A DNA stretch of 64,000 nucleotides from contig JBFOMH010000019.1 of the NCBI GenBank assembly GCA_040830765.1, forward strand, positions 128,001 through 192,000, read 5' to 3'. This document shows, in pieces, positions 1 to 64,000 of this stretch. The notes under the pieces are model-generated. The model saw only the letters and a list, made by a program, of their open reading frames with translations, was not told where the DNA came from and did not search any database. The position numbers and the translations under genes were made by a program. Source of the stretch: Puniceicoccaceae bacterium (lineage in GTDB: Bacteria; Verrucomicrobiota; Verrucomicrobiia; Opitutales; Oceanipulchritudinaceae). How positions within the stretch are numbered: the stretch's first letter is position 1; every line of letters starts with the position of its first letter.

Positions 1-3000
1 GGGTTATCAGTGAAAGCCCTGAAAGTTATGGAATCCCCTTCAGGATCGATAGTTGCAACACCAATGGCTGGGAGATCTAAATTCAGGATCTCATCCGGTT
101 GCGCGAAGATGTGTGGGAAATCGTCAAGCTGGGGCGACTGGAGGTTATCATCAAAATGCACTTCCTCAGCATTTATTGTTTCGACCAGGGTTTGGGCATG
201 GTCGTCAAGCGGGTTCCCCCTGAGGTCTACAGACTGGAGGTTTTCCAGCCAAGGATCGGCCGGTTTAACACGAACACTATCTGCGGCGAAACTTCCGTTT
301 CCACTATTGTCCAGAGTGACCGTAAGGATACCCGAATAGATCGCGACCGTATCAAGCAGCTCCCATTTGCGCCCGTTGAAGTCATCACTGCCCGGCTCGA
401 AACCTTGATTGACAACGTGTTGCCCAAGGGGCTTTTCATCACCATCCAGTGAGACGGACCCAATGGAGTAGCGCGAATCGATACTGCGGCTCTCATGAGA
501 CGGCCATGTTACGTAAATGGAATATTCCCCGGAAGGTAGTCCTTCAAATGACCAGGTTGCCATATGCTCACCCGTCAGTTCCGCATCCGGAACTAAGCGG
601 TAGCTGCCGCCATAAGCTCCCGGATGGTCCCCGCCCGACCAGCCATCACCCGTTTCGCTGTATTCCGTGTCCCCATTGTCGGCGATGAATTGTCCGATCA
701 AAACATCCACCTCGCTGACACGATTGTCCTGTAAATTTAGAACTTCCAGCTTGTCCAATCCAGCCAATGCAGAAATGTCGATGATTCCGTTTCCACGAGC
801 ACTCAGGGTGACCAGTTGCTCGAGCTCGCCTATTGATGATAGACCAGCTTCAAGGAGACTAATCTGGTGAAGCTCCCCTAGATCCGGCACATACAGGCGC
901 CCAGTGGAGGAGATATCAAAATACCAATTTGCATACGTCTCCTGCGCACTTGTGGAGGTGACATGAACAACTGGACCTTGGTCCGCAACCAAACCGTCTT
1001 CAGAATCGACTGTCCCCTGACGGAACACAACCCCACCACTGTCCAGGACATTCAGGAAGTACATTGAACCGTCCGGCCCAAAGTTCAGGTCATAAATAAA
1101 GTTCGCCGTTTCAGAAAATACCTCAGCGCTGGCGTTGTTCGCCAATGACTTGCCAGGTCCGGGGAACCGTATCACGCGGAGATCATTTCCTTGGGCTGCA
1201 TACAAATTGCCGTCGGGACCGAACACCAATCCAGTAAATCCGGATGCTCCCCCGCTCAACAGTGTCCCGTCAATGCTCAATTGGTTGAGAATAGTTCCGG
1301 AGAATGGAGAAATGACAAAAACCCGGGGATTCGAACCGTCGGAGGCATAGATCGAACCATCCGGTCCGACTGCTAGATCCCTGAGGAACACACCCTCAAC
1401 AGAACTGAATACCGATCCATTCGGGTCTTCATTTGGCCCGGGAAGCGGCTCACTCGTTATTCCATCGAACCTGTAGATTTTGTTTAAGTGCGTTTCCCCA
1501 TCAAACGATGTGCTGATGAAGTAAACCTTTCCATCCGCTCCAAAAACGGGTGGCGTACCAATAAAGTAATCCCCAATTGGCAATTCCGCGAAGTTGTTAA
1601 AGACCCCTGTTCCTTCGTCATAGACCAGAATCTGGGCGTTTCCAGTCGGTAACCTGTGAAGCACGAAAAGTCTGCCATCCGGGCTAATCGCAGAGCTGAT
1701 AACTTCATTCAACAAACCATCATCAAATACCTTCTTAGCAAACACGCCATTGTCATCCAGGCTCAGCCATTCGAGTGCCCGTAGATTCCTCAACACGTCG
1801 ATATTGGTCAGGAGGTTCGAGTCGACACTAAGCATTTTCAGCTCTGACAATTCCTCCAGTGCATCAATCGTTCGGATTTGATTGAAGTCCAAGACAAGGG
1901 TGTTCAACGAACGAGTATATTCCAATCCCGAGAGATTCCTTATATAGCGCTCCTGGGTTAGCTTGAAACCGCTGGCGACAAGATGTTTGAAACCGATCAG
2001 ATCGCTCACATGTATCGGTGACCGGAACACTGGCAACCCGTCCCAACCTTCCGTCACCGGAAGTCCCAGTTCGGTCGCTATGGCTGCCCGCAGATTGCGG
2101 TCCGGAATATCCACCTCAGGATCGCGTTCCCGGATCGCACTGTCGATGATGGACTCTCCAGCAAGCGGTTGAACCGTCAGTTCCTCACCATTGATGGCAT
2201 CGTTCGCCCGATCCCGGATTTCAACCGGTTCACCAACAAAAACATCCAGTCCGCTTTCCCCGAACAAACGGTCCCGATTCTCATTTCCGTCCAGTATATC
2301 CTCACCTTCCCCGCCATAGATGACATCATTGTCAAACCGAGTCGGGGGCACTTCTCCCCGCTTGGGAGCTTCGATGGAAAAGGTGATCTCTACCTCGTCG
2401 GCGGGCGGCAAGTAATCCTCTGCAAATCCCTCGCGGAGGACGAGTTCGGTCATGGAACCATTGGTTCTCCATAGCTCTAATCCGTTGATTCCATCATTGG
2501 CCTTGAAATATGTCCACCCGTTTAGCGGGGTAAACTCAAAGTCATACCCATCCCATGCCACACTGCCGCTGCCAAAGGAGATGCCCCCAAAGGAGCCAAG
2601 GGGAGAGACAAGCTCGGTAATATCTCCATCCGTACGCCAAATTTCTTCACCGAACCGGGGGATATCAAAACCTGCATCGACATCATACAGGTCGCTGTCC
2701 GCTCCAAAGTAGAGCCACCCGTTAGACTCAGTGAATCCCCAGGGAGTATTCAGTTGCCAGGGAATGTTGGTCTCTGGATTGAGAGCAAAAACCCGCTCTA
2801 TTCCATCAGCTGTCGTCCGGTGGATATGGTTATCAAGATCCTGGCCCCGGAAATACAGTTGGTTATTGAACAAGGCAAAATCGTCGGGATTGTAAATGTA
2901 GGCTCCTTGTATCTGGACAGCTTCGAGAGTGATGTTCTCCGGATCAGATATTTGACCAACAGTGTGCCACAAAACATAGTCACCCTCATTGTCATCGTAT

Positions 3001-6000
3001 ACCCGCATGTAAATACGATCCGCGTTCCCATCATTGAAAATAAAGTATTCATCGATATCAATTAACTCGAGGGGCTTGGTGGTAGACAAGGGGCGCGTTT
3101 CGATACCGTCTGTGCGCCACAGGGGAAGACTCCCGTTCCCGTCTTCAGCCAAAAAGTAAAGGACGCCATCAAACTCCATGAATTTCGTTGGGAAAGAGCC
3201 TCCTGCAGGATTAATATCAAGAAAGGGATCAACGGGAGCAGTAAGTCCATCCGTACGCCAGAGTTCCCTGCCGGATTCGCCATCGTCAGCAGTGAAATAA
3301 AGGAATCCATTATACGGGTGAAGATTTAGTGGACCGCTGAGCAAGCCAAAGCCAATGTTAATGTCAGTGAATGGCTGTGTTGGCACAGAACTGCCATCGA
3401 TCCGCCAAAGTTGAGGTCCGTTCATGCCGTCGTCGGCGGTGAAGAACAAGAATCCATTGAATTCGGTGAACCGTCGAGGTGTTGAACTATCAAGCCCCTG
3501 GTTGATGTCGGCATACAATTCAGTGATTTCTCCATTGGTTCTCCACAGCTCGTTCCCGCTACTGTAACTGCTCGCTGAGAAATACAGCCAGCCATCGAAC
3601 AGTACGAATCCCGACGGGTTCGAGTCGGCGACACCCGGATTAATGTCACGGACTAATTCTGTTACCGACCCATTTGTACGCCAAAGCTCGCGACCATTTC
3701 TGCCATCCTCCGCCGAGAAATAGAGCCATCCATTGAACTCAAAAAGGTCCAGTGGTTCTGATGGAGCGGGACCAGGGTTTATCCCGCCGCTGATGATTTC
3801 AGGTTCTGCACGAAAAACCCGCAGGAAATAGTGTCCGGCTTCCAGCCCTGCCAGGCTTATCTCTGCCTGGGAGGCGGCAATCAAGTCCCCGGTATCCGAA
3901 TAGAGATCGGCCAGAAGTCCCGGCCGGGACGAAATATCTGCCGACAATCCAGTTTTCGAAAAAGCACTAATCCCCCTGGCCTCATGATACGGTAGTGCTA
4001 TGATGTCGCCAGACCCTCCCCCGAATTCGATTTCGAATACTATCCGTGTCCTTCCACCTTCTATGAAGGAACGGATGTGTTCAGTTGGCACTTCAAACAA
4101 CGTCGGCCCGCCGCGAATCGTATAATCTCCAAGATGCGTGCGGGATGATTGCACATCGAGAGAGGCTGTACCATCGCCTTCAACTGCAAGAGCGTAGAGC
4201 TCAATCTGACTTGTAGCCACCCCTGCCACGATGAATTGAAACGATTGCGCGAATTCAATCACCAGATTAATTGTACCTATTCTACTCTCCTCGCCGTCTG
4301 AGAAATACGGCAGTAGCGGTGACAGATCAAATTCGAAACGAGTCGCACCGCGGCCTGCCTCATTTGAAATTCCATTGAAGGATATGCTGTTCGCGGGGTC
4401 GTGGGCCGGACTAATCGAAATTCTGTCTTGAGCGCCTCCGTCTCCTAAAGTCGTGAATTGGTACCAACCCTCTGATTGATTCTCTGTCAGAATCCCCTTG
4501 GGCAAGGGCCTGCTATCTTCTATCAGGAATTCGCCACTCCCGGAGACGGAAAGATTGGATAGCGTATCCGCTGGAGGCGTACTTTCAAATCCCTTCAAGC
4601 GCTCTCCAGGAAGCAAATAGATGGCCCCGGCGTTTATTACCTCGCTTGAATCATATCCAGCCGCCCCAATTAGCAGATCATCGATTCCATCGCCGTCAAC
4701 ATCACCAACCGGTGCAAGCGGCATCGTGCCAAATAGCGGAGCATAAGATGTGCCCCTCAGGATGGGTTCTTGTAATGATAGGGTGTGGATCCCCTGAGAG
4801 GTTGTCTCATCAAGATGGAAAATGTAAACACTGCCATTCGAGTCACTTACAGATTGGTCCGGGCCAACATATATTCTATTCCGAGGCTCTCCAATGGCCA
4901 AGTCGATGTATCCATCGGCATTGAAGTCGCCTGCAGATACGCTAAGAGCGCCCTTTGGCAAGCCTCCCTGTTCCCAGCCGATCCGGATACCTTGAACAGG
5001 ATAACTGCTTAAGAACGGATCCCCAGGGTATTGGGGATCAGCCCTCAAATCCTGCGCCCCATAGATGATAAACGCACCGCCGATGAAGCCGTCTTCGTAT
5101 ACGAAGTGGTTCAAGTCATGCTGATGAGCAACCGCGAAATCATCGTAACCGTCCTTGTTTATGTCACCCAATCCGTAGATTCGCGGCTCTATGAAAGGAG
5201 TACTAAACAATTCACTTTGCCAGACCTCAACCCCGGATGTATTGGGATTCAGTTCCAGCAAGTTGCCAGATTCCCCCTCTGCATTGCCGTAAACCAGGTA
5301 GCCACGATTAATTGCGGAATCTATAAAGAAGACATCCTCAAGGCCATCCCCATTAACGTCCCCAACATTACTCGATGACAAGGATGAAGAGCCATATTGG
5401 CGATAGATCGAGTCGCCCGAAATCCTTGCAAGCAGATTTCCCGGGTCGTTAAGGATATATTCTGTGAATTCGAATGTTCCGATTCTCGATACTTCATCTC
5501 CCGAAAATACGATGGCAGCAGTTTCTGTGATCGAGAAGTCATCAAATCGAACCAGGGGTTGACCATCGGGATCCGGCTCATTGTTCGGACCTGTTCTAAA
5601 GTAATAATCAGCCAAAAGGCTGATTGTTGATGCCTGACTTGTCGCAAGGAATGTTGCCTCAAAGTACCCACTGTGGAAGCCTACAACTTCTAAATTCCCC
5701 GTTACAGCAACTGTCCATGGCTGAAGAGGATTCAAATTTTCCACATAACCCGTTATTGTATAGACCCTACCAGGTATTGTATCAAACTGTTGGTAGAAAC
5801 CACCCCAGTTGTTATTCAGTTGGGTTCTTGCAAGCCCATAACCCTCCGAGTATTCAGCATCCCCCTGCAAAAACCATCCACCTCCGTCTGGAAGGAAACC
5901 ACCATTTTCAAGCCGTTCGACAGCACGTTGATAAGTAAGCAGCAGATCTTCGTCCGAATCACCATTCCAGTTCACAGCTTGGATGCTTACTTCCTCGGGA

Positions 6001-9000
6001 GCAGTAACATTCTGAATTTGATAGATCCTATCATCCGGCAAATCCAAAATTGTTAGAGCTGACAGGTCACGGGGCCATGCGGATCCATCACCCCGGATAA
6101 TCGTAATAACGCCAATATCTTTGGAGTATGCATTAAGAAAAATGAGGTCGTCTATTCCGTCACCATCAACATCTCCCATGTGCTCGGAAGGGACGCCGAT
6201 ACTGCCAATATCAACAATAATGTCCGCAGTGTCTGCTATTGCAGGTGAATTTTGCGATTCCAATGGGCCAAAGAGGATATAGGCAAATTGTTCGCTTTGG
6301 TCTCTTGCATTGGGGTCCTCCCTAAACATGAAGTCGTCGTAGGAATCCCCGTTGATATCGCCGATGTTATAAGATATCGTCAAACTTCCACGAGCAGTTC
6401 CACCTTCCGCGAAGGGGAGATTGTCTTCGTTACCGGCCAGAATGTTCAATGGAGTGGCAGGACTAAATTCAATGAATTCAGGATCTCCGTCCCCTCCACC
6501 TGCAAGGTCGGTTCCAAAAACCCCCGAATCGAAGTTAAAGGAAATGCTGTATGTCCCCATCGCCGGTTCTAGCAGCCTGTTAGTCTGCCCGGATGTGAAA
6601 CCAAATTCAGGGTTAACCTGTCCTGCTTCGTCGATGGGCATCACAACCACCTCTTCGAAGGCAGCGACAGCATCATAATAATCGATTTCTGTCTGGAGCA
6701 GTAAAAAAGTAACCTCTCCCTCTGCGACAAATGAACCATAGAATTTCCCAGAACTATGATCCCAATCGATCACGGACTTACCTGTTGAAAAATCCGGATT
6801 TGCAAAGTCGAATTCTGTAGTCTGGGCAACCCGATGAAGCGCAGAAATTGTCCAAACCTCTGCAAATACTGCATAAGTTCGACCAGGAATCGTCTCCAGT
6901 CTCTGGACAATTGTCCCTCGTTCGGGATTTCGCGTACTAAAGGCCCCATCGGAACGTACATATGCAGTCCCGAGATCAATTGAGGATTTCTCATTACCCA
7001 ACCATGGGGATGACGGTTCCTCGGTTATTGGGAGGGAAATGAGCGTGGAGCTCACCGGTTGTTCAGCGGGGCTACCATCAGCAAAAAATGAACCTTCCCG
7101 GACAATATTGCCGGAACCCATGCTTATTCGCAGGCGACTCCCGTCCAAAGGGAATAGACCAATTTTATTTCCATACCGATAGGCAAAAACATCTTTATAA
7201 TCACCAATAGTAATGGAGAAGTCGTCCCTCCAATCCGTATCCTGCAAACTGGCATTAAGAAGATCAATGCGCCCATCAATGGTTGTGGTGCTGAAGTTAA
7301 AAGCATTTGGATCGATGAGGACCGGCCGGCTTTCCTCAACCCTTATATCACCACCCCCTTCAGTCAGGAAAAGCACGAGTCGTTCATTAATCTCACCATC
7401 GATTTGGATTTCAGCCCCAGTCAACCCGAAGGTGGCCACATTTCTTACCCGCACAAGGAAGTATTCAGGGGATGCGACAGTATCCGTGGATAATTGAACA
7501 ATTCCGTCCTGATAGGTGGCAGCATAGACGTCAATGAGCAAATTGGCAATTTCCTCCTGTTCAAAGATTCCCTGTTCAGCAGCTCCTTTAAAGACAACTG
7601 TAATTGCACCCTGAACTCCCGCCTTAGCCGCCTGAAGACTCATTTGCTCAAGGTGAGGGGGTGTCCTTATGAGATACCAGTCAGCTCCATCCCCAGCGTT
7701 AAAGGTAGCATAAATCGGGGAGTCGGCGGTGAAGTCTTCAAGTTTGGCAGCAAATTCAAGTTCATCATTTGAACCGATGACGCCGTTCCGCAGAACCCAT
7801 TCATAGGGGTCTTCCTGTTGACTGTTTCCTGATACCAAATCATCGCCCGGTCCGCCAAACAACTCATCGCTACCCTCACCCCCTGCGATATAGTCATTTC
7901 CATCACCTCCGTCAATGAAGTCGTCTTCCGCCCCACCGAAGAGGAGATCGTTTCCGTCGCCACCGAGGATCGTAAGCGCTGCGATGGTCGCGCCTTGAGG
8001 CCGGGCCTGCGGGGCAATCCCCCATTCGCTGCCATTGAGAATGTAACCCGGGTTGCCGTGGACAACATCATCCCCGGCCCGAGTGTCGATGACCGTGCTT
8101 TCAATATTGACGGCTTGATAAAATGCATAGTGCTGAGCATATTGCTCTCCGCCCCCGAATGCTGGTTCGGTCACGAATCTATGGTTCGCCAAATCCCACA
8201 AGAGGGCGGTCAGTTCGTAACGATGCAGTACCGTGTTATAGCGAATCGCAACATGGTCGGGAACGGGTTGGCCAAAGCGATCATAATCACCACCAAGGAA
8301 AAGAACCTGATCCTCCCCATCACCGCCATCCAGTCGGTCGACCAGCGTTGGAACGAAAGTTCCACCAGTAGGGTTCAACCCGCGACCCGCACTTTCAACC
8401 AAGGGGAGCTGGTCTAGAATGATTTGAAAGATATCATCGCCGCTCCCACCCCATAGGATATCGCTGGCTTGGTTGTCATACCCTCCCGACAACACGTCAT
8501 TCCCGTCGCCCCCGAAAATCCAGTCTTCGTAGGCACCTCCAATGAGCACATCGTTCCCGTTGCCGCCCAGAAGTACATCTTGCCGGACAACCTGAAGCGA
8601 TGGGGCTAGATCCTGAATCTCAAAGGCTGAAAGGTCCTCAGTATCAATTCCACTTCTCCCGATACTTGTGAGCAGTTCATAGCGTCCGGGGTTACCGCTA
8701 ACGAGCAAGTAATAGCGCCCCGGATCCAGATTCGACAAATTGAGTTCGCTGCCTGTCCCAACTGAGGGTATGGCTTCCTGGAACTCATTGAAGAGGGCCA
8801 AGGTCAATCCGGAATCGTTCAAATCCACCAACTTGACCAATTGGTCGGGCAGACGCTGGGCCTGGATGCCCTGTTCCGGGATATCAAACCAGAACCAATC
8901 CGCATCCTGCTCGGCACTGTCATGAAGATTTAATCCTGCAATTCGCTCTTTGAATTCAATATCTGCAATTTCATGGGCACTGGAGAACTCATTATTGGAT

Positions 9001-12000
9001 GCACTCAGGTCCACGGCGTCCGGTGTGGCAATCAGATCGAACAGGATTTCATAGCGTGTGGGTGTCCTGTTCGATGTAACCTGCAGCAGGTACTCCCCTT
9101 CAGGGTTGATAATCGGTGTGCCCTCCTGGTACAGGTCAATGCGTCCATCACTGGTCGATTCCCCTCCGGTGACCGCCGTCCAGTCAGTACCAGTCCATTC
9201 GAATAGTTTGAAGTGGATTTGATCCGTTATTGAAAGGCTGTTGATAACGATAGCATCCCCAGGATTCAGTACAATGCCGTCTGCGATGCTGAACAGGTAA
9301 TTGTCTTTATCATCGGGATTATCAATCGTGAGTCCACTGAAGGCAGTACTCCCTTTAATCCCGTCAGACAGTTCATAGGCAGTCGTCAACTGGATAGTTG
9401 TGCCACCGGTACTAACGGCCACAAATGGTTCGTCGTTTCGAAGTTCAAGGCGCGTTTCATCAGGGAGTTCAAATACTTGTTTCTCAGTCTTATCGATAAG
9501 GATCGGCGTACCTGAATTGATCAGGATCACGTCATCCCCATCGCCTCCGTCAACCCAGACTGTCTTGGTGACCGTTGGCCCGACAACCACTTCATCATTT
9601 CCATCCAATGCATCGATCAGGATGGCCAGAAAATCAGCTTCGGGAGGAAGCAAACTGTTGACCAGGTCCCGGGCCTCCCGACGGTCAGCTTCCGACTTCC
9701 TTGATTCTGAATCGGCGGCAGCCAGGGCTATTCCGCGTGTTTCGGCATCACTACTTTCGATGCCGGAGAATCCAAACAAGGTATCATATTGATCCCAGAT
9801 CCTGTTGCCGTCGGCGTCGGTGGCGAAAAAGCTCAACTGTACTTCAGCATCGAAAGTGAAGTTTCCGTTGTTCTCCGTCAGCCGCGTGATCAAGTGGTGT
9901 TCCCCGATAAGGCCGGGTTCGGTGACATAATCCACCCGAATCACATCAGGGAGATTAGTACCACTGTAGTACCAGACCTGATCCGTGGACTTGGCATAGA
10001 GCTTCCACTCATCGCCCCTTTCATTGAACTGGCTTTCGACATTTTCGAAAGCGACCCCATCACGGGTGTAGAGGGTGTCATCCCCTCCATTGCCGTACAT
10101 AAAGTCCAGACCAGTCCCGCCGTAAAGTTTGTCATTCCCCTTACCGCCCAGCATTCTATTCAATCCCGTGTCTTCAAGCACAGGTTTTCCGGATTGTTCA
10201 TCGATCAGGATTTCTCCCGTTTGCTCATCGACAAGAAAGATTCCAAACGGTTCGGTATGCGGATTCCTGCTCCATGCGTACAGTTCATTGGTACCACTGC
10301 CACCGATCAGGTCGTCATTGCCCGGACCCGCGTAAAGGATATCATGGTCATCGGATGCGGTGGTCTCACCGCCCCATAATCGGTCATTGCCGGCCAGGCC
10401 ATACAAGGTGTCGCTCCCCTCTCCTCCATCAATCCGGTCCCGGCCTGAGGTGCCCGTCAGCGTGTCATCTCCCGACCCGCCGTCGATGACCCCGATGAAA
10501 TCCTTAACATTGGCCCCGCGGTTGGCGAGCTGGCCAATATCAAGAGGATGAAAATCTCCGGGTTCATCAACGAACTCAATGATGTCATCGCCACTGAGCC
10601 CGGCGATCCGGAATTGCTCAACCAAAGGATTACCGCTGCTGTCCTTCCATTCAGCAATTACCTCAAGGGAGAATAACGATGCCTCCCCGGATGCGGAAAT
10701 CCCAGAGTCTGGAGCTGTGCTGGATTCCGCCTTAACGACGGTCAGAATCTGTACTACCAAGCGATTATCATCCTGGGAGACTTGACCGATCCGAATGGTA
10801 TCGTCGTACGCCGTTCCTCTAATTTGCAGGATATCGGTGGCGTTATCATCCGGGACATCGTTCTCGGAGGCGTTTCCAAAGTGTCCATCAAAGGTTCCCC
10901 CTTCACTTGTATAATCGAACTCGGTATCCAGGACCAGTATATCGATCCAGGCCCCGCCGTACAAGTTATCCAGGCCATTCTGTCCCTCCAGCCAATCGGA
11001 ATCCGCACCACCCCAGAGCGTATCATTGCCGCCACCTCCATAGAGTTGGTCCTCTCCTGTACCGCCAAACAGCCTGTCATCCCCACCGGAAATACTGGCA
11101 TCCCTGTTCCGCTCATAAACGGGTCCAGCCAAGTAATCCCCATGGATATAGTCATTACCGCCTCCACCATCGATAACGTCCTGGCGAAGGTTGCCGTAAA
11201 GCCAGTCTCCGTCCGAACCACCGAAGAGTTGTTCCCCTTCCAGAAGTATTTCCCGGGCTGGATCGATACTTGCCGCCCATGCATAAAGATAGTCGATCCC
11301 GCTTCCCCCGAACAACCGCTGTCCCCGGGTAGCTCCGGTAGTCTCGTCACCAGCGTCCCCATACAGGAAGTCAGCCCCAGGGTCACCAATGAGTTGGTCT
11401 ATCCCCGCATCCCCGTGCAGTATGTCACTGTTCAGACCGCCACGAATGATGTCGTCTCCACCTCCGCCTGAAATCTCGTCATTTCCGGCACCGCCATCGA
11501 TATAGTCGTCCCCCTCTCCTCCAAACAATGTATCAACACTGCCACCACCGAAGATCCAATCCGTACCGGTACCACCATCTATGGAGTCCTGACCATCCAT
11601 AAAGTAACCGCCCAAGGATACCTGCAGGACTGCCACTGGCATGATCAACGGGGCATCGTAACCGGTGGGGAAACGGGCCTCTGCTTCCAGGGACTCTCTT
11701 GGTAGTTCAAAGGCTATCGATTCCGGAGTGCTCTCGAAGTCTTCCCGTTGCAAATCGGCAAATCCGCCCCAAATGACATCCGACCCAATGCCACCGCTCA
11801 ACCGGTCATCGCCAATCTCACCGGCCAGGAAATCGTCTCCGGTCTCACCCAGGACAAGGTCGTCTCCGGAACCTGCAAAGACAGAATCCCTGCCAGAGCC
11901 GGCCACAATCGTGTCGTCTCCCCGGCCAGCCAAAACTAAATCGTCTCCCTGCAAGGCATACACCATGTCATCTCCAAACCCGGCAAATATCATGTCATCA

Positions 12001-15000
12001 CCGGAGTCGCCAAAGATGGTGTCACTATGCTCTGTCGGCATACCTCCCGGGTCGGCACTGTTTTCAAGGTCACCGTATATAGTGTTCCCGGTATCAACCC
12101 CCGAGCCCTTGCCATCATTACCGGCATATATCGTGTCAGCTCCGGCACCACCGATAATCCGATCACTGCCGGCCCCAACAGAAGCCACCGCATATTGACC
12201 AATATCAACACCGCCAAAAATCCGATCATTCCCGGCCCCGCCATAAATGATGTCATTTCCCCGGCCACCCCAGATGATGTCATCTCCACCGTTGACTTCG
12301 TCATCCGGCTCATCCCCCCAGATTGTATCAAAATCCCGACCTCCAAACAGGTAGTCGTTACCCAACCCGCCAATTAGTTGGTCATTGTTCTCATCACCCT
12401 GCAAGTCGTCATCTCCAGGCCCACCGTCAAGGCGGTCATTGCCCCGGTTGCCTATCAGGATGTCATTGCCAGCACCACCCAGTAAATCATCATTGCCCAA
12501 AGAGCCGACCAGGGAATCGTCACCATCCCCTCCATCAAGCCAATCATCGCCAAAGCCACCCTCAAGGCGGTCTATTCCGGCAAGGCCCCGCAACGTATCG
12601 TTGCCTGCCCCACCCTCAAGATTATCATTTCCGGGCCCGCCAATAAGGAGGTCATTCCCACCGTTCCCTGACAGGTCATCGTTTCCGCCTCCACCGTCGA
12701 GATAATCGGCTGCAATCCCGCCAAGGAGGACATCAACTCCTTCGTCCCCATAAAGCGAGGCATTGCCTCCCCCGGCTGTCAATTGGTCATTCCCCGGTCC
12801 CCCATGGAGCACCACGGGAATGACAACTCCCGGATCGATGTAAATGGAATCATTCCCCTGGCCTGCCCGGGCAACGATTCTCGAAACCCCGGAATAGGAC
12901 TGTTCAACACCAAACGCCCTGACAATGACGGAATCCGGTGTCGCGCCGGGAAGCACGCGGAAATTCTCATCACCATCTTTGGCGTCGACCACAGCATTTC
13001 CAGCACCACCCGGTTTGCGTCGAGCGGCTGATTCCCCTATGTGAAGTGTTAGGACACCTTCATTGTTTGAAGCTAGGACCGGAGTTGTGTTTGGTCGCGG
13101 GATATTCCAGTTAATGATTGTCGCGGAGTAACGGAGGGACTCTTCATAAATCGTTATGAACTTGATGAAGGTTTCGTACCCAATCTTGAGATAGGCAAAG
13201 ACATCGAAGGTAATGGCACCAGAAACGTCAAATATCCAGAGTGGACCAACGGCCAGATTACGTTCCAGCTCGGACCAGCGAACACGTCCGTCTCCATCTG
13301 GATCGTTCAAGTTGAGATCGATATTCGAAAAGATGCCGCCTCCCACGCCGGCAGCCGCAACGAATATGTTTACTTCAGCCGTAGCGGCAAAGCCTGCAGT
13401 TAGGCCGAATTCAGGCCGATCCTTTCCATTCTCGTCCAAATCACCAATATAAAGACCATCGAGAATGTCCGCTGGATCACTGGCCCCGTTCTCGATATAG
13501 GTTCGTATGCCCTTGGTATCAAATCCGAAGGAAAGATCCGCAAAAGCCCCAACGTGGGCAGTCATTCTCAGGAAAACCGGCCACGGCGGGAATATGGGAA
13601 TCCACGGTTGTAGTTCCCAGGGGAAATTGATGGCAAATTTAGGCAAGTCGAGGACAACAAGATCAACGTTCTTGCCCATCAACAATTGAAAGGCCAGTGC
13701 CGGCGTCTCGAATAGCGGAAATAGGAATTTCAATGATTCACTCTTTTCCAGGTCTTTCCCTGCTCCCTTGCCCAGTAACTCGTTTAACTTTGAACCGCCA
13801 GACTTGGCATTTTCGGGATTCAACTTGCCGGACATTTGCCCATCGAGTGCATGGTTTCCATCAATCGTGAAGTCCGGTGAACTTGGATCTGAATCACCCA
13901 TTTTAATCCATCCATCACGTTCACTGGAGGCGGAAAGGCTGTCAGCCAATTCCGCCAATTCAACAACTGACCGGATGAAATTGATGGTTCCCTCGTATTC
14001 CGTATCTTCACCAAAAATACTGGCGATATCCAGAATACTGAGTCGCAGACCAAGCTGATCGAGCGCCGGTAGCGGATTGGTAAGAAACTTCAAGGGTTCC
14101 CTGACAGGATCCAGAAAGGCATCGATATCCTCCAGAAGGGGTCCGAAAAGATCGTTGAAAAATGACCCAGCATTGATGGCCACATTATTAAACTCGATGA
14201 TGGGCACACTGCCGGGCAAGCGACCGTTTTCATCCCCCTCGAAGTCCCAGTAGACGCTGAGGTCGGTGCGCAGCGAAGGGAAACGCGGGTTTCCTGCGAA
14301 ACTGGTCAGCAGGTGGAGTTCAATCTCAGCTTCCACGCTGAGATCGGCAGAAAACAGTTGGCCATTTGAATTAGCCAGTTCGGATAAATACAATCGCCCG
14401 TCGCCGTCCCCTCCATCCTTCAGGTCAATATTAATATGGCCAGATACCTCAGTACCGTTGTCCGCTACATCCAACTCCAGGAACAAAAGTGTTCCTCTCG
14501 CTGACAAGTCCGGCAGGGCAGCCTCAAGCTGTATGGACAGTTCATTCGTCCGATTTGTCCCAAAGTAAAATCCCTTGTTTTTATTGATCCCGAAGGTCAG
14601 GAAGAACTCGAAGGCCAGCTCCAATTGGACAGATCCATCAATGTCGAGGCCCAGTCCCGGCAAACCAAGGTCGACATTAATCGGAGTGTCATTCGGATCG
14701 ATAATTTCCAATGACTTCCCGAGCAACAGGTTGAATTCCAGATTTTCGGCGTTAGTATTTTCGGCCACCACTAGGATATCGTCGAGATCGACATCAAAGT
14801 CACCATCACTGTCCTTGAGCAGATTCAGGTTATCCGGACCGAGGGCCTCGAGTAGGCGTTCTTTAAGTTGGTCTCTAGTACCAGGCTCTCCGAGACCTTT
14901 CATTGCCGATCGAAGGTCAGATAAGAATGGCGAGGCCTCCTTCAGTTGGTCACCGATCAACGGAATCTCAATGCCGAAAATTTCACGATCAACAGCATCC

Positions 15001-18000
15001 TCAAGGAAGGCCAGAAAGGCATCCCATCCCCCGGTGATTGACCCCCACGCGTTTGTAAAATCTCCCAGGAATTCATCCAGTGCGCCTTGGAAGTCAGGCA
15101 GACTGTAGGTATACTGACCATCTACACCGGATTGCAACGGTACGTTGTCATCGAAAAGAGCGACAAAGAATGCTTCCAGTGAAGGAACCTCCAGTTCAAA
15201 ACTGCCGATAGGATTGGTTTTAGTAGGCGAAAACGTTGGCAGACTTGCTGACAGTCGGCCGGAAAGTGTCTGCTTCAAATCTACTTCTGAATCCATCTCT
15301 ACCAAGAGGTGATAGAGACTATCAGAAGTCTCACCGGTATTCCCAAGGTCGAAGGACCCGCGATTCAAGGTCAACTCCCATGTGGCCAGGTCATCCTCCG
15401 GGTTTTGTGGATTCGGATTGGACAGTTGAACAGAACCACCCACGATATGGACGCCAAGCCCGCCAAAACCAGCACTGAAATCAAGGTTGTCCGTGTCCAG
15501 TTTCGTGCCAACGGTAACTTGACTGGAATCCCTCAAATAGAATTGCGGTGAGAGTGGATCCGATAGTTCGATTGCAAAGTCGAAATCCAGGTCAATGAGG
15601 TGCGCAAGGGTGAGATCACCGCCTGCACTTATCAGGCTTGAGGGGATATTTCCCAGCTCCAGCGGAGCCAGATTGAAGTTCAATGGCAGCTCCTGACTTC
15701 CCCTGTCTCTAAAGTCAAATTCCACTTGCAGGAGATTATCCTCGAAGCTAACCGACCGGCTTTGAACAATGAGCCCATCGATGACTCCAGCAAATCCCGC
15801 TGTTGCCCGTATGGTTAGATTCGCCGCATCCTGGCCCTGCTCCCAGACGACCTTGTAGCGACCGGGGAGATCCTCATTTGCCTGCAGGATCACCAAGTCC
15901 TCCTGACCCTCAAGCACATTCTCCAAAACCAGTTGGCCAACATCGCCATTTCGCTCCAACAGTTCAAATTCGATAAAATAAGAGTTCCCCGCAACGAGAG
16001 GTGACTCGCTGTCCACTTCAAAAACCAGCGTATTGGTGGGATTTCCCGGAGATCCTAGAGCAACCATCTCCCCATCGTCTTCACCACGGACACGAATCGT
16101 ATTTTCATCAACAATGACGGCTGTGTACGGCTTCCCATCTTCCAATCCGGTGACATCGCTACTCCCGAACGTCCTGACGAAGACGATCCTGTCCCCTTCT
16201 GACAGATTATGCGGCGTTCCGAATTGGATTGTGTTGTTAGCCGCATCCACGTCAGTCAGTGGATCAAAAGCCAGGGATACCGGGATAAATCCCGGATCCT
16301 CAATGCCTTCGACAATCACAAATTCAGTGACAGCACCGAAGGTTGATTCCGTGCCTGAGATCGACCAGCCGCCGTTGAGCACCGGTGGACCGGCCAGCAG
16401 GCCGGAGGATCGCTCTTTTCCGTTGGAAATCTCAAACAAGGCATTGGAGAGGACCCGTTCCAGATCCGCGATGGTCAAGATTCCCGAACCTTCAATTTGA
16501 TCGACGATTCCCCCGAATACATCCGACAGGTCGACCAAATCGTTGATACTTTTCTCCAGCAATATGATCTCCTGAGAAAATAAGTCATTGTTCTCAAACT
16601 CATCGATTGATGCCTGGAGTTCCCTCAGCCCTTGAACAATTTTCTGAAAAGCTAGTTCCTTTAATTTGTCCAGCTCGGGAAAGTCCTCCAAAGTGACGGA
16701 AAGAGAGGCAACATCGAAGATATCGGTCCAGCTCACAACGATGAGCGGTTCGGTTCCTTCTTTTACCAAAGCATTGTGCAGGCTCGCGGGTCTCAACCGG
16801 ACAGGCAGTTCAATATTCAGGGTGCCGGAGGGTCTGGCTTGGAATTCCGTTTTCCCTGGGTCGGTATAACTGCCTACTTCAAATAACGCTTCCTCAGGTT
16901 TGGAAACACTTTCCCAGATTTCCTTGAAGGTCATTTCTCGAGATGGATCCTTGGCCTTGATCACCAGAGTCGCTCGACCACTGCCCGATCCATCCTGAAT
17001 GCCAACATTGAAGAACTGCAAATCGGCCAAGGCATCCACATCTGATGCCTGAAAACCAAACTCAGCAGATAATTCGAAGTCCCTGATGAAGAAATTCTCC
17101 GAAAGGGAATTGGACAGAAGCGGGGCACCCGTAATCAATCCATCCCTATCGTTGTCGGTTGAGAGGATGCCCAGCCCAAACCCAGGAGCCCCGGCGGTTG
17201 AGCCATTGAGGGCGATGATGGAGAAGGTTCCGGCACCATCCGTTAAATCCTGAAACGCCAAATTGTTGGAGTCACCTGAGAGCCGCACTGAAATATTTTG
17301 TCCTACATGCAGCGTGTCTGTTGCTGGTCCTGAACTCGAGGAAACCTTGAGGTTGTATGCCAATCCAGCGTCACCGCCATACACGCGCAGGAAATAATCA
17401 CCGGGCTCTAACTCCCTCAAGTCAATCTCTGGCAAATCCCCGGAGGTTAAGCGAATCGTATCCCCTGCATTGTCGATCAATTCAATAATCAACTCAGACA
17501 GCCCGAACCCCTCCAACGTGAGGCTATCTCCGGACTCCCCGGGCTCCTCAAGCGTGAACCGGAGCCAGTGTTCATCCTGACCGGACCGGAAAACCAGGCC
17601 GGTTACCTGATCAAGAAGACTAAACCGGTTCAAATCAAGCGCGTCATCTCGACTGTCATACAAGCTCTCAGCTAAAGCGGGAACAAATTGCCCCTCGGCC
17701 TGAAGGATTGAATCCACAACCGCTCCAATAGTCGAAAGCCCATCCAGGCTGATCGGAAAGACGGTACCATCAGCCAATTGGAATCCAATGTCATCAAGCC
17801 CCGGAACCACTCCCCTCACCCCGTTATCATTATTCAGTTCGGATAGCGCTGTCCCGGATGTTAATTCCCGCCGCGACTCAGGAATACGAATTCCGAACAC
17901 GAAGTTGGTCGCCAGTTCCGGCACAATCGACAAAGTCCCATCCGTGCTGATATTGACCAAATCTCCAAGGCCTTCCGAGAAATCAAGTTCAGCGGTTAAT

Positions 18001-21000
18001 GCTTCGAATGTGTGCCTGAAATCGATCTGGAAGGTCAACACTCCGGACGGCATGTCGAAATCGATCGCACTAAAGGCCGGAAAATCCAATTGGATGCCCT
18101 GGAGACTGTCGAAACCCGGTGAGCCCAGTTCGAGCTTCAGACCGTCGAAGAGTTCCCCGATGTAACGGAAAAAGTCCAACAGTTTATCAAGTGAAACATC
18201 GGGTAAAGTTATATCCCCAAGGTCCGGTAAACGGAGATTCTTGAGAAACGAAAAGTCAAATCCACTGAAGGCGGGCCCTTGTCCGAATTGGGTAAACCAG
18301 CCACTCAACTGGTCAAAGAGCCCGAGAAGATCAAACCCATCGAACAGGCTGAAGCGTCCAAAATCAAAACTGCCAGATCCCGGGTCTCCAGACTTCAGGC
18401 CATCAAACTTGAGCCAATCCGGGTTGAACTGGAAATCGAAGAATGTGTCCGGATCGATACACAAGTCGGTATCAATGCTCGTTGAAAACCCGTCCAGCTT
18501 TCGCTCATATCTTCCGATTTTCACGATTAGGGGCAGGTTCAGATCAAACCGGACATCGCCGCAGTCCATGGCAATGAGTTCATCAAGCGATGAAGCAAGC
18601 ATTTCAGCCACTGTAACCCGCCCATCTGAATTGGGATCAACGAAATTGAGCTCTGTTGTCAGAAGGAAATCAAGCGTGGCATTTGCACTGTCGACCTGGG
18701 TTTTGAGCTCTCCAAGACGCGCTGTCACGTCAATGGGATTGCTATCCGGGCCGGCAACCGCCTTGGCAGAAAGACTCAGCAGGGGTAGAACCGCTCCCTC
18801 AGAATTCCGGGCACTAGAAATGAAGAATGCATTGGAAGAAACCTGGTCAACAGAGAGGTCTATGCCGAAGGTAAACGCCAGTTCCAGCGCGAGTTCAAGA
18901 TCGACCGTTGTGTTGGAATCCAAGTCCAGTCCGATGTTCAGGTTATCCGCTGCATCTCCCAGATCGAGTGCGGCGTCCAGCGTCCTTTGCCCCTTGAAGA
19001 CGATATTCTGGAATAGGATTTCATTGCCACCTTCAATGACTATTTCAAAGTTCTCATCCAGGATGGGTGACCACTCCATGCCGTCGTGAATGAACGACTG
19101 CTTTTTTAATGTTTCGATCAGTCCAAAGCGGGTCGGTGCAGTGTCACCACTGAAGTAATTCTCAATCGGCTGAATCAGCGATTCATTGAGTTTGTCATAG
19201 ATCTCGATAAGGTCGTAAATGGAACGAGCTGCTTTGGCCAATTCCCCGTTATCCCGCTGTATCAACTCAACCAATCCCGGAATTTCCTTGGCGAGTTCGC
19301 TGGCGGCAATGTTCTCCGAGAGCACCCGGACCAGGGCCCTGATTCCATCAAGGATGGTGGCCTGCAGTGGTTCGGACAGTATCTCTGTGGCAGGAGGGGG
19401 AGTGAAGTTGACCTGATAAATTCCCCAGTTGGTTTCCCGGTAGTCTATAGTGAGGCCGTCTACAGCCAACGATTCCCCCTCCCAGAATCGCGGGTCGTTG
19501 AAGTAAATGCTGTCAATGGAAGCCGGGCTGGAAGCCGCGGCATCCCTCAGGGCAACAAACTGGGTCCTTATCCAGGATGAGTCGTATTTATCGGCGTCGA
19601 TAAGCAAATCCGCAATCTCCCAAAGGATGATCTCACTGTAAAATGCCTCCCGCGCTTGAAGAGCCGTACTCCAATCAAATCCTGCTACGCTTGAATCAGC
19701 TGCCCGGTATGAACCGTCAGGATTTTCAACGATGACGAAACTGTCACCCCCCGGCGCCGCGACGTAAGTCATCAGCTGCCCGGTGCTATCCGATTCAAGA
19801 ACGCCAAAGAAAGGGGTGTAGGTTCGGCTGCCGTCCGTTCTCAGGTTACCATTCTCATCGAAGGGCCGATTGCTGACCTCAATGAACGTAATCGGCGTAT
19901 TGTCCGGGACCTCGAAGTCTATTTGCAGGCCCAATTCGTGGAGGTCGTCCTGATCGTCAGGAGGACCATGCAAGGGCGTGTCCCCACCCTGCCTCAAACT
20001 GGCACTACGCAACTCCAATGCTGGCCCGGCTGATTCCAGCAGGTTAGCAGCCCGGTAGATTATTTCCGCAGCCCAGCTGGTTCCCCAATCCTCAAGCTGG
20101 GCCTTGCCATCTACACCCATCTGGACATCGAGCCCTTCCGATTGATTGTCAGAGAATTGTTCCCACCCGGGTGCATTGGGATCGTTAAGCCACGTCGGTA
20201 GTAATTCATTACTGGGGGTGTGCTCAATTGCCGCGGAGGCAGAGGTCTTGAACGAAACCGCCCCGTTAAACAGTCCAATTGCATGAGCAGTCCCGCTTCC
20301 AATCTGCCCGGATAAGGGCAACTCATTTCCTAAAGCACTGGGAAATCCCAGGAAATTGAGCCGCTGCTGAACACGTAAGACATTCAAGGCGTCCGTCCCA
20401 GCCTGGACGGCGAATTCCCCTGTTTGTGAGTAGCCTCTGTCCACTTGAATCGTGAACGACCTCGCTGCTCCTCCGTTGACCCGGTAATTGCCGGTCAGGA
20501 ATCCTTGAAATCCCCGGCTGGCGGGATCGACATCGGTAACTCCCAATGCCGTGCTGGGGGCGAAATGGAATATTCCTGTCGATGCGAATGTCCCTGTTGG
20601 AGAGTTGTCGTATTCAAATTCTGTAAACAGGGTCCCGATCAATTCAGTCCCATCGTAAATCGCCCAACTTCCTGATGGATTTTCCTGCGTTGTGTATCCA
20701 TCAAACCCAACCAGTTCATAGGTCGAGCCCGACGGCTGTTGCCCGCCAAGGTTGACCTCAATGAAATCTCCTGTCCGTCCTTCAGTGAAAACGCCCCCCC
20801 CGAGACTGACATTGTCCAAATGCACCTCGGCCTGGATGGCGTTGTCACTACCTCCATCAAGTGAGACCTCGAGCCGATAGATCTCCCTACCTGCAAAGCC
20901 TGCCGGCAGATTAAGACGAAGTGACCGGAAAGCCCCATCCTGGGCAACAAGAGAAACCGAGGGCAAATGGATCACCGCTGAGTTGTCCGATGGTAAAAGG

Positions 21001-23009
21001 GCAATATTCAGGACATCATCTTGCGACGGACTGACTACTTGCAGATCCACGTGTAGTTCCGTGGCAAAACTGGGAATGTAGAACCAATTGTGGACCCTTG
21101 TCGCTGAGGCTTCATTGAGAATCAGGAAGTGGTTATTGCCGCGACCAAGACCAACACGGGCAGTCTCTCCACCACCGTGGTGGGACCAGCCAGGTTCGAT
21201 ATTAGTCGAATTGGAACTTTCCGGTTCTAAAGGTGGGGTCTCGAAATCACCATGCACAATCTCCAAAGGATCCCATTGAGGCGCCCAACGGACCTCGGTG
21301 AACTGCTGTTCCGACAATCCCAAAACGCGGAGTGCGTCTATGGCAGCAGAACCATCATCGTTTACCAGTTGGTCGGGGGTATTGTCGTGGTTCTGGGGAT
21401 TTGAACTTGCGTTGACATCGCCGAAGAAAACCGGATCCGGCCGCACAGCTGTGCTGGGCATGCTGTCCAATGACTTCGCCGCGGTGCTGTAGGCATATCC
21501 AGTATTGGAAAAAATAGGATTCAAGTCTGTCTCGGGCAAAATCGCACCTTTAGGAATCGTCCCCTGGATAGTCGCCATGTAAAATGTCGACCAGACCCAG
21601 CTGTGGTCGCCCCCAAAATCCTTAGCTAACAATTCGTACTTTTCAGGGAGATAGGGATCGACCAGGAAATTGTAAGCTCCTGGTATTGGCCGGCCTCCTG
21701 GTACTGCAATGCCTCCGATACTATTCTTGTTCTCAGTCTGGTAGTAGACGTCAGCGAATTCGACATTATCCCAAATGGTTGCCCCATACCCGTTTTGGAT
21801 CTGGAAAGTATCGTAGAGAATGGTGTTGAATTGCGGCAGCCCGATCCCAGATTGCCCCTGCAGTTCGTCAATAGGAATCAGGATCTGGTCGAAGTCATGA
21901 GGATCCAGGAAGGTAACGTGGTCGACAGGAACATCATACCGGGCAAGGCGCTCTACAGCTTCACTTGTGACTGCTGAGCCAAAACTGTGCGCGATGAAGT
22001 GCAGTGGAATGTCGTTGGCAGCTCCCAACTCAGGTTCTACCAAGCCCAGCCCGGTTAGCATTGAAAAAAGCGCATCGCCTGCTGCCTCCGTCCATCCGGA
22101 GGTGGGCTCATTTGACTCAACCGCCCAATCAAACAGGAGTATGAGGTGTCCAGATTGACCAACATCCAGAACTGGGTCCGGCAGAATACTTGAATTCACC
22201 TCAGTGCTCGATCGATCAAATCCTCCCGCACCTCCTTGGTCGACTAAATCATAATCCAGCAACCAGGCTTTCTGTACGGTATCACCATTTGAGGTTATTC
22301 TCTGGTGTATTGCCTGGGCCAACTTCCAGAGCGCATCCCCGGATTCTGCCCCATAGTCTTCCAACGCAGCTCGAAGTGAAGGCGTAAGTTCAGGATAGGA
22401 TTTTAGGATGAGATCTATCGTTCCCTCAAATCCCATTTGGAATCCGTGGGTAATCACGGTCACTCCCGTGATGACCAAGTCTTTTAGCTGAGTCGCAATC
22501 TCTTGCAACGACAATAAGGATTGGTCCACTGACTCGAATACTGGTCCATTGTATTGTTCGGATGGAGGCGCCCTCGGCATCAACGATCCAGAAGTTGACT
22601 GATCGGACAAATTTGTCCTGTCCGTTTGATCTCCGGATATACTGCCTGCAGCAGCTGAGTAACTGGTAGTATCCGACAAGAGGAATTGCTCTATGGCTTG
22701 CCCATCAAGTAGTTCAAGGCTCAATTCGGGACCGATCGCATTACCCTCGCTGGAAGTGTCAAAATTCTCCTTTTCCCCGAGAAGTTCCTGGTCTTCCACG
22801 TCGAAAATTCCGTGCTTGTGGGTATCAGACCCATTACCTGCAACGGATATTTCACTCTCAATATCTGCGCTAAATACCTCACTTGTTTGTGCCTGATCTT
22901 CGAAGATATCCTCTTGATAGCCAACAGGCATACCTTCTCCAGAAAGCAAGAGCCGGGGCTCAAGCCTCTCCAAATCGAAACTTCGTCGAGCTGGAATTTT
23001 CTTTGGCAC
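1..23009 (-). CDS. Giant multidomain secreted/surface protein (gene B), LEPR-XLL type; 3' end lies beyond the left edge; >7,660 aa
   Basis: Manual translation of the minus frame with codon starts =2 mod 3 reads open from GTG 23009 (MPKKIPARRSFDLERLEPRLLLS) to position 3, with recognisable domains throughout. None of the minus-strand ORFs listed in 1..23065 is in this frame, consistent with no in-frame stop. An in-frame TGA at 23016-23018 bounds it upstream. The start codon is uncertain. Confidence 0.92.
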   Translation of the reverse strand, partial: MPKKIPARRSFDLERLEPRLLLSGEGMPVGYQEDIFEDQAQTSEVFSADIESEISVAGNGSDTHKHGIFDVEDQELLGEKENFDTSSEGNAIGPELSLELLDGQAIEQFLLSDTTSYSAAAGSISGDQTDRTNLSDQSTSGSLMPRAPPSEQYNGPVFESVDQSLLSLQEIATQLKDLVITGVTVITHGFQMGFEGTIDLILKSYPELTPSLRAALEDYGAESGDALWKLAQAIHQRITSNGDTVQKAWLLDYDLVDQGGAGGFDRSSTEVNSSILPDPVLDVGQSGHLILLFDWAVESNEPTSGWTEAAGDALFSMLTGLGLVEPELGAANDIPLHFIAHSFGSAVTSEAVERLARYDVPVDHVTFLDPHDFDQILIPIDELQGQSGIGLPQFNTILYDTFQIQNGYGATIWDNVEFADVYYQTENKNSIGGIAVPGGRPIPGAYNFLVDPYLPEKYELLAKDFGGDHSWVWSTFYMATIQGTIPKGAILPETDLNPIFSNTGYAYSTAAKSLDSMPSTAVRPDPVFFGDVNASSNPQNHDNTPDQLVNDDGSAAIDALRVLGLSEQQFTEVRWAPQWDPLEIVHGDFETPPLEPESSNSTNIEPGWSHHGGGETARVGLGRGNNHFLILNEASATRVHNWFYIPSFATELHVDLQVVSPSQDDVLNIALLPSDNSAVIHLPSVSLVAQDGAFRSLRLNLPAGFAGREIYRLEVSLDGGSDNAIQAEVHLDNVSLGGGVFTEGRTGDFIEVNLGGQQPSGSTYELVGFDGYTTQENPSGSWAIYDGTELIGTLFTEFEYDNSPTGTFASTGIFHFAPSTALGVTDVDPASRGFQGFLTGNYRVNGGAARSFTIQVDRGYSQTGEFAVQAGTDALNVLRVQQRLNFLGFPSALGNELPLSGQIGSGTAHAIGLFNGAVSFKTSASAAIEHTPSNELLPTWLNDPNAPGWEQFSDNQSEGLDVQMGVDGKAQLEDWGTSWAAEIIYRAANLLESAGPALELRSASLRQGGDTPLHGPPDDQDDLHELGLQIDFEVPDNTPITFIEVSNRPFDENGNLRTDGSRTYTPFFGVLESDSTGQLMTYVAAPGGDSFVIVENPDGSYRAADSSVAGFDWSTALQAREAFYSEIILWEIADLLIDADKYDSSWIRTQFVALRDAAASSPASIDSIYFNDPRFWEGESLAVDGLTIDYRETNWGIYQVNFTPPPATEILSEPLQATILDGIRALVRVLSENIAASELAKEIPGLVELIQRDNGELAKAARSIYDLIEIYDKLNESLIQPIENYFSGDTAPTRFGLIETLKKQSFIHDGMEWSPILDENFEIVIEGGNEILFQNIVFKGQRTLDAALDLGDAADNLNIGLDLDSNTTVDLELALELAFTFGIDLSVDQVSSNAFFISSARNSEGAVLPLLSLSAKAVAGPDSNPIDVTARLGELKTQVDSANATLDFLLTTELNFVDPNSDGRVTVAEMLASSLDELIAMDCGDVRFDLNLPLIVKIGRYERKLDGFSTSIDTDLCIDPDTFFDFQFNPDWLKFDGLKSGDPGSGSFDFGRFSLFDGFDLLGLFDQLSGWFTQFGQGPAFSGFDFSFLKNLRLPDLGDITLPDVSLDKLLDFFRYIGELFDGLKLELGSPGFDSLQGIQLDFPAFSAIDFDMPSGVLTFQIDFRHTFEALTAELDFSEGLGDLVNISTDGTLSIVPELATNFVFGIRIPESRRELTSGTALSELNNDNGVRGVVPGLDDIGFQLADGTVFPISLDGLSTIGAVVDSILQAEGQFVPALAESLYDSRDDALDLNRFSLLDQVTGLVFRSGQDEHWLRFTLEEPGESGDSLTLEGFGLSELIIELIDNAGDTIRLTSGDLPEIDLRELEPGDYFLRVYGGDAGLAYNLKVSSSSGPATDTLHVGQNISVRLSGDSNNLAFQDLTDGAGTFSIIALNGSTAGAPGFGLGILSTDNDRDGLITGAPLLSNSLSENFFIRDFELSAEFGFQASDVDALADLQFFNVGIQDGSGSGRATLVIKAKDPSREMTFKEIWESVSKPEEALFEVGSYTDPGKTEFQARPSGTLNIELPVRLRPASLHNALVKEGTEPLIVVSWTDIFDVASLSVTLEDFPELDKLKELAFQKIVQGLRELQASIDEFENNDLFSQEIILLEKSINDLVDLSDVFGGIVDQIEGSGILTIADLERVLSNALFEISNGKERSSGLLAGPPVLNGGWSISGTESTFGAVTEFVIVEGIEDPGFIPVSLAFDPLTDVDAANNTIQFGTPHNLSEGDRIVFVRTFGSSDVTGLEDGKPYTAVIVDENTIRVRGEDDGEMVALGSPGNPTNTLVFEVDSESPLVAGNSYFIEFELLERNGDVGQLVLENVLEGQEDLVILQANEDLPGRYKVVWEQGQDAANLTIRATAGFAGVIDGLIVQSRSVSFEDNLLQVEFDFRDRGSQELPLNFNLAPLELGNIPSSLISAGGDLTLAHLIDLDFDFAIELSDPLSPQFYLRDSSQVTVGTKLDTDNLDFSAGFGGLGVHIVGGSVQLSNPNPQNPEDDLATWELTLNRGSFDLGNTGETSDSLYHLLVEMDSEVDLKQTLSGRLSASLPTFSPTKTNPIGSFELEVPSLEAFFVALFDDNVPLQSGVDGQYTYSLPDFQGALDEFLGDFTNAWGSITGGWDAFLAFLEDAVDREIFGIEIPLIGDQLKEASPFLSDLRSAMKGLGEPGTRDQLKERLLEALGPDNLNLLKDSDGDFDVDLDDILVVAENTNAENLEFNLLLGKSLEIIDPNDTPINVDLGLPGLGLDIDGSVQLELAFEFFLTFGINKNKGFYFGTNRTNELSIQLEAALPDLSARGTLLFLELDVADNGTEVSGHINIDLKDGGDGDGRLYLSELANSNGQLFSADLSVEAEIELHLLTSFAGNPRFPSLRTDLSVYWDFEGDENGRLPGSVPIIEFNNVAINAGSFFNDLFGPLLEDIDAFLDPVREPLKFLTNPLPALDQLGLRLSILDIASIFGEDTEYEGTINFIRSVVELAELADSLSASSERDGWIKMGDSDPSSPDFTIDGNHALDGQMSGKLNPENAKSGGSKLNELLGKGAGKDLEKSESLKFLFPLFETPALAFQLLMGKNVDLVVLDLPKFAINFPWELQPWIPIFPPWPVFLRMTAHVGAFADLSFGFDTKGIRTYIENGASDPADILDGLYIGDLDENGKDRPEFGLTAGFAATAEVNIFVAAAGVGGGIFSNIDLNLNDPDGDGRVRWSELERNLAVGPLWIFDVSGAITFDVFAYLKIGYETFIKFITIYEESLRYSATIINWNIPRPNTTPVLASNNEGVLTLHIGESAARRKPGGAGNAVVDAKDGDENFRVLPGATPDSVIVRAFGVEQSYSGVSRIVARAGQGNDSIYIDPGVVIPVVLHGGPGNDQLTAGGGNASLYGDEGVDVLLGGIAADYLDGGGGNDDLSGNGGNDLLIGGPGNDNLEGGAGNDTLRGLAGIDRLEGGFGDDWLDGGDGDDSLVGSLGNDDLLGGAGNDILIGNRGNDRLDGGPGDDDLQGDENNDQLIGGLGNDYLFGGRDFDTIWGDEPDDEVNGGDDIIWGGRGNDIIYGGAGNDRIFGGVDIGQYAVASVGAGSDRIIGGAGADTIYAGNDGKGSGVDTGNTIYGDLENSADPGGMPTEHSDTIFGDSGDDMIFAGFGDDMVYALQGDDLVLAGRGDDTIVAGSGRDSVFAGSGDDLVLGETGDDFLAGEIGDDRLSGGIGSDVIWGGFADLQREDFESTPESIAFELPRESLEAEARFPTGYDAPLIMPVAVLQVSLGGYFMDGQDSIDGGTGTDWIFGGGSVDTLFGGEGDDYIDGGAGNDEISGGGGDDIIRGGLNSDILHGDAGIDQLIGDPGADFLYGDAGDETTGATRGQRLFGGSGIDYLYAWAASIDPAREILLEGEQLFGGSDGDWLYGNLRQDVIDGGGGNDYIHGDYLAGPVYERNRDASISGGDDRLFGGTGEDQLYGGGGNDTLWGGADSDWLEGQNGLDNLYGGAWIDILVLDTEFDYTSEGGTFDGHFGNASENDVPDDNATDILQIRGTAYDDTIRIGQVSQDDNRLVVQILTVVKAESSTAPDSGISASGEASLFSLEVIAEWKDSSGNPLVEQFRIAGLSGDDIIEFVDEPGDFHPLDIGQLANRGANVKDFIGVIDGGSGDDTLTGTSGRDRIDGGEGSDTLYGLAGNDRLWGGETTASDDHDILYAGPGNDDLIGGSGTNELYAWSRNPHTEPFGIFLVDEQTGEILIDEQSGKPVLEDTGLNRMLGGKGNDKLYGGTGLDFMYGNGGDDTLYTRDGVAFENVESQFNERGDEWKLYAKSTDQVWYYSGTNLPDVIRVDYVTEPGLIGEHHLITRLTENNGNFTFDAEVQLSFFATDADGNRIWDQYDTLFGFSGIESSDAETRGIALAAADSESRKSEADRREARDLVNSLLPPEADFLAILIDALDGNDEVVVGPTVTKTVWVDGGDGDDVILINSGTPILIDKTEKQVFELPDETRLELRNDEPFVAVSTGGTTIQLTTAYELSDGIKGSTAFSGLTIDNPDDKDNYLFSIADGIVLNPGDAIVINSLSITDQIHFKLFEWTGTDWTAVTGGESTSDGRIDLYQEGTPIINPEGEYLLQVTSNRTPTRYEILFDLIATPDAVDLSASNNEFSSAHEIADIEFKERIAGLNLHDSAEQDADWFWFDIPEQGIQAQRLPDQLVKLVDLNDSGLTLALFNEFQEAIPSVGTGSELNLSNLDPGRYYLLVSGNPGRYELLTSIGRSGIDTEDLSAFEIQDLAPSLQVVRQDVLLGGNGNDVLIGGAYEDWIFGGDGNDVLSGGYDNQASDILWGGSGDDIFQIILDQLPLVESAGRGLNPTGGTFVPTLVDRLDGGDGEDQVLFLGGDYDRFGQPVPDHVAIRYNTVLHRYELTALLWDLANHRFVTEPAFGGGEQYAQHYAFYQAVNIESTVIDTRAGDDVVHGNPGYILNGSEWGIAPQARPQGATIAALTILGGDGNDLLFGGAEDDFIDGGDGNDYIAGGEGSDELFGGPGDDLVSGNSQQEDPYEWVLRNGVIGSNDELEFAAKLEDFTADSPIYATFNAGDGADWYLIRTPPHLEQMSLQAAKAGVQGAITVVFKGAAEQGIFEQEEIANLLIDVYAATYQDGIVQLSTDTVASPEYFLVRVRNVATFGLTGAEIQIDGEINERLVLFLTEGGGDIRVEESRPVLIDPNAFNFSTTTIDGRIDLLNASLQDTDWRDDFSITIGDYKDVFAYRYGNKIGLFPLDGSRLRISMGSGNIVREGSFFADGSPAEQPVSSTLISLPITEEPSSPWLGNEKSSIDLGTAYVRSDGAFSTRNPERGTIVQRLETIPGRTYAVFAEVWTISALHRVAQTTEFDFANPDFSTGKSVIDWDHSSGKFYGSFVAEGEVTFLLLQTEIDYYDAVAAFEEVVVMPIDEAGQVNPEFGFTSGQTNRLLEPAMGTYSISFNFDSGVFGTDLAGGGDGDPEFIEFSPATPLNILAGNEDNLPFAEGGTARGSLTISYNIGDINGDSYDDFMFREDPNARDQSEQFAYILFGPLESQNSPAIADTADIIVDIGSIGVPSEHMGDVDGDGIDDLIFLNAYSKDIGVITIIRGDGSAWPRDLSALTILDLPDDRIYQIQNVTAPEEVSIQAVNWNGDSDEDLLLTYQRAVERLENGGFLPDGGGWFLQGDAEYSEGYGLARTQLNNNWGGFYQQFDTIPGRVYTITGYVENLNPLQPWTVAVTGNLEVVGFHSGYFEATFLATSQASTISLLADYYFRTGPNNEPDPDGQPLVRFDDFSITETAAIVFSGDEVSRIGTFEFTEYILNDPGNLLARISGDSIYRQYGSSSLSSSNVGDVNGDGLEDVFFIDSAINRGYLVYGNAEGESGNLLELNPNTSGVEVWQSELFSTPFIEPRIYGLGDINKDGYDDFAVAHQHDLNHFVYEDGFIGGAFIIYGAQDLRADPQYPGDPFLSSYPVQGIRIGWEQGGLPKGALSVSAGDFNADGYIDLAIGEPRNRIYVGPDQSVSDSNGSVYIFHLDETTSQGIHTLSLQEPILRGTSYAPLFGTMPLAPVGDVDGDGIDDLLIGAAGYDSSEVINAGAIYLLPGERLKGFESTPPADTLSNLSVSGSGEFLIEDSRPLPKGILTENQSEGWYQFTTLGDGGAQDRISISPAHDPANSISFNGISNEAGRGATRFEFDLSPLLPYFSDGEESRIGTINLVIEFAQSFQFIVAGVATSQIELYALAVEGDGTASLDVQSSRTHLGDYTIRGGPTLFEVPTEHIRSFIEGGRTRIVFEIEFGGGSGDIIALPYHEARGISAFSKTGLSADISSRPGLLADLYSDTGDLIAASQAEISLAGLEAGHYFLRVFRAEPEIISGGINPGPAPSEPLDLFEFNGWLYFSAEDGRNGRELWRTNGSVTELVRDINPGVADSNPSGFVLFDGWLYFSASSYSSGNELWRTNGEITELYADINQGLDSSTPRRFTEFNGFLFFTADDGMNGPQLWRIDGSSVPTQPFTDINIGFGLLSGPLNLHPYNGFLYFTADDGESGRELWRTDGLTAPVDPFLDINPAGGSFPTKFMEFDGVLYFLAEDGNGSLPLWRTDGIETRPLSTTKPLELIDIDEYFIFNDGNADRIYMRVYDDNEGDYVLWHTVGQISDPENITLEAVQIQGAYIYNPDDFALFNNQLYFRGQDLDNHIHRTTADGIERVFALNPETNIPWQLNTPWGFTESNGWLYFGADSDLYDVDAGFDIPRFGEEIWRTDGDITELVSPLGSFGGISFGSGSVAWDGYDFEFTPLNGWTYFKANDGINGLELWRTNGSMTELVLREGFAEDYLPPADEVEITFSIEAPKRGEVPPTRFDNDVIYGGEGEDILDGNENRDRLFGESGLDVFVGEPVEIRDRANDAINGEELTVQPLAGESIIDSAIRERDPEVDIPDRNLRAAIATELGLPVTEGWDGLPVFRSPIHVSDLIGFKHLVASGFKLTQERYIRNLSGLEYTRSLNTLVLDFNQIRTIDALEELSELKMLSVDSNLLTNIDVLRNLRALEWLSLDDNGVFAKKVFDDGLLNEVISSAISPDGRLFVLHRLPTGNAQILVYDEGTGVFNNFAELPIGDYFIGTPPVFGADGKVYFISTSFDGETHLNKIYRFDGITSEPLPGPNEDPNGSVFSSVEGVFLRDLAVGPDGSIYASDGSNPRVFVISPFSGTILNQLSIDGTLLSGGASGFTGLVFGPDGNLYAAQGNDLRVIRFPGPGKSLANNASAEVFSETANFIYDLNFGPDGSMYFLNVLDSGGVVFRQGTVDSEDGLVADQGPVVHVTSTSAQETYANWYFDISSTGRLYVPDLGELHQISLLEAGLSSIGELEQLVTLSARGNGIIDISALAGLDKLEVLNLQDNRVSEVDVLIGQFIADNGDTEYSETGDGWSGGDHPGAYGGSYRLVPDAELTGEHMATWSFEGLPSGEYSIYVTWPSHESRSIDSRYSIGSVSLDGDEKPLGQHVVNQGFEPGSDDFNGRKWELLDTVAIYSGILTVTLDNSGNGSFAADSVRVKPADPWLENLQSVDLRGNPLDDHAQTLVETINAEEVHFDDNLQSPQLDDFPHIFAQPDEILNLDLPAIGVATIDPEGDSITFRAFTDN
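265..690 (-). other. Gene B: golvesin / xanthan-lyase CBD-like beta-sandwich domain
   Basis: IADNGDTEYSETGDGW...AYGGSYR...ATWSFEGLPSGEYSIYVTWP...VVNQ...KWELLDT...VTLDNSGNGSFAADSVRV. Confidence 0.7.
870..1740 (-). repeat. Gene B: six-bladed NHL/Vgb-like beta-propeller
   Basis: AISPDGRLFV, VFGADGKVYF, LAVGPDGSIY, LVFGPDGNLY, LNFGPDGSMY, FDISSTGRLYV at ~140-170 nt spacing. Confidence 0.75.
2440..3800 (-). repeat. Gene B: ELWxxDGT-repeat beta-propeller (about 9 repeats)
   Basis: FNGWLYFSAEDGRNGRELWRTNG, NELWRTNG, PQLWRIDG, RELWRTDG, LPLWRTDG, EEIWRTDG, LELWRTNG, with DINPG linkers. Confidence 0.9.
4620..6370 (-). repeat. Gene B: FG-GAP / integrin-alpha-like propeller with seven Ca-binding loops
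   Basis: GDINGDSYDD, GDVDGDGIDD, NWNGDSDED, GDVNGDGLED, GDINKDGYDD, GDFNADGYIDLAIGEP, GDVDGDGIDDLLIGA...NAGAIYL. Confidence 0.88.
5520..7110 (-). other. Gene B: two CBM4/9-like galactose-binding-fold domains (~5520-5915 inside an FG-GAP blade; ~6640-7110)
   Basis: LENGGF...GW...FYQQFDTIPGRVYTI...RFDDFSIT and IVREGSF...IVQRLETIPGRTYAV...AFEEVVV share a Q-x-x-x-TIPGR-x-Y motif. Confidence 0.55.
7830..12860 (-). repeat. Gene B: RTX / hemolysin-type Ca-binding nonapeptide blocks (main block ~10900-12860; others ~10070-10490, ~8430-8580, ~7830-7975)
   Basis: Dozens of GGxGxDxL/I repeats, e.g. LHGGPGNDQL, LDGGGGNDDL, LEGGAGNDTL, IYGGAGNDRI, LYGGGGNDTL. Confidence 0.95.
8680..9350 (-). other. Gene B: tandem PPC (pre-peptidase C-terminal)-like domains; further copies near 17320-17690, 7420-7770 and 3820-4480
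   Basis: DKDNYLFSI...GEYLLQV; NNEFSSAHEI...DADWFWFDI...LDPGRYYLLVSG; DEHWLRFTL...LEPGDYFLRVYG; EGWYQFT...LEAGHYFLRV. Confidence 0.7.
13100..19370 (-). repeat. Gene B: about five large degenerate units (helical part plus amphipathic beta strands), several with EF-hand-like loops
   Basis: Recurring EIP/PLP...L-x-F-x-FG-x-D...FF/FY...DP-x-x-DGR-x-x-x-x-E pattern; DPNSDGRVTVAE at 18603-18638 and DPDGDGRVRWSE at 13269-13304. Confidence 0.6.
19390..20390 (-). other. Gene B: peptidoglycan-binding domain (~20260-20385) followed by a MepA/LAS-type peptidase-like domain
   Basis: VLRVQQRLNFLGF...LPLSGQIGSGTAHAIGLFN (PG_binding_1-like); WGTSW...SLRQGGDTPLH...HELGLQIDF (Hx6D, H at 19938-19940, D at 19917-19919)...IYFNDP. 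Confidence 0.7.
20800..21265 (-). other. Gene B: carbohydrate-binding-like jelly-roll domain
   Basis: IVHGDFE...PGWSHHGG...VHLDNVSL framing, typical of galactose-binding-like modules. Confidence 0.5.
21580..22470 (-). other. Gene B: alpha/beta-hydrolase (lipase/esterase-like) domain
   Basis: VTVITHGF (HGF 22440-22448), LLFDW, LHFIAHSFGS (AHSFG 21978-21992), VTFLDPH (D 21903-21905), FADVYY, GGDHS (H 21603-21605). Confidence 0.85.
22941..22979 (-). other. LEPR-XLL (planctomycete-extracellular-type) N-terminal motif of gene B
   Basis: FDLERLEPRLLLS preceded by basic residues (KKIPARRS). Confidence 0.9.
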
Positions 23010-23071
23010 TGAAGGTCACGGAGAGCTACGCTTAGACCCTGTAAGGTCGCGAACAATACTTTCATATCAGC

Positions 23072-23079
23072 TCACCTCC
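23072..23079 (-). promoter_or_regulatory. Strong Shine-Dalgarno GGAGGTGA, 6 nt before ATG 23065
   Basis: Minus strand reads CTGGAGGTGAGCTGATATGAAA; this ATG opens the 114 aa ORF, not the gene B frame. Confidence 0.65.
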
Positions 23080-23236
23080 AGTGGTCAAGAATTTACATTA
23101 ATACTATCTATTAAAATCGCTAATACTTAGGGCCTCCGCTTATCCCGACATCGTTGACTTTAGATGAGTCTTGGAGGAACCGATACGCCCCTCTTTCGAG
23201 GCCTCCAGGCAAGGTGAGCCGGTTAACCAAACCGGA

Positions 23237-26200
23237 TCAGTCGAGGGAATCGAATCCGAGGATATCCCCGTCACCCTCAATTGAATTAGAATCCTCCTCA
23301 ATTACGGGGAAGAGGTTGCTGAAGCTGCCGAGACGGGAATCCAGTGCGAAAAGTGAGCCGGTGAACGAGGTTACGGAGACGGGCTCCAGGGATGCGGACT
23401 GGCGGGCAGCAGCCTCTTCTGCAGAAATAGTCCTTGCGGCAATCATGAAGGAGGGTTGGGGCTCGGCGATCTGTGGCGTGGCTTCCGACTCAGAACTGAT
23501 GATCTCGGAATCCGGGGCATAATGGGTATAAACGAGGGAAACCGGCGTCGGCCCGTCACCGGTTGGCACCGGCTCAGAGCTGGATTCGTAGGCTGGATCA
23601 TCGGTTTGGAACATCACCGTATCATAGGCAGTATCCCCACTGGCCCCGATAAGGCCGTAACCACCATCAGTAACGACCGCATTAAAGGCATGGCCGAGAA
23701 CCAGCTGGTCCTTCCACATGACACTGACCGTGGAGCCCTTGAAGGTAACCTCAATATCCTGCGCACCGCCCTGCATAATCAAGTCATTCTGGAAGGCCGT
23801 ATCAATGACAATGCCCTTGCCGGTGCGGTGTCCAATGACGACCTCACCGGTCTCGGTGTTGACGGTGGCAAACTTGTATTGCTTGGGCCCGTAGTAATCG
23901 AAGACGAAACCGCCCTCACCGCCTGTTGTCAGAGTTCCGGCAAGCCGGATTAATGAGGTGTAATCGACGTCCACGCTCATGAGGTTGATAGCCGCATCGG
24001 CAATCGCGGTTCCTGAGTAGCTGCCGTTAGCCAGCACCCAGGCACCTGTTTCAGGAGCATCGAGCAGGTCGGTGAGGGAGGCATCAAAATTATCTGTCTT
24101 GGTCAGGGTCAATTCCGGGGCAAGACGCTGGACAATGACATTGTCGATGGCCGCCTTGGAATTATCCCCACCCAAGCCAACCATGCCTTCATTAAGGGCG
24201 TGGCTGATTCCGTATTGATCGATGACGACCGGGAAGGTGTGGGTCAGGGAAGTCCGGTTGTTGACAAGAAGCGTGGCAACCGTGCCATTAACCGAGAGGA
24301 GAACATTGTAATTGGTATTGGACTTCAGGGAACCGGTGTAAACACCTTGGACATCAACGATCCAACCTTCGGCCGTCCGGTGGCCGATTTCCAGCTTGTT
24401 GGTTGAGACATTGATACCGGCAAACTTGAAATCGAGCTCGCTCTTGTAGTCAAAGACCACGTAGGCATTACTCTTGTAACCGGAGGTTGGCTTTACCGGG
24501 CGAAGGACAGCCCGCATCTCGAAGTAAGTCGGGACATAATCGTTGACAAGGAAGACACTCAGGGCATCCCCACCGCGGAACTCAGGCTCAACATAGTAAC
24601 TGCCGCTCTGGACACTCCAGACTCCACTATCGATGAAGAATCCCTGTGCGCTGTTGCCATCGTTGAAGCCGACTGAGCGGAGGACATCCCGCTTGCCGCC
24701 CGGGATATTGCCGGCCTGCGGATCATCCGGGGCACCGGTCTGTGCCTTCCACCATGGATCCTGTTGCAGGACAAGGCCCAGCTCGCCGTAGGGCTCACCA
24801 TTGCGCTCAACCTCGGCGGCGATACCGACATCGCCCGGGCGTGTCGGATCTGCGCCATCGCTTTCGGAGAGGTCATAGAGGTAATCTTGCAGTTGCGGCT
24901 GCAAAGTGCGGCTGATAGTGGCAGCGCCAAACGGTGCGAACGGCACGAGATAGCTGTTGAATTCGCCGACCCAGTCGATGAGGCGGTCGCCACCGGTGTT
25001 GCCGATGAGGACATCCCGGCCGGCTCCGCCGTAGGCGATATCCTGGTAACTATAAGCGGTATCCGGTGTATTGTTGCCAATCGGATCGATGACCTTCTTC
25101 ACCGGCTGGGCAACACTGTCATGGTCGTCGTCAGCATTGAGCAAGTCATTACCAAATCCACCATAGACGCGGTCCTGACCGGTACCACCGACAATCCAGT
25201 CGTTGCCGAGGTCGCCGAAAATACGGTCGTTGCCATCCGTGTAGACAGCGGTAGTCGTTTCATCGATAAATCCATACTGCGGACCTTCGGAGGCATAGAA
25301 GTTGCCGAAGAACTGGCCGCCGTTATCGAGGAAGATCTTCCGCAGCGGGTTGTATTCATCATAGGCGGCGAACTCTTCGGCCTTGCGGGCCTCGAAGCCA
25401 AGGACGTTACCGGGGTTGTAGGGCAGCGTGTAATCGGAACGCATCGGGGTGCCGGTGCGATCGCCATCGGGGTCAGTGTACGAGGTAAATTCCTCGAACC
25501 AGCCCATGGTGGTTGGGTCGGATTCCAGGCCAGGCATCGCTTCGGTACCGGAAATAAAGTCGTCACCGGCTCCACCGTGGAGGGAGTCGTCACCCAGGCC
25601 GCCGAAGATGATGTCATCCGCGTATTCCGGATCAAAGTTCGGTGTCTGGTCGTTTTCAATGCCACCACCAATGCTGTCGAGGTAGAACGGTGTCAGGTTG
25701 ACGGTCTTCTTGAGCTCGTAGCGCTTGTTGATAACGGCTTGCTGCAGGTTACCCGGAGTGGAAATCGGATCGTCAAACTGGTTGTTTTCGAATCCGGCGA
25801 TTCCAAAGAGTGGCTCACCGGCGAGAGTATTGCGACTGGTGTAGATACGACCGTCGTCACCGAGGGCACCGTCATTGCCGGTTCCGCCGGAAATCCAGTC
25901 ATGGCCCCAGCCACCGATGAGGTTGTCATCGCCGGCCTCACCATAAAGGACATCGTTGCCGACCATGCCGTAGATTTCATCATCACCGGACTCACCGTGG
26001 ATTTCGTCCCGGGCACCGTTGTCACCGCCATCAGTGTTCTCTTCCGGATTATCCGGAACGAGGTCACGACCGCCAGGCGTGTAGTCAACCAGTTCAACCG
26101 CCCGCGGAATGAGCTTCAGGTTGTTATCGTAGCTAGTAAGGACGTCATCGATTTCGTCATCGCCGGCCCAGTTGGTGTTAAAGGTCTCGTTGTCGTAGTT

Positions 26201-29200
26201 GAAGCTGAGGTAGCCGAGGAAGGTCGCAATGTCGCCATCAGCTATGGAGCCATGGCCATCGACATTGGCAATCTCAACGCCGGAATCGGTCGTTACTCCG
26301 ACCAGGCGATAGATATTGGCATTGTCACCGGTAATGGTGTCAGCATCGCGGGCGTGGAGGAGATCGCCGTAGGTATTGCGGGCGAGGTCATTGGCATCGG
26401 CGTTATCCGGGCCGCCGGCGCCACCGAAGATAATATCGGTGCCATCCGGACGCAGGGCTTCGTCGCCTGCAAGGCCGAACATGGTTGAGCTGCCACCAAC
26501 GATGTCGTCCTGGCCGAGGTTGCCGAAGATGACATCCTGGCCGCCATTACCCTCGATGTAGTCGTCACCATCGGTGGTCAGTTCGATGGACGGAGAGACG
26601 AGAAGCGGCATCAGGGGATCCCAGGAGAATGGTGTGGAGGAATCCCAAGTACCGATAACAGAGCGTCCTGCGCCCACGTCTGCGAAGAGGTCGGCCGCCG
26701 CCTTTTCAACGATCCAGCCATCACCATCAAACTCGTGATCGGCCATCCAGCCGTCGCCCTGGAGACGATCATTGCCGAGCTGGCCGAAGATCATGTCGTT
26801 GTCCGGACCGCCGGCGATGTAGTCATTGCCATGGCTGTTCGGATGGGTCGTATTGGCGTGGTCGTAGAGGACGATGTCGCGGGCATCCTTGCCAGTGCCG
26901 CTCGGGTTGGACTGGTGGACACCGGTGACAAGGGCCGCACCGTCGGTGTAGCCGTTATTGGAGTCACCGTAGATAAATGTACTGTCGAGGACGCGCATCC
27001 GCGGGTCGGTGGCATCGCCACGGCGCAAGATGCTGGCATTGTCACCGGCAATGACATCGACATCGCGCTCACCAATAGATTGACCCGGCAGGTTGGGCTG
27101 ACCCGGCAGGGCGGAGATGCCACTGGCACCACCGGCACGGTCGGAACCACCATCGATGCGGTCGTTGCCGTCCTGGCCGAAGGCAACATTGTGACCGCCA
27201 ATGAGATCGTCACTGTCATTGCCACCGTAGATGACATCGTGGCCTTGGCCACCGATGATGATATCTTCGCCATCTTCACCGAAGATGATGTCATCACCGT
27301 TTTCAACATAGGTGGAGTAATCCGGATTGGTGTCGATTTCCGTGTGGGCGTCGATGTCAACAATCTGGGTATCGATGGAGAAGAAGGTGAACGGATCCTG
27401 CAGACCGGTAAGGCCGAAGAAGTCGAGACCAAGGTAGCTGTCACCACCAATGAGCGGCAGGGCCTGTGCGACAACGCCGCCTGCAATGGCACCGTGGTCG
27501 ACTGCGTCGAGGCGACCATGGTCACCGAAGACAAGGTCATTGCCGGCGCCGGAGCGGATTTCGTCATCACCGGTACCGCCGAAGATAAAGTCATAGCCTG
27601 CACCGCTCTGGATTTCGTCGTTACCGCCGTTGTTCGGGTCAGTGGTGCGGATGCGGTCAATGTCGGAGGCGTTGGTATCGTCGCCGTGGCCGAATCCGGT
27701 ATCGGAAAGGTAGCTGCGTTCCGCGGCGGTGTAGTCGATGAATCCATTGTCACCAAGGATGATATTATCGAGGTCGCGCGGATTGCCGCTGGTCGGATTA
27801 TACGGATCGTAAGCCGACTCGGTATCGCGGTCGTAGTTTTCGCCGAAGTTGGCGATGATGTCGTCCTGCCCAAGGCCACCGAAGATGATGTCGTAGCCAA
27901 GACCGGTGGTGATGATGTCGTAGCCACCGAGGGTTGGGCTGATGGTTGTCAGGAGACCCAAGGTGATCGGCTGGGTACCGAACTGCGGCGCATCTTCACC
28001 GGCGGCAACGATTTCCGCATTGTCACCGAAGACAATGTTGTCGCCCTGGCCGGCATTGATGGTGTCACCTTCCGGATTGTCCTCGCCGGAGACGGACTGG
28101 GCAACCTTGACGATGCCTTCAATGATGACGTCAGTGACGATTTCGCCGTCTTCACCGCCAATGATAATGTCATCGCCGTCACCCGTGGTAATGGTATCGG
28201 AACCACCATGGCTCGGGGCGAGGGTGAAGATACGGTCGATGTCGAACGGATTTGCATCGTCACCCGGCAGCAATCCAGTGGACGGCGTATTGGTGTCGGC
28301 ATAGAGGCGGCCCTCGTCATCGGCGGTCCAGTCGATGTAACCGGAGTCCCCGAGGACGATGTTATTGGCGTCCGCGCCGTTGCTATCGGTGTACTCGCCA
28401 TCATTGGCAGTGATGATGTCGGCATCGATACCACCGATGATGATGTCACGGCCAACACCAGAGGTGATTTCGTCGGAGCCACCGATAAGGGACTCAATGC
28501 TTTCGACCAGACCAAGGGTCAACTCGATGGAACCGAAGCGGTTCAGGTCGGATGCGGCAGCGGTGATCTGGCCATTGTCACCGAAGATGATATTATCACC
28601 ATGGCCGGCATTGATGATGTCGCCAGCGTCGTCTCCGTCACCAGCAGCGACAACGTCGCGGTCAAAGTCAGAGGAGATGACCACTCCGTCACCATCCGGG
28701 ATGGTCGCATCGATGACGTTTTCGCCATCCTCACCACCGATGATGATATCGGTACCGTCACCCGTGGTGATAGTGTCACTGCCACCATGGTCCGGATTGG
28801 TGCTGAAGATGCGGTCGATGTCGCTGGCATCCGTATCGTCACCGGGAAGCGTGCCTGCCGGATAGGTTTCACCACCAACGCTGTAGGAACGGACGATGTC
28901 GGCATCCTCAATGCCGATGCCGTCTGCAGCGGTCCAGTCAATATAACCGGAGTCGCCAAGAACCACGTTGTTACCATGGCCGGCATCGATGACATCGCCA
29001 TCGATACCACCAAAGATAAAGTCATCACCGTCACCTGTCGTGATAGAATCGGCGCCACCAATGAGGGAATCGAGCGTCTCAGCAAGTCCGACTGTCATGA
29101 CAACTTCCAGACCGATTGTACTGGTGCTGGAGAAGAAGCGGTCGGCATCGGAATCTGCAGCCACCACACGGCCATTGTCACCGAATACGATGTTACGGCC

Positions 29201-32200
29201 GTTACCGGTAACAACGATGTCACCGTCCTCCTCGTCCTGCTGGACGGAACGGGAAATGCGGACCGGGCTGATCCAACCGGCATTAATCATGAACTCGCCG
29301 TCTTCACCGGCAAAGATGATATTGTCGCCGTTACCCACCAGGATCCAATCGTTGCCCCCGACATCAAGGTCAGTCGATTCAGCAACATCTATATCCGTAT
29401 TGTCACCGTCATGGATGATGTAGTCGATACGGCCCATATCGCCAAAGACGATATTGTTGCCTTCTCCACCGTCGATGAAGTCGCCGACGAAGGACTGCCC
29501 ATCGATATCCAGTTCGGTGCCGTCGTTGACGCCACCAAAGATGAGGTCATCGCCAAGTCCACCAAAGATGATGTCGTTGCCACCAATCAGCGGATATTGG
29601 GTAAAGATTTCATCCGGGTTCCTGACAGTGCTGTCGAGCTTGTCTCCGGGGCCTCCATTACCGAGGACAACAACCGCCACGACGACCTGGACGCCTGCAT
29701 CCTCGTCGTTGTAGTAGACGACCTGCCCGCGGTCACCGAAGATGATGTCGTCCGCATCGCCGCCAACAATCTCATCGGAACCCTGGCCACCGAAGATGAT
29801 CAACGGGAGCGTCGAGGAATAAGTACCCCACTCGGCATCGCCGGTACCGGAGGCAAAGACATGGTCGTTATCACTGATATCGAGGTAATCGTTCCACGGG
29901 CCCTGGGTGTTGAGGACAAAGAAGCCGTCAGAGACATCGGCTCCACTGTTGTTGTTTTCGGTAGCGTCGAGGTCGATATAAATCCAGTCGTCGCCAAGGC
30001 CAGTGTTGAGGCTGGTGATGGTCCGGATTCCGGCGCGATAATGAGTGCCGTCGATACGAATGGTATCGGCTCCGAAACCGGTCCAGATAGTGATACCCTC
30101 GGCAAAGTCATTGCCCGTTCCCGTGTCAGCCCAGAAGGTGATATTACCCTCGTAAAGGTCGGCCCAGCCAAAGGCATCATCGCCGCCACCGAGGCCGCGG
30201 ATGACGATTTCCGCATCCGTGGGCTCGTCGCCAGACGGCTTGTCCGTGATGACGATATTATCGTTATCCAGCGTACTGGCTTCGCCACTGACCATGAGGA
30301 GATGGCTGCCCGTACCGGCATCGATATTGAGGTCACCATTGATGAAGTGGAGGTGGCCGGTCAGGAAGTCGATATTGCTGTCTTGGGTTTCGTCAGCGGT
30401 TGAGGAAATGTAGATTCGCTCGTCACCGTCTCCGAGGAAGAGGTTTGTTTCGGCAGTTGTGCCACGGATATTGAGGACATCATCACCGGAACCGAAGCCG
30501 ATGTTGAGCTCATCGATGAAGTAGTAGTTAATGCCATCAATCCGGGTCAGGTAGGTTGCAGCATGGGCCTCGACATCATCGTCCGTGCGCTCGTTGGTCG
30601 AATCCGGTGTGTCGCTGATGTCGTCGAGGACATAGAAGCGGGTCGTGAAGACATTTCCGGCGATGTTCTCGATGGTCAGGACGCCGTTCAGGCTGCTGGC
30701 GCGGAATTCCGGCAGGCCCCATTCGTTGATCAGGTCGGCCAGCTTGCGGGCGACCGATGCATGGGTGTCACCGGCTTCGGCGATCACCTTGAAGGTCAGG
30801 ACGCCCGCTGCGCCAGTCGTTGTGGAAACGGCATCCAGACTGGTGGCGGTATCCAATGTAACAGTGATGTCCAGGCTGTAGACGCTCTCAAGGGTCACCT
30901 GCCAGACTTCACCAGCTTCCGGCTGACCGGCCGCCTCGATGGTGGTGGTGGCGGAGAAGAGCGTGCCGTCGGTGCGGCTGATGAGGACCACGTATCCTTC
31001 AACGGCGACGGAGTAGTCATTACCGGTGCCGTTCAGGCCGTTCAGGTCTTCGGCCAGCTCGGCGGCGATGATTTCCAATGTATCATCAGCGAGGACGGTG
31101 TAGCTGAAGGTGTGGGAGGTGATGCCATCGGTGACGGTAATGCTCCAGACTTCGTCGATTGCCGGTGTGCCCAGCAGGGTGACACTGGATTCCGTCGGCG
31201 TGGTGCGGTCAATTTCCACCTTGCTGAGGTCCGCCTCGGTGCTGCCGTAGTAAACCTCGGTTGAGAAGAGGTCGCCGTTGCGGTGGAAGATGACGAGCTT
31301 TCCGCCATCACCGACAGCCGTGAAGATGTCAGGACCGTTTTCATTGATCTCTTCGGCGAAGGCGGCGGCCAGTCCGGCGTAGGAGGCCGTGTCATCAACT
31401 GCCACTGTAAAGGTATGGGTAATGCCACGGATGGTGATTGTCAGGGTCCACATCGAGTTGAGATCGAACGGCTTACCACCGGCAATAAAGTCAACCAAAG
31501 TGGCACGCGGGATGCGGATATCCGTGATGCCTTCACCTTCTGTTCCACCCAGGGTGACTTCTGTTACCAGAGCCTCGTATTCATCGGCGCCGGCGGAATT
31601 CTCCTCGGTAGTGAGACCGCTGGCGTCGAGGTCATGGATGGTCAGGTCCCGGTGCTCGCCCTGGAAGGTGATGATGAAGGTGCGCTCACCGACCTTGCGG
31701 ATGGCGAAGTTGTCCGTGTAGGGCTTCCAAGTTGTACGGGTGGCAAAGTCAAACTCCGGATCAATGTCGATTGTCGAACCATTCGGGTTGAGGATCGGGC
31801 TGATGGCCTTGTAGAGGTCGAGGGCGGAGGCGTTGTAGTCGATCAGGCCGGTGGTGAAGAGCTCAAATTCGCCGAGCTCGTTTTCGATCCGGAAGGTCAG
31901 GGTGAAGGAACCACCGGTTACATTCGGATTAATGGTAATGACCTGGATATTGTTGATACCTTCATTGACGGTCGATCCGTCGCGGATAGTGCTGATCTCG
32001 ACCGCCACGGAGGCGTTTTCATCCGGCACCAGCCCGGTCGTCTCGGTGTTTTCGGCCCACTGGATTTGCTGCTGGTCAATGCCAGCCATGTCGCCGACGA
32101 ATGTGATGGTGTAGGTGACACTGCCGTTAGCGAAGGAGGCAGTGACATCGATATCCTCGGTGGCATAGAGGGCGCGCAGGCGTTCAGCCATTGCTTCAGC

Positions 32201-35200
32201 AGTGATACCGTAATCGATACGGACTTCCGCCCAGCCTTCGCCACGGACGACATCCCCTGCCTCGAGGCGGGTTTCGAAAATGCCACCCTCGCGATCGATG
32301 ACAATCAAGCGCTCGCCAACAGCAATGGCAGTGTAACGGGCATTGGCATCATCGAGTGGATCTCCACTCAGGGTCACGGAGAGTCCTTCACCTTCGTTTA
32401 TCTGTCTGGCGAACTCGATAACCAAGTCCACGAGTGATTCCGCCGTAGTGGCATTCGTGGTGATTTCGTAATACAGCTCACCGATGCGCAGGCGCCACAG
32501 TTCATCCGTCTGCGGGGTACCGACAAAGTCAACCAGTGTGGTTGTGGCGGTCCCACCATCAATGTCGGCGCTGGCCACCGGAGCCAATGAGGTGTAGGCG
32601 GTGAGGAAGCGGCCCGTCGTATCGGCGATAACCAGATTGTCACCGGAGATGGAGGCAATTACACCAACCAGGGCCAGATCGCCCTCGGCGACTGAGAGAT
32701 TGATGAGGTCGGCAAATCCCTGGGCAATGTCAGAAGCACTGTCCGCGGCAGTGACCTCGAGGAAGAACTCAAAGTTGTTGCTGCCAACTGAGAGGTGCAG
32801 GATCCATGTAGAGCCGGTGACCGGAGTGCCGGTAATGGTCACCTCGATGGGCTCAAGACCGGTATTGATGATGCCAGCACCTGCCGGACGGAAGGCTGGC
32901 AGGACTTCACCGTCGGATGTGAAGTCGGCACCTGTCCGGTTGACGATGTAAAGGTTAATGCCATTGGCGAGGGCCGTGAAGGTACCCGTGAGGTCGGAGT
33001 TGATGACCTCAGCAAGGGCGTCGATCAAGTCATCAAAGGCGTCGAAGTCCACAATGGTCTCATCGATTTCGAAGCCGTACTCTACCCCGTCAAGGGTCAC
33101 AATGAAGGTTTCGCCATTCGTGAAGTCTCCAGCGGCGGTGAACTTGCTCGTCGGTGCATCGCCAGTGATGGCTCCAGAGCCGGCGATGGTTCCGTCAGGC
33201 AGTCCGACTTCAAAGGCGACCTCAAGGCTGCGTCCGGCCGGGTCGACGATGTAGAGGGTTTCCCCGTCAGCAATGGCGGTGAATCCGGCCTGCGTATCGA
33301 GGCTGATCAGGGCAGCCAGGGCGCCGGTGATAGTTGCCAGGGAATCCTGGTTGCCGGCAATCTTGTAGCCGTAGGCAAAAGCGCTTTCCCCGGAGATTAT
33401 ACGGATGTACCAGGTCTGGTCGACAAAGCGGGTGCCGTCGAGGTTGACCACGGCAGCGGACGGAGTCGTGGCGTCGATTTCGACGGTGGCCGTCGGGTAG
33501 ACTTCGAAGGCAGCCGTAATGCTGGTCGTACCATCGCGAACGATGACCAGGGAATCACCATCCATGAAGGCAGTGTATTCACCTGTGACACCGGCATTGA
33601 TCTTGGCAGCGAGGGAAGCTCCTATTTCGGCAGCAGTCTCAAGAATGCCATCGACAAGTGCCACTGTGTGGCGGAAGACCGCACCATCAAGAACAACCTC
33701 CCATGCCTCGCCTTCAACCGGTGTGGTCGTCGAGGTGATGATCACTTCTGAGGTTGTATCGTCGTAAACGAGGGAATTGCGCGGGGTAATGCTGCTGGTG
33801 TCCATTCCATCATCCGGCATAAATGTGCCGGTGAGCGGGACGATGAGGACCGAGCTACCTGCGGCAATAGCTGTAAAGGCAACCTCAACACTGGTAGTCA
33901 CGGAAACATCAATTGCGGCGGCACCAGCCGGGCGGCGGGTTGTAGTGGTGGAGTCGAGGATCGGATCATCCGAGGTCACGAGGAGATCGGCACCATCTGC
34001 TTCCACCTTGAATGGCGTTCCAATGACGGCGTTGAGGGCGGCGGCAAGACCGTCAGCAACATCAATCATGCTGGCCGTGGTAGCGAGGAAGGAGGCAGTG
34101 GCCTCGAAGCCGGCCGAACTCAGCGTCACGGTCCAGGTTTCATCGATGGCTGGAGTGTCGCCGAAGACAATCCGGATAGTTGTGCGGGACTGGATTTGCG
34201 TCGCCAGTTTGTCAGCAATGACCGCTGTATCCTCAAGGACATAGCTGTAGGACTCGCCACCAACCGTGATGGTCCAGGTCTCGCCAATGGTCGCTGTGCC
34301 GTCGAGAGTCACCTCGGTCACTGCATCAGAGAGCACCGTGATGGCATAGCTACCGGCGGAACCGGCGGATGGCGTAATGGAGAAGGTGGTCACGAACCCG
34401 TCTGCGGCCAGTTCTTCAATCTCGAGGATGACCTCACCACCAACAAGCTTGGCCGAGGCAATAAAGTTACTGCTGCCGACATTGATCCGGTCCGCCAGGC
34501 CTTCAGCGATTTCGAGGAGCGGAACGTTTTCTCGAACCACGTAATCGTAGGGATCCTCGTTGGAATCGAGGTGGATGGTCCAGGTCTCGCCAGCGGCGGC
34601 AGTTCCACCGAAGGAGATTTGCGTCGACACGATAACGGCCGACACGGTGCCTTCGTTGACAGTGGTCGGGATAGAGTAGACGGCCGAGGAGGCAGAGGTG
34701 CCAATAATGACCAATGTGTCACCACGGGCAGCGGCTTGGTATTCACCACGGGCGTTAATCAGGTCCGCAATACCAGTCGCCACGTCGGCGAGGCTGTCCT
34801 CAGCCATGACGGTGTAGTCGTAGTTGTACGTACCCAAGGCTGTGTCATCCATAGCGACGCGCCAGACCTCGTTCTCGACCGGCGTACCGGTGAGGATCGC
34901 CACGGAACGATCCGCTGCCGTTGTGGAATCCACACCAAGCGGCGCATCCGGAGCGGCCCGGGAAAGACTGAAGGTGACGAGGAAGGCCTCCGCATGGGAA
35001 ATGGTCAGGCTTTCGCCAGTTGCCACAACGGTGAAGCCGTCATCATTATGGACAGCCGTCTCGATTTCGGTAGCAAGGGTGGCCAGGGAAGTGCTGCCGA
35101 TGGTGAAGTCGTAGCTGTTTACAGTCGCCCCGCGGGTCAGGACGAGCGTCCAGATATCGTCAATCACTGCCGGGCCGATGATATCGAGTGCGGCCTGGTT

Positions 35201-38200
35201 GACATTCACTTCAACGTCAAATCCACCAACCGGGGTGATTTCCATCTTCGAATTGAATGTCACCCCACCCTTGTTGATGACAAGAAGGTCGTCGCCGTTG
35301 GCGATGGCCAGGAAGTTGGCCGAAGCAAGGCTGTTGATGACTTCTGCGAGGCCGGCGGCGATATCTGCCAAGGTGGCATCGTCTACATCAACCGTATACT
35401 CGAAGCGGGTAATGATATCCTCGCCGGAAATATTCCGTGTCAGCAGGACGGCCCAGGTATCGCCTTCGTTGACGACCGTAGCCCCGGCATCACTCAGGGT
35501 CATTGCCGTGCTGGAGGAGACCTCCGTCTTGGTGTAGGTGCCGTTGGCGTCAAGATCAGTGATGGAAATGGCGGATGGTGCAGTGATGAAGATCCGGTCA
35601 CCAGAGGCAATGGCCGAGTAGCCAACGAAATTATCACTGATGTAAAATGCGAGGCCGGCGGCCACCGACTCAAGGATTTCGGCGAGGATTTCTGGTGCAG
35701 TTGTGCCGTCGGTCAGAAGGTCATCGGCAGTCACCGTGTAAAGGACGTCGCTTCCGTTGATCTGGAAGTTCCACAGTTCGGCGAGGGAGATAGTGCCATC
35801 CTCACTGGCAATGGTCACCGTGGCTGGATAGGTGCGGCTGATATCGTTATAAACCTGGACATTGATCACCGGGGTGGCATCGAAGGTGGTGCCGACAGTG
35901 CTGAGGATTATCGAATCGCCATCGGCGAGGGCAGCGTAGTCGGCGCTGTCGGCATTGACCAAGGCAGCAATGGCTTCGGCCAGATCGGCCTTGTTCATGC
36001 CATCAGTCACGGTAACCGGGAAGGAGACCGGGCCGGAGGAGCTTGTTTCAAACTCGAGGGTCCAGATTTCACCCGCCACCGGTGTACCCACGAGGTCAAT
36101 GACGTGGGCTTCCGAGTTATCGGTCGCCGATTCCGTACCGCTGGTGGTGGAACCGTCACTGATGGAAATGCTGGCCTCGATGGCTGCAGAATCGAAAGTT
36201 TCGTCCGCACTGGTGACAAAGAGCTGGTTCCCGACGGCCGAGGCCGCGAAGTCAGGACCGTTATTGAGGGTCCAGGCAAACCAGGTGGCCAATGCCTCGG
36301 CAGAGTCAATCAGGATATCCACAGTTCCCATTGTCTGGGTGGTACCGATGACAACCGAGAGCGCGACTGTAGTGGGCTCTGTGGTAACGATATCAACTTC
36401 CCATGTCGAACCGTCAATCGGCACTCCGTTGAAAGTCAGGGTGATGGAGTCCGCGGTGGTATTGATATCCCCGGCCGAACCCGCGCGGGCGATGGTAGCG
36501 GACGTGTCGAGCACTTCACTACCGCTGGAGACGATAGCCAGACCGTTACCAGCGGCATTGACGCTGGCGGCAAATTCACCGGTGGCATTGATCTTGAAGG
36601 CCAGTGCCTCGACAAAGTCGGCAAGTGTCTGGACGATCGTTCCATCGACATCCTCGTCGTAATCAACCTCGACCATGTAGGTTGTGTTAAGGTCGATGGA
36701 CCAGGTCTCACCCGGCTGAGGAAGTCCCGCGAAGGTGGCGACAACGGCATCGGAAGCGGTAACGCTCGCCGTGGCACCGAAGCGGGTGACGACGACAGAC
36801 GGATCCAGGCCGGCGCCCGTAATGGTGATGTCACTACTTGCTGCGGTGGCCGTGATGGCCGGGCCAAGGGAATCGGTGACCTTCCAGGCCAGGGCGGTAG
36901 CGATCTCTTCCAATGTATCAACTTCCACGCTGTCGACTGTTTCCCCGAAGGTGACACTGACAAAGTCGGTATCATTGAGGTTCAGGGTCCAGATATCCAA
37001 GGCGCGCGGAGCGGCTGAAGCGGAGGTATCGAGGCTGATTTCGGCATCGGTGCCGGACACGGAAGTAACCGTTCCACCACTGGATGGAATCTCGATGCTG
37101 AAGCGGGCATTCACATCGGTACCAGTAGTGCTGAAGATGGAGAGGATGTTTCCGGAAAGGACCGTGCTCAGGCCAGCGACACCATCAACGGAGTCAGCCA
37201 GTGCGTTCGCCAGGGACTCGAGGGTATCTCCCTCGGCAACCGTAATGGAGTGCAGGACGGACTCTGTGGTTTCATTCTGGCCCTCGAACCATGTCTTGAG
37301 AATCCAGGTATTACCCGGTTGTGGCACACCGGCAAGAGTCAGGACCACGGCATCCCCGCTGGCCTGCTCGGTAAAGGTGCCTTCAACATCTGTCTGCAGG
37401 GCGATCCAGGAACTGGTGACGAACGGTTCGGCGGCCCGGTCGACGATAAAGAGCGTATTCCCGTCAACAAAGGCAACGAAGGTGGCAAGACCATCGGTGT
37501 TGTTGATCATGTGGGCGAAGATTTCGGCAATGGTGGCGGGGCTGTTCGCATCCACGGTGTAATCCGGATCATCCTCCGTAAACGGATCGTATGTATCACC
37601 GGCCAGAATCTGGAACTCGAAGGATCCTTCAACAGTGGTCAGGCGGATGGCCCAGGTGTCACCAGTGACAACCGTTCCATCAAGGAAGAGCTTGGTTACT
37701 TCTGCCTCGGAACCAGCAGTGACAAGGTTGCCGGCCGGCAGAACGGAGGCTTCCGCAGTAAAGGCCACGTCGTTGTCGAGTGTCAGGACATTGGCCAAGG
37801 CATCTGCCGTAAAGCTATCAAAGACCGGATCCAGATCGCCGAGAAGAAGTAGTTTTTCACCGAGCTTGGCAGCCACCATGTCGAGCGTGTCACCCTCGAG
37901 GACCTTGTAAGATACCGCTGTCACGGCTGCACCCTCCTGCACGCGGAGGAGCCAGGTTTGCCCGGCAACTGCGGTTCCGTTGAGGGTCAGGTCGATTCCG
38001 TAGGTAGTACCGGAGGAAGCACTGGAGGCCGAGCCGTCCGTGGAATTGGTGGTCTGGAGGTTGAAGGAAGCACTGGTGGCACTGGCGATGACCATGCTGT
38101 TACCGGTCGCTGCAGCGGCAAAGTCACCAAGGACATTGATGTCACCGGCGAGGATGGCGACGATTTCAGCAACCGACTGCGCCACCTCGGCGGTATCCGG

Positions 38201-41200
38201 ATCGGCATCATGGTCCACACCGAGGATGGTGTGGCTGACCGTGGTCGAGCCGTCGAGGACGATTGACCAGATATCACCGATTGCGGGTGTACCACCGAGC
38301 GTGAGGGAAATGGAGTTGAAGGTCTGCTGGGTGAAGATGCTGCCCACCGGCTCAACCTCAACACCCGTGACAAAGGCGTTTACGGAGTTTTCAAGGGTCA
38401 GCTCATTGCCGATGGCCTCGGCGCTGAAGGCGGAGATAAAGGTGTCTGCCGAGCTGGTGATGGCCAGTTCGAAGGCAGCGGCAATGGCAGCAAGGTCGTC
38501 ACCTGCCTGGACAGTGTACTCAATGGTCTTGATGGTGGTGAGGACCTGCAGGCGGAGGACCCAGGTCTGACCTTCAATAACCGGACCGAGCAGGGTCAGG
38601 GTAGCGAGTGTTGAGTAACCGGTGGCGTTGTTGTCAGCATAGCCATTGGTGTCCACTCCCGCCTTGACCGATAATGGAGTCGGCAGGTTGCTGGCTATGA
38701 GGATAGTGTCACCGGAGGCACTGGCGGTAAAGCCGGCCAATGCTTCAACTTCGGCTGCCAGCGCGGCCGCGATGGTGGCGATACTGTCCGGTGTTCCGGA
38801 ACCGGCATCAAGGATGGTGTAACGGACAGTGACGGAGTTATTGAGCGTCAGGGTCCAGACATCACCAATGACCGGGTCACCTCCAAGGCGGAAGTTGACC
38901 GCATTGCCGGCCTCCGGCTGAACGGTGATGGTGCCACCGGTTCCAGCGCTGTCGGCGAGCTGGATTTCCAGCGAAATTTCCGGAGCGGCGGCGCCAGCCA
39001 TGACATTGATGACGATAAGGGTGTTGCCGACCGCAATAGCCACCTTGCCCGGTTCATTGGCATTGATCTCAGCCGCGATGAAGGCGGCGATGTCAGCCAA
39101 GGTGGTAGTCGTCGTAACTGGGAAGCTGCTTAAGAAGGTATCGATGGTGAAGTCCCACTGGTCTCCATCAACCGGTGTGCCGGTGAGGACGATGGAGGAA
39201 GTGGCGCCATCAACCAGGTCGAATGTACCTTCCGGTGCCTGGACCGGACTGGTGACACTGAAGGAAACCAGGTAAGCGGCTCCGGATTCGCTGACGATGA
39301 TGAGCACGTCACCCAGTGAGGTGGCGGTAAAGTCATCGTTAGCGTTGATGAGTCCGGCAAGGTATTCGGCGATTTCGGATACTGAGGTAAGAACGCCGCT
39401 GCCGGTATCTTCACCCACCGTGTAGAAGAAGGCCGGGAGATCATCGATAACGACATTCCAGGTATCTCCGTCGATCAGGTTGCCACTGAGACGGACCATG
39501 GTAGTGGTTGCGGTCTCAGAATCGATGGTCGGGTCGGTGATCCGAACCTTGTAAGTACCCGTGGCGGCCTGGACGAAGATTGTCTGGATTTCAGAAATGG
39601 ACGGCATGCCCAGACCGGTCAGGGATTCACCGGTCAAAATTCCGGTGCTGTTGCCGCTTTCACCGCGGTCGTCGAGGTAGAGGACATCTTCATCCGTGTC
39701 GTCACCACCGATAATGACCAACAGGGCGCGGACCGTGTCGAGTTGTGAGTCATCATTGCCATCAACGGATTCCGTGGTGGTGGTGAAGCCAAAGACATTG
39801 GGCAGGGCCTTGCTGCCGACATAGAAGGTGTCTGCTCCGGTCTGGCCGTCGATGATGGTGTGGCCGTCGATGGACTCAACGATAAGGCTGTCATCACCGG
39901 CACCGAGGTAGATGTTGGTCGCGCCGGCGTGGGTCGACTTCACGGTGAAGTTGTCGTTACCGGTTCCAAGATAGATATTCAGGACCTCAAGGTCGCGGTA
40001 CTCGATACCGGCCGGCAAGGTGCGACCAGCGATGACCGTTTCAGGCGCCATGCCCATGCCGGTCAGTTGATCCGCCGTCAGGATAGCGACATTATCGGCC
40101 GGGCTGTTGTTGTGATAGACCGTCATGGTATCGACCTGGTCCGCCTCATCGACACGTGTGTTCAGGTTGACCGGGCGGTAGAAGTACTCATCTCCCGGAC
40201 GCGGTTCATTGAACTCACGGATTTCGATAATGGAGACGGTTCCGACAGGCGTGATCTGGACGGAGGTATCGAATTCCTGGGCCTCGAGATTGACGATGGC
40301 AACCTGGTTGCCAATCGCCACGGCAGTGAAGGTAACCACACCGAAGGCACGGACATGGGCAGCCAGGGCGTTCGCTACATCCTCGATCGTGTCACCTTCC
40401 TGGACCACATAGGAATGGGTGGTGGAGAAGGTTCCATCGTTGAGGAAGATGGACCAGACTTCACCGGCGAAGACCGTGTTGGTCCCGGGAACGGTGTTGG
40501 CATCGGCAAAACCACTCAGGGTCACGACCGAACCAACGCCGTCAACGGAGCTCGAGGCCGCGTTTTCAAGGCTGAAGCTGATACCGGCACGGTTGACAAC
40601 GGTGAGTTTTCCGTCGGCAACGAAGGCGGTGAATTCCTCGTCAGCCGCGACATTGATGCTGGCTGCCAAGGCAGTCAGGATAGCATCCGCTGTTTCCCCA
40701 TCTGCGGCGACATAGGTGTGGACGCTGGTTTGTTCACCGATTCTCAGTAAAGTGGTGTAGAGCTGTGTCAGTCCTCCTGTCAGGGCGACTGGAGTTGCAA
40801 TCTGTCCAGTCTGGGCAGTTGGGATGACAAGGGATTCCGTGATGCGGATATCCGGTTCGAAAGTGGCCTCACCAGAGGACTTGATGGTGTACTCAGGCTC
40901 AGTCGGTTCGGTAAAGTCAGTCCCGTCGGTATTGATGATAATGAGGACCTTGCCCTCGGCATAGGCCGCATGGCTGTCGGCACCGGAATTAATGGCTTCA
41001 GCGAGGGCTTGGGCGATATCGAAGGTCGTGTCGCCGGCCAGGACGGTGTAATTATAGTCCTTGGTTGTCGCCTCACCGGGCAGGGTCACTTGCCAGACAT
41101 CATCCACAACCGGCAATCCGGCAAGGATGGCACTGCGGACCGGTGCATTGGCATCGTCAACGGTAACCGCGTAATTGCCACTGCCATCGTCGGTGCTGGC

Positions 41201-44200
41201 TGCAGTCGACGCAGGAGCGATGGTGACCTCGGCAATGAAGCCATCACCGGAAGCACGAACAATAACAAGGCTGTCCCCTTCCACCATCGCGGTTAAGAAG
41301 TCCGGGCTTTCAGCAAGGGTGCTGCCATTGATCTCGTCAGCAAGGTTCTGGGCCACGTCTTCCAGGTTGTCACCCGCAATCACCGTGTAGGTGAATGACG
41401 TTGCCGAGCCTGTCTTGACCCCGAATGCATCAACATCCCAGATACTGACAGTCCACTCTTCGAAGGCCAGCGGTGTTCCGGTAAACTTGATCGAAGCTGC
41501 CGGCAACTGCGGATTGATGTCGCTGAGGTCGTCCGTGTTTTCCTCGGCGGGCAGGATCCGAACCTCGACACTGAAGCTGGAAGTGGCATTGGCGATAACG
41601 AGGGCATTGCCATTGGAGATGGCGTACAGGTCACCACCGGTTATCAACTCAGCAAAGACAGCGGCAACGGAGTCCCAATTATCAGCCACGACTTCCTCAC
41701 CATCAACCAGGTAGGTCTCGCCGATGGATACGCGGAAGAAGGAGCTGCCGTCGATGCGGACCGTCCACAGTTCACGCGGCTGGACGAAGTCAGTGAAGGT
41801 CACGGTGGCGGCACGCGAGGTCAGGCCATCCGTGGAGGCCGGAGCGCTGGCCCCGGAGTCGATGGACAATGTGGCGGACAAGTCAGCACCATCGCGATCG
41901 ACAATGACCAGTTTGGCATCGCGGTAGCCAGCTGTGAGGGAAGCTGCGCCGGTCGAATTGATTTCAGCGGCAAGTTCCTCGGCGATGTCACTAAAGGTGT
42001 CGCCAGGCTGGATGACATAGGAGAAGTCAACCGGCGTACCGTCATCCAGGCTCAGGGCCAGGGTCCAGGTGTCGCCGTCGGTTGGCGTGCTCTGGAATTC
42101 GATGGAAAGGCTGGTCGGGGCCGGACTGGCGGGGACGGGTTCGTAGCCACTGATAGTGCCGATGGAGAATGACGGCGTAAAGGCTGCACCGGTCCGGTTG
42201 ACGAGTATGAGGTCGTCGCCGTCAACCAGGGCGGTGTAGTTCTCAACGGCAACCCGTGCGTCGCTGTTGATAAGGGCGGCCAGTCCAGTTGCGGCTTCCG
42301 CAACCGAGGAGATTGTGGTTCCATCAATTTCAACACTCCAGGAAAGGCTGCCAATGGATACGGTCCAGATTTCATCAACGACAACTGGTCCGGTGAGATC
42401 AATCTCGGCAGTGTAGGTTGAATTATTGACCGTGTAGGCGCGGGCTGCGGTAACGGAAGATTCAACCACCAGTGGTTCACCAATTACGTTGACCACACCA
42501 AGCAGCACTCCCTCGCTGATTGCTACATAATCCCCGCCGGCGGTATTAATGGCGTTGGCCAGTTCGCTGGCGATATCGCTGAGGGAGTCGCCCTCAAGGA
42601 CCGTGTAAGTGAAGGCTGCACCAACGCCAGGCAGGGTTATGGACCAGATTTCATCGACAACAGCAACACCGGTGATTTCGACGGTGTTGGTAGTCGCTGT
42701 GGAGGCATCGATACCAACAATGGTTGCCGGCAGGACATCCACGTCGACGGAGAAGGCTGCCCCACCCGTCCGGAATACCTCGATCGTATCCCCAACGAGC
42801 GTTGCTGTGTAGGGGCCAGCGGTATCGGCGTTGATCAAGTCCACAAGACCCGTGAGGATGTCCGTGAGACTGGTGCCTGCGGATTCAAAGGCGTAGGTCG
42901 AAGTCGTGGAACCGGAAGTAAGCTGGATGACCCACTGCTCGTCGGCAATCATGCCGGTCGCGGCGGTGAAGTCCACAGTGGCCTTGCTGGCTATGGTCTC
43001 ACTGCGGAGGGCCGTTCCGGCAGCAACCGTCTCGAGGGCCAGCGTAAAGGCATCATCGGCCCGGTTGAGGATGTAGAGCTTGGAACCGTCATAAAGGGCG
43101 GTGAAGTTGGAGGCATCCGGATCGGTGGAATTGTTGAGTTCATAACCCAGCATCATCGCCACCTGCTCGGCGGTATCATCCGCATCCGCCGTGTAATCAA
43201 CAAGGATGTGCTCACCGTTGATGCTGATATCGATCGAGAATACTTCCCCTTCGCGGACTGGCGTTCCGACATCGACTTGTGCGGATTGCATCGGCAGACC
43301 GGTGTCGGTGAGCGCGCCGGCCGGCAAGACGTCATAAGCAATACTGCTGACCCGGGTGGAGCGGTTGACGATGTAAATCATGTCACCTTCCGGCATGGCA
43401 GTAAATTCGGACTGACCTTGGGCATTGATCGCGACTGCGAGGCCTGCAGCGACGGCAGCGAGGTCATCACCCGGCTGGACAGCATACTTCACCAGGATGG
43501 TGGTTTCGTTGGCACCCGTTCCAATGGTCAGTTCGGCGGTCCAGATTTCTCCTTCAACGAGGGATGTTGCAGTGGAAAGCGTGTTGGAATTGGCCGTCGC
43601 GGCAACCGCTCCGGCTGTGATCGCGCCATCAAGACTTCCGGCCACCGGTGTAATGCTGAAGCTGGAGGTGAAAGCGGTATCCGTCCGGTTGACAATAACC
43701 AGGATGGAACCATCACCGAAGGCCGTGTAATCGGCGAGGGTTGCGTTGGCATTGATGAGGTCCGCCAGATTGTCGGCAATATTATCCCGTGTATCAACCA
43801 GCTCGACACGGTAACTGACAGTCGTTCCGTCGACAGTGGCCTTCCAGACTTCACCAGCCTTTGGCGTGCCGGAGAGGATGGCGGTGGCAACGGAGGTGAT
43901 GGCCGTACCGGTCATGCTGCTCCATGCGCTGGTCGAGGCGGTCAGCGGAACGAAGGCGGTTACGAGCGAGGAACCGTCCGGACCGGCAATGATAACCCGT
44001 GGTCCGGATTCGACTGCGGCAAATCCATCAACAACGGTATTGATCTTGGCCGCGAGGATACGGGCGATGTTACCAAGCGAGCTGGCCACGACATCGGTTG
44101 TCCCGATAGTAAAGGTTTCGCCGACGGTAACCTCGAAGATCAAATCGCCGCTACCGGCATTGTCATTGAGTGTCACTCTCCAGATGTCACCCGTCACGGC

Positions 44201-47200
44201 TGAGCCGGAGAGCTGAACCATGAAGGTGGCCGGATCATCGAGGGATTCCGTCAGGCTGGAGGCTGCCTCAACAGTAAGATCCGGGGCGGTGAACGCGGTT
44301 CCATCCCGCTTCACGACTACCAGGGAGGCGATCAGGGATGGGTCAGTGGAAAGGATCCTTGAAGAGGCACTGAAGTCGCCGAGACTGCCGTGGGTGCGGA
44401 TTCCTTCAGCAAGGGCTTCAGCCACGTCAGCCAGCGTTTCATCAACCCCAACTACATGGAAGACGTCCGTGCCGTTGACATTGATGGTCCAGGTCTCACC
44501 GACTTGGGCAGTTCCGTTGAGCACGTAGGTGTAGGCGGTGACGTTGCCGTTCTGCGTCGTCGAGGCATTGTCGGCAGCGGCCGGGGAGACCACGATACTA
44601 GTCACGAAACTGTCAGCGGTACGCTTGACGATGTAAAGGGTGCCATCGGCAGTGACCGCATTGAATTCAGACAGGTTGCCATTGCCGTTGATCTGATCTG
44701 CGAACCATTGGGCGATTCCCGGGAAGGTGTTGGTGACACCATCAACGGTCAGTGAGAAGGGCTCTCCGGCAACGGTCAGGTCGAAGGTCTCGCCAACGAC
44801 TATGTCGCCATCCACAAGGACACCGTCCACCAGGGTCTTGCCGAAGGTCACGGTCGTGGTACGGGCGGTGACGGTATCGACATCACCATAACTGCCGATT
44901 TCAAAGGCGTTTCCAAGACGGTTGACGATTACCAGCAGGTTGCCATCGGCTGCTGCGGTGTAGTCGCCCAGCGAGCCATTGCTGTTGAGGAGGGCTGCCA
45001 GGCCAGCTGCGATGGCGCTCGAGCTCAGGGTGCCGCCGCTGGTGTTTTCAAATTCAATTTCCGTTCCCAGGCCATCCTCGACTATTACCAGGCTCCAGAA
45101 TCCACCCGCCACAAGGTCATCGACGATAGTCACGACAGCAGAGGAAGCGGAAGTGGTGTCAACGACCGCGCCGGATGCCGGTGTCACTGACAGGCTGAGA
45201 TTGACGCTGCCACCACGCGTGTTGACAACGATGAGGAGGTCACCTTCCGCACTGGCAACGAGGTTTACGGAATCGTCCGTGGCGTCCGCATTAATGGCCT
45301 CGGCGAGGGCAGTCGCGACGTCGGAAAGGGTCGATGCAACCGTAATGCTATGGCTGACTTCGAGATTACCAATGGTCGCCGTCCAGGTTTCACCGATGGC
45401 CGGTTCACCGACAAGGGTAATGATGCTCGTACGGCCAATCGTTGTTCCGATGGAACCGGAGTCCGCGTCGAAGCTGGCCGTAAAGGCACCATAGGTACGC
45501 TTGATGAGGACAATTGCATCACCATCAGCAACAGCAGTGAAGTCGGCACCAAGGATATTGGAAATGGACTGTGCCAGCGAGGAGGCGATATCCTCGAGGG
45601 TGTCTCCCGCTTCGATGATGTGGGAGACACGGCGCACTTGGCCGTCGAAGTCGAGTTGGATGCCCCAGTCGTCACCGACCACCGGCGATCCGGTCAAAGT
45701 CATGACCGTGGAGGATGCGGTTCCGCTGATGCCGTCGTCCTGGTCGAGGGCGAAAGCGCCTGCGAGGGTGAAACGGTAACCGGCCTGATGGACAACAACC
45801 AACTGGGCGCCATCCGCGATAGCGGCATAATCGGCCGGGGCGAAAGCGTTGATGAGTGCTGCCAGGGTTTCGGCCAACTCGGCCCCGGACTGGGCGGAAT
45901 CACCGGACTGCTGCACCACATGGGTAAGGACATGGGAGAGTCCATCACCAACAAGGGTAATCGTGATCAGCTGTCCGACAGGCAGGTCATCCGACAAGGT
46001 GGAGATACGGATAAACGGATCAACACCGTCGGCAAGGACACCTGCCGGCAGGATGTTGATACCCGGCGTAAAGGCCACATTGTCGCGATTGAGGATGTAG
46101 AGCTTTTCTGCCACTGAGAGGGCACTGTACTGGGCAAGGCCGTCCCCGTTGACCGTAATGGCCAGCTTGGCGACCACATCCTCGAGCGTTTCGAGTGTCT
46201 TCAGGGTATCCGGATTGTTATCGGCATCGACCAGCTGGACAATGTAGGAGACGAGACTGTCGAGATTGCCACCCTCAATTTCCAGGGCGAAGACTTCGCC
46301 CGCAACCGGAATGCCACTGAAGGTGCCGCGCTGGACTGCGCTTTCCATGGCGGTCATATCCGGGGCAAAATCACCTGTCCGGCTGCCAGCGACGGTTGTC
46401 ACGGTAGCCTCGACGGAGAAGGCCAGGCCATCCTCATTGACGATGAGGAGATTCGACCCATCCGCGAGGGAGACAAAGCCGGCATCTGTTGCGTCGAAAG
46501 AGGTGTTGATATGGCGGGCCAGCTTGCGGGCAATGGCATTGCGGGTATCACCCGGGAGGACTGCGACCGCATGGGTGCTGACGGTCGAGCTGGAGCCATC
46601 GTCAACAAGCTCGATAAGCCAGATTTCATCCACTGTCGGGGCCCCTTCAAAGAGTACCGAATAACCGGTCGCTGCCGTATCCAGTCCCCAGATAGTCGAG
46701 GTTTCAGTGAAGGGATCAAAGACCGTGCTGGTCGTGAAAGTGGTGTCACTGTGGACGATGATGAGCTTGGCGCCTTCACTGGTGGCAAGATATGGAGCGG
46801 CAGCGTTGGCATTGATGTCGGCTGCCAGGATGGAAGCGATGACCTCAAGGGATTCCACTGTGTAGCTGAAGGTCGTGCCATCAACGACGACAGACCAGGT
46901 TTCCCCAATACGGGCCGTACCGGTAAATTCGACGCGGGTCACATTCGGGGAAGCGGTCCTCGGAATCATCTCACCATCGGTCTCGAGAATCGGCAGGATC
47001 TGCGAACCAGTGCTGAAGCCGGGGGCGACCTCGGTTTCGATAACCAGCACATTGCCCTGGACGCGGGCGGTGAAGTCACCGAGGACGGCGTTGATCTTCG
47101 CAGCCAGGCCACTTGCCACTTCCGCCAGCGGTACCGTCTCGCGGACAGTGTGGGAGTGGATTGATTCAACGTCCCCACCGAGGGCAGAGTCGTAGTAGCT

Positions 47201-50200
47201 CAGCTCGACGGTCCAGATGTCACCGATGACCGGCGTACCGAAGAGGTCGATGGAACCGGTGTAGGCCGGATCCGGATCCGGGACAACAACGGTGTCGTTC
47301 GGTGAGATTTCGAAAGTGGTTGAATTGGTATTGCCGGCAACATTGTTGATGACCAGGGCCACGCCAACCGAGAGGGCCGAGAGATTGCCAGCCGGATCAG
47401 CCTGGACCAGAAGGGCCAACTGCTCAGCGATGGTTTCGAGTGTGTCGTCCTCAACGATGGTGTAACTGAAGGTCTTGTCCTCGCCGTCAATGTCGAGGTT
47501 GAGGCTCCAGGTGTCCCCTACCCTGACATCGCCACTGAGGATGACCGTACTGGTGTCTTCGGAGGGCCATGGGGCATTGAAGGTGACATTGTAACCCGAG
47601 ACGATCGGCTTGAAATTGGACGGAATCTCATCGAAGAGGCTGAAGGTAAGCAGATCCAGCGGGTCACCGGGTAGCATGGTCACGGTGACATCGGAAGGGC
47701 CGGAGGCATCGGTGAGAGTAAGTTTCCAAGCGCCAGCGAGGTCGGCGGCGTCGTCCGGATCATCGAGGAACTCAAAGGCGACGACGCCCCAGTCGATACC
47801 GAAGAGATAGGAGAAGTCCTGGACGGGTGTTCCGCTGATGGAGTCACTGCCATTGCCACCGGAGCGGACAACTTCCACGCGGAACGGAACAACGGCATTG
47901 CTGTTGCCGGAGTCGACCACACTGATCCGCAACTTGGCGTTGCCCAGGATATCAACGAAGCCTTCAGCAGTGAAGACGTAGTCCTCGATACCGGTATCGT
48001 CATAATCGCCGGTATTCAGCTTTTCAGCCCATTCGCGGACAATCTTGGAGAGGGCCTTGTTGTCTTCGCCCACATCATAGACGATATCCAGATCGGACGT
48101 GGCATCGTCCCCGAAATTGAACATGAGGGTCCATGTTTCCGTATTGGCTGCAAAGCCACCAAGACTGATTGTCGCCTCAAGCCACTCGATGGTGGTATCG
48201 CTATCGCTGTTTACATTCGCGAAACCAACCAGATCCTGATCGGGTGTACCGCTAAAGAGGACATCATCGGATGTGACATTCCCAGTGCCCCTATCGAGAT
48301 CAACCTTGAATGGCTCATCCCCGCCAATGGAAAGGATTTCCTGGGAGATGCCAAGGACGTCGAGGAACCGATCGAGGGCCGGGCCTTCAAGCCACGTAAA
48401 CTCGAATGGGAATTCGTTCATCCGCGGATCGAATCCAGGACGCTCGCCGTAAATGTCATTGAAGTGGAATGACTCACGGTCGGTCATGACCGCATTGCCG
48501 TTGTTGTCGATGCTGATGCCGGTCACCGTTCCATCGGCCTGTGGATCATTGGTTTCCTCCGGCAGGCGGAATGGATCGTTGAGGAAGCGTTCCTCACCAA
48601 CAAGGGCACCGCCGACAATGCTGAGCGGACCACGGATGCCGTTAACCCGTTCCTCGAAGGCCGGGAAGACAAGGGCATCACTGCCATCAATCACGTTGTC
48701 GTCGATAGCCTGTATCCAGACTGTGCGGACAACATCCCAACCGTAGTCGGTGGCATCGGCATCCCCAGCGGGAACGAAGCGCAGTTGCGGAATGATGGCA
48801 GCATCACCAACCGGTGCGACAATGTTCGTCGGGCCAGTGCTGGCGCTACTATTCAGGCCTTCGAGTCCCACGAGGACGCGTGCATCGATGTCCTTGTTCT
48901 GGGATTCGGTGGCATTGCTGATGGTGATGCTTCGGCCTTCGACGAGGACGTCGTACTGGCTCAGGTCAAGCTGGTTGGCCAGCATCATGGCAATGGTGGA
49001 AAGGGTATCACCGAACTTGGTTGTGTATTCAACGCCGGTGCCCCATGCGGCATTCGGATTGGAACTGATGTCGCGCAGTTGCAGGGTCCAGATTTCGCCA
49101 GCAGTAACATCTCCCTTGAGGGCCACCTCGACCGATTCGAAGAAGCTGGTAGTCGGGGTTTGGGAGATGCGGTTGACTTCCACCTCGCCCCATCCAAGGG
49201 CCCGGCGACGGTAGTCGGAATCACTGCCTGTGTCGACATCGACACCAATCTCAAAGGCGGTAAAGAATGGCGTGTAGTCAGCCTCGTTATCCGTCGTGAT
49301 GAGGATTTGTGGCGTTTCCCGCATGGAAATACCGGCGGAAGCCCATGTTGTTCCACTACCCTTATCCATGACTGCCGAGAAGATGACTGTCTGGTCAGGA
49401 TCGAGGACAAGGATGGTCTCGCCATCAGCAACCGCCTTATAGCCGGCCGCTGTGTTACCGTTGATCAGGCTGGCCAGCCCAAGCGCCACATCAGACAGGG
49501 TATCGGTGGCCGTGGGCTCATAGGTAAAGACCGTGTCGCTGCCATCATTGAGGGTCAGGCGCCAGAAGGTGCCCTGGTCAACCGAACCGGAGAGGACAAG
49601 GGTCATGCCCGGATCAAGGTCCGCGGTGTAATCAATGCCCACAGAGGTGTTCAAGATGGTGATCTGGCCCGCAATCGAAGCGGCAACTTCTGTTAGCGTC
49701 TGTGGCGTGGTGGCATTGATGAAGAGACCGACGACGTCGCTCTTGGTGGCATGCAAGGCTGCGAACTCGTCCGAATTAATTCCGCCATCGGAAAGCTTTT
49801 CATAGACCATGTCACGGAAGGCATCGACGCTGATGGTGCTCTCCGGACCAGTCAGGGTCATGAACCACACCTGGCCTCCTGCCGGTGTGCCATCGAACTG
49901 GACAAGGGTGCGGTCTGTGGCAATACGGACTTGCTCGGCAAGGTTTTCGCCAAATGCCTCATCCGCATTGAAGGCCTCATCCGCATTATAGGTCCGGGTT
50001 TCAACCGGCAGGATATTGACGATTACCTCATCCGTCGGGTTCTTCGTAAGGACGATATCCCAGGTATCGCTGATAAGGTCGCCATCGTCATTGAGGAAGC
50101 TTGAATACGGCAGTGGCAGGGTTTCCTCGGAAATCCGGTAGGTGATGTCGTACTTGCTGTCGAAGAGCGGGACTTCACTCCAGTTGTCAAAGCCGGATGT

Positions 50201-53200
50201 CGAGACATAGAAGGCTTGGCTGGTCGGATCGTAGTCGATGATTGTACCGGCCTGCCCGGCGGCCTGCCCTTCTACAACCTGGATACCTCGTCCGGTCAGC
50301 TCGATGGCGGCAAGATTCGTCGGGTGACCCGGGATGGAAATGATCAACTCGTAATCGAGTCCCGGATAGATGCCGGCATACTGGTATTGCGGGTAGAACT
50401 TGTCGTAGGTGACGACGGAGGATACCCGGATGAGGAACGGTTGTGCCGTGGTCGGCGCTGGAATCAGGTACTCGAGGAAGGGATCATATGGGCTGTTGCT
50501 TCCCTCGTCGACCGGGACAGAGGAATCCGGGACATACTTGGAGGAAGCCAGAATCGAGCCGCTGGTCGGATTGATCAACTCAATGACCGGGCTAATGGTG
50601 TAGTTGACCGTTTCGAGAATCGGCACCGTCTTGTAGACCGGGATGAATCCGAAGAGGTAGTAATCGACGACTTCCTCGTAACCGGTCACGACCTGGAAGC
50701 TGCCCTTGACCAGTTTGGTGTTGTCGATATCGAAAACGGCAAAGACATCGCCACCCCGTTCGGCGCGGAAGGCAAATGGGTTGAGGCCATGACCACCACC
50801 GGGCTTGGTCAGGTCCGGCGCACCGGATGAGCCGTCCTGGTCCTCGATGGTGATGGAAGTATCGGTGGCACTGGCCTTGTAAAGTCCGAGTGCATCCACG
50901 ACCTTGGCCAGTTCGTCCGCCACCGTCTTGAAATTGAGTTCACCGAGCTGTGTTCCCTCCTTGAGGCCGCCCGGGACTTCCCAGAAGTATTCCACGTTAT
51001 TGAGGAAGACCGAGAAGACCTGACCGGCGGAGACATCGCGCAGACCAGCATCCCCTTGCAGGTCGAAGGTGACCGAGAAGAAGTGTGGATCGCCGTCTCC
51101 GGGCCACGTTACAGCCGTGGTAAAGTCTTCTGCACCATTGGAGCTGTCCGGATCGACGAAGGCATGGACGCGGACCCATCTCAGGTCACCGAGTTCGACC
51201 AGGTTACCGTCGGAGCGAACGACCTTTACGGAGCCGTCGGCCTGGGCGGTTGCCGAAAGCACACCGCTGAGCCCGGTCGATGCATCATCAAGGGCCGAAT
51301 CGAGGAAGGCCTTGACGGCATCCGCGATACTGGTGGAAGCGCCGCTGGTGGTGCCAACGGTAAAGGACGGATCCGGGGTTTCCCCGTTGTAGGACAGGAT
51401 AAAGGTGTCACCTGCGTAGAGTGGTGTGGCATACCCGGCCACATCCGGATGGATGATCATTTCCCAAGGCAGCTTGACCGTACCGGAAAGCGTGGCGCTG
51501 GCAGAGACATCGACCGGATCGACAAGCGGTGAAGTGACGGTAAATGAGCCTGGGCCGAAGATGAAGAAGGAAGTACTGGTGAGGGAAACCGTGGAGTAAT
51601 CACCCGTTACCAGGGCCTTAAGGCTGGTTGTCACGGAGGAAAGGCTTGGATTGGTGCCACTGACACCACTCTTCAGCGGGACAGGATAGCTCGGGTCCGT
51701 GCCGGAGCTCAGGTCAAGGCTCCAGGTCTGGCCTTCATAGACGACTCCACCTAGTTCAACGAGATAGGCACGGACACTGGTACCCGACTTGACATTGGTG
51801 TCTGTCGTACCGTTCAGATCCTCAGTGAGGGTTGCCGTGAAGGCGGCCAGGCCGGAGTCGCGCCAGATCGTTAGAATCTTGCTTGATGAGTTGTAATCAG
51901 CCGAGTAGATGGTGCCATCGATTGCGGTTTCCAGGGCGCCTGCCTTGGCATCGACTCCGGTGAGACTGTTGGAGGTAATGTTGATATTACCGATGCCGGT
52001 CAGGGCCAGTATCCAGTCGTCGTTATTGTCTGCCTCAAGGCCACTGCTGAGGTTCAATGTCACATAGGCCGTGCCAGTAGCGTCCAGTGTACCCCCTATC
52101 GGCTGGGCATCGACCTCCAGGTACTGGAAGCCGCGGTTGCCGGTCCAGGTAGACTTGAAGACAAAGGTGATCTTGCCGTTAGAGGAAGCCGTGACCGAGG
52201 TGAATGGATCGCTCGGACCGCTGAGAATATTAAACTTGTTGGCAAGGTCCTCGGCCACGCCGATAACTTCATCGGGCAGTCCGGAATTGATGGTATTGAG
52301 CTGCGTCAACAGGCCGACATTACTGGTCTTTTCAATGTTGGCCACCTTGAGTCTCCAGTCCTCTCCCTGATGCGGCGCGCCCCCAAGGTCGACAGTCAGG
52401 GTGGTCCAATTGATTGCGGTATAGGTCGCGCCAACTGGCAGGGAACCGGTCTGACCGGCAGGGGTGCCGGAGATCTTGGCACTGCCATCCGGATTGATGC
52501 CGGTTGTGGTAATGGAGACCGAGACACCGGCAGCAGCCACCGCATTGAAGGTCACCTTGTCGGCTGATCCGCCAACACTGGAAATGATGCCACTAAAGGC
52601 GGCTGCTCCAAGGGCGGTGCGGATGCCTGCCGCAACCTGATCGGGAGATGTGTAACCAGTAAGGATGCTTGCTCCGGTAGGTGTGGAGGTTGAGTTGATG
52701 GTTACCACCCATGTATCGGCGGCATCGATACCAGAGCCATCAATGTCAATCTCGACATTGCCAAAGAGGATATCGGAGCTTCCAGCGGCATTCTTGGCGG
52801 TTGTTGTCCGGCTGACCGTTCCCGCATTATTCACGGTATGGACAAGCCCGTCGACACTGCCGGCCTCACCACGACCCTTAAGGACAAATCCTCCGCCGAG
52901 GTTGCTCACGGTGAGCGTATTTGTGGTGGCATCGACCGAGTAGCCTTCGATGAATCCGTCGGTCTGGGCATCGAGGATTTCCTGGGCCAGCGCGGCGGCG
53001 ACACCGGCTGCTGAGGAATTGGTGCCATCGACAGTGACGATGAAGTCGCGGTAACCCAGACCCAGCTGATAAGTGTCGCCCACCTCGACCTTGTCGGTCA
53101 ACTGGAAGGTAACCGTGCTGTAATACTGGGAACCATCGGAGCTGCCGGATGCTCCTTCGACCTCGTCCGGATTGGCATCCACGTGGAACTTGTAGATGTC

Positions 53201-56200
53201 GTAGGACCAGTCACCGGTACCGACCACCTTGACATACGGTGTGGTGTAGTCGATTCCCGGACGATCACCCGGCTCGCCAGCGAGGTGGATGTTGCCCACG
53301 GCAGGATCGTAGAAAGTGAAGAAGCTCGAACCGTCGGAACCATCGCCATCCAGTTCCTGCCCGGTGGAGGAATCAATGGCGCCGCTCTGGTTGTTACCGA
53401 ATTCATCTTCGAGCACCGGCTCGGGAGCGAAGATAAAGGAATCCTCGGCATGCTGTTCAATGGAGAAGTGCAGTTCGTAGTCGACCCCTTCCGGGACCCC
53501 GTCGATACCGACAGGCCAGGCTGCCGTGACCTCAACGTAGTACGTACCCGGTGTCTCAATGAAGTAGGACAACTGGCTGTCATAGAAGTAGCTGCTACCC
53601 GGATCCAGCGTCCAGCTGAACCAGGAACCTTCCTCGAGGAGGGTCGGCGTGCGGGGCTGATCCGGATCCAGTGGATCGACCAGTTCGTACAGCTTGAGCT
53701 GGCTGGCCCAGAACTGGGAATCGCCGATATCGAATCCGTGGTCGATGTCGAAGAAGACTTCCAAGCCCTTGTATCCAACGGTGCTACCGCTGTTCTCGGA
53801 CTTGTAGGCCTCCACCGATGCCTCGTACATTTCCTCGGTGACCTCGAAGGAATAGAAGTCCGCATTGCCGTCACCCGTGCCAAGAATGGTAGTGTGCGGC
53901 AGGAGATTGGACTTGTAGATATTGGCCACGAAAGTGGTATTCCACTTGGAGGTATCGATATCCTGCGGGATGAAGACAGAGTCATGAACCTCTTCCTGTT
54001 CCTCGCCGATGGAGGTGCCGAAGTCGCCCACAAAAATGACCGCATAGGTGCTGCCATCGGAAACCAGCTCGACCTTGATGAAGATACTGAAGGTCTCGCC
54101 GCCACCGGTCTTGTCGACTTCAATGTATTCGCCGGAAGATGTGGCCGTGTAATCGGTCAAGGCATCAATTTGTCCCGCAAGGGCACTCGCAATTGCGGTA
54201 AAGGAGGTGCCGATGATGGGTGTTGCTGTGCTGACAGAGGTACCCGTTTCATCAACGAGGTGGGCCGTCCAGCGCATGTTCGTGGTCGGTTGCTCAGGCT
54301 GGATTCCGTCGAGGGTCGCATTGGTATCTTCCGGAGAGAGACCGAGGCGGAAGCGGGCGAGGTCAGTCTGGGTCGGGAAGCCATTGCCAAGGAGGACCAA
54401 CTCCGTCGGCTCGATGACATCGGTTGACTCGAGGGACTGGATAACGAGTACGCCCGGAGCGTCGTTGTCGGCAACAATGACGTCGATGGAGTTTGGTACG
54501 GTGACTTCACGGTTTTCACCAACCACATACTTGTACTCGACGGTGTTGAGGTCTTCGCCCGCCGTCACGGAAACATCGCTCTGGGCATCGACCTCGGCCT
54601 CAGCAGGCAGGGTGATGACAAGATCCAGCGTGAAGGCTCCAAAGCGCTCGACCTGGATGCTGGCCGTGTCGTCGTCCAGTTCGGTAGTCCCGCCATCGTT
54701 ATAGGTAACGGAGGCTGAGTAACCGGTGAAGGCGTCAATCTGGGTTTCCAGATCGTCAACGATGTCCTGCAAGGTCTCATCCTCACCGACGGTATAGCTG
54801 GCCTGCACACCCCAACCCATCGCAGTGAGGTCGATGGTGTACGTTTCGCCTTCTTCCGGTGCGCCGTTGAGGCTGACCGATTGGACATCCGGGCTGGCGC
54901 CGAGGATGAGCGTCCAGGCCGACCCCTCGGCATAGGCGAAGGTATCATTGGTGAAGTCGACGTGGGTCAGCTGGTAAACAAGCTTGGCGTAGTGGGTCGG
55001 GCTTTCGAGGGACTCACCCGTGCTGTGGGCCTTGGCGCTGCCTCCGGAATCCGTAACATCGACTTGGGAAGCAGACTCGGCCAGCAGGACATCCAAGCTG
55101 AATGGCGTGCCATCGGTGGTGAAGATGACCACGGATTCGCCAGTTGTGCTTCCATCTATCTCAGCACTGCTCTGGACGGTGCTACCGGTCACGGAGATGC
55201 GGATTGAGAAGTAATCCGTGCCCTTGTTGACCGTAAATTCAGTACCCGTCGGATCGGTTGCGGTAAAGTCGGTCAACTCGTCAATCTTGTCGGACAACTG
55301 GGTTGCGATGTGACTCAAGTTGTTGCCGCTTTCCACGGTGTAGGAAACCTCGATGCTGTTGTCCAAGGTCACGGTCCAGACATCTCCCTTGAGCGGGGTG
55401 CCCTTCAATTCGACATCAGCGGTGGTGAACTTGGTGGCAAAGCGGGTTCCACTGAGGTTGATGACGTTGCTCAGCCCATTGGCAACATCCTGCAGGGTCT
55501 CTGCGGAGGCCGTTGTGCCCTGGCGGGTGTAGCGGAATTCCGTGTCATCGAGGGTGACAATCCAGACCGAGCCGGTAACATCATCAACGGCTGTGTCATC
55601 AAGGGTGACATCCGCCACGTTCCAGGCCTTGACGCTGTCGGCCGTGACGATCTGGAAGCCGAGGGCAGTCTCGCCACTGAAGGTGGCCCGGCCCTCGGAC
55701 TCACCAGAGGCGTAGAAATTGACCTTGAGGAACTTGTTGTTGGAACTGGAAAGTTCGATCGATGTGCCGTCCAATGAGGCGTCGACACCATCCTGCCCGT
55801 CAATCTTGCCGACCAGGGCGGAGGCGATCGTGGCGAGTGTATCATCAACATCAACTGTATGGAAGAAGGCCCGGCCATTGATCGTAACAACCCAGGTTTC
55901 CCCTTCTGCCGGTGTGCCGGCAAGGTCAATATCGACAGCCGTAAACGGTGTCAGCAGGTTGCCCTGGAAGGCAGGACCAGTGATTTCCACCGTATCCGTT
56001 CCGGAATCACCTTCATAATCGGTGTCGATGTTGCCATCGATGATATTGGCGATGCCGTCGACGACGTTGTTCTTTGTCACGCCGAGGAAGAACTCCATGT
56101 CGCTCTCGGATATGCGGTGATTAATCCGGGCGTAGTGTGTCCCCTCCTTGGCGTTGTCATTGACGGCACGGACAACCACTTCCTTGGGCTGATCCCAATC

Positions 56201-59200
56201 CGTCTGGTCGAAGGTCACGGTCACGGCACCTTGTACCGGAACGCCGTCGACCTCGGTGATGGTCTGGGTATCACCGTCAATTTCCGTAATGAGGACATTG
56301 CTGTTCGGAGTGAGGGTGATTTCGACCTGACCGGTCGGCCGCTTGGTCAGGACAATCCAGTAATTATCAGACTGGAGGAATCCCGGTGCATCTGGATCAG
56401 AGCCGGCTGCGACGGTGAATTCCCAATCGCCGCCTTCCCCGACGATCGGGGAGAAGATGCTTGCCGAGTCCACACTGGTACCATCGTGACCGGCAATGAG
56501 GACGGCTGCCGAATCGTCATCGACCACAGTGGCCACGACCCCAAGGATGGCCAATCCGTCATAGGCGCCACCATCAGCGGCACTGGCTCCCTGCTGGGTG
56601 CGGTGGACAATGGTGTACCCGTTGGTTCCCTCGGCCAAGTTATCAGCCGGGGCAAAGACAAAGACTTCCTGCGGAACGAACCAGTCCTGGCGGGTAAAGG
56701 TCAGGGTGAGGCCGTTCTCGTCCGGTGTGCCCGAGTCGCTGGTGGACAGGCCAACGCCCTTTCCACCTGCGGCGAGGACACTTTCACGGATGGCCACCGG
56801 AGCAGCGGTGACAAGGACCGTTTCTTCGGGTGAACGGGTCAGGACGACCTGGTAGGACTGGACTACCAGTGCGACTCCGCCACTTTCAAAGACCCGGATC
56901 GGGCCCATGGTCGAAAGGACCACTACATCCGCTTCATCGTTATCGCGCACATCAGCCGAGACATCCCGGACAAAGACGTTCTTGTATTCCGGATCGTCAG
57001 TGGTTGTGGTCTGGATGACAAGGCCGCTGTGCCCCTCGAGATTGTTACTGACGACGGTAACCTCGCGGCCGCCACTGCCACCGATGCTGAAGTTGTCGCT
57101 ACCCAGCCCGCCAACAACTTCGAGGGAAACTTCCTCGCTGGTACTCTCGATGAAGAAGCGGTCATTCCCCTCGATGGCGTCGACGACGATGCGCTCAAGC
57201 CCGCTGTAGGTAACAAACAGACCGGCCCCGTAGACTCCCTGTTCGTTAATGACAAAGTCATCACCAAACTCAGTGCCAATCACGGTCAAAGTATCGAATC
57301 CGTCACCACCCTCAATCCGGACCGGGGCATTCACGGTAAAGGAAATGAAGTCAGCACCCTGGCCGCCGTTGATGTTGGTGAACGGTGCCTTGGGATCGTT
57401 CGGATCGACCTTGACGAAGGCCCGGACGGTAAAGGTGTCATCATCCTCATCCCCAAAGAGGAAGAGCTCGGCCTTGTTGCTGTAGACCGTAAAGTTGTCA
57501 TTGCCGGTGCCGCCGAAGAGGGTCGAGCTGAAGCTGATACCATTGGACAGGAAGCCGCGGGTAATCTGGGTGGTCTCGAAGTAGTCTTCCTCGGCGAGGC
57601 CATTATCAGGATTGTTGCCATCCCGGAAGGATTCGAAGACCTGTCCGATCTGGAAGGTGTCGTTACCGGCATCACCGAAGACCGTGACCGGGGCCAGGTT
57701 GTCATCAAGGACGAAGACGTCATCGGCATCCCGGCCAAAGACTTCGACCGCACCATTGATGTCGTAGTCGTAGTTGATGCGTTCGATGACACCACCGGGG
57801 ACCGGTTCGCGGTTTTCATCAACCTCGATAGCGGCAACCATACCCTGGCCAATCTCCTTGTTGGCCCGGAAGAGGAAGTAGTCGACTTCGTTGGTGCCGT
57901 AGATGCGCAGGCGGTCGATGCCCGGATCGCCGCGGGACTCGTCGAAGACATTGATACGGGAGGAAATGCGCCCAGCGAGGCCGATTTCGTATTTGTCACT
58001 GCCCTGCTGGCCATGGAGGGTCAGTTCGCCGTCGATACCGCTTTCAAAGGTCTGCTTGCCACTGCGGTCGTAGTTGACCCGAATGATGTCGTTCCCGTTA
58101 CCGGCACTGACAGTAGTCGTACCGGAAATGCTACGGATGTTCACGACATCGTTAACGCCATTGATAACCGGTGATTCATCGCCCATGTCGATGGTGGTGA
58201 CACCGGTGTGGGTTGAATCGAGGAAGAAGGCGTTGTCATTGTCGCTGAGCCAGATGCGCAGGAGTTCGAAGCTGGTGTAGTTGACTCCCAGGGTCATGCC
58301 CATGCCGAGGATTTCGTCACGGGTCAGCTCGCCTGCCTCACGCTCGGTATCACCGGCATCGTAAATCTTCAGGGTATCGGCGGTCCCTTCCCCACCCTCG
58401 ATGGTCAGGCGTCCAAGGATAGCATTGACGTTGCCGTCGAGGGCATCGATCAGGGTACTGGTCTGGCCGAGTTGTCCGGCTGTGCTACCGACACGGACAG
58501 TGTCATTACCATCACCGGTGGAGAGGTTGAGATTCCCGTCGACGCTTTCGATATTGATGATGTCATCACCACCGAGACTGGTCAGGTTCGTGATCGAGTT
58601 ACCCGCGTGGGTGCTCTCCACGGTGAAGTAGTTCCCGACACCATCAAGATGGATGTTGAGCACTTCCAGCGTGCTGTAGGTGACGCCGCCGTTCGGGCCG
58701 AAGAGCAGATTGCTGGTACCGGCCACGTTGTTGCGCAAGGTCGTGGCGGTAAGGGTACCATGATTGATCGGAATCAGGTCAGTATCCCCGGAGTCGTCAA
58801 AGGAGACGATGTCCTCGTCAAAACTGCCTTGGCCGTTGATGGTCATCGGTGCCCTGATATTGTCGAGAACACCCCGGACAAAACCATCGGCTGACGGATC
58901 ATCGACACCATCAACCGTTGCCGTACTGCCGACGTTGACAATGTCACTGCCCGCACCGGTGTTCAGGATGGTGTTGGTATGGATAGCCTGGACAGCGATC
59001 CGGTCGTCACCGCCCCGGGTATCAATTTCCACATTTTCAACACCCGTATGCGTGATGAGCATCGAGGAGACAGTACTGGCTTCAATCTGGCCCTTGGTGT
59101 CCAGAACCGGCACTGTCAGGGTCATCCAGTCGGCAGAGTCGGTACCGGTTACGACGAGGCGGTCACTGCTGTCAGAGACGGTACTGTCGATGTGGACCTG

Positions 59201-62200
59201 GGCGACACTGTCGAGCGGCATGGTGAGGAGATAGTGCTCCGGATTGCCACTGCTGTTGCCCTGATTGTCGAGGTGGGCTTCGCCGCGCCAGTTGACCACT
59301 GAAAGTGTTGTTCCGGCGACGCGGATGGAACGGTCGAGGTCGTTGACGACGATGGTATTGTTGCCACCCATGCCATTGATCCAGGCAATCTCGAACTGAC
59401 TGGCGATGTCCTCGACAATGGTTCCTGAGGCCCAGCGATCGCCTGGGTCGAAGAGCTCGCTGGCAGCGTTCTTGCCAACCGCAAACTGACCGGACCCGGC
59501 GCTGTTTTGCAGGGTGCCGACTACCAGTTTGTCATCGAAGAGACCGATATCGGAATCGAACTGCTCAACGAGGATATCCGCGGAACCGGAGGAATCGATG
59601 AGGATGTCCTTCGAGAGTCCGCCAGTGACGGTGTCGTTACCGGCACCGGAATCAATAAAGTCTTCAAACTGCGAGCCGATGATGCGGTCGTCATTATCGC
59701 CACCAAAGAGGCGCAGGGCAGCGTAATTTGTCGTCAGGCCGGCGATGACTGGATCAGCGAAGATCAGGTCGTTGCCTTCTGCGGTATCGACGTTGACTGT
59801 ATCGCCCTCGGCCCGGACCGAGTCAGATATGACGATCCTGTAGAGTTCGCTTCCAGCAGCGTTGGGCATGAAGAGCGGCGACCCGTCGATTGTGTAACTG
59901 TCATAGAAGGTCAGGCTCATGCCCGGGTAGTTATCCCAGTCGCTGTCGCTGATCCTGATGTAGTCTGCAAGGGCGTTACCGTTGATGGTGATGGTGTCGG
60001 CAACCTGGTCCGGGCTGACATTGACAACGGGTTGTTCGACCAGTTGACCATTGACTTCAACAAGCTCGATACCGCCCTCGGTAACAATCTTGCCGGCACT
60101 GATGTTGACCAGGTCGAGGCCGGAACCGTTGAGGTGATTCACGGTGAAGGTATCGGCAGCACCACGGCCCTCGATGACCAGGGATTCAAAGCCCTTGCCA
60201 ATAATGGAACCTTCAGGTGTGCCGCCCTGGACATTGACCAGCTTGAACTTGTCGCCGAGGAGGGAGGAGAGTTCAAAATTGTCCTCGGTCTTGATGCCGT
60301 AGACGCGAAGTTCATCCCCAACCGTGTCGGGCAGGGACTGGCCGTCTGATCCACCTTCAATCTTGACCAGCTCAAGGGCGACATAATCCCAGTGGATGAC
60401 ATCATTACCGGCATCACCATAGATTTCATCGATGCCGCCGCGGCCGTCGATTTCATCATCACCAGTGCCACCGCGGATAACATCGTTACCGGCTCCACCA
60501 AAGATGATGTCGTTTCCGGCTCCGCCGTCGATGGTGGCGCTGCCCGTTCCGTCGAAGACGATGTAGTCAAAGCCACTTCCACCAAAGATGGTGGCATTGA
60601 TACTGGTCGGGGCCGTGTAGAAGTAATCGTCACCAGCATCACCGTAGAGAACGGCGGAACCCTTGCCTTCGTAGATGACGACATCATTGCCGCCACCGCC
60701 GTGGAACTCGATATCCGAGACAACATCCGGTCCGATGTAGATGTGGTCATCGCCCGGACCTGCGTAGGCAACGATCTTCTTGACCCCGCGGAACTGGGTT
60801 TCACGGCCACTGAAGAGAACCTTGATGGTTTCCCCGGTTTCGTCACCGCCAACATGCTCGATCTTGTACAGTTCGGCCCCTTCGCCTTCACCGATACCAC
60901 GGATGGTATTGCGATCACCCATGTTGAGATAGAGGACCCCATTGGCCGCCACCGGATCCCAGACCCGGAAGTCACCAGTCGGATTACCGGCAAGGTAGAC
61001 CTTACGCGGCAGCTCGATGTAGCCAAGGGTGAAGCTCATGCTGACCGAGACGGAGAAGAAGAGGAATTCAACTTCTGCACTGGCCCGGACAATGATCGGC
61101 ACGCGGCCTTCGCCTGAAGCAGTGACGCTGGCGGAAATGGTTACCCCGGCAAAGGTGATGCCGAAGGCCCGCAGCTTGGCCCCACCGGAGAATTCGACGA
61201 GGAAGAAGAATTCGGTCAGGCCCGGGGTGCCGATGACTTCGCGTTCACCAAAGGCGACCCGGAAGTGGAAGCTGGCCTTGAGCCCGAAGCTGTCCGTACC
61301 GAGGGTCAGGCCACCATCAAGGGATATGTCGAAGTGGCCCTTGTAGTTGAACATGCCATAGGCGGAAAGCGTGACCAGGCCGAAGAAGTCCATGCTGGCA
61401 TTGAACTCGACGCGCCATGAGCCAGCCCCTTCATATCCGACCTCAAGGATGAATCCGGCATCGAACTTGAGAACCTCGAGGAAGGAAACGGAGCCATTGA
61501 GGGCAATGAGGAAACTGTTGGGAGCCATCGTGATGCCGACGAGTGTCCTCGAGGCGCCGGTGGTGTTGAGCTGCAGCTTGCCGGAGGCTTTAATCTTGAT
61601 GACTTCGAATATATTGACGTCCAGGCTGACATCGAGGAGGAGCGCCAGTCCGGGATTGGAATCCGTGTAGATGGCCGCCCCACCCTTTGCCGAGACGGTT
61701 ATCGGACCCAGTTCGATATCAATTTCAAATTCGATGGAGAAGACGTTGGCCTGCATCGTAATGATGATGCTTCCGGAGGCCGAGGCCAGTCCGAGGAAGG
61801 TCACCGAGCCACGCATACCCAGCTTGAAGCCTGCCTTGACGACAACTGTTTCCCCGTCCGCGGTGGTCAGGGTCTTCTCCTGCAGACCGCCGATGTAAAG
61901 TTCTAATGTTGCTTCAACGCTGAAGCTGAGCCCGATATCGCCACCGAAGCCGGCACCGATCGAGAGGTCCACGTAGGCGGCGAATCCGTCGCCATCGACC
62001 TGGAAGACCGCATCGATATCGAATTCACCGATACCAAACAGCTTCATCGTCGCGGAAGCGCGAATCTCAATGCTGAATGGATCCGGGCGGAAGACGAATT
62101 CAAAGCGGCCCTCAATATCAATGACCGGACCCAGGCGCAGGTGACCCTGCAGGACCAGGCGGAGACCGGACTGGATGGTCACATCCCCGAAGAGGAAGAA

Positions 62201-64000: not shown

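Follow-up and report, generated by a model that had tools for sequence, protein, structure and literature searches.

The window analyzed here, a stretch of 64,000 nucleotides, is occupied almost entirely by two giant open reading frames on its minus strand (Table 1). Together they cover 63,771 of the 64,000 bases (99.6%) and both are truncated by the window, in agreement with the initial annotation, which had assigned them more than 99% of the sequence. That annotation had also described one of the two as a hidden giant of more than 7,660 aa that runs off the left edge. Its frame, the target of this study, begins with a GTG codon at position 23009 and continues for 7,669 aa with an open 3' end; the translation contains none of the in-frame stop codons that would have spoken against the gene. 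Extending the contig (C19) to the left completes it, 3.4 kb past the window edge, at 26,436 nt and 8,811 aa. The two genes span 82.6 kb on C19 alone, which bears out the proposal of a tandem locus of giants exceeding 64 kb.

Table 1. The target gene, its predicted domains, and its neighbor, in window coordinates (aa, residues of the 8,811-aa translation).
Feature	Position	Strand	Remarks
Target gene	3..23009	-	Residues 1-7669 of 8,811; rest to C19:124574; stop-free frame and in-frame codon signal
Spacer, gene A stop to target start	23010..23236	.	227 nt
Gene A, upstream giant	23237..64000	-	13,587 aa in window, 5' end open; 18,661 aa on C19
LEPR-XLL tag, aa 13-28	22926..22973	-	LERLEPRLLLS; NF012209 20.6 bits (cutoff 17)
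Acidic low-complexity linker, aa 29-177	22479..22925	-	From translation; no family match
Lipase/phospholipase-type alpha/beta-hydrolase domain (predicted fold), aa ~178-545	21375..22478	-	Candidate triad Ser342 (HSFG), Asp369 (LDPHD), His469
CBM/MAM-type jelly-roll beta-sandwich (predicted fold), aa ~579-741	20787..21275	-	
PG_binding_1-like helical domain (predicted fold), aa ~860-946	20172..20432	-	
MepA-like LAS-fold domain (predicted fold), aa ~947-1208	19386..20171	-	H-x(6)-D kept (HELGLQID), H-x-H replaced (GIYQVN)
Region aa 1209-2419	15753..19385	-	Long helices, then beta-rich; conserved in P0002, P0003, P0004
Conserved core, aa 2420-3400	12810..15752	-	Common to most LEPR-type giants found
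RTX calcium-binding beta-roll region, aa ~3401-5060	7830..12809	-	PF00353 up to 229.8 bits (cutoff 23)
FG-GAP/FG-GAP_3 repeats, beta-propeller type, aa ~5600-6100	4710..6212	-	PF01839 76.5 bits, PF13517 45.9 bits
ELWxxDGT repeat block 1, aa ~6390-6860	2430..3842	-	TIGR04534 176.8-227.5 bits (cutoff 65)
ELWxxDGT repeat block 2, aa ~7860-8260	Outside window	-	
Leucine-rich repeats, aa 7033-7087	1749..1913	-	LRR_8 28.1 bits (cutoff 27)
Second leucine-rich repeat, aa 7398-7437	699..818	-	LRR_4 34.7 bits (cutoff 27)
Golvesin_C domain, aa 7442-7581	267..686	-	PF25275 42.6 bits (cutoff 31.6)

This frame constitutes a genuine coding gene of 8,811 aa. Its codon frequencies correlate with those of 815 reference ORFs (r = 0.71), while the two shifted frames give 0.02 and -0.12, and matches to Pfam and NCBIfam models extend from residue 13 to approximately residue 8,630. 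Chance is excluded as its origin because the codon signal is found in this frame only and the family matches run along its length. Misassembly had been named as a second way in which the gene might prove spurious. Contigs from four public runs in three studies, compared with 20 kb of the gene, match at ≥99% identity in 71 of 75 records with no indels, and the probable source run covers all 30 bins of the target. An oligo-dT metatranscriptome adds 41 contigs over 26 of 30 bins; these are strandless, DNA carry-over is possible, and the four bins without cover in this run (X2) carry no evidential weight.

A decaying or nonfunctional giant ORF, recently transferred and not translated, or an assembly chimera, would account for several features of the gene: a GC3 of 0.53, against 0.67 in the 815 reference ORFs and 0.68 in gene A; an N-terminal segment of 1,191 aa that is found in none of 40 relatives; and a GTG start that lacks a Shine-Dalgarno sequence, where a 114-aa ORF in another frame opens 56 nt upstream with a strong Shine-Dalgarno sequence and an ATG. 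Nevertheless, we consider this explanation very improbable, as an open frame of 26.4 kb could not persist unselected, candidate catalytic residues are conserved, a paralogue is kept intact in the genome, and the sequence recurs without indels in three studies and is present in RNA libraries. The upstream ATG (window position 23065) was itself tried as the true start, followed by a frameshift, and was rejected because it opens a separate 114-aa ORF unlike the N terminus of the paralogue, with which the GTG frame aligns. Simple scans of the spacer between gene A and the target and of the region after the target stop found no promoter- or terminator-like sites above shuffles. Gene callers routinely miss giant bacterial genes where a contig or window ends, and very little is known of what such genes do; the target is a complete, well-supported case with RNA-library support.

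The target is the third and last giant of an array. Gene A precedes it, and the left end of a second contig, C7, holds a 2,649-aa fragment with a LEPRLLL tag in the same orientation and frame as gene A. A 495-nt (165-aa) repeat is shared by the left end of C7 and the right end of C19 (92% and 89% nucleotide identity) and occurs nowhere else in the genome, and the C7 fragment ends in 80 aa that match the 78 aa at the start of gene A at 81% identity. The fragment is very probably the missing N terminus of gene A, as judged from this repeat similarity, and gene A would then reach at least 21,310 aa. Among 38 chunks of gene A scanned with Pfam, 8 gave matches, which were scattered and of the RTX type only. 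Upstream of the C7 fragment lies another tagged giant, of 5,302 aa. Across the C7-C19 join, the coding sequences of the three giants, all on one strand, total about 106 kb, and the array that they form is no shorter than this; its spacers measure 157, ~295, and 227 nt, and the first of these separates the foremost giant from a gene for a SecA-like protein.

Family models and fold matches account for much of the length of the target. The initial annotation had counted at least a dozen domain types; eight pass curated family cutoffs (LEPR-XLL, RTX, FG-GAP, ELWxxDGT, LRR, Golvesin_C, SdrD_B, and PKD, of which the SdrD_B and PKD modules lie beyond the left window edge), and structure lends support to a further four (lipase-like hydrolase, jelly-roll, PG_binding_1-like, and MepA-like LAS). 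In a search of the whole genome, the tag of the target scored 24.3 bits (C19:150926-150973), and none of 14 control genomes had a match. The RTX region holds 34 of the 35 GGxGxD motifs in the protein, with 16 and 12 PF00353 stretches per 600-aa chunk. Of 20 giant homologues, 19 align over the preceding core (aa 2420-3400), which is present in 5 of 40 relatives; the best hit of an ESM Atlas search with it (0.89) was an unnamed cluster, and no named family was returned. Residues 1209-2419 matched no Pfam or NCBIfam model, and self-BLAST detected no internal repeats in aa 700-3450.

New here is a reading of the "dark" N-terminal third, in which structure prediction suggests recognizable enzyme and cell-wall-binding folds. 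From the tag inward, this part of the protein is predicted to fold as a lipase/phospholipase-type hydrolase, a glycan-binding-type jelly-roll, a peptidoglycan-binding domain, and a degenerate MepA-like peptidase domain. The predicted structure of the first shows an alpha/beta-hydrolase fold with a nucleophile elbow, and its best fold matches of named function are lipases and phospholipases. Residues S342 (29/30), D369 (29/30), and H469 (30/30) are conserved in alignment A2; we take them to be a catalytic triad, a candidate assignment made from motif position and the pancreatic lipase pattern. The hydrolase model leaves out aa 178 to 214, which carry a conserved THGF motif. In sequence, the head has no significant similarity to pancreatic-lipase-type lipases or phospholipases A1 (2oxe, 6u7m, and 4qnn). 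For aa 29-3400, Pfam and NCBIfam gave no match at E ≤ 0.01, and thus none above cutoff to PF00151. PDB sequence searches returned no match for aa 150-640 and one design construct (E = 1.4) for aa 860-1340. A head profile retrieved 1bu8 alone from the PDB, weakly (E = 0.54), the ESM Atlas leads were likewise weak (0.78 and 0.75), and 1 of 20 short relatives passed the Thioesterase cutoff, over 40 residues.

The fourth domain has a predicted LAS fold, without significant sequence similarity to the penicillin-insensitive murein endopeptidase MepA (1tzp and 1u10). The LAS zinc-ligand pattern is H-x(3-6)-D plus H-x-H, and the MepA type corresponds to MEROPS M74. Among 15 aligned homologues, 5 keep H-x-H (of the GHFHV type), while the target, its paralogue, and the homologue P0003 do not. 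The target therefore lacks the full metal-ligand set of a MepA-type zinc peptidase, and its domain appears to be catalytically degenerate through loss of H-x-H. P0024 and P0153 are relatives whose modules retain H-x-H. P0153, with the full motif, was also compared with the PDB; it matched antibody light chains only, which we judged spurious.

The predicted hydrolase fold is also compatible with esterases acting on polysaccharides, and so the protein might instead be a polysaccharide-foraging scaffold, with a carbohydrate esterase at its head and jelly-roll, PKD, and propeller modules that bind algal or host glycans. It would then support a sugar-degrading way of life and would not attack the envelope of another cell. 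This is unlikely in our estimation. The best named hydrolase matches are lipases and phospholipases, the pairing of PG_binding_1-like and MepA-like domains suggests peptidoglycan, and the genes downstream, which are either convergent or without a strand relationship, do not stand beside the homologues. We prefer a head directed at the cell envelope.

By its tag, above the 17-bit cutoff, and its size, the target belongs with the LEPR-XLL giant RTX proteins (NCBIfam NF012209, model name "LEPR-8K"); its tagged relatives measure 4,536 to 7,988 aa. Collinear relatives of 7 to 8 kaa occur in other phyla. For example, P0003 (7,988 aa, from an Accumulibacter metagenome-assembled genome) and P0004 (7,721 aa) carry the same N-terminal tag as the target and are likewise close to 8 kaa long, are collinear with it over aa 166-1771, 1906-2191, 2420-5204, and parts of the C-terminal third at 27 to 41% identity, and have the same domain set (RTX, FG-GAP, LRR, Golvesin_C, and PKD). 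However, their C-terminal modules are partly swapped, and P0003 has neither the ELWxxDGT blocks nor the C-terminal tail of the target. Our literature search found no experimental study of such LEPR-XLL members.

Immediately upstream of the 5,302-aa giant, and on the same strand, lies an export cassette that encodes, in order, a TolC-like channel (OEP, 119 bits), an adaptor (HlyD), a GAF-adaptor (GAF-HlyD), an M50-protease-adaptor fusion (M50/daptide_HExxH-like, 170 bits), and a truncated SecA-like ATPase of 676 aa (SecA_DEAD, 340 bits). The genome holds six tagged ORFs and one such cassette. A tagged gene is thus adjacent to the cassette in its own genome; the target itself is third in line, about 80 kb downstream, by way of the putative C7-C19 join. 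Tag and cassette also co-occur elsewhere. In 40 relatives, the kin among which are not independent, a strong M50-adaptor match (E ≤ 1e-50) was found in 16, and 13 of these 16 have a LEPR-XLL match; the other 24 yielded 2 LEPR-XLL matches, both weak and in frames of 636 and 158 aa. The M50-adaptor occurs with no tag match in three relatives, whose genomes are 84%, 92%, and 92% complete. In six relatives, as in the present genome, a tagged ORF begins ~2.2 to 2.4 kb away from the gene for the M50-adaptor; in those six the ORF measures 3,594 to 21,533 aa. For the lipase-like module, adjacency to the cassette is not general, because the two lie less than 10 kb apart at only 2 of 76 loci in other genomes.

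The initial annotation had called the giants secreted. For the target this is supported by the tag, the upstream cassette, the RTX motifs, the lack of transmembrane-like segments (no 19-residue window exceeds a KD value of 1.6; maximum, 1.58), and a strongly acidic, cysteine-poor composition (1,435 D+E against 465 K+R and 2 Cys), and the claim now stands as an inferred one. We suggest from these features that the target is addressed to the cassette and exported by it. The dozens of RTX repeats and the same composition would also suit a classical type I substrate, an RTX adhesin or toxin that leaves C terminus first through an ABC transporter, an adaptor, and TolC, with tag and cassette irrelevant. 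In keeping with this, the target and gene A have a conserved acidic tail at the C terminus (49% identical across 94 aa), and generic ABC exporters are encoded in the genome, two of them adjoining at C19:71905-75303. Nevertheless, no HlyB- or PrtD-type transporter in the genome (96.9% complete) or at the locus scored above curated cutoffs (TIGR01846, 350 bits against 725.55; TIGR01842, 238 against 510.15). Moreover, the RTX block is central and ends ~3,700 residues before the C terminus, gene A alone has the tail in common with the target, the 11 collinear or core homologues of other phyla that were inspected lack it, and tag and cassette co-occur. Type I export of the target is in our view improbable, and we favor export by the cassette.

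LapA, the Marinomonas ice-binding adhesin, and Legionella RtxA resemble the target in being very large, acidic RTX proteins that form calcium-folded surface fibers with ligand-binding modules. Those adhesins depend on an ABC transporter and a signal at the C terminus, and they have an N-terminal retention module and long arrays of Ig-like extenders. No such transporter, retention module, or extender array was found for the target, and no C-terminal signal was recognized.

Three reports, each cited here from the portion of its text available to us, describe related systems. First, Chlorobium chlorochromatii Cag_663 and Cag_665 (20,647 and 36,806 aa) are described as calcium dependent, with an N-terminal 24-aa LEPRxLL sequence, a neighboring TolC-like gene, no known signal peptide, and a proposed export that brings them into contact with another cell; these Chlorochromatium giants are reported to be transcribed, detected as protein, and moved to the partner cell (bioRxiv 10.64898/2026.03.19.712371). 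As described there, they are far larger than the target, are dominated by beta-helix and hemagglutinin-like repeats, and have different heads. Second, the "Secondary SecA_DEAD" locus of Kamneva, Poudel, and Ward (2015; PMC4452313) comprises a truncated SecA, three HlyD-type proteins (one M50, one GAF), and an OEP/TolC, with no ABC transporter; the available text names no cargo, and the word "giant" does not occur in it. This gene set equals that of our cassette, likewise without an ABC transporter; unlike the locus as described in that text, ours leads straight into three tagged giants. Third, the Omnitrophota giants are presented as proteins of mostly unannotated sequence, for which structure prediction is required, and are proposed to act in adhesion and cell-wall attack with involvement of a SecA-related ATPase; they are described as rich in transmembrane regions and as having a SecA DEAD domain fused to them (West-Roberts et al., 2023). 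The target, in contrast to that description, has no transmembrane-like segment and no SecA domain by Pfam or NCBIfam, and the SecA-like protein is encoded by a separate gene.

On balance, we lean toward the explanation that the target is a genuine gene of a marine, Oceanipulchritudo-like Verrucomicrobium (Opitutales/Puniceicoccales), set in an array behind its export cassette, and that it encodes a fiber with an envelope-directed head. The protein is probably a calcium-stiffened surface fiber equipped with a lipase-like enzyme and a module that binds the cell wall. The N-terminal LEPR-XLL tag would direct the unfolded protein to the cassette, which would carry it through both membranes with no ABC transporter involved, perhaps with clipping of the tag. 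Outside the cell, the RTX beta-rolls at its center would fold with calcium to give a stiff stalk, and the protein would then act as a surface or extracellular fiber. The beta-propeller (FG-GAP and ELWxxDGT), LRR, Golvesin_C, SdrD_B, PKD, and jelly-roll modules may bind glycans or other cells, while the head would carry its lipase/phospholipase-type esterase and peptidoglycan-binding module to the envelope of a neighbor or to a host surface.

A broader proposal, which we offer tentatively and think rather doubtful, is that LEPR-XLL giants are the missing cargo of an ABC-less route built from the truncated SecA, the M50-protease-adaptor, and the TolC-like channel, and that the head of the target marks a widespread, undescribed "harpoon" class of envelope-attacking or envelope-gripping proteins. 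The position of the gene in its array, directly behind the cassette for which the available text of the 2015 paper names no cargo, makes two questions concrete: the role of LEPR-tagged giants and the cargo of the secondary-SecA cassette. If the proposal is true, one machine would serve six cargoes that take up ~5% of a 4-Mb genome, and such harpoons would be used against neighboring cells or on host surfaces. The lipase-like module usually comes right after the tag, and the relatives of the peptidoglycan module include some with an intact MepA-type site. The lipase-like module, which is found in 730 sequence clusters, follows a LExRxLL tag at 58 of the 71 loci where the N terminus is present (reversed-sequence control, 0/76).

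The initial annotation described a single minus-strand frame that stays open to the left edge of the window, and two ORFs that fill over 99% of the 64 kb. Both descriptions were borne out. The frame begins with GTG at 23009 and occupies 3..23009 (minus strand; 7,669 codons, left edge open); with gene A, the upstream giant on the rest of the window (23237..64000, minus strand), it covers 99.6%. In the host genome (3.99 Mb, 40 contigs, 96.9% completeness, 0.06% contamination), where the window occupies C19:128001-192000, the frame reaches its stop at C19:124574, giving a full gene of 8,811 aa. Codon frequencies correlate with those of 815 reference genome ORFs in frame (r = 0.71) and not in the shifted frames (0.02 and -0.12), and matches to curated family models span residues 13 to about 8,630. 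As a check on misassembly, 20 kb of the gene was compared with contigs from three studies (four runs in all), and zero indels were found. The probable source run covers 30/30 bins of this 20 kb, the second study 19/30, and the third 13/30; the run label of the matching data is mollusc metagenome. In an oligo-dT metatranscriptome, 41 contigs cover 26/30 bins. Because DNA can occur in RNA libraries, transcription of the target is likely but not proven. The probable source run also holds a strain bubble at window 3866-3985, where one of two 120-nt contigs equals the window and the other carries 9 substitutions.

The GTG start has no Shine-Dalgarno sequence. In another frame, at window 22721-23065 (-), a basic ORF of 114 aa overlaps the first ~95 target codons; its ATG at 23065 is preceded by a strong Shine-Dalgarno-like GGAGGTGA. 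This ORF could have arisen by chance, or it could act in translational coupling or as a leader element.

The target is a member of an uncharacterised kind of LEPR-XLL giant RTX protein (see the table). No transmembrane-like segment was found in the protein, which has 2 cysteines and 1,435 acidic versus 465 basic residues. The acidic tail is not common to relatives from other phyla. Twenty public-data giants match the target at E<=0.001, and 2 are collinear over most of its length.

Features of the target, its paralogue, gene A, and the C7 cassette
Feature	Location	Size or remark
LEPR-XLL tag	aa 13-28	
Acidic linker	aa 29-177	
Stretch without family match	aa ~178-3400	
RTX repeats	aa ~3401-5060	34/35 GGxGxD motifs
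FG-GAP repeats	aa ~5600-6100	
Two ELWxxDGT blocks	aa ~6390-6860 and ~7860-8260	
LRR	aa 7033-7087 and 7398-7437	
NHL/ScyE-like stretch	aa ~7211-7327	below threshold
Golvesin_C	aa 7442-7581	
SdrD_B	aa 7725-7781	
PKD domains	aa ~8455-8632	
Acidic tail	aa 8725-8811	49% identity with gene A C-terminus
Target paralogue	G000 C8:1-17832 (-) and C33:1-11538 (+)	about 9,790 aa or more
Gene A pieces	window 23237-64000, C19:192001-207222, C7:2-7948	
Truncated SecA-like ATPase	C7 cassette, same strand	676 aa
M50/daptide-peptidase-like adaptor fusion	C7 cassette, same strand	718 aa
GAF-adaptor	C7 cassette, same strand	620 aa
Adaptor	C7 cassette, same strand	251 aa
TolC-like protein	C7 cassette, same strand	623 aa

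An exhaustive search with aa 150-1340, the N-terminal head, returned 730 representative proteins, 433 of them at E<=1e-10. Among the 150 matches listed, aa ~220-740, in the lipase-like hydrolase head, recurs at 40-60% identity in giants and in proteins of 450-800 aa; in the 20 short relatives scanned, no family model matched a full domain with confidence. A 30-sequence alignment yielded a model of aa 215-745 (pLDDT 85.6, pTM 0.90) that places Ser342 (HSFG) in a strand-helix elbow. Ser342 and Asp369 are each conserved in 29/30 sequences and His469 in 30/30, while a conserved 'THGF' strand is absent from the model because it starts at aa 215. The model of the cell-wall module (aa 860-1340; pLDDT 81, pTM 0.75) shows two parts. 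Its motifs were read by the ligand pattern of LAS enzymes: 'HEAGxDID' and 'GHxHV' occur together in 5/15 aligned homologues, and the target, its paralogue, and P0003, a 7,988-aa Accumulibacter relative, retain the first but carry 'GIYQVN'-type residues where H-x-H would stand. Given this replacement, the LAS-type domain of the target probably serves in binding and not as a peptidase.

Six LEPR-XLL-tagged ORFs were identified in the host genome. Gene A leaves the right end of C19 within a 495-nt repeat in which the left end of C7 begins (92% and 89% identity, same strand and frame); the repeat was not found elsewhere in the genome, and the C7 end encodes a tagged N-terminal fragment of 2,649 aa. 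With this piece, very probably its missing N-terminus, gene A comes to at least 21,310 aa. Its N-terminal part consists of ~165-aa repeats, which account for the break in the assembly; nearly all of gene A lacks family matches, with RTX matches in only 8/38 chunks scanned. Upstream on C7, the same strand carries a tagged giant of 5,302 aa and, beyond it, the cassette. The tandem giant locus of more than 64 kb proposed initially thus holds and is exceeded, as a three-giant array; its export route, like the function of the target, is one that we infer. No HlyB- or PrtD-type ABC transporter scored above cut-off in the host genome. Two adjoining genes for generic ABC exporters (617 and 638 aa; C19:71905-75303, minus strand), about 50 kb from the target, score under T1SS cut-offs.

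The target is the last gene of the array. Next downstream come FKBP, GAF, and RadC genes, and L002 1-16574 (C19:108001-124574) holds a polysaccharide-use cluster of a radical-SAM/SPASM protein, which may be a sulfatase maturase, GH94, an AraC-type regulator, GH10, and three sulfatases. Elsewhere, a 15,026-aa LEPRLLL-tagged ORF (C5:130171-175248, minus strand) ends with a zinc-protease-like 'HELGHILGLGH' motif, and a comparable 'HELGHLAGLVH' lies close to the C-terminus of P0003.

The target paralogue is split within the ELWxxDGT repeats over C8 (5,944 aa, 55-61% identity) and C33 (3,846 aa, 38% identity). Its GC3 (0.67 and 0.58) is nearer the genome value (0.67; gene A, 0.68) than is that of the target (0.53), so the copies did not arise by recent duplication. 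The RpoB sequence of the genome shares 93% identity with that of Puniceicoccales bacterium CK1056 and 92% with that of an Oceanipulchritudo sp. MAG. We searched 40 relatives (12 of the same genus, 12 of the same family, 16 of the same order). The N-terminal 1,191 aa were found in 0/40, and the core (aa 2420-3400) was present in 5/40, each time within a giant ORF. The low GC3 of the target and the absence of the module from the relatives searched suggest horizontal acquisition.

Strong M50-adaptor matches occur in 16/40 relatives (excluding G001, a 68% complete genome with a partial 5e-34 match) and LEPR-XLL model matches in 15/40: 13 have both, 3 the M50-adaptor alone, 2 the tag alone (both weak), and 22 neither. 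In six relatives, as in the host genome, the start of a tagged ORF (3,594-21,533 aa in these relatives) lies 2.2-2.4 kb away from the M50-adaptor gene. Since kin are not independent, this co-occurrence of tag and cassette genes is an association, not proof. Bigger tagged ORFs directly follow the cassette in G023 (C62; 21,533 aa) and G004 (C22; 14,125 aa).

The cassette corresponds to the locus that Kamneva et al. 2015 (PMC4452313) described as 'secondary SecA_DEAD', whose cargo is not named in the available portion of that paper. Giant genes are described as frequent in Planctomycetes (PMC5177795; Reva and Tummler 2008 as cited there). The giants that West-Roberts et al. 2023 describe have many transmembrane regions and a fused SecA domain, whereas the target has neither. 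According to a 2026 preprint (bioRxiv 10.64898/2026.03.19.712371), the LEPRxLL motif occurs on two Chlorochromatium giants, which are expressed and exported; the two other mentions of 'LEPR-XLL' seen in the literature are annotation only. A search of main texts by family found no papers on head domains of LEPR-XLL giants. The present analysis adds a complete target gene model, a structural assignment of the N-terminal head, the three-giant array behind a SecA-like cassette, and a test of the tag-cassette link.

Across 76 loci of other genomes, a LExRxLL motif precedes the lipase-like module in 58 of the 71 that include an N-terminus (reversed control, 0/76). The module lies inside an ORF of at least 3,000 aa at 39 loci, and a cassette lies within 10 kb at only 2/76. 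It also occurs in a 2,873-aa ORF of a Methanomassiliicoccales archaeon MAG (CP070739.1), where no LExRxLL motif was found upstream of it; this occurrence may be due to gene transfer or to an error in binning.

Follow-up and report, generated by a model that had tools for sequence, protein, structure and literature searches.

Extender repeats and related domains

RTX adhesins employ Ig-like extender repeats as spacers. In the ice-binding adhesin of Marinomonas primoryensis, region II is a chain of some 120 Ig-like repeats, each 104 aa long, whose copies are described as identical in the abstract of PMC4083281. Accessory domains of other kinds are known from phage tails and colonization factors. 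The conserved sheath core is built from N- and C-terminal segments in contact with the tube, and “additional domains” of sheath proteins are proposed to be adhesion aids (both from passages of PMC9230969); phi92 gp130 is identified as a tail sheath protein in a portion of PMC13450770, and an external domain, D3, is ascribed to the PhiTE sheath in a portion of PMC11972413. Domain 2 of GbpA is similar to the p5 beta-domain of flagellin, which is said to hold a binding domain out from the cell surface, and GbpA domains 2-3 bind the bacterial surface (both from excerpts of PMC3257281).

The DNA studied here (“the window”, 64,000 nt) contains part of a giant gene. Compared with the abstract's account of the M. 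primoryensis adhesin, the encoded protein likewise features a long array of ~100-aa domains followed by RTX repeats, and is likewise acidic and free of cysteine. It differs in that the modules are alpha/beta, the copies are 25% identical rather than identical, an acidic calcium-binding linker motif was not evident, and two domains lie beyond the RTX repeats. Giant repetitive surface proteins are common and poorly annotated, and this one is nearly blank in Pfam save for RTX.

The giant gene

The part of the gene in the window occupies 23237..64000 on the minus strand as an open frame of 13,587 aa with an open 5' end. Beyond the window, no stop interrupts the frame before contig C19 ends, for a length of at least 18,661 aa (56 kb free of stops); this is a lower bound, as the N-terminus of the gene is located off the contig, and it ranks the gene among the longest bacterial open frames. 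No cysteine occurs in the 18,661 aa, and Asp and Glu account for 14.6% of the residues, against 4.0% for Lys and Arg. The edge of another contig, C7, carries a 2,649-aa frame with a LEPR-XLL motif at its start (read by eye). The end of that frame and the start of the C19 frame belong to the same repeat family, and no exact overlap joining the two contigs was found. The full-length protein probably comprises about 21,000 aa.

The host belongs to the Verrucomicrobiota, order Opitutales, near Oceanipulchritudo, and its genome is a draft of 40 contigs (96.9% complete). Contig C19 terminates within the giant gene, among near-identical ~170-aa repeats, as might be seen if the frame were an assembly artefact or not a real gene. 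That explanation is exceedingly improbable in view of the 56-kb stop-free frame, the 64 confidently folding domains that it encodes, and the 2,714 homologous clusters of the module that exist elsewhere. Further, DNA contigs from a second study matched the window at ≥99% identity (13 pieces), and 7 pieces of 151-250 nt from an RNA library matched it with zero differing letters. The RNA-library contigs covered 8 of 30 bins and possibly represent DNA carry-over; the matching pieces do not prove transcription. One further sequencing run yielded only two matching 18-nt pieces, which were not counted as evidence.

The module array

A profile HMM was iterated from one copy of the repeat at a domain threshold of E<1e-3, and it converged on 64 domain matches (i-E 6e-27 to 6e-9). 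These units of ~95 aa are all located in the single open frame, at 30593..55948 on the minus strand (residues 2685-11136, window numbering). An independent profile from alignment A1 likewise yielded 64 matches. When the filters were switched off, 71 matches were obtained, the 7 extra ones being weak (i-E 0.016-1.0). A sequence-only reading of this DNA had described 65-70 copies concatenated in one polypeptide at 30600-55950, and had proposed the construction of such an HMM; its span and the concatenation were borne out, and the firm count is 64 rather than 65-70. The repeat was present in only one of the 19,575 ORFs of the genome (six-frame, ≥80 aa), which excludes a chance origin.

The column consensus of the units (G11, G16, W19 at 86%, Y32-x-V34, D38-T39-L40, I43-A44, L47-A48, I51-N52, A60 and G64) reproduces the motif given in that reading. 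Its claim of high divergence is also upheld: pairwise identity averaged 24.8%, with a maximum of 45% and a mean of 25.6% for neighbours (1,949 pairs), and Tandem Repeats Finder detected no array of module period in 30000-56500. An identity between neighbours of ~25% would guard against inter-unit recombination and misfolding.

The module proper is ~85 aa, and the linkers are rich in Thr, Ala, Ser and Gly (median 17 aa). The array is interrupted: 13 units are interleaved with other sequence in residues 2685-5377, and runs of 24, 19, 5 and 3 follow, with inserts of 235, 45 and 245 aa between these later runs. All of the following coordinates refer to the minus strand. In the proximal third (47870..55948), unassigned segments, 51-306 aa long, lie between the 13 modules, as do five of the seven weak copies, which are degenerate; a Pfam scan of the three longest segments returned nothing above threshold and only PKD (E 0.019) below it. 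The run of 24 is unbroken (40220..47563, residues 5480-7927). The 235-aa insert after it (39515..40219) has no Pfam family and is related to residues 1650-1975 and 11156-11200, which flank the array on both sides (BLASTP 41% identity, E 9e-15). The 19 matches of the next run (33893..39514) comprise 18 full modules and one half-module (34178-34327, residues 9892-9941). A run of 5 (32243..33757), a 245-aa insert that is unique and without an assigned family by Pfam and BLASTP (31508..32242), and the final 3 modules (30593..31507) complete the array. When the five largest inserts and the flanks were scanned with Pfam, only RTX and one sub-threshold PKD match were retrieved.

Predicted structure of the module

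All AF2 alignments consisted solely of paralogous repeats from this one protein. A single unit was predicted with a pLDDT of 94.8 and a pTM of 0.83 as three strands, a 15-residue helix and three further strands, in agreement with the earlier description of a mixed alpha/beta repeat that is not a typical Ig or cadherin stalk. For the tandem model, which had also been proposed, the alignment (A3) was composed of 15 non-overlapping three-unit windows. Every unit of this model retained the fold. The model as a whole had a pLDDT of 84.2 and a pTM of 0.55, and at residues 89-94, in one of the linkers, the pLDDT was under 50. Because of this pTM and the low linker confidence, a rigid rod is not predicted. 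The array consists of 64 such units, which fold independently. An Ig sandwich or a described stalk family, either of which the sequence-only reading had named as speaking against it, was not found by AF2, Pfam or NCBIfam.

The predicted fold is common to the additional domain of phage sheath proteins, the podophage nozzle domain, module 2 of GbpA and CbpD, and the outer domains of flagellin and FliD. As an insertion in every one of these comparator proteins, the domain would be expected to have adjacent termini and a smaller rise per unit than Ig-type extenders. When the tandem model was compared with solved structures, no chain superposed on more than one unit (aligned length ≤88 of 285 residues).

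Similarity to phage tail proteins

With profile A1, sheath chains in the PDB were matched at E-values between 6.8e-5 and 2.8e-4; the matches took in 80-96 of the 99 profile positions and lay at sheath residues ~81-185. With the broader profile A4, values of 7.9e-6 (PhiTE), 1.1e-5 (Sf14), 4.8e-4 (7-7-1) and 9.8e-4 (Milano) were obtained, and 6 of 61 units matched phrog_165, “tail sheath” (best E 6.4e-5). Within the sheath chains, the matches were limited to residues ~80-185, i.e. the external domain; the module has both the fold of this domain and a profile similarity to the whole of it. The relatives comprise PhiTE D3 and the corresponding domains of Anabaena phage A-1(L), Sf14, phi92 gp130, Mu, Milano and 7-7-1. 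The sequence link to the sheath is a moderate one: Top7-like de novo designs, which cannot be homologues, were also matched by these profiles (E 1e-4 to 1e-2), though over only ~36-46 positions. The module and the phage sheath domain probably share ancestry. The sheath core is absent from the giant protein (no sheath family in Pfam or NCBIfam scans): sheath proteins feature one such domain inserted in a conserved core, whereas 64 consecutive copies without a core are found here.

The relatives among podophage nozzle proteins (tail tubular protein B) are P-SCSP1u gp23 146-231, T7 gp12 148-240, Kp7 and HRP29. Sequence similarity to these was weak, with profile E of 0.03-0.1 and a match of Pfam Phage_nozzle to 1 of 61 units (E 0.078). 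The nozzle domain is a single insertion in an oligomeric tail protein, as opposed to the array described here.

Comparison with flagellar proteins, GbpA and LysM

The units had also been likened to flagellin and FliD, and a comparison with Flagellin_IN, FliD and sheath families had been suggested. The likeness holds at the level of fold for all three, as a unit superposes on the D2/D3-type outer domains of flagellin and FliD; at the level of sequence it holds for the sheath profiles (E 8e-6 to 1e-3) and fails for Flagellin_IN and FliD. Flagellin_IN (PF07196; 55 positions, gathering score 22.7 bits) was approached by only 1 of 61 units (E 0.064). It had no match at E≤1e-5 in the host genome, with E. 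coli, B. subtilis and T. maritima positive as controls, and a search of 151 genomes of the phylum retrieved one FliD only. Alignment of the unit profile to this single verrucomicrobial FliD in hhalign was not significant (E 0.33), and FliD_N, FliD_C and the flagellin N and C families were not found in a Pfam scan of the 13,587 aa. Module 2 of the LPMO colonization factors GbpA (Vibrio) and CbpD (Pseudomonas) resembles the unit in fold at 8-13% identity, with no sequence match and with one copy per protein rather than an array. Among the families compared, similarity detectable by profile reaches the sheath proteins only.

Alternatively, the units could be LysM domains in a degenerate form, with peptidoglycan or chitin as the ligand. 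Pfam LysM summed to E 1.6e-19 across a 4,500-aa middle piece, 7 of the 61 units matched it weakly (E 0.013 at best), and the LysM proteins LytE and Ecp6 appeared in PDB profile searches (E 0.005-0.011). The best of these stretches spanned only positions 1-17 of the 43 in the profile, however, and none passed alone. The likeness is a local motif, YxVxxGDTLxxIA (strand, turn and helix N-terminus); the unit is built of six strands and one helix, as against the beta-alpha-alpha-beta arrangement of LysM, and LysM structures were not among the 50 best structural matches. LysM (PF01476) membership was therefore rejected for partial profile coverage and a different fold, and this alternative, contradicted by the data, is very unlikely.

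Flanking regions and the role of the array

Distal to the array is a region rich in RTX calcium-binding nonapeptides (24701..30592, minus strand; PF00353, E 2.2e-38, 8 stretches), sub-pieces of which gave E 6.4e-40 (residues 12201-13100) and 7.6e-13. It is followed by two related domains of ~190 aa each at the C-terminus (23531..24700, minus strand; internal BLASTP E 4e-11). Neither domain matched Pfam, and the C-terminal 487 aa had no sequence match in the PDB. Neighbours of these domains in the ESM Atlas carry PF06439 (score 0.90-0.91); as a lead only, the two may be concanavalin/lectin-like.

The array is rather likely the central extender, or long spacer, of a giant extracellular protein that is acidic and contains no cysteine. 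It would separate the N-terminal part from the distal RTX region and the two putative lectin-like domains by a distance estimated, not measured, to be on the order of 0.2 micrometre at ~3 nm per unit. The RTX repeats, the absence of cysteine, the net acidity and the domains found beside the module in homologues (RTX in 4 of 20, FG-GAP in 1 of 20 and cadherin-like in 1 of 20) suggest an extracellular, adhesin-like context. The protein has the C-terminal nonapeptide repeats of an RTX adhesin and lacks the Ig-like extender, its units being alpha/beta. For type I secretion ABC/HlyD components, TIGR01843 and TIGR01842 had no match over the curated cut-off in the draft genome, where only generic ABC and adaptor matches were obtained, and no type I secretion genes adjoin the giant gene. 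The spacer role is put forward by analogy with the Ig-like extenders of RTX adhesins, and the p5-like domain 2 of GbpA offers a precedent for projection; as in the sequence-only reading, the modules may reasonably be viewed as a stalk.

A different function, to which we give a good deal less weight, would be that of a multivalent binding surface, with 64 diverged, differently tuned, weak binders of polysaccharide or cell-surface ligands acting as a polyspecific “Velcro”. The comparators are surface-exposed accessory domains, and roles in adhesion are proposed for them in the excerpted parts of PMC9230969 (sheath additional domains) and PMC3257281 (GbpA 2-3); the sheath proposal in particular favours binding. 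The surface positions of the units are also highly variable, and the neighbourhood genes include sulfatases, GH10 and GH94, which indicate a polysaccharide-degrading lifestyle. Against this, neither a polar patch nor a ligand-site motif is conserved among the 64 units. Conservation is confined to glycines and hydrophobic residues of the core, which fits a structural role better than a common ligand site. Moreover, no carbohydrate-binding family matched any unit (Pfam, 61 units), and the candidate lectin-like domains sit separately, at the C-terminus.

Beginning 227 nt past the stop codon of the giant gene, a second giant gene extends over 3..23009 on the minus strand (8,813-aa open frame on the contig). 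Its product features an N-terminal LEPRLLLS, RTX repeats, ELWxxDGT repeats and leucine-rich repeats, and none of the 95-aa modules; it scored 16.8 bits against the LEPR-XLL model NF012209 (cut-off 17). There are probably three giant genes in a row on one strand, the C7-C19 link not being proven. Such a row, and a fold shared with domains that pack outside helical polymers, would be compatible with a lateral packing of the units, within one molecule or between adjacent ones, into a coat, sheath or fibre bundle instead of a single extended tether. We regard this as improbable: solved chains superposed on at most one unit of the tandem model, and no evidence for self-association of the units was found.

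Distribution of the module

No model covered the module when Pfam was applied to 61 of the 64 units and to 20 homologues and NCBIfam to the whole protein; Big_12 and TIG each matched 1 of 61 units (E 0.093 and 0.0028, respectively). The module was found in 2,714 protein clusters (50% identity) from several phyla, often arrayed in giant RTX-type proteins, and a literature search of a limited collection retrieved no description of its tandem arrays. One relative, with a genome on a single contig, carries such a gene with a frame of 19,216 aa. We regard the module as a new extender, so far without a name, in giant repetitive surface proteins of a type already known. It allows thousands of giant proteins now labelled “hypothetical” to be annotated, adds to the known adhesin stalk modules an extender that is not Ig-like, and supplies a concrete case in which to study how domains pass between the tails of phages and the surface proteins of bacteria.

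The module may, as proposed earlier, stem from polymeric appendages. More speculatively, a phage-derived or phage-shared decoration domain might have been amplified by bacteria into an unnamed, widespread class of extender. With chain ends that probably lie close together, as in the insertion domains of the solved relatives, tandem copies would form a zig-zag tether, maybe extensible or laterally binding, with mechanics unlike those of known stalks and not a stiff Ig-like rod; we hold this extended scenario to be possible, though not the likelier one. Single stretches of the module were present in six ORFs of 611-1,040 aa from other Verrucomicrobiota, in which Big_7, detected in three of the six, was the only Pfam family.

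Repeat array

The repeat model was built with phmmer from a single copy, followed by four rounds of hmmsearch, and converged at 95 positions. In the giant minus-strand frame at window 23237-64000 (13,587 aa, 5′ end open within the window), 64 domain hits were obtained at E<1e-3 (i-E 6e-27 to 6e-9); with the filters off there were 71, the seven additional ones being weak (i-E 0.016-1.0). A separate profile, made from a MAFFT alignment of the array units (A1), also yielded 64 copies. The array spans ORF residues 2685-11136 (window 30593-55948), within a few bases of the limits of 30600-55950 given in the sequence-only reading, and the repeat was confined to this one frame among the 19,575 six-frame ORFs of at least 80 aa in the genome. 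The array is genuine, with its 64 modules lying in one giant protein of extracellular type.

The conserved columns were G11, G16, W19, L23, Y32, V34, D38-T39-L40, I43-A44, L47-A48, I51-N52, F58, A60, G64, L67, I69 and F77, from which the motif read earlier (TLxDIAxxLAxxIN and its flanks) was recovered; nearly all of them are glycine or hydrophobic core. The copies had been described as highly diverged at the DNA level, and this was borne out: the mean pairwise identity of the units was 24.8% (range 7.8-45%; 1,949 pairs, match columns), adjacent units (25.6%) were no closer to each other than other pairs, and Tandem Repeats Finder detected no repeat of the module period in the array.

In the first third of the array, 13 units are interspersed with stretches of 51-306 aa that have no assignment. 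The remainder consists of runs of 24, 19 (one a half-unit), 5 and 3 units, separated by inserts of 235, 45 and 245 aa. The half-module (window 34178-34327) covers HMM positions 4-54 only and is joined directly to the next full module, which looks like an internal deletion in the array. The 235-aa insert (window 39515-40219) is paralogous to segments flanking the array on both sides (residues 1650-1975 and 11156-11200; four matches, 29-41% identity); it is a second kind of recurring module and has no family assignment. Forty-five linkers between units were measured: they were 8-35 aa long (median 17 aa), 51% Thr/Ala/Ser/Gly in composition, and showed no obvious acidic calcium site.

Fold of the module

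For the single-unit AlphaFold2 run, the 61 units of at least 85 aa were aligned, three of the 64 being left out for length. In the model (mean pLDDT 94.8, pTM 0.83), a helix at 40-54 has three strands on its N-terminal side (3-8, 18-23, 28-33) and three on its C-terminal side (58-63, 66-71, 80-84). As modeled, the module does not form the sandwich of Ig or cadherin domains, in keeping with the earlier remark that the stalk was not typical of either. A three-unit model was computed from 15 non-overlapping triples (alignment A3; pLDDT 84.2, pTM 0.55). The fold was preserved in every unit; an extra short strand was predicted in each linker, one of which had a pLDDT below 50.

Structural and sequence relatives

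Structural matches are given as PDB chain, match figure, rmsd, aligned residues and percentage. They comprised the cyanophage P-SCSP1u nozzle (8i4m_A; 11.9; 2.2, 82 aa, 23%), the phage A-1(L) sheath (8kee_A; 11.0; 1.8, 80 aa, 19%), GbpA (8gul_A; 10.4; 4.2, 95 aa, 13%), CbpD (7sqx_A; 10.3; 2.0, 89 aa, 8%), the PhiTE sheath (9cb9_A; 9.7; 2.3, 76 aa, 21%), T7 gp12 (6r21_a; 9.5; 2.8, 84 aa, 13%), P. aeruginosa FliC (4nx9_A; 9.4; 2.2, 86 aa, 15%), Kp7 tubular protein B (7y22_Y; 9.3; 3.0, 84 aa, 17%), Sf14 (9c39_H; 9.3; 2.5, 82 aa, 21%), the Mu sheath (9khy_a; 8.8; 2.2, 84 aa, 14%), the crAss001 capsid protein (7qof_a; 8.6; 2.7, 89 aa, 9%) and HRP29 (8es4_E; 8.5; 2.9, 82 aa, 18%). Several FliD chains, from five species, scored 5.2-6.7 (rmsd 2.5-3.3, 74-84 aa). 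A BFVD structural search returned four hits at E<=1e-3, and its list held mostly sheath, tail tubular B, baseplate and uncharacterized phage proteins. The module is structurally akin to accessory domains of phage tails, of flagellar proteins and of GbpA/CbpD.

Searched with Pfam, the array gave nothing but a piecemeal LysM signal, in which no single stretch was significant and the best covered profile positions 1-17 of 43. When the 61 units were scanned individually, LysM appeared in seven (best E 0.013), Flagellin_IN in one (E 0.064), and TIG and Phage_nozzle in one each. NCBIfam contributed only RTX-type and YneA rows, far below threshold.

The A1 profile was also compared with all PDB sequences, and tail sheath proteins ranked at the top: Phi92 gp130 (6.8e-5), a tail sheath protein according to PMC13450770, Sf14 (1.1e-4) and PhiTE (2.8e-4). 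These matches covered 80-96 of 99 positions and fell on sheath residues ~81-185. When the alignment was enlarged by 17 units taken from six further Verrucomicrobiota genomes (alignment A4), most sheath matches improved (PhiTE 7.9e-6, Sf14 1.1e-5, 7-7-1 4.8e-4, Milano 9.8e-4). In PHROGs, phrog_165 ("tail sheath") matched 6 of 61 units, with a best E of 6.4e-5. E-values of this size are not, by themselves, proof of common descent, because these profiles also gave de novo designed Top7-type proteins scores of 1e-4 to 1e-2, over ~36-46 positions. The sheath link is stronger, since its matches extend over the whole domain, recur at one position across several sheath families and agree with the top matches by structure. 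The module and the external domain of phage tail sheaths are probably of common descent.

The flagellin/FliD link is one of fold only. The A4 profile matched no flagellin or FliD among PDB sequences at E<=1, a Flagellin_IN search of the module's own genome gave no match at 1e-5, and hhalign of the units against a FliD of the same order returned an E of 0.33. Of the likeness to flagellin, FliD and sheath proteins noted in the sequence-only reading, the sheath part thus holds by both sequence and fold, but the flagellin/FliD part by fold and not by sequence.

Distribution

At E<=1e-3, the A1 profile matched 2,714 representative proteins (50%-identity clusters), with up to 34 stretches per protein; 864 reached 1e-10 and 229 reached 1e-30. 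Six of the ten top clusters carried names (five "hypothetical protein", one "FG-GAP-like repeat-containing protein"), and their sources included Gemmatimonas, Zavarzinia, Thermodesulfobacteriota and Methylophilaceae. Twenty homologues were scanned with Pfam: no family covered the repeats in any of the 20, and the other domains found were RTX repeats (four), FG-GAP (one) and a cadherin-like domain (one). ESM Atlas neighbours of a three-unit piece were unnamed clusters, 28 of 30 hits being without a common Pfam family. The module belongs to no named family.

In its own lineage, the array is sporadic. It was absent from all 30 relatives examined (genus, family and order), two of which had a single weak hit each. 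In a phylum sample that included the module's own genome, at least 10 of 401 genomes matched at E<=1e-6 (12 candidates scored per genome); in three of them the matches lay within open frames of 13,724, 19,216 and 11,066 aa. Six ORFs of 611-1,040 aa from other Verrucomicrobiota (loci L086-L091) contained one module stretch each, with a Big_7 domain in three and no assignment in the others; they could be relatives of simpler build, or intermediates in evolution.

Giant genes and their surroundings

The genome (3.99 Mb, 40 contigs) was placed in Verrucomicrobiota, order Opitutales, on the basis of an RpoB fragment that was 95% identical to that of an Oceanipulchritudo sp. MAG, the remaining best matches being Opitutales/Puniceicoccaceae. 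Two minus-strand open frames almost fill the window (C19:128001-192000). The first, which carries the array, is open to the edge of its contig (C19) and has at least 18,661 aa, the N-terminus being absent; these 18,661 residues contain no cysteine and are strongly acidic (D+E 14.6% vs K+R 4.0%). Distal to the array, RTX nonapeptides abound over ~1,900 aa, followed by two related C-terminal domains of ~190 aa each (window 23531-24700; mutual match E 4e-11). The latter had no Pfam or PDB sequence match; PF06439, which is a lectin-like jelly roll, occurs in their ESM Atlas neighbours (score 0.90-0.91), and this is no more than a lead toward a lectin-like pair.

The missing N-terminus is probably encoded by a 2,649-aa minus-strand frame that reaches the edge of contig C7 (2-7948). 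In this frame a likely TTG start precedes an LEPRLLLS motif (LEPR-XLL), and the last part is a ~170-aa repeat, the one with which the C19 frame starts (C19 end, 207222). No exact DNA overlap joins the contig ends, the one similarity being to a paralogous copy (92% identity over 121 nt); the assembly was probably interrupted in near-identical repeats. If joined, the two frames would encode a protein of ~21,000 aa. Immediately upstream on C7 lies another frame of 5,302 aa on the same strand, so that joining would produce a row of three giant genes.

The second giant gene of the window (minus strand, window 3-23009 and on to C19:124577; 7,669 aa in the window, 3′ open, and 8,813 aa in total) begins 227 nt downstream of the first. 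Its N-terminus carries an LEPRLLLS motif that scores 16.8 bits with NF012209 (cut-off 17). The protein also contains long RTX blocks, internalin-like leucine-rich repeats and five ELWxxDGT repeats (TIGR04534, E 6e-63), but none of the 95-aa modules. Further downstream (C19:109253-124208) is a polysaccharide-degradation neighbourhood of three sulfatases, GH10, GH94, an AraC-type regulator, a radical SAM/SPASM protein, RadC and FKBP, without secretion genes. No type I secretion component exceeded curated cut-offs in the genome.

Fourteen stop-to-stop frames of at least 2,000 aa (18,661, 15,026, 8,813, 7,980, 6,958, 5,944 aa, then smaller) were located on contigs C5, C6, C7, C8, C17, C19, C22 and C33, amounting to ~92,600 codons, or ~7% of the genome. 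The 5,944-aa LEPR-XLL frame (C8:1-17832, minus strand) stops at a contig edge within ELWRTDGG repeats, and a 3,846-aa frame (C33:1-11538, plus strand) begins at one, likewise inside these repeats. The assembly has probably divided a single gene of ~9,800 aa into the two.

Possible role of the array

By analogy with the Ig-like extender of RTX adhesins, the array would serve as a spacer or tether. Three features suggest this: the array precedes the RTX region and the lectin-like candidates at the end of the protein, only core residues are conserved, and the units have diverged in the way usual for long proteins made of tandem domains. The leading alternative is a binding role, in which the units would themselves attach to surfaces or glycans; such a role has been proposed for the additional domains of phage sheaths (PMC9230969) and for GbpA domains 2-3 (PMC3257281). 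The chain may differ in geometry from Ig-type stalks, because every solved relative is an insertion domain, whereas here the modules form a tandem chain.

Giant repetitive RTX-type surface proteins are already known as a kind of object. Neither the module of this protein nor its deployment in arrays appears to have been described: a full-text literature search found no paper on the module or its tandem arrays, and the available part of a giant-gene survey (bioRxiv 10.1101/2023.11.21.568195) does not mention flagellin or sheath.

Occurrence in other sequencing runs

Window positions 30600-50599 were looked for in other sequencing runs. An oligo-dT metatranscriptome library contained seven contigs (151-250 nt) without a single mismatch, which do not demonstrate transcription because the library could contain DNA. 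The whole stretch was present in a DNA run labelled as a mollusc metagenome, possibly the assembly's own source. A DNA run from another study yielded 13 small contigs at >=99% identity, including one of low depth with a 1-nt insertion at 48688.

Follow-up and report, generated by a model that had tools for sequence, protein, structure and literature searches.

In RTX adhesins such as AhLap of Aeromonas hydrophila, an interrupted beta-roll or Ig-like domain lets another domain bud out before the chain returns, as set out in the available parts of two accounts (PMC12077191; bioRxiv 10.1101/2025.09.30.679566), and such splits are nested there: a vWFA domain splits a beta-roll, and a 9-kDa insert splits the vWFA domain (PMC12077191, available part). 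Gene A, a giant gene in the window analysed here (64,000 nt of DNA from a Puniceicoccaceae bacterium), likewise has split solenoid and Ig-like domains with projecting domains, nested within one another, and RTX repeats near its C-terminus. In contrast, the adhesins, as far as those parts describe them, have one ~17–28 kDa ligand-binding domain per split and a linear extender string, whereas gene A has arrays of 12–27 domains (~300 kDa) that bud out of two successive units at three sites, and nearly all of its repeats lie inside the loops. Specifically, gene A carries the C-terminal RTX nonapeptide beta-roll and split domains of several kinds (solenoid, Ig-like, ‘excursion’ and ‘EVQ’), and it has no linear Ig-like extender string running from a retention module to a ligand-binding region; the Big/Ig extender family is absent from it in Pfam and NCBIfam scans. 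As relatives carry the same solenoid uninterrupted, gene A is an extreme form of the RTX adhesin ‘split domain’ design, in which split beta-rolls are known at single-domain scale. The sequence-only reading of this stretch, which held that no described protein has such a layout, was too strong in view of those smaller splits (PMC12077191, available part). For kilobase-scale arrays inside a split solenoid we found no description in the literature searched, and a term search of the available text of a giant-gene preprint (10.1101/2023.11.21.568195) returned no mention of them.

The window holds two genes, gene A and gene B, the latter a second giant RTX gene directly downstream of gene A, and no secretion genes lie within it. 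The frame of gene A is uninterrupted over 40.7 kb, and repeat-collapse misassembly is unlikely because the gene contains no long near-identical DNA repeats, the longest being 150 nt at 72%. Pfam HemolysinCabind matches occupy its C-terminal third (E 1e-39, eight stretches), with a second location at about aa 1150, and the product is probably a secreted, giant RTX-type protein. Apart from these RTX matches, the Pfam/NCBIfam scan gave weak LysM, PKD and DUF7355 matches, and no family match for residues 1–1000. LysM (PF01476) was rejected: the match sums partial stretches, none of which passes alone, and the best covers positions 1–17 of a 43-position profile. The features of gene A are as follows.

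23237..64000, minus strand: gene A, a single ORF of 13,587 aa whose 5′ end lies beyond the window
58196..59029, minus strand: two intact solenoid units of ~116 aa each (aa 1658–1935; unit HMM)
57077..57520, minus strand: last intact unit plus the rung ending GSDNFSIGG, the N-side edge of site 1 (aa 2161–2308)
48650..57076, minus strand: insert 1, 2,809 aa (aa 2309–5117), with Ig/Calx-like copies, 12 module matches and other domains
56933..57049, minus strand: start of insert 1, the C-terminal part only of an Ig/Calx-like domain (aa 2318–2356; HMM 107–144 of 144)
49964..50086, minus strand: Ig/Calx-like HMM 19–59 (aa 4639–4679), followed by three modules that split this copy
48671..48748, minus strand: end of insert 1, Ig/Calx-like HMM 81–106 (aa 5085–5110)
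48608..48649, minus strand: isolated solenoid rung RVNGIRGPLSIVGG (aa 5118–5131; block HMM)
40139..48607, minus strand: insert 2, 2,823 aa (aa 5132–7954), an excursion domain split by 25 modules
39605..40138, minus strand: middle solenoid piece, the C-part of the first split unit and the N-part of the next, ending LTGLGM (aa 7955–8132)
30536..39604, minus strand: insert 3, 3,023 aa (aa 8133–11155), EVQ domains and modules
29741..30535, minus strand: C-side solenoid, resuming at GINYYFIDELNI (aa 11156–11420; unit HMM 86–114)

The solenoid units belong to an unnamed family of 116-aa units present in 932 proteins (E up to 1e-3), and were scored with an HMM derived from tandem arrays that other proteins carry (unit ~116 aa). 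Intact units of gene A match this HMM over its full length at 61–91 bits (72 and 91 bits for aa 1658–1801 and 1806–1935), and the N-side piece, with GSDNFSIGG at aa 2300–2308 (57077–57103), matches positions 2–113 at 61 bits. From there the solenoid motifs keep to unit order across three gaps of 2,809, 2,823 and 3,023 aa (8.43, 8.47 and 9.07 kb), the fragments lying where the sequence-only reading had placed them. The middle piece begins with QVDTMTVY...GIEYRDLEVLNIYL at aa 7955 (about 40138), finishes with ...LTGLGM at aa 8132 (39605), and matches HMM positions 40–116 at 66.5 bits and 1–110 at 69.3 bits; DGINYYFIDELNI begins at aa 11155 (30538), and the C-side solenoid then runs on into RTX repeats further downstream that have RTX Pfam matches. 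The HMM pieces of each split unit are complementary, being about 17–36, 39–53 and 55–116 for the first and 1–83 and 86–114 for the second. The isolated rung was scored with a block HMM (26 columns, 17 homologue rows, window rows excluded), which matches once within the 5,628 aa that separate the anchors, at aa 5111–5136, with 32.6 bits against 5.1 bits for the best of 300 shuffles. As the generic unit HMM gives −1.1 bits and does not single out this rung, its significance rests on family-specific conservation.

Comparison with homologous sequences supports placing the three arrays as insertions inside solenoid units, and not as spacers between independent solenoid domains. Four homologues (P0038, P0021, P0172 and P0174) have the same solenoid units, flanking rung order and downstream RTX region as gene A, but 36–47, ~38 and ~95 aa at the sites where gene A has thousands; in P0038 and P0021 the three connections are 36, ~38 and ~95 aa by alignment. 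A contiguous 671-aa stretch of P0038 (aa 4890–5560) matches gene A in phmmer as three collinear pieces (gene A aa 2172–2316, 7945–8156 and 11148–11366), with q1–152 against the N-side piece (93 bits, E 6e-31), q219–416 against the middle piece (77 bits, E 4e-26) and q474–663 against the C-side solenoid (111 bits, E 3e-36). The proposal that the fragments align above chance is borne out by these matches, all with E <1e-25, and by the rung score. The N-side piece is 66–89% identical to six loci by direct alignment, the middle piece is 44–63% identical to six loci, the F region 43–65%, and the rung 77–88% to five loci against 23–38% for the arrays, so that conservation is much higher in the core pieces than in the arrays. 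Best-BLAST-piece identities cannot be trusted where the top piece is a giant one out of register (22–27% for the N-side of L002 and L005, against 77–89% in direct alignment), and the rung and array values alone are used from that source. A search of the ESM Atlas with the F region gave no usable match.

Each array emerges from a smaller split domain, which gives three levels of nesting. At site 1 this is an Ig-like domain, for which ‘Calx-like’ is our label; its pieces are complementary, with HMM 81–106 at the end of the loop and 107–144 at its start. The start piece is a weak HMM match (2.7 bits, aa 2328–2359; 6.6–8.4 bits in three others) whose sequence is kept in 7/7 aligned rows, and the end point (HMM 105–109) is kept in 76 of 93 homologues. 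Pfam gave no match in aa 2301–2690, the Calx-beta cut-off not being reached, and precomputed PF03160 matches, which we take to be Calx-beta, exist for two homologues only. At site 2 the conserved ~170-aa excursion domain, unbroken in short-insert homologues, has its halves at aa 5132–5275 and 7930–7954 with the modules between them (aa 5277–7924). Insert 3 opens with the initial strand(s) of EVQ, a small alpha/beta domain (aa 8136–8168), followed by 24 module matches (aa 8167–10590), the remainder of the split domain (aa 10572–10648; HMM 1–33 versus 12–89 for the two pieces), a complete second EVQ copy (aa 10684–10791) and three modules (aa 10838–11138). The same EVQ split is seen in P0176.

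Insert sizes form a graded series among 200 stored sequences, 93 of which have the rung block. At site 1, 5 of 32 informative homologues have 41–47 aa, 10 have 419–676 aa with two or three Ig-like copies and zero modules, and 17 have 1,856–3,249 aa with 7–17 modules. Site 2 carries no modules in 42 of 71 informative homologues, 1–3 in 22, 6–11 in five and 25 in two. Site 3 ranges from 2 aa through 114–138 aa (one EVQ domain), 226–249 aa (mostly two), 308 aa (three) and 607 aa (three EVQ domains and four modules) to the 3,023 aa of gene A. Landmark pairing overstated insert 3 by about 10 aa in one case, and in another it mis-paired site 3 of L009 (3,945 aa, against about 395 aa with three EVQ domains by reading) and probably that of P0006 (2,029 aa). 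The layout of gene A recurs in independent contigs (11 loci, dozens of proteins). Relatives go under source names such as ‘Ca2+-binding RTX toxin-like protein’, ‘large repetitive protein’, ‘calcium-binding protein’ and ‘hypothetical protein’. As the loci bear labels of many phyla at 46–68% identity, part of the series may mix paralogues with transferred genes. What we observe is the topology of the insertions, the conservation of that topology and the graded insert sizes. Homologues with short or absent inserts at these sites had been predicted and were found (41–47 aa at site 1, no modules at site 2, 2 aa at site 3), whereas the suggestion of selection on loop length finds no support: site 2 holds anything from 0 to 25 modules, and near-equal loops occur solely in gene A and L003, which have their 25-module array by common descent.

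All 64 repeat modules of gene A lie within the three inserts. They are about 97 aa long and diverged (mean identity about 25%, maximum 44%), at 12 to 27 per array. Loop-specific module clades were rejected, the nearest neighbour lying in the same loop for only 24 of 55 modules, as was recent tandem duplication, with an adjacent nearest neighbour for 1 of 55. The module model (pLDDT 91) matches phage nozzle, sheath and flagellin outer domains in fold (TM 0.56–0.72, Foldseek E 7e-5 to 1e-3), and the module profile matches sheath proteins (E 3e-5 to 1.4e-4) over sheath residues of about 85–167, so that the likeness to tail sheath outer domains is seen in both sequence (E 3e-5) and fold. One homologue is labelled ‘phage tail sheath gpL-like’ by JGI. 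By profile and predicted fold, then, the modules look like outer domains inserted into phage tail sheath proteins and not like extenders, and their earlier description as ‘stalk’ modules gives way to a likeness with sheath and flagellin inserted domains. The likeness extends to the sheath outer domains of phi92 gp130 and PhiTE, the podovirus nozzle and flagellin D2/D3; phage sheaths have a core domain, whereas the giant cellular protein of gene A has 64 copies in tandem and no sheath core.

AlphaFold2 was run on the core of the natural short-insert homologue P0038. The model (pTM 0.70) has pLDDT >90 for residues 230–671, through site 3 and its inserted domain, and mostly <50–60 for residues 1–220, which include sites 1 and 2 and are covered by 2–3 alignment rows. 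In alignment A2 the N-side row of gene A was one unit out of register; A3 is A2 without 7 of its 41 rows (the gene A N-side, five other N-side and the gene A F-region rows). Among PDB folds the modelled core comes closest to CyaA RTX beta-roll blocks (PDB 7usl, 6sus, 7rah), at a low TM of 0.15–0.3. Glycine/aspartate-rich turns are common to those blocks and the gene A core, although CyaA is built of nonapeptides and the gene A family of a 116-aa unit with putative calcium binding. From these confidence values and fold matches we infer that the solenoid could be continuous and the module termini close together.

The explanation that we favour, at a probability of roughly 0.75, is a single split solenoid with three arrays looped out through split domains as closed garlands on a hub. 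The core would be one beta-solenoid of ~116-aa units, which the chain would leave at three loop positions within two consecutive units, by way of the Ig/Calx-like domain at site 1, the ~170-aa excursion domain at site 2 and EVQ at site 3. Past each split domain would come an array of 12 to 27 modules (~2,800–3,000 aa with the base domains), after which the chain would come back, finish the split domain and re-enter the next rung, and in the mature protein the four pieces would stack as a single unbroken solenoid. As module ends are expected to lie near each other in the sheath/flagellin class of outer inserted domains, the arrays would be closed garlands of decoration domains on a rigid hub and not an extended stalk. 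The templated C to N folding of CyaA (PMC10511787, available part) offers a model for stepwise completion of gene A: folding would proceed from C-terminus to N-terminus as in other RTX proteins, and each rung would then wait for about 3,000 residues. Functionally, the protein may present many binding or decoration domains at the cell surface. For the fuller version, we judge the balance to be even: a compact hub of four segments would carry three ~300 kDa loops, each with two closures, one formed by neighbouring solenoid rungs and one by a small split domain, with the 64 sheath-like modules forming three garlands on the hub. In this version the Ig-like domain of site 1 would take its last strands from the loop start and its first from the loop end, as a circularly permuted clasp, and templated C-to-N folding would pause three times for ~3,000 residues before resuming.

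It is unlikely, in our view, that, the arrays having entered an ancestral solenoid, its N-side, middle and C-side parts now fold separately like beads on a string, the 14-aa rung belonging to a linker or to the neighbouring excursion domain. Few parts are as well conserved as the rung and the sequence on either side of it (77–88% identity; 32.6 versus 5.1 bits), the break points complement one another at each of three nested levels and are kept in 76/93 homologues, and the class to which the modules belong is one of inserted domains. One would also expect solenoid edges and half-domains left unpaired to decay or aggregate. On the other side, the middle piece (178 aa) could form a few rungs unaided. 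Separate folding would also spare the entropic cost of closing a 3,000-aa loop, and it fits with AlphaFold2 confidence, which is low at sites 1 and 2 although the homologue modelled has short inserts, and with the lack of direct evidence for contact between the gene A pieces. The earlier rejection of beads on a string stands for the arrays, which collinear homologues place inside units; that the units re-join in gene A is what we infer. Less probable again is pairing of split rungs or half-domains between protein copies, or with gene B, to give a surface fibre or lattice. Pairing between chains is possible in principle for split elements, and the gene directly downstream is another giant RTX gene, but nothing observed points that way, contiguous-core homologues show the ancestral state to be intramolecular, and gene B lacks these units in the searches made, which did not include a unit HMM scan. 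Chance resemblance or an assembly artefact, as might be suspected from short fragments in a long gene repetitive at the protein level, can be dismissed given rung scores far above shuffles, three collinear matches at E <1e-25, the same layout in independent contigs (11 loci, dozens of proteins), the lack of near-identical DNA repeats and a frame open for 40.7 kb.

If the core re-forms, these would be, in the literature searched, the largest domain insertions that any single fold tolerates, by a wide margin, and gene A would become a test case for repeat-protein folding across kilobase-scale sequence separations, for RTX folding during secretion and for the shielding of closed loops from mechanical force. 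The graded homologues, whose inserts at matching sites span 40 aa to 3,000 aa, are a record of how the architecture has grown. The finding as a whole offers a frame for reading a widespread, unannotated family of giant ‘hypothetical’ proteins, in which the repeats would be decorations budding from a conserved hub and not a stalk, a view that alters how such genes are dissected and modelled.

The window holds two giant genes, both on the minus strand. In the larger, gene A, Pfam and NCBIfam place RTX nonapeptide repeats near aa 1150 and in the C-terminal third; apart from these and LysM-like matches that are weak and partial, neither database recognised a family in the gene. Its first 1,000 residues (window 61001-64000), rich in beta-strand-like sequence, found no matching family in Pfam or NCBIfam; the gene itself begins beyond the window. 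The sequence-only reading had described a calcium-binding solenoid in gene A interrupted by three very long loops, and all of its motifs were recovered where it had placed them, separated by gaps of 2,809, 2,823 and 3,023 aa:

Genes of the window and solenoid motifs of gene A
3-23009, minus strand: gene B, at least 7,669 aa, 3' end beyond the window
23237-64000, minus strand: gene A, 13,587 aa, 5' end beyond the window
gene A aa 2300-2308, minus strand: GSDNFSIGG motif
gene A aa 5118-5131 (exactly 48608-48649), minus strand: isolated rung RVNGIRGPLSIVGG
gene A from aa 7955, minus strand: QVDTMTVY...LTGMGM...GIEYRDLEVLNIYL
gene A, last residue aa 8132, minus strand: ...LTGLGM
gene A from aa 11155, minus strand: DGINYYFIDELNI

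A search of gene A aa 7940-8140 against 1.84 billion representative proteins gave 932 relatives (E up to 1e-3), and many of the best 150 of these 932, which were retained, carry an intact unit of ~116 aa in tandem arrays. The HMM built from those arrays finds intact units in gene A at aa 1658-1801, 1806-1935 and 2161-2289, and the split pieces bear complementary coordinates: the first split unit runs from positions ~17-36 (N-side end) through 39-53 (isolated rung) to 55-116 (start of the middle piece), the second from 1-83 (end of the middle piece) to 86-114 (GINYY... onward). A second HMM, for the repeated modules of ~97 aa, finds 64 copies in gene A, all confined to the gaps, with 12, 25 and 27 copies in the first, second and third.

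That the fragments align above chance is borne out by the homologous protein P0038, in which a contiguous 671 aa correspond to three collinear pieces of gene A, at aa 2172-2316 (93 bits), 7945-8156 (77 bits) and 11148-11366 (111 bits); the short rung was not among the matches reported by this search. A rung block HMM of 26 columns, made from 17 homologue rows and none from the window, has a single match, of 32.6 bits at aa 5111-5136, among the 5,628 residues that separate the anchors; the highest score in 300 shuffles was 5.1 bits. Since the generic unit HMM alone gives the isolated rung -1.1 bits, its significance derives from family-specific conservation.

The same reading had proposed a search for homologues with short or absent inserts, and such homologues exist for each of the three sites. 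P0038 and P0021, of ~7,700 aa each, have the rungs and flanks of gene A joined by connections of 36 aa, ~38 aa and ~95 aa, the last being one small alpha/beta domain, and the rung block is present in 93 of 200 stored sequences (a few of them mutual duplicates). At site 1, with 32 informative sequences, the insert is 41-47 aa in five, 419-676 aa in ten (two or three Ig/Calx-like copies, no modules) and 1,856-3,249 aa in 17 (7-17 modules). Among 71 sequences informative at site 2, 42 have no module, 22 have 1-3, five have 6-11, and two, gene A and the related locus L003, have 25. Inserts at site 3 measure 2 aa, 114-138 aa (one alpha/beta 'EVQ' domain), 226-249 aa (mostly two), 308 aa (three), 607 aa (three plus four modules) and 3,023 aa (gene A); two rows of this length listing are mis-paired, one being locus L009, whose insert on direct reading is ~395 aa with three EVQ domains. 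The layout of gene A is common to eleven genomic loci. Selection on loop length, which had also been suggested, did not hold up: the length is not conserved, and near-equal loops are confined to gene A and L003, whose array is shared by descent. A fourth insertion hot spot lies at the position of the second unit that matches site 2, with two modules each in L004 (~aa 4654-4764) and L005 (~aa 4593-4703) and an Ig-like insert of ~190 aa in L009 (~aa 3900-4090; all main frame); gene A has nothing inserted there.

The smaller domain from which each array buds is split as well. The excursion domain at site 2, contiguous in short-insert relatives (their consensus; L009 and L010), is divided in gene A into aa 5132-5275 and aa 7930-7954 with 25 modules between. 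At site 3 the EVQ domain falls into two parts, HMM positions 1-33 at aa 8136-8168 and positions 12-89 at aa 10572-10648, separated by 24 module matches, and the homologue P0176 has this domain split alike around 20 modules. At site 1 the Ig/Calx-like HMM (144 positions) has a weak match, positions 107-144, at the start of insert 1 (aa 2328-2359), adjoined by complete copies; positions 19-59 follow at aa 4639-4679, then three modules, and positions 81-106 at aa 5085-5110, immediately ahead of the rung. In 76 of 93 homologues the copy ahead of the rung stops at positions 105-109. Of the 14 homologues scanned, three yield a detectable start piece, as gene A does, and that piece is conserved in all seven aligned rows. 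Loop 1 thus carries the last strands of one domain type at its start and the first strands at its end, and the two ends may form a clasp by a complementation resembling circular permutation. Loop 1 also contains non-module domains (window 53111-54010 and 49901-50800; gene A aa ~3330-3630 and ~4400-4700), to which no family could be assigned, the sole match being a weak one to PKD (E 0.019).

Identity to the loci is 66-89% in the N-side piece, 43-65% in the F region and 44-63% in the middle piece; for the rung it is 77-88% and for the arrays 23-38%, from a comparison whose values for the remaining regions are unreliable. The split solenoid pieces are kept by selection. The modules are old: their pairwise identity averages ~25% (maximum 44%), and neither loop-specific clades among the gene A modules nor long near-identical DNA repeats in the gene were found. 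The modules had been taken for stalk modules, a description that gave way on structural comparison, as they are not extender-like: the module model is confident (pLDDT 91.4) and matches the inserted outer domains of podovirus nozzle proteins, phage tail sheaths and flagellin (D2/D3). The resemblance to sheath outer domains extends to a sequence match between module profile and sheath proteins (E 3e-5), and P0176 is labelled 'phage tail sheath gpL-like' by JGI. Across the modules (window 30572-55948), summed partial LysM matches (PF01476) fall over a helix, ...GDTL.DIA..LA..IN.

The AlphaFold2 model of the P0038 core (aa 4890-5560, 34 alignment rows) has a pTM of 0.70, with pLDDT above 90 over residues 230-671, which span site 3 and the inserted alpha/beta domain, and low confidence over residues 1-220 (sites 1 and 2), where alignment rows are few. 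Its best fold matches in the PDB are the RTX blocks of CyaA, at low TM.

Gene B starts 227 nt downstream of gene A, with the N-terminus ...LERLEPRLLLSG; Pfam finds in it RTX repeats (20 stretches) and FG-GAP, LRR and Golvesin_C domains, and it is lower in GC (0.49-0.55) than gene A (0.56-0.59). The related loci (L001-L011; 46-68% identity to the F region) come from MAGs labelled as ten groups: Burkholderiales, Gammaproteobacteria, Desulfuromonadales, Verrucomicrobiota, Limnocylindria, Acidoferrum, Longimicrobiales, Coriobacteriia, Planctomycetaceae and Nitriliruptoraceae. This spread could reflect gene transfer or mis-binning. The protein family of gene A is unannotated, its members being named 'hypothetical', 'large repetitive protein' or 'Ca2+-binding RTX toxin-like protein' at source.

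Sequence comparison establishes that the arrays are inserted in the loops of a conserved solenoid, and the most economical reading is that the split pieces re-assemble. The sequence-only reading knew of no described precedent for the layout. Its principle is known, since RTX adhesins have split beta-rolls and nested budding domains, at single-domain scale (PMC12077191; bioRxiv 10.1101/2025.09.30.679566), whereas gene A carries ~300 kDa per insert in three inserts over two consecutive units, with three levels of nesting; neither this scale nor the graded evolutionary series was described in the papers reached by our literature search. Re-assembled, the solenoid would form a hub bearing three closed garlands of decoration domains, and if it folds by the templated, C-to-N route shown for the RTX domain of CyaA (PMC10511787), each rung could await its partner.

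Follow-up and report, generated by a model that had tools for sequence, protein, structure and literature searches.

We observed that small β-sandwich domains in the segment 48674-56500 (minus strand) are split, that their pieces are complementary and conserved, and that the inserts between them vary in length in steps. The segment very probably belongs to a giant RTX-repeat protein that is exported and in which these domains serve as split hosts. It lies within one reading frame, the giant ORF G1 (23237..64000, minus strand), which encodes 13,587 residues within the window (the whole 64,000-nucleotide stretch of DNA that was analysed) and runs to the contig end; the protein has at least 18,661 residues, the 5' end of the gene being off the contig. 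Residue numbers with the prefix w are counted from window base 64000. An earlier note, made from the sequence alone, had described nested domains in this segment. Its observation is confirmed and its interpretation is largely right, and all 11 strings that it quoted or implied were found in the minus-strand frame of ORF G1, a few bases from where it had placed them.

The family comprises 892 homologues at E<=1e-3, with members in Verrucomicrobiota, Thermodesulfobacteriota and Betaproteobacteria. RTX nonapeptide repeats were found toward the C-terminus (HemolysinCabind match in the last 4,787 residues, E 1.2e-39), and a further HemolysinCabind match was seen in the first 4,600 residues (E 3.1e-8). 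The PDB search returned no sequence relatives of the protein, and Pfam and NCBIfam returned no Calx-beta or PPC match on it. The adjacent giant gene begins with an LEPRLLL motif, which hints at another export route. As the gene is highly repetitive as protein and runs off the contig end of a metagenome-like assembly, we considered whether the contig is a chimera of mis-joined repeats. However, independent records from several sources and phyla show the pieces in this same order, the frame stays open over its whole 40.7 kb, and the stalk modules are not DNA repeats (the DNA repeat search gave only three 27-bp RTX arrays). We regard an assembly artefact as extremely improbable.

Profiles were built from the homologues alone, leaving out the ORF G1 protein: cx (953 domain copies from 108 proteins), cx2 (250 copies) and ppcF (56 intact copies from 48 proteins). 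In the excision test, the inserts were removed in silico and the sequence was rescored, with random segments as controls. The earlier note had predicted that excision would restore full-length matches; the pieces of Calx2, PPC2 and Calx3 each gave a single profile match on excision, that of Calx3 stopping at position ~82. The pieces of each domain matched the profiles in collinear as well as complementary ranges, and the similarity across the splits is above chance.

Calx1 (56501..56938, minus strand; w2355-2500) is an intact Calx-like Ig sandwich, matching cx2 over profile positions 1-116 (56.7 bits) and cx over 2-116 (83.4 bits). The next sandwich, Calx2, was claimed to be split, and we found this to be so. 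Its N piece (56075..56500, minus strand; w2501-2642) carries strands A to F, matches profile 1-105 and ends in ...FLGVT (motif HRISESDMEFFLGVT, 56119-56075, minus strand). An insert of 523 residues follows in the F-G loop (54506..56074, minus strand; w2643-3165), with about five stalk modules. The complementary C piece (54461..54505, minus strand; w3166-3180) supplies strand G, ...IDVIVADND, and matches profile 101-116 (motif VPNSIDVIVADND, 54499-54461, minus strand). Excision raised the score from 63.3 to 75.2 bits over profile 1-116, a value reached by 0/200 controls. Calx2 is uninterrupted in P0043, P0087 and P0052. Across 38 homologues, the insert is absent in 9 and stalk-containing in 22, while 7 show stalk-less gaps that are uninformative. 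The inserts measured 88 residues in one homologue, 171-229 in 12, 274-316 in four, 373-385 in two and 512-515 in three.

The AF2 model of Calx2 with its insert (pLDDT 86.3, pTM 0.76) returned the far strand to the sandwich, with strands of the N piece at model 47-133 and that of the C piece at 675-680. Rejoining in the AF2 models was read from the first and last aligned residues and the aligned lengths. About 35 single-domain Ig-like structures matched this model over 87-119 residues (most over 92-106), running from residues 1-4 to 679-687. The two halves are thus predicted to rejoin into one Ig-like sandwich; an interrupted Ig-like domain whose chain returns to finish the fold is indicated both by the empty-site homologues and by the model with its alignment range. 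Matches to Calx-beta structures included NCX1 CBD1 (3gin_A, Z 8.5, rmsd 3.0, 105/116), CALX CBD1 (3ead_A, Z 8.5) and integrin beta4 (3fq4_A, Z 7.5), the superpositions covering 99-105 residues. The Z of 8.5 is tied with those of unrelated Ig-like folds (Z 8-9): CEP192 SPD-2 reached Z 9.0, and Ig domains of glycosidases and pilus chaperones were also among them. The sandwich thus superposes on Calx-beta structures (3gin, 3ead, 3fq4) about as well as on these other folds. Its sequence pattern ends in ...V.V.DND, but Pfam calls neither Calx-beta nor PPC; PF03160 gave no match on the ORF G1 protein at E<=1 or <=0.1. PF03160 matches were seen in the homologues P0009 (2.6e-28) and P0020 (4e-25), placed by protein and not by domain type.

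The stalk module is a β/α unit of ~100 residues, present in 64 copies in the ORF G1 protein, both in tandem and inserted. Insert lengths across homologues step by ~100 residues, and the junction positions are fixed. In the Calx2 model, the module matched 8i4m_A (Z 13.7), 8kee_A (Z 12.4), 9cb9_A (Z 10.6) and FliC 4nx9_A (Z 9.0), with rmsd 1.8-2.9. These matches fall on internal ranges of the solved chains, and the module fold is therefore an inserted domain elsewhere as well. The ESM leads were crAss_AuxCP, Flagellin_IN and Phage_sheath_domII. We also evaluated LysM (PF01476) as an identity for the module and rejected it: the match covered just profile positions 1-17/43, no stretch passed alone, and the fold is of the sheath-insertion type.

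The Calx2 insert had been described as circularly permuted, opening with the helix and closing with the strands of a module. This arrangement is clear in 13/22 homologues, and the junction motifs of alignment A2 show it too; in the ORF G1 protein itself it is weak by sequence, the permuted end halves scoring 9.9 bits, which 75/300 controls reach. The same insert contains a module within a module (55064..55615, minus strand): the N part (w2796-2852, profile 2-56) and C part (w2950-2979, profile 60-89) of a host module enclose a whole one (w2860-2953). Excision gave one match over profile 2-93 with 37.4 bits, a score reached by 16/300 controls because random segments often match real modules.

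The two PPC-like domains follow downstream. PPC1 (53426..54028, minus strand; w3325-3525) is intact, matching profile 1-177 (E 8e-63), and its ESM features lie nearest the PF04151 clusters (0.94). Its twin, PPC2, is divided, as had been noted. The N piece (53165..53425, minus strand; w3526-3612; motif GTGDWSYDIYKF, 53221-53186, minus strand) matches profile 40-88 (E 1e-4), and the C piece (50303..50758, minus strand; w4415-4566) matches the complementary positions 101-172 (E 1.9e-9) and contains the motifs VFDIDN (50737-50720, minus strand) and DYELIISIPGH (50356-50324, minus strand). Between them are 802 residues (50759..53164, minus strand; w3613-4414) holding about eight stalk modules whose phase is normal. 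Excision raised the scores from 29.8/35.3 to 56.3 bits; 2/200 controls reached this score (maximum 97.1), probably through sampling of the intact twin. The split is kept in 11 homologues, and 9/9 homologues have an insert of 817-1331 residues at this site.

In the AF2 model of PPC2 with its insert (pLDDT 73.1, pTM 0.46), pLDDT was mostly 73-90 for the C piece and only 37-69 for the N piece. The rejoined domain matched ColG CBD 5iku_A (Z 10.7, rmsd 2.2, 112 aligned, model 3..1033), 1nqd_A (Z 9.7, 109/111), 3jqw_A (Z 9.2) and the B. anthracis PPC domain 5sv5_A (Z 8.0, 101/105). The best three stand 1.7 to 3.2 Z over the next unrelated non-module match (6v4a_A, 7.5), and 5sv5_A stands 0.5 over it. 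From this model, the halves are predicted to form one PPC/collagen-binding-type fold of the kind already solved. PF04151 gave no match on the ORF G1 protein, nor on P0030, P0041 and P0044, short homologues made up mostly of PPC-like domain.

Four levels of nesting had been counted in this region. The splits stand; the fourth level is seen in the alignment ranges of one medium-confidence model and is tentative. The candidate (51476..52408, minus strand) comprises a module (w3865-3965) and a strand (w4169-4175) with two modules (w3977-4156) between; in eight structural matches, each aligning about 90-118 residues, the alignment reaches from model residue 340 to 649-654. The strand had no sequence support in the profile test.

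The third sandwich, Calx3, is broken twice, in agreement with the original description, its pieces matching profile 1-18, 23-46 and 57-82. Piece 1 (54404..54460, minus strand; w3181-3199; strand A, APGVLVIQSLESTDVIEP; motif TDVIEP at 54424-54407, minus strand) is kept in 25 aligned homologues. After it come a stalk module (54047..54364, minus strand; w3213-3318), the two PPC-like domains and a connector (50075..50302, minus strand; w4567-4642) that is conserved and aligned in 10 homologues. At the pre-PPC1 site, 42 homologues have 0, 1 or 2 modules (in 20, 17 and 5, respectively). Piece 2 (49931..50074, minus strand; w4643-4690) begins with DTWDIVLTKNPT (50068-50033, minus strand) and is followed by the second insert (48788..49930, minus strand; w4691-5071), 381 residues with three to four stalk modules. 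Piece 3 (48674..48787, minus strand; w5072-5109) runs QLRF...WIQAIDDNVIDG, with WIQAIDD near its end (48718-48698, minus strand). P0057 and P0094 have no insert at the second site, their pieces 2 and 3 being contiguous, and other homologues hold one to four modules there (13 to 436 residues in 9 homologues). With piece 1 added, the score on excision rose from 20.9 bits to 31.6 (reached by 0/300 controls); an earlier run with a badly phased profile had given 13.8 to 16.8 bits, with 5/200 controls reaching the score. The first break appears to be the weaker point, as it rests on the sequence of 19 residues; no homologue had an empty site there. Profile positions 83-116 are absent from Calx3 in every homologue, their place being taken by a conserved ...FPAF..RVN.IRGPL.I.GG stretch, and Calx3 may therefore be incomplete as a sandwich.

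These features bear on two other explanations. The pieces could be decayed scars of recombination among repeats, non-functional between the modules and no longer folding together. They are short (two of 15-19 residues), Calx3 is without its last third, and Pfam recognises nothing. However, homologues at 23-45% identity retain the pieces, short strands included, the junctions stay fixed though insert length varies, and AF2 rejoins both Calx2 and PPC2; we consider decay very unlikely. Alternatively, the halves might complement between molecules, a strand or half-domain completing the host of a neighbour and so cross-linking a surface mesh. The evidence on complementarity fits completion within or between chains alike, and inserts of 523-1443 residues make closure within one chain topologically demanding. 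While Calx3 lacks its own, an orphan last third of a Calx-like sandwich (56924..57034, minus strand; w2323-2359, profile 80-116) lies upstream, directly after an RTX-like β-roll and ahead of Calx1; the same orphan is present in P0043, P0052, P0016, P0012, P0021, P0024, P0026 and P0007. Against this, the monomer AF2 models close both modelled domains in one chain (one with the pTM of 0.76), and homologues with an empty site have an ordinary intra-chain domain. We consider inter-chain completion very unlikely.

In the preferred reading, of hosts completed within a single chain, the chain would leave a loop of a Calx-like (~116 residues) or PPC/collagen-binding-type (~190 residues) host, thread between one and about fourteen other domains in turn, and return to complete the host fold. 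The F-G loop of Calx2 would bear about five ~100-residue modules. The first loop of Calx3 would bear one module, the intact PPC-like domain and the second PPC-like domain, itself split by about eight modules, and its second loop three to four further modules; one or more modules would host another module. By analogy with RTX adhesins, whose split domains act in this way, this may be a branched single-chain display holding PPC-like (binding-type) domains and module arms off the main axis, with arm length tuned by gain and loss of whole modules.

A broader proposal, possible rather than probable, is that these proteins are a widespread, unannotated giant exported family. A compact core (about 3,700 residues in P0057) would carry module arrays at no fewer than seven fixed sites, of which several lie in the loops of tiny hosts; some arrays would be closed at their base by a circularly permuted 'clasp' module. 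Whole modules would be gained or lost between lineages, reaching more than 18,600 residues here, and the chain would be branched like a bottle brush and not a linear fibre, against the rule that hosts exceed their inserts in size. In this family at least, the 'stalk' repeats would then be side arms of a compact core and not its trunk, which would alter annotation and modelling. The same hosts with 0, 1, 2, 3, 4 or 5 modules form a natural and well-sampled series for studying how small sandwiches tolerate inserts that exceed them many times in size.

Among known systems, this build comes closest to RTX adhesins with split domains and to the nested Si3 insertion in RpoC2; the outline is known, and the depth and size are unusual here. 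In the RTX adhesins AhLap (Aeromonas hydrophila), FrhA and MpIBP, as described in PMC12077191, Ig-like extender-type sandwiches are interrupted, another domain buds out and the chain then comes back to complete the sandwich, and an RTX β-roll is split by a vWFA domain that is itself split by an insert. Both those adhesins and the ORF G1 protein have split Ig-like sandwiches, nesting and RTX nonapeptide repeats. As described there, the adhesins project one compact ligand-binding domain per split, whereas the ORF G1 inserts are arrays that string together 1 to about 14 domains over 381-1443 residues; these consist mostly of copies of one stalk module, vary stepwise among homologues and occupy several sites per small host. 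The split-domain rule for finding binding domains of RTX adhesins is thereby extended to the ORF G1 family. Si3 of the cyanobacterial RNA polymerase β' subunit (RpoC2) is nested at six levels, according to PMC13114784; it shares the recursive insertion of a repeated small domain and differs in fold and biology. The survey in that paper found insertions consistently smaller than their hosts, in contrast to the ORF G1 inserts, about 3 to 12 times the size of their hosts (116-190 residues), and this sets the ORF G1 build apart from both RTX adhesins and Si3. The collagen-binding domains of the clostridial collagenases ColG/ColH and the pre-peptidase C-terminal (PPC) domain (5iku, 1nqd, 3jqw, 5sv5) were the best structural matches of the rejoined PPC2 (101-114 residues of 105-117-residue domains); unlike them, the PPC-like domain here has about 190 residues, has one split copy and is not matched by PF04151. 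The module shares its fold with phage tail-sheath insertion, T7-type nozzle, crAss auxiliary capsid and flagellin/FliD outer domains (8kee, 8i4m, 9cb9, 6r21, 7qof, 4nx9), and this phage- and flagellin-type fold, which matches no sequence family, is used 64 times in a single bacterial protein.

We observed that the window is wholly occupied by two giant minus-strand genes, G1 and G2. G1 (window 23237-64000, minus strand; residues, prefixed w, are counted from window base 64000) reaches the contig end, so its start is missing, and encodes at least 18,661 residues. Its upstream part, beyond the window, carries near-identical repeats of ~165 residues. G2 (window 3-23009, minus strand) lies downstream of G1 and has 8,811 residues in all. 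G2 starts with an LEPRLLL motif, its N-terminus carries LERLEPRLLLSGEG, and its Pfam matches are RTX repeats (E 8.8e-96), FG-GAP, LRR and Golvesin_C. What Pfam and NCBIfam recognised across the entire G1 was limited to RTX repeats and numerous partial LysM matches (profile positions 1-17 of 43); the region of the proposed split domains was unrecognised by both.

The segment w2375-3560 was used as the query in a HMMER scan of 1.84 billion representatives. It matched 892 proteins at E<=1e-3, including 97 at <=1e-30. Named relatives belong to Prosthecobacter, Thermodesulfobacteriota, Accumulibacter and Burkholderiales (under record names such as 'hypothetical' and 'RTX toxin-like'). From 150 of the 892 matches, profiles were built without G1 sequence: cx, on 953 Calx-like copies in 108 proteins; cx2, correctly phased, on 250 Calx-like copies out of tandem arrays; and ppcF, on 56 intact PPC-like copies in 48 proteins. 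E-values of the local searches with such profiles are relative to a two-sequence database. Sequence-profile searches of the PDB gave no hit for the Calx-like alignment (A3) and one irrelevant hit (E 0.15) for the PPC-like alignment (A4), and a full-text literature search found no account of the G1 family.

An earlier note had proposed that several domains of G1 are split by inserts; the motif strings that it reported were all found in the G1 frame, a few bases from where it had placed them. Self-BLAST of the intact copies against the proposed pieces gave weak collinear matches (E 0.001-0.008). For the second Calx-beta-like domain, Calx2 (w2501-2642 and w3166-3180), the cx profile matched w2545-2647 (positions 1-105) and w3169-3184 (positions 101-116); by itself, the second match was not significant (E 0.72). 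Upon excision of the insert, the best single hit rose from 63.3 to 75.2 bits and became full-length, a score equalled by none of 200 random-segment controls. The decisive evidence for the split was comparative, since in the homologues P0043, P0087 and P0052 Calx2 is uninterrupted and leads straight into ...STDVIEP and PPC1, an intact PPC-like domain (w3325-3525). We surveyed the site in the 38 homologues having both flanking anchors, and it was insert-free in 9. Another 22 had inserts containing the stalk module, a beta/alpha module of ~100 residues; these measured 88 (one homologue), 171-229 (12), 274-316 (4), 373-385 (2) or 512-515 residues (3). The other 7 showed gaps without stalk hits and were set aside, since the anchors had probably been mispaired within tandem Calx arrays.

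Structure prediction also rejoined Calx2. The AlphaFold2 model of w2498-3200 (36-row alignment; mean pLDDT 86.3, pTM 0.76) was matched, in a structural search of all representatives, by ~35 single-domain Ig-like chains over 87-119 residues (mostly 92-106). As these alignments begin at model residue 1-4 and end at 679-687, the far strand (675-680) is superposed in the same sandwich as the N-terminal piece, a result read from the ranges and aligned lengths and not from model coordinates. The matches included NCX1 CBD1 (3gin_A; Z 8.5, rmsd 3.0, 105/116), CALX CBD1 (3ead_A; Z 8.5) and the integrin beta4 Calx-beta domain (3fq4_A; Z 7.5), which were level with CEP192 SPD-2 (Z 9.0), pilus chaperones and glycosidase Ig domains. 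With the model as a whole, Foldseek returned only long multi-Ig chains (TM ~0.1).

The insert of Calx2 had also been described as circularly permuted, starting with the helix and ending with the strands of a stalk module. The first significant stalk hit at this site starts in the helix half (profile positions 26-40) in 13 of the 22 homologues, whereas for the remaining 9, and for G1, that hit is a whole module. The last stalk hit stops at position 31-40 in 5 of the 22, and P0016 has a single permuted module only, positions 38-81 being followed by 4-33. The junctions in alignment A2 agree with permutation, as the host ...FLGVT is followed at once by the helix of a module, and the insert end Y.Y..G.N, matching the third strand of the module, precedes strand G. 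In the G1 model, the first helix of the insert is at 146-159 and its last strands are at 646-650 and 656-662. By profile, the permuted halves were not significant in G1 itself (9.9 bits, reached by 75/300 controls). Arrays at the other three sites begin in normal phase, at positions 1-14.

We found the second PPC-like domain (PPC2) to be split as proposed, into an N-terminal piece (w3526-3612) and a C-terminal piece (w4415-4566). The ppcF profile matched PPC1 (w3325-3525) over profile positions 1-177 (E 8e-63), and gave complementary hits on PPC2, at w3585-3642 (positions 40-88, E 1e-4) and w4458-4562 (positions 101-172, E 1.9e-9). Taken separately, these partial hits scored 29.8 and 35.3 bits; after excision, a single hit of 56.3 bits covered positions 40-172. 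This score was reached by 2/200 controls, and their maximum of 97.1 fits random segments taken from the intact twin, PPC1. The split is shared by 11 homologues, in which the N-terminal piece directly follows PPC1 and the C-terminal piece comes 800-1,300 residues on (insert of 817-1,331 residues in the 9 measured). No empty-site ortholog was seen among the homologues compared; P0072 and P0140 have intact PPC-like copies in tandem. A word-based homologue search with the PPC2 construct returned P0027 alone.

The AlphaFold2 model of w3524-4566 (38 rows) had a pLDDT of 73.1 and a pTM of 0.46, with the N-terminal piece at 37-69 and the C-terminal piece mostly at 73-90. It matched the ColG collagen-binding domain (5iku_A, Z 10.7, rmsd 2.2, 112 aligned, model 3..1033; 1nqd_A, Z 9.7, 109/111), that of ColH (3jqw_A, Z 9.2) and a pre-peptidase C-terminal domain (5sv5_A, Z 8.0, 101/105), the next unrelated non-module match being at Z 7.5. 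The halves thus rejoin in the model, and the fold is of the PPC/collagen-binding type. By ESM features, PPC1 was nearest to PF04151 clusters (0.94, 17/30 hits, 159 shared features), a score in the range of a distant relative. PPC1 has relatives (54% identity) in MAGs of Accumulibacter and Burkholderiales (L001 1951-2535; L002 6001-6570). Of 151 genomes sampled from the order of the source organism, the source genome itself was the only one with PPC1; the 150 others had no match at E<=1e-10. This patchy distribution could result from transfer, or from giant genes being poorly assembled.

The third Calx-like domain (Calx3), which had been proposed to be broken twice, gave consecutive cx2 ranges for its three pieces: w3181-3199 (positions 1-18), w4643-4690 (23-46) and w5072-5109 (57-82). 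When joined, these gave a single match that spanned positions 1-82 and scored 31.6 bits, as against 20.9 without the first piece, and 0/300 joins with a random 22-mer reached this score. The second break was borne out by P0057 and P0094, in which pieces 2 and 3 adjoin (their anchors are 13 and 21 residues apart; 94-436 in other homologues). The first break is indicated by the profile ranges, and none of the homologues compared had that site empty. Complex prediction of strand A (w3178-3215) against w4600-5145 (alignment A7) gave scores of 0.04 and 0.03, the threshold being 0.32, which counts neither for nor against this break. A conserved connector of ~76 residues (window 50075-50302, minus strand; G..I.I..G.G.GQ...I..YD......W...pd.tS.f.I) lies between PPC2 and piece 2.

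Calx3 ends near profile position 80-84 in every homologue, and is followed by a conserved stretch, ...DG.DA..FPAF..RVN.IRGPL.I.GG. An orphan last third (profile 80-116; window 56924-57034, minus strand) always stands just before the intact Calx1 (w2355-2500), after an RTX-like beta-roll. Both the orphan third and a Calx3 without its last third are conserved in homologues. The orphan third might complete Calx3 and so close a ring, although each of the two has its own 'E strand plus DD..EG' stretch.

Of the four levels of nesting claimed, three stood, as Calx3 holds PPC2 and PPC2 holds an array of modules. A fourth is suggested by two observations. The Calx2 insert contains one whole module flanked by the two parts (positions 2-56 and 60-89) of another. 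Excision gave one hit over positions 2-93; 16/300 controls scored as high, since segments drawn at random frequently fall on genuine modules. Eight sheath-domain-type matches to the PPC2 model (~90-118 aligned residues) span 340..649-654, which would make strand 646-652 the last part of module 342-442, with two further modules in between; this strand gave no sequence signal (15.4 vs 15.5 bits).

The iterated stalk-module profile counted 64 copies in G1 and gave no match in G2. The module (residues 187-282 of the Calx2 model) resembled the tail protein of a cyanophage (8i4m_A, Z 13.7), the insertion domain of the A-1(L) sheath (8kee_A; Z 12.4, rmsd 1.8, 85 residues, 22% identity), PhiTE sheath (9cb9_A, Z 10.6), T7 tail (6r21_a, Z 10.4), a crAss001 capsid protein (7qof_a, Z 9.2) and FliC (4nx9_A, Z 9.0); ESM leads concurred (crAss_AuxCP at 0.90, Flagellin_IN and Phage_sheath_domII). 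Three long minus-strand arrays, with a period of ~100 residues, hold ~25 modules (window 40261-48175, w5276-7913), ~24 (window 32260-39505, w8166-10580) and ~3 (window 30634-31492, w10837-11122); the modules are not DNA repeats. At the junction of the first two arrays, adjoining RTX-like GG.G.D turns, we also noted a weak Calx-like first-strand match (w7948-7977; window 40153-40245, minus strand; E 0.005). In P0057, P0094 and P0016, the counterparts of w5082-5210, w7932-8153, w10581-10788 and w11149 onwards are only 13-33 residues apart, and the three long arrays are thus missing. The family thus has a compact core with variable arrays, and the 'stalk' is a set of such arrays on that core.

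In such an architecture, the host domains would serve as junction boxes, with side arms that exit from them and come back, the PPC-type domains being candidate binding heads; arm length would be set by module number. In RTX adhesins, other domains are known to project from split Ig-like domains (PMC12077191), and the same source describes a three-level nest in which a beta-roll is split by a vWFA domain, itself split by an insert. An insertion survey (PMC13114784) reports six-level nesting in cyanobacterial RpoC2, and inserts consistently smaller than their hosts, whereas those of G1 are arrays 3-12 times the host size. Such arrays, placed at several sites per host, together with the stepwise variation in insert length and the circularly permuted module, or clasp, are what is new in G1.
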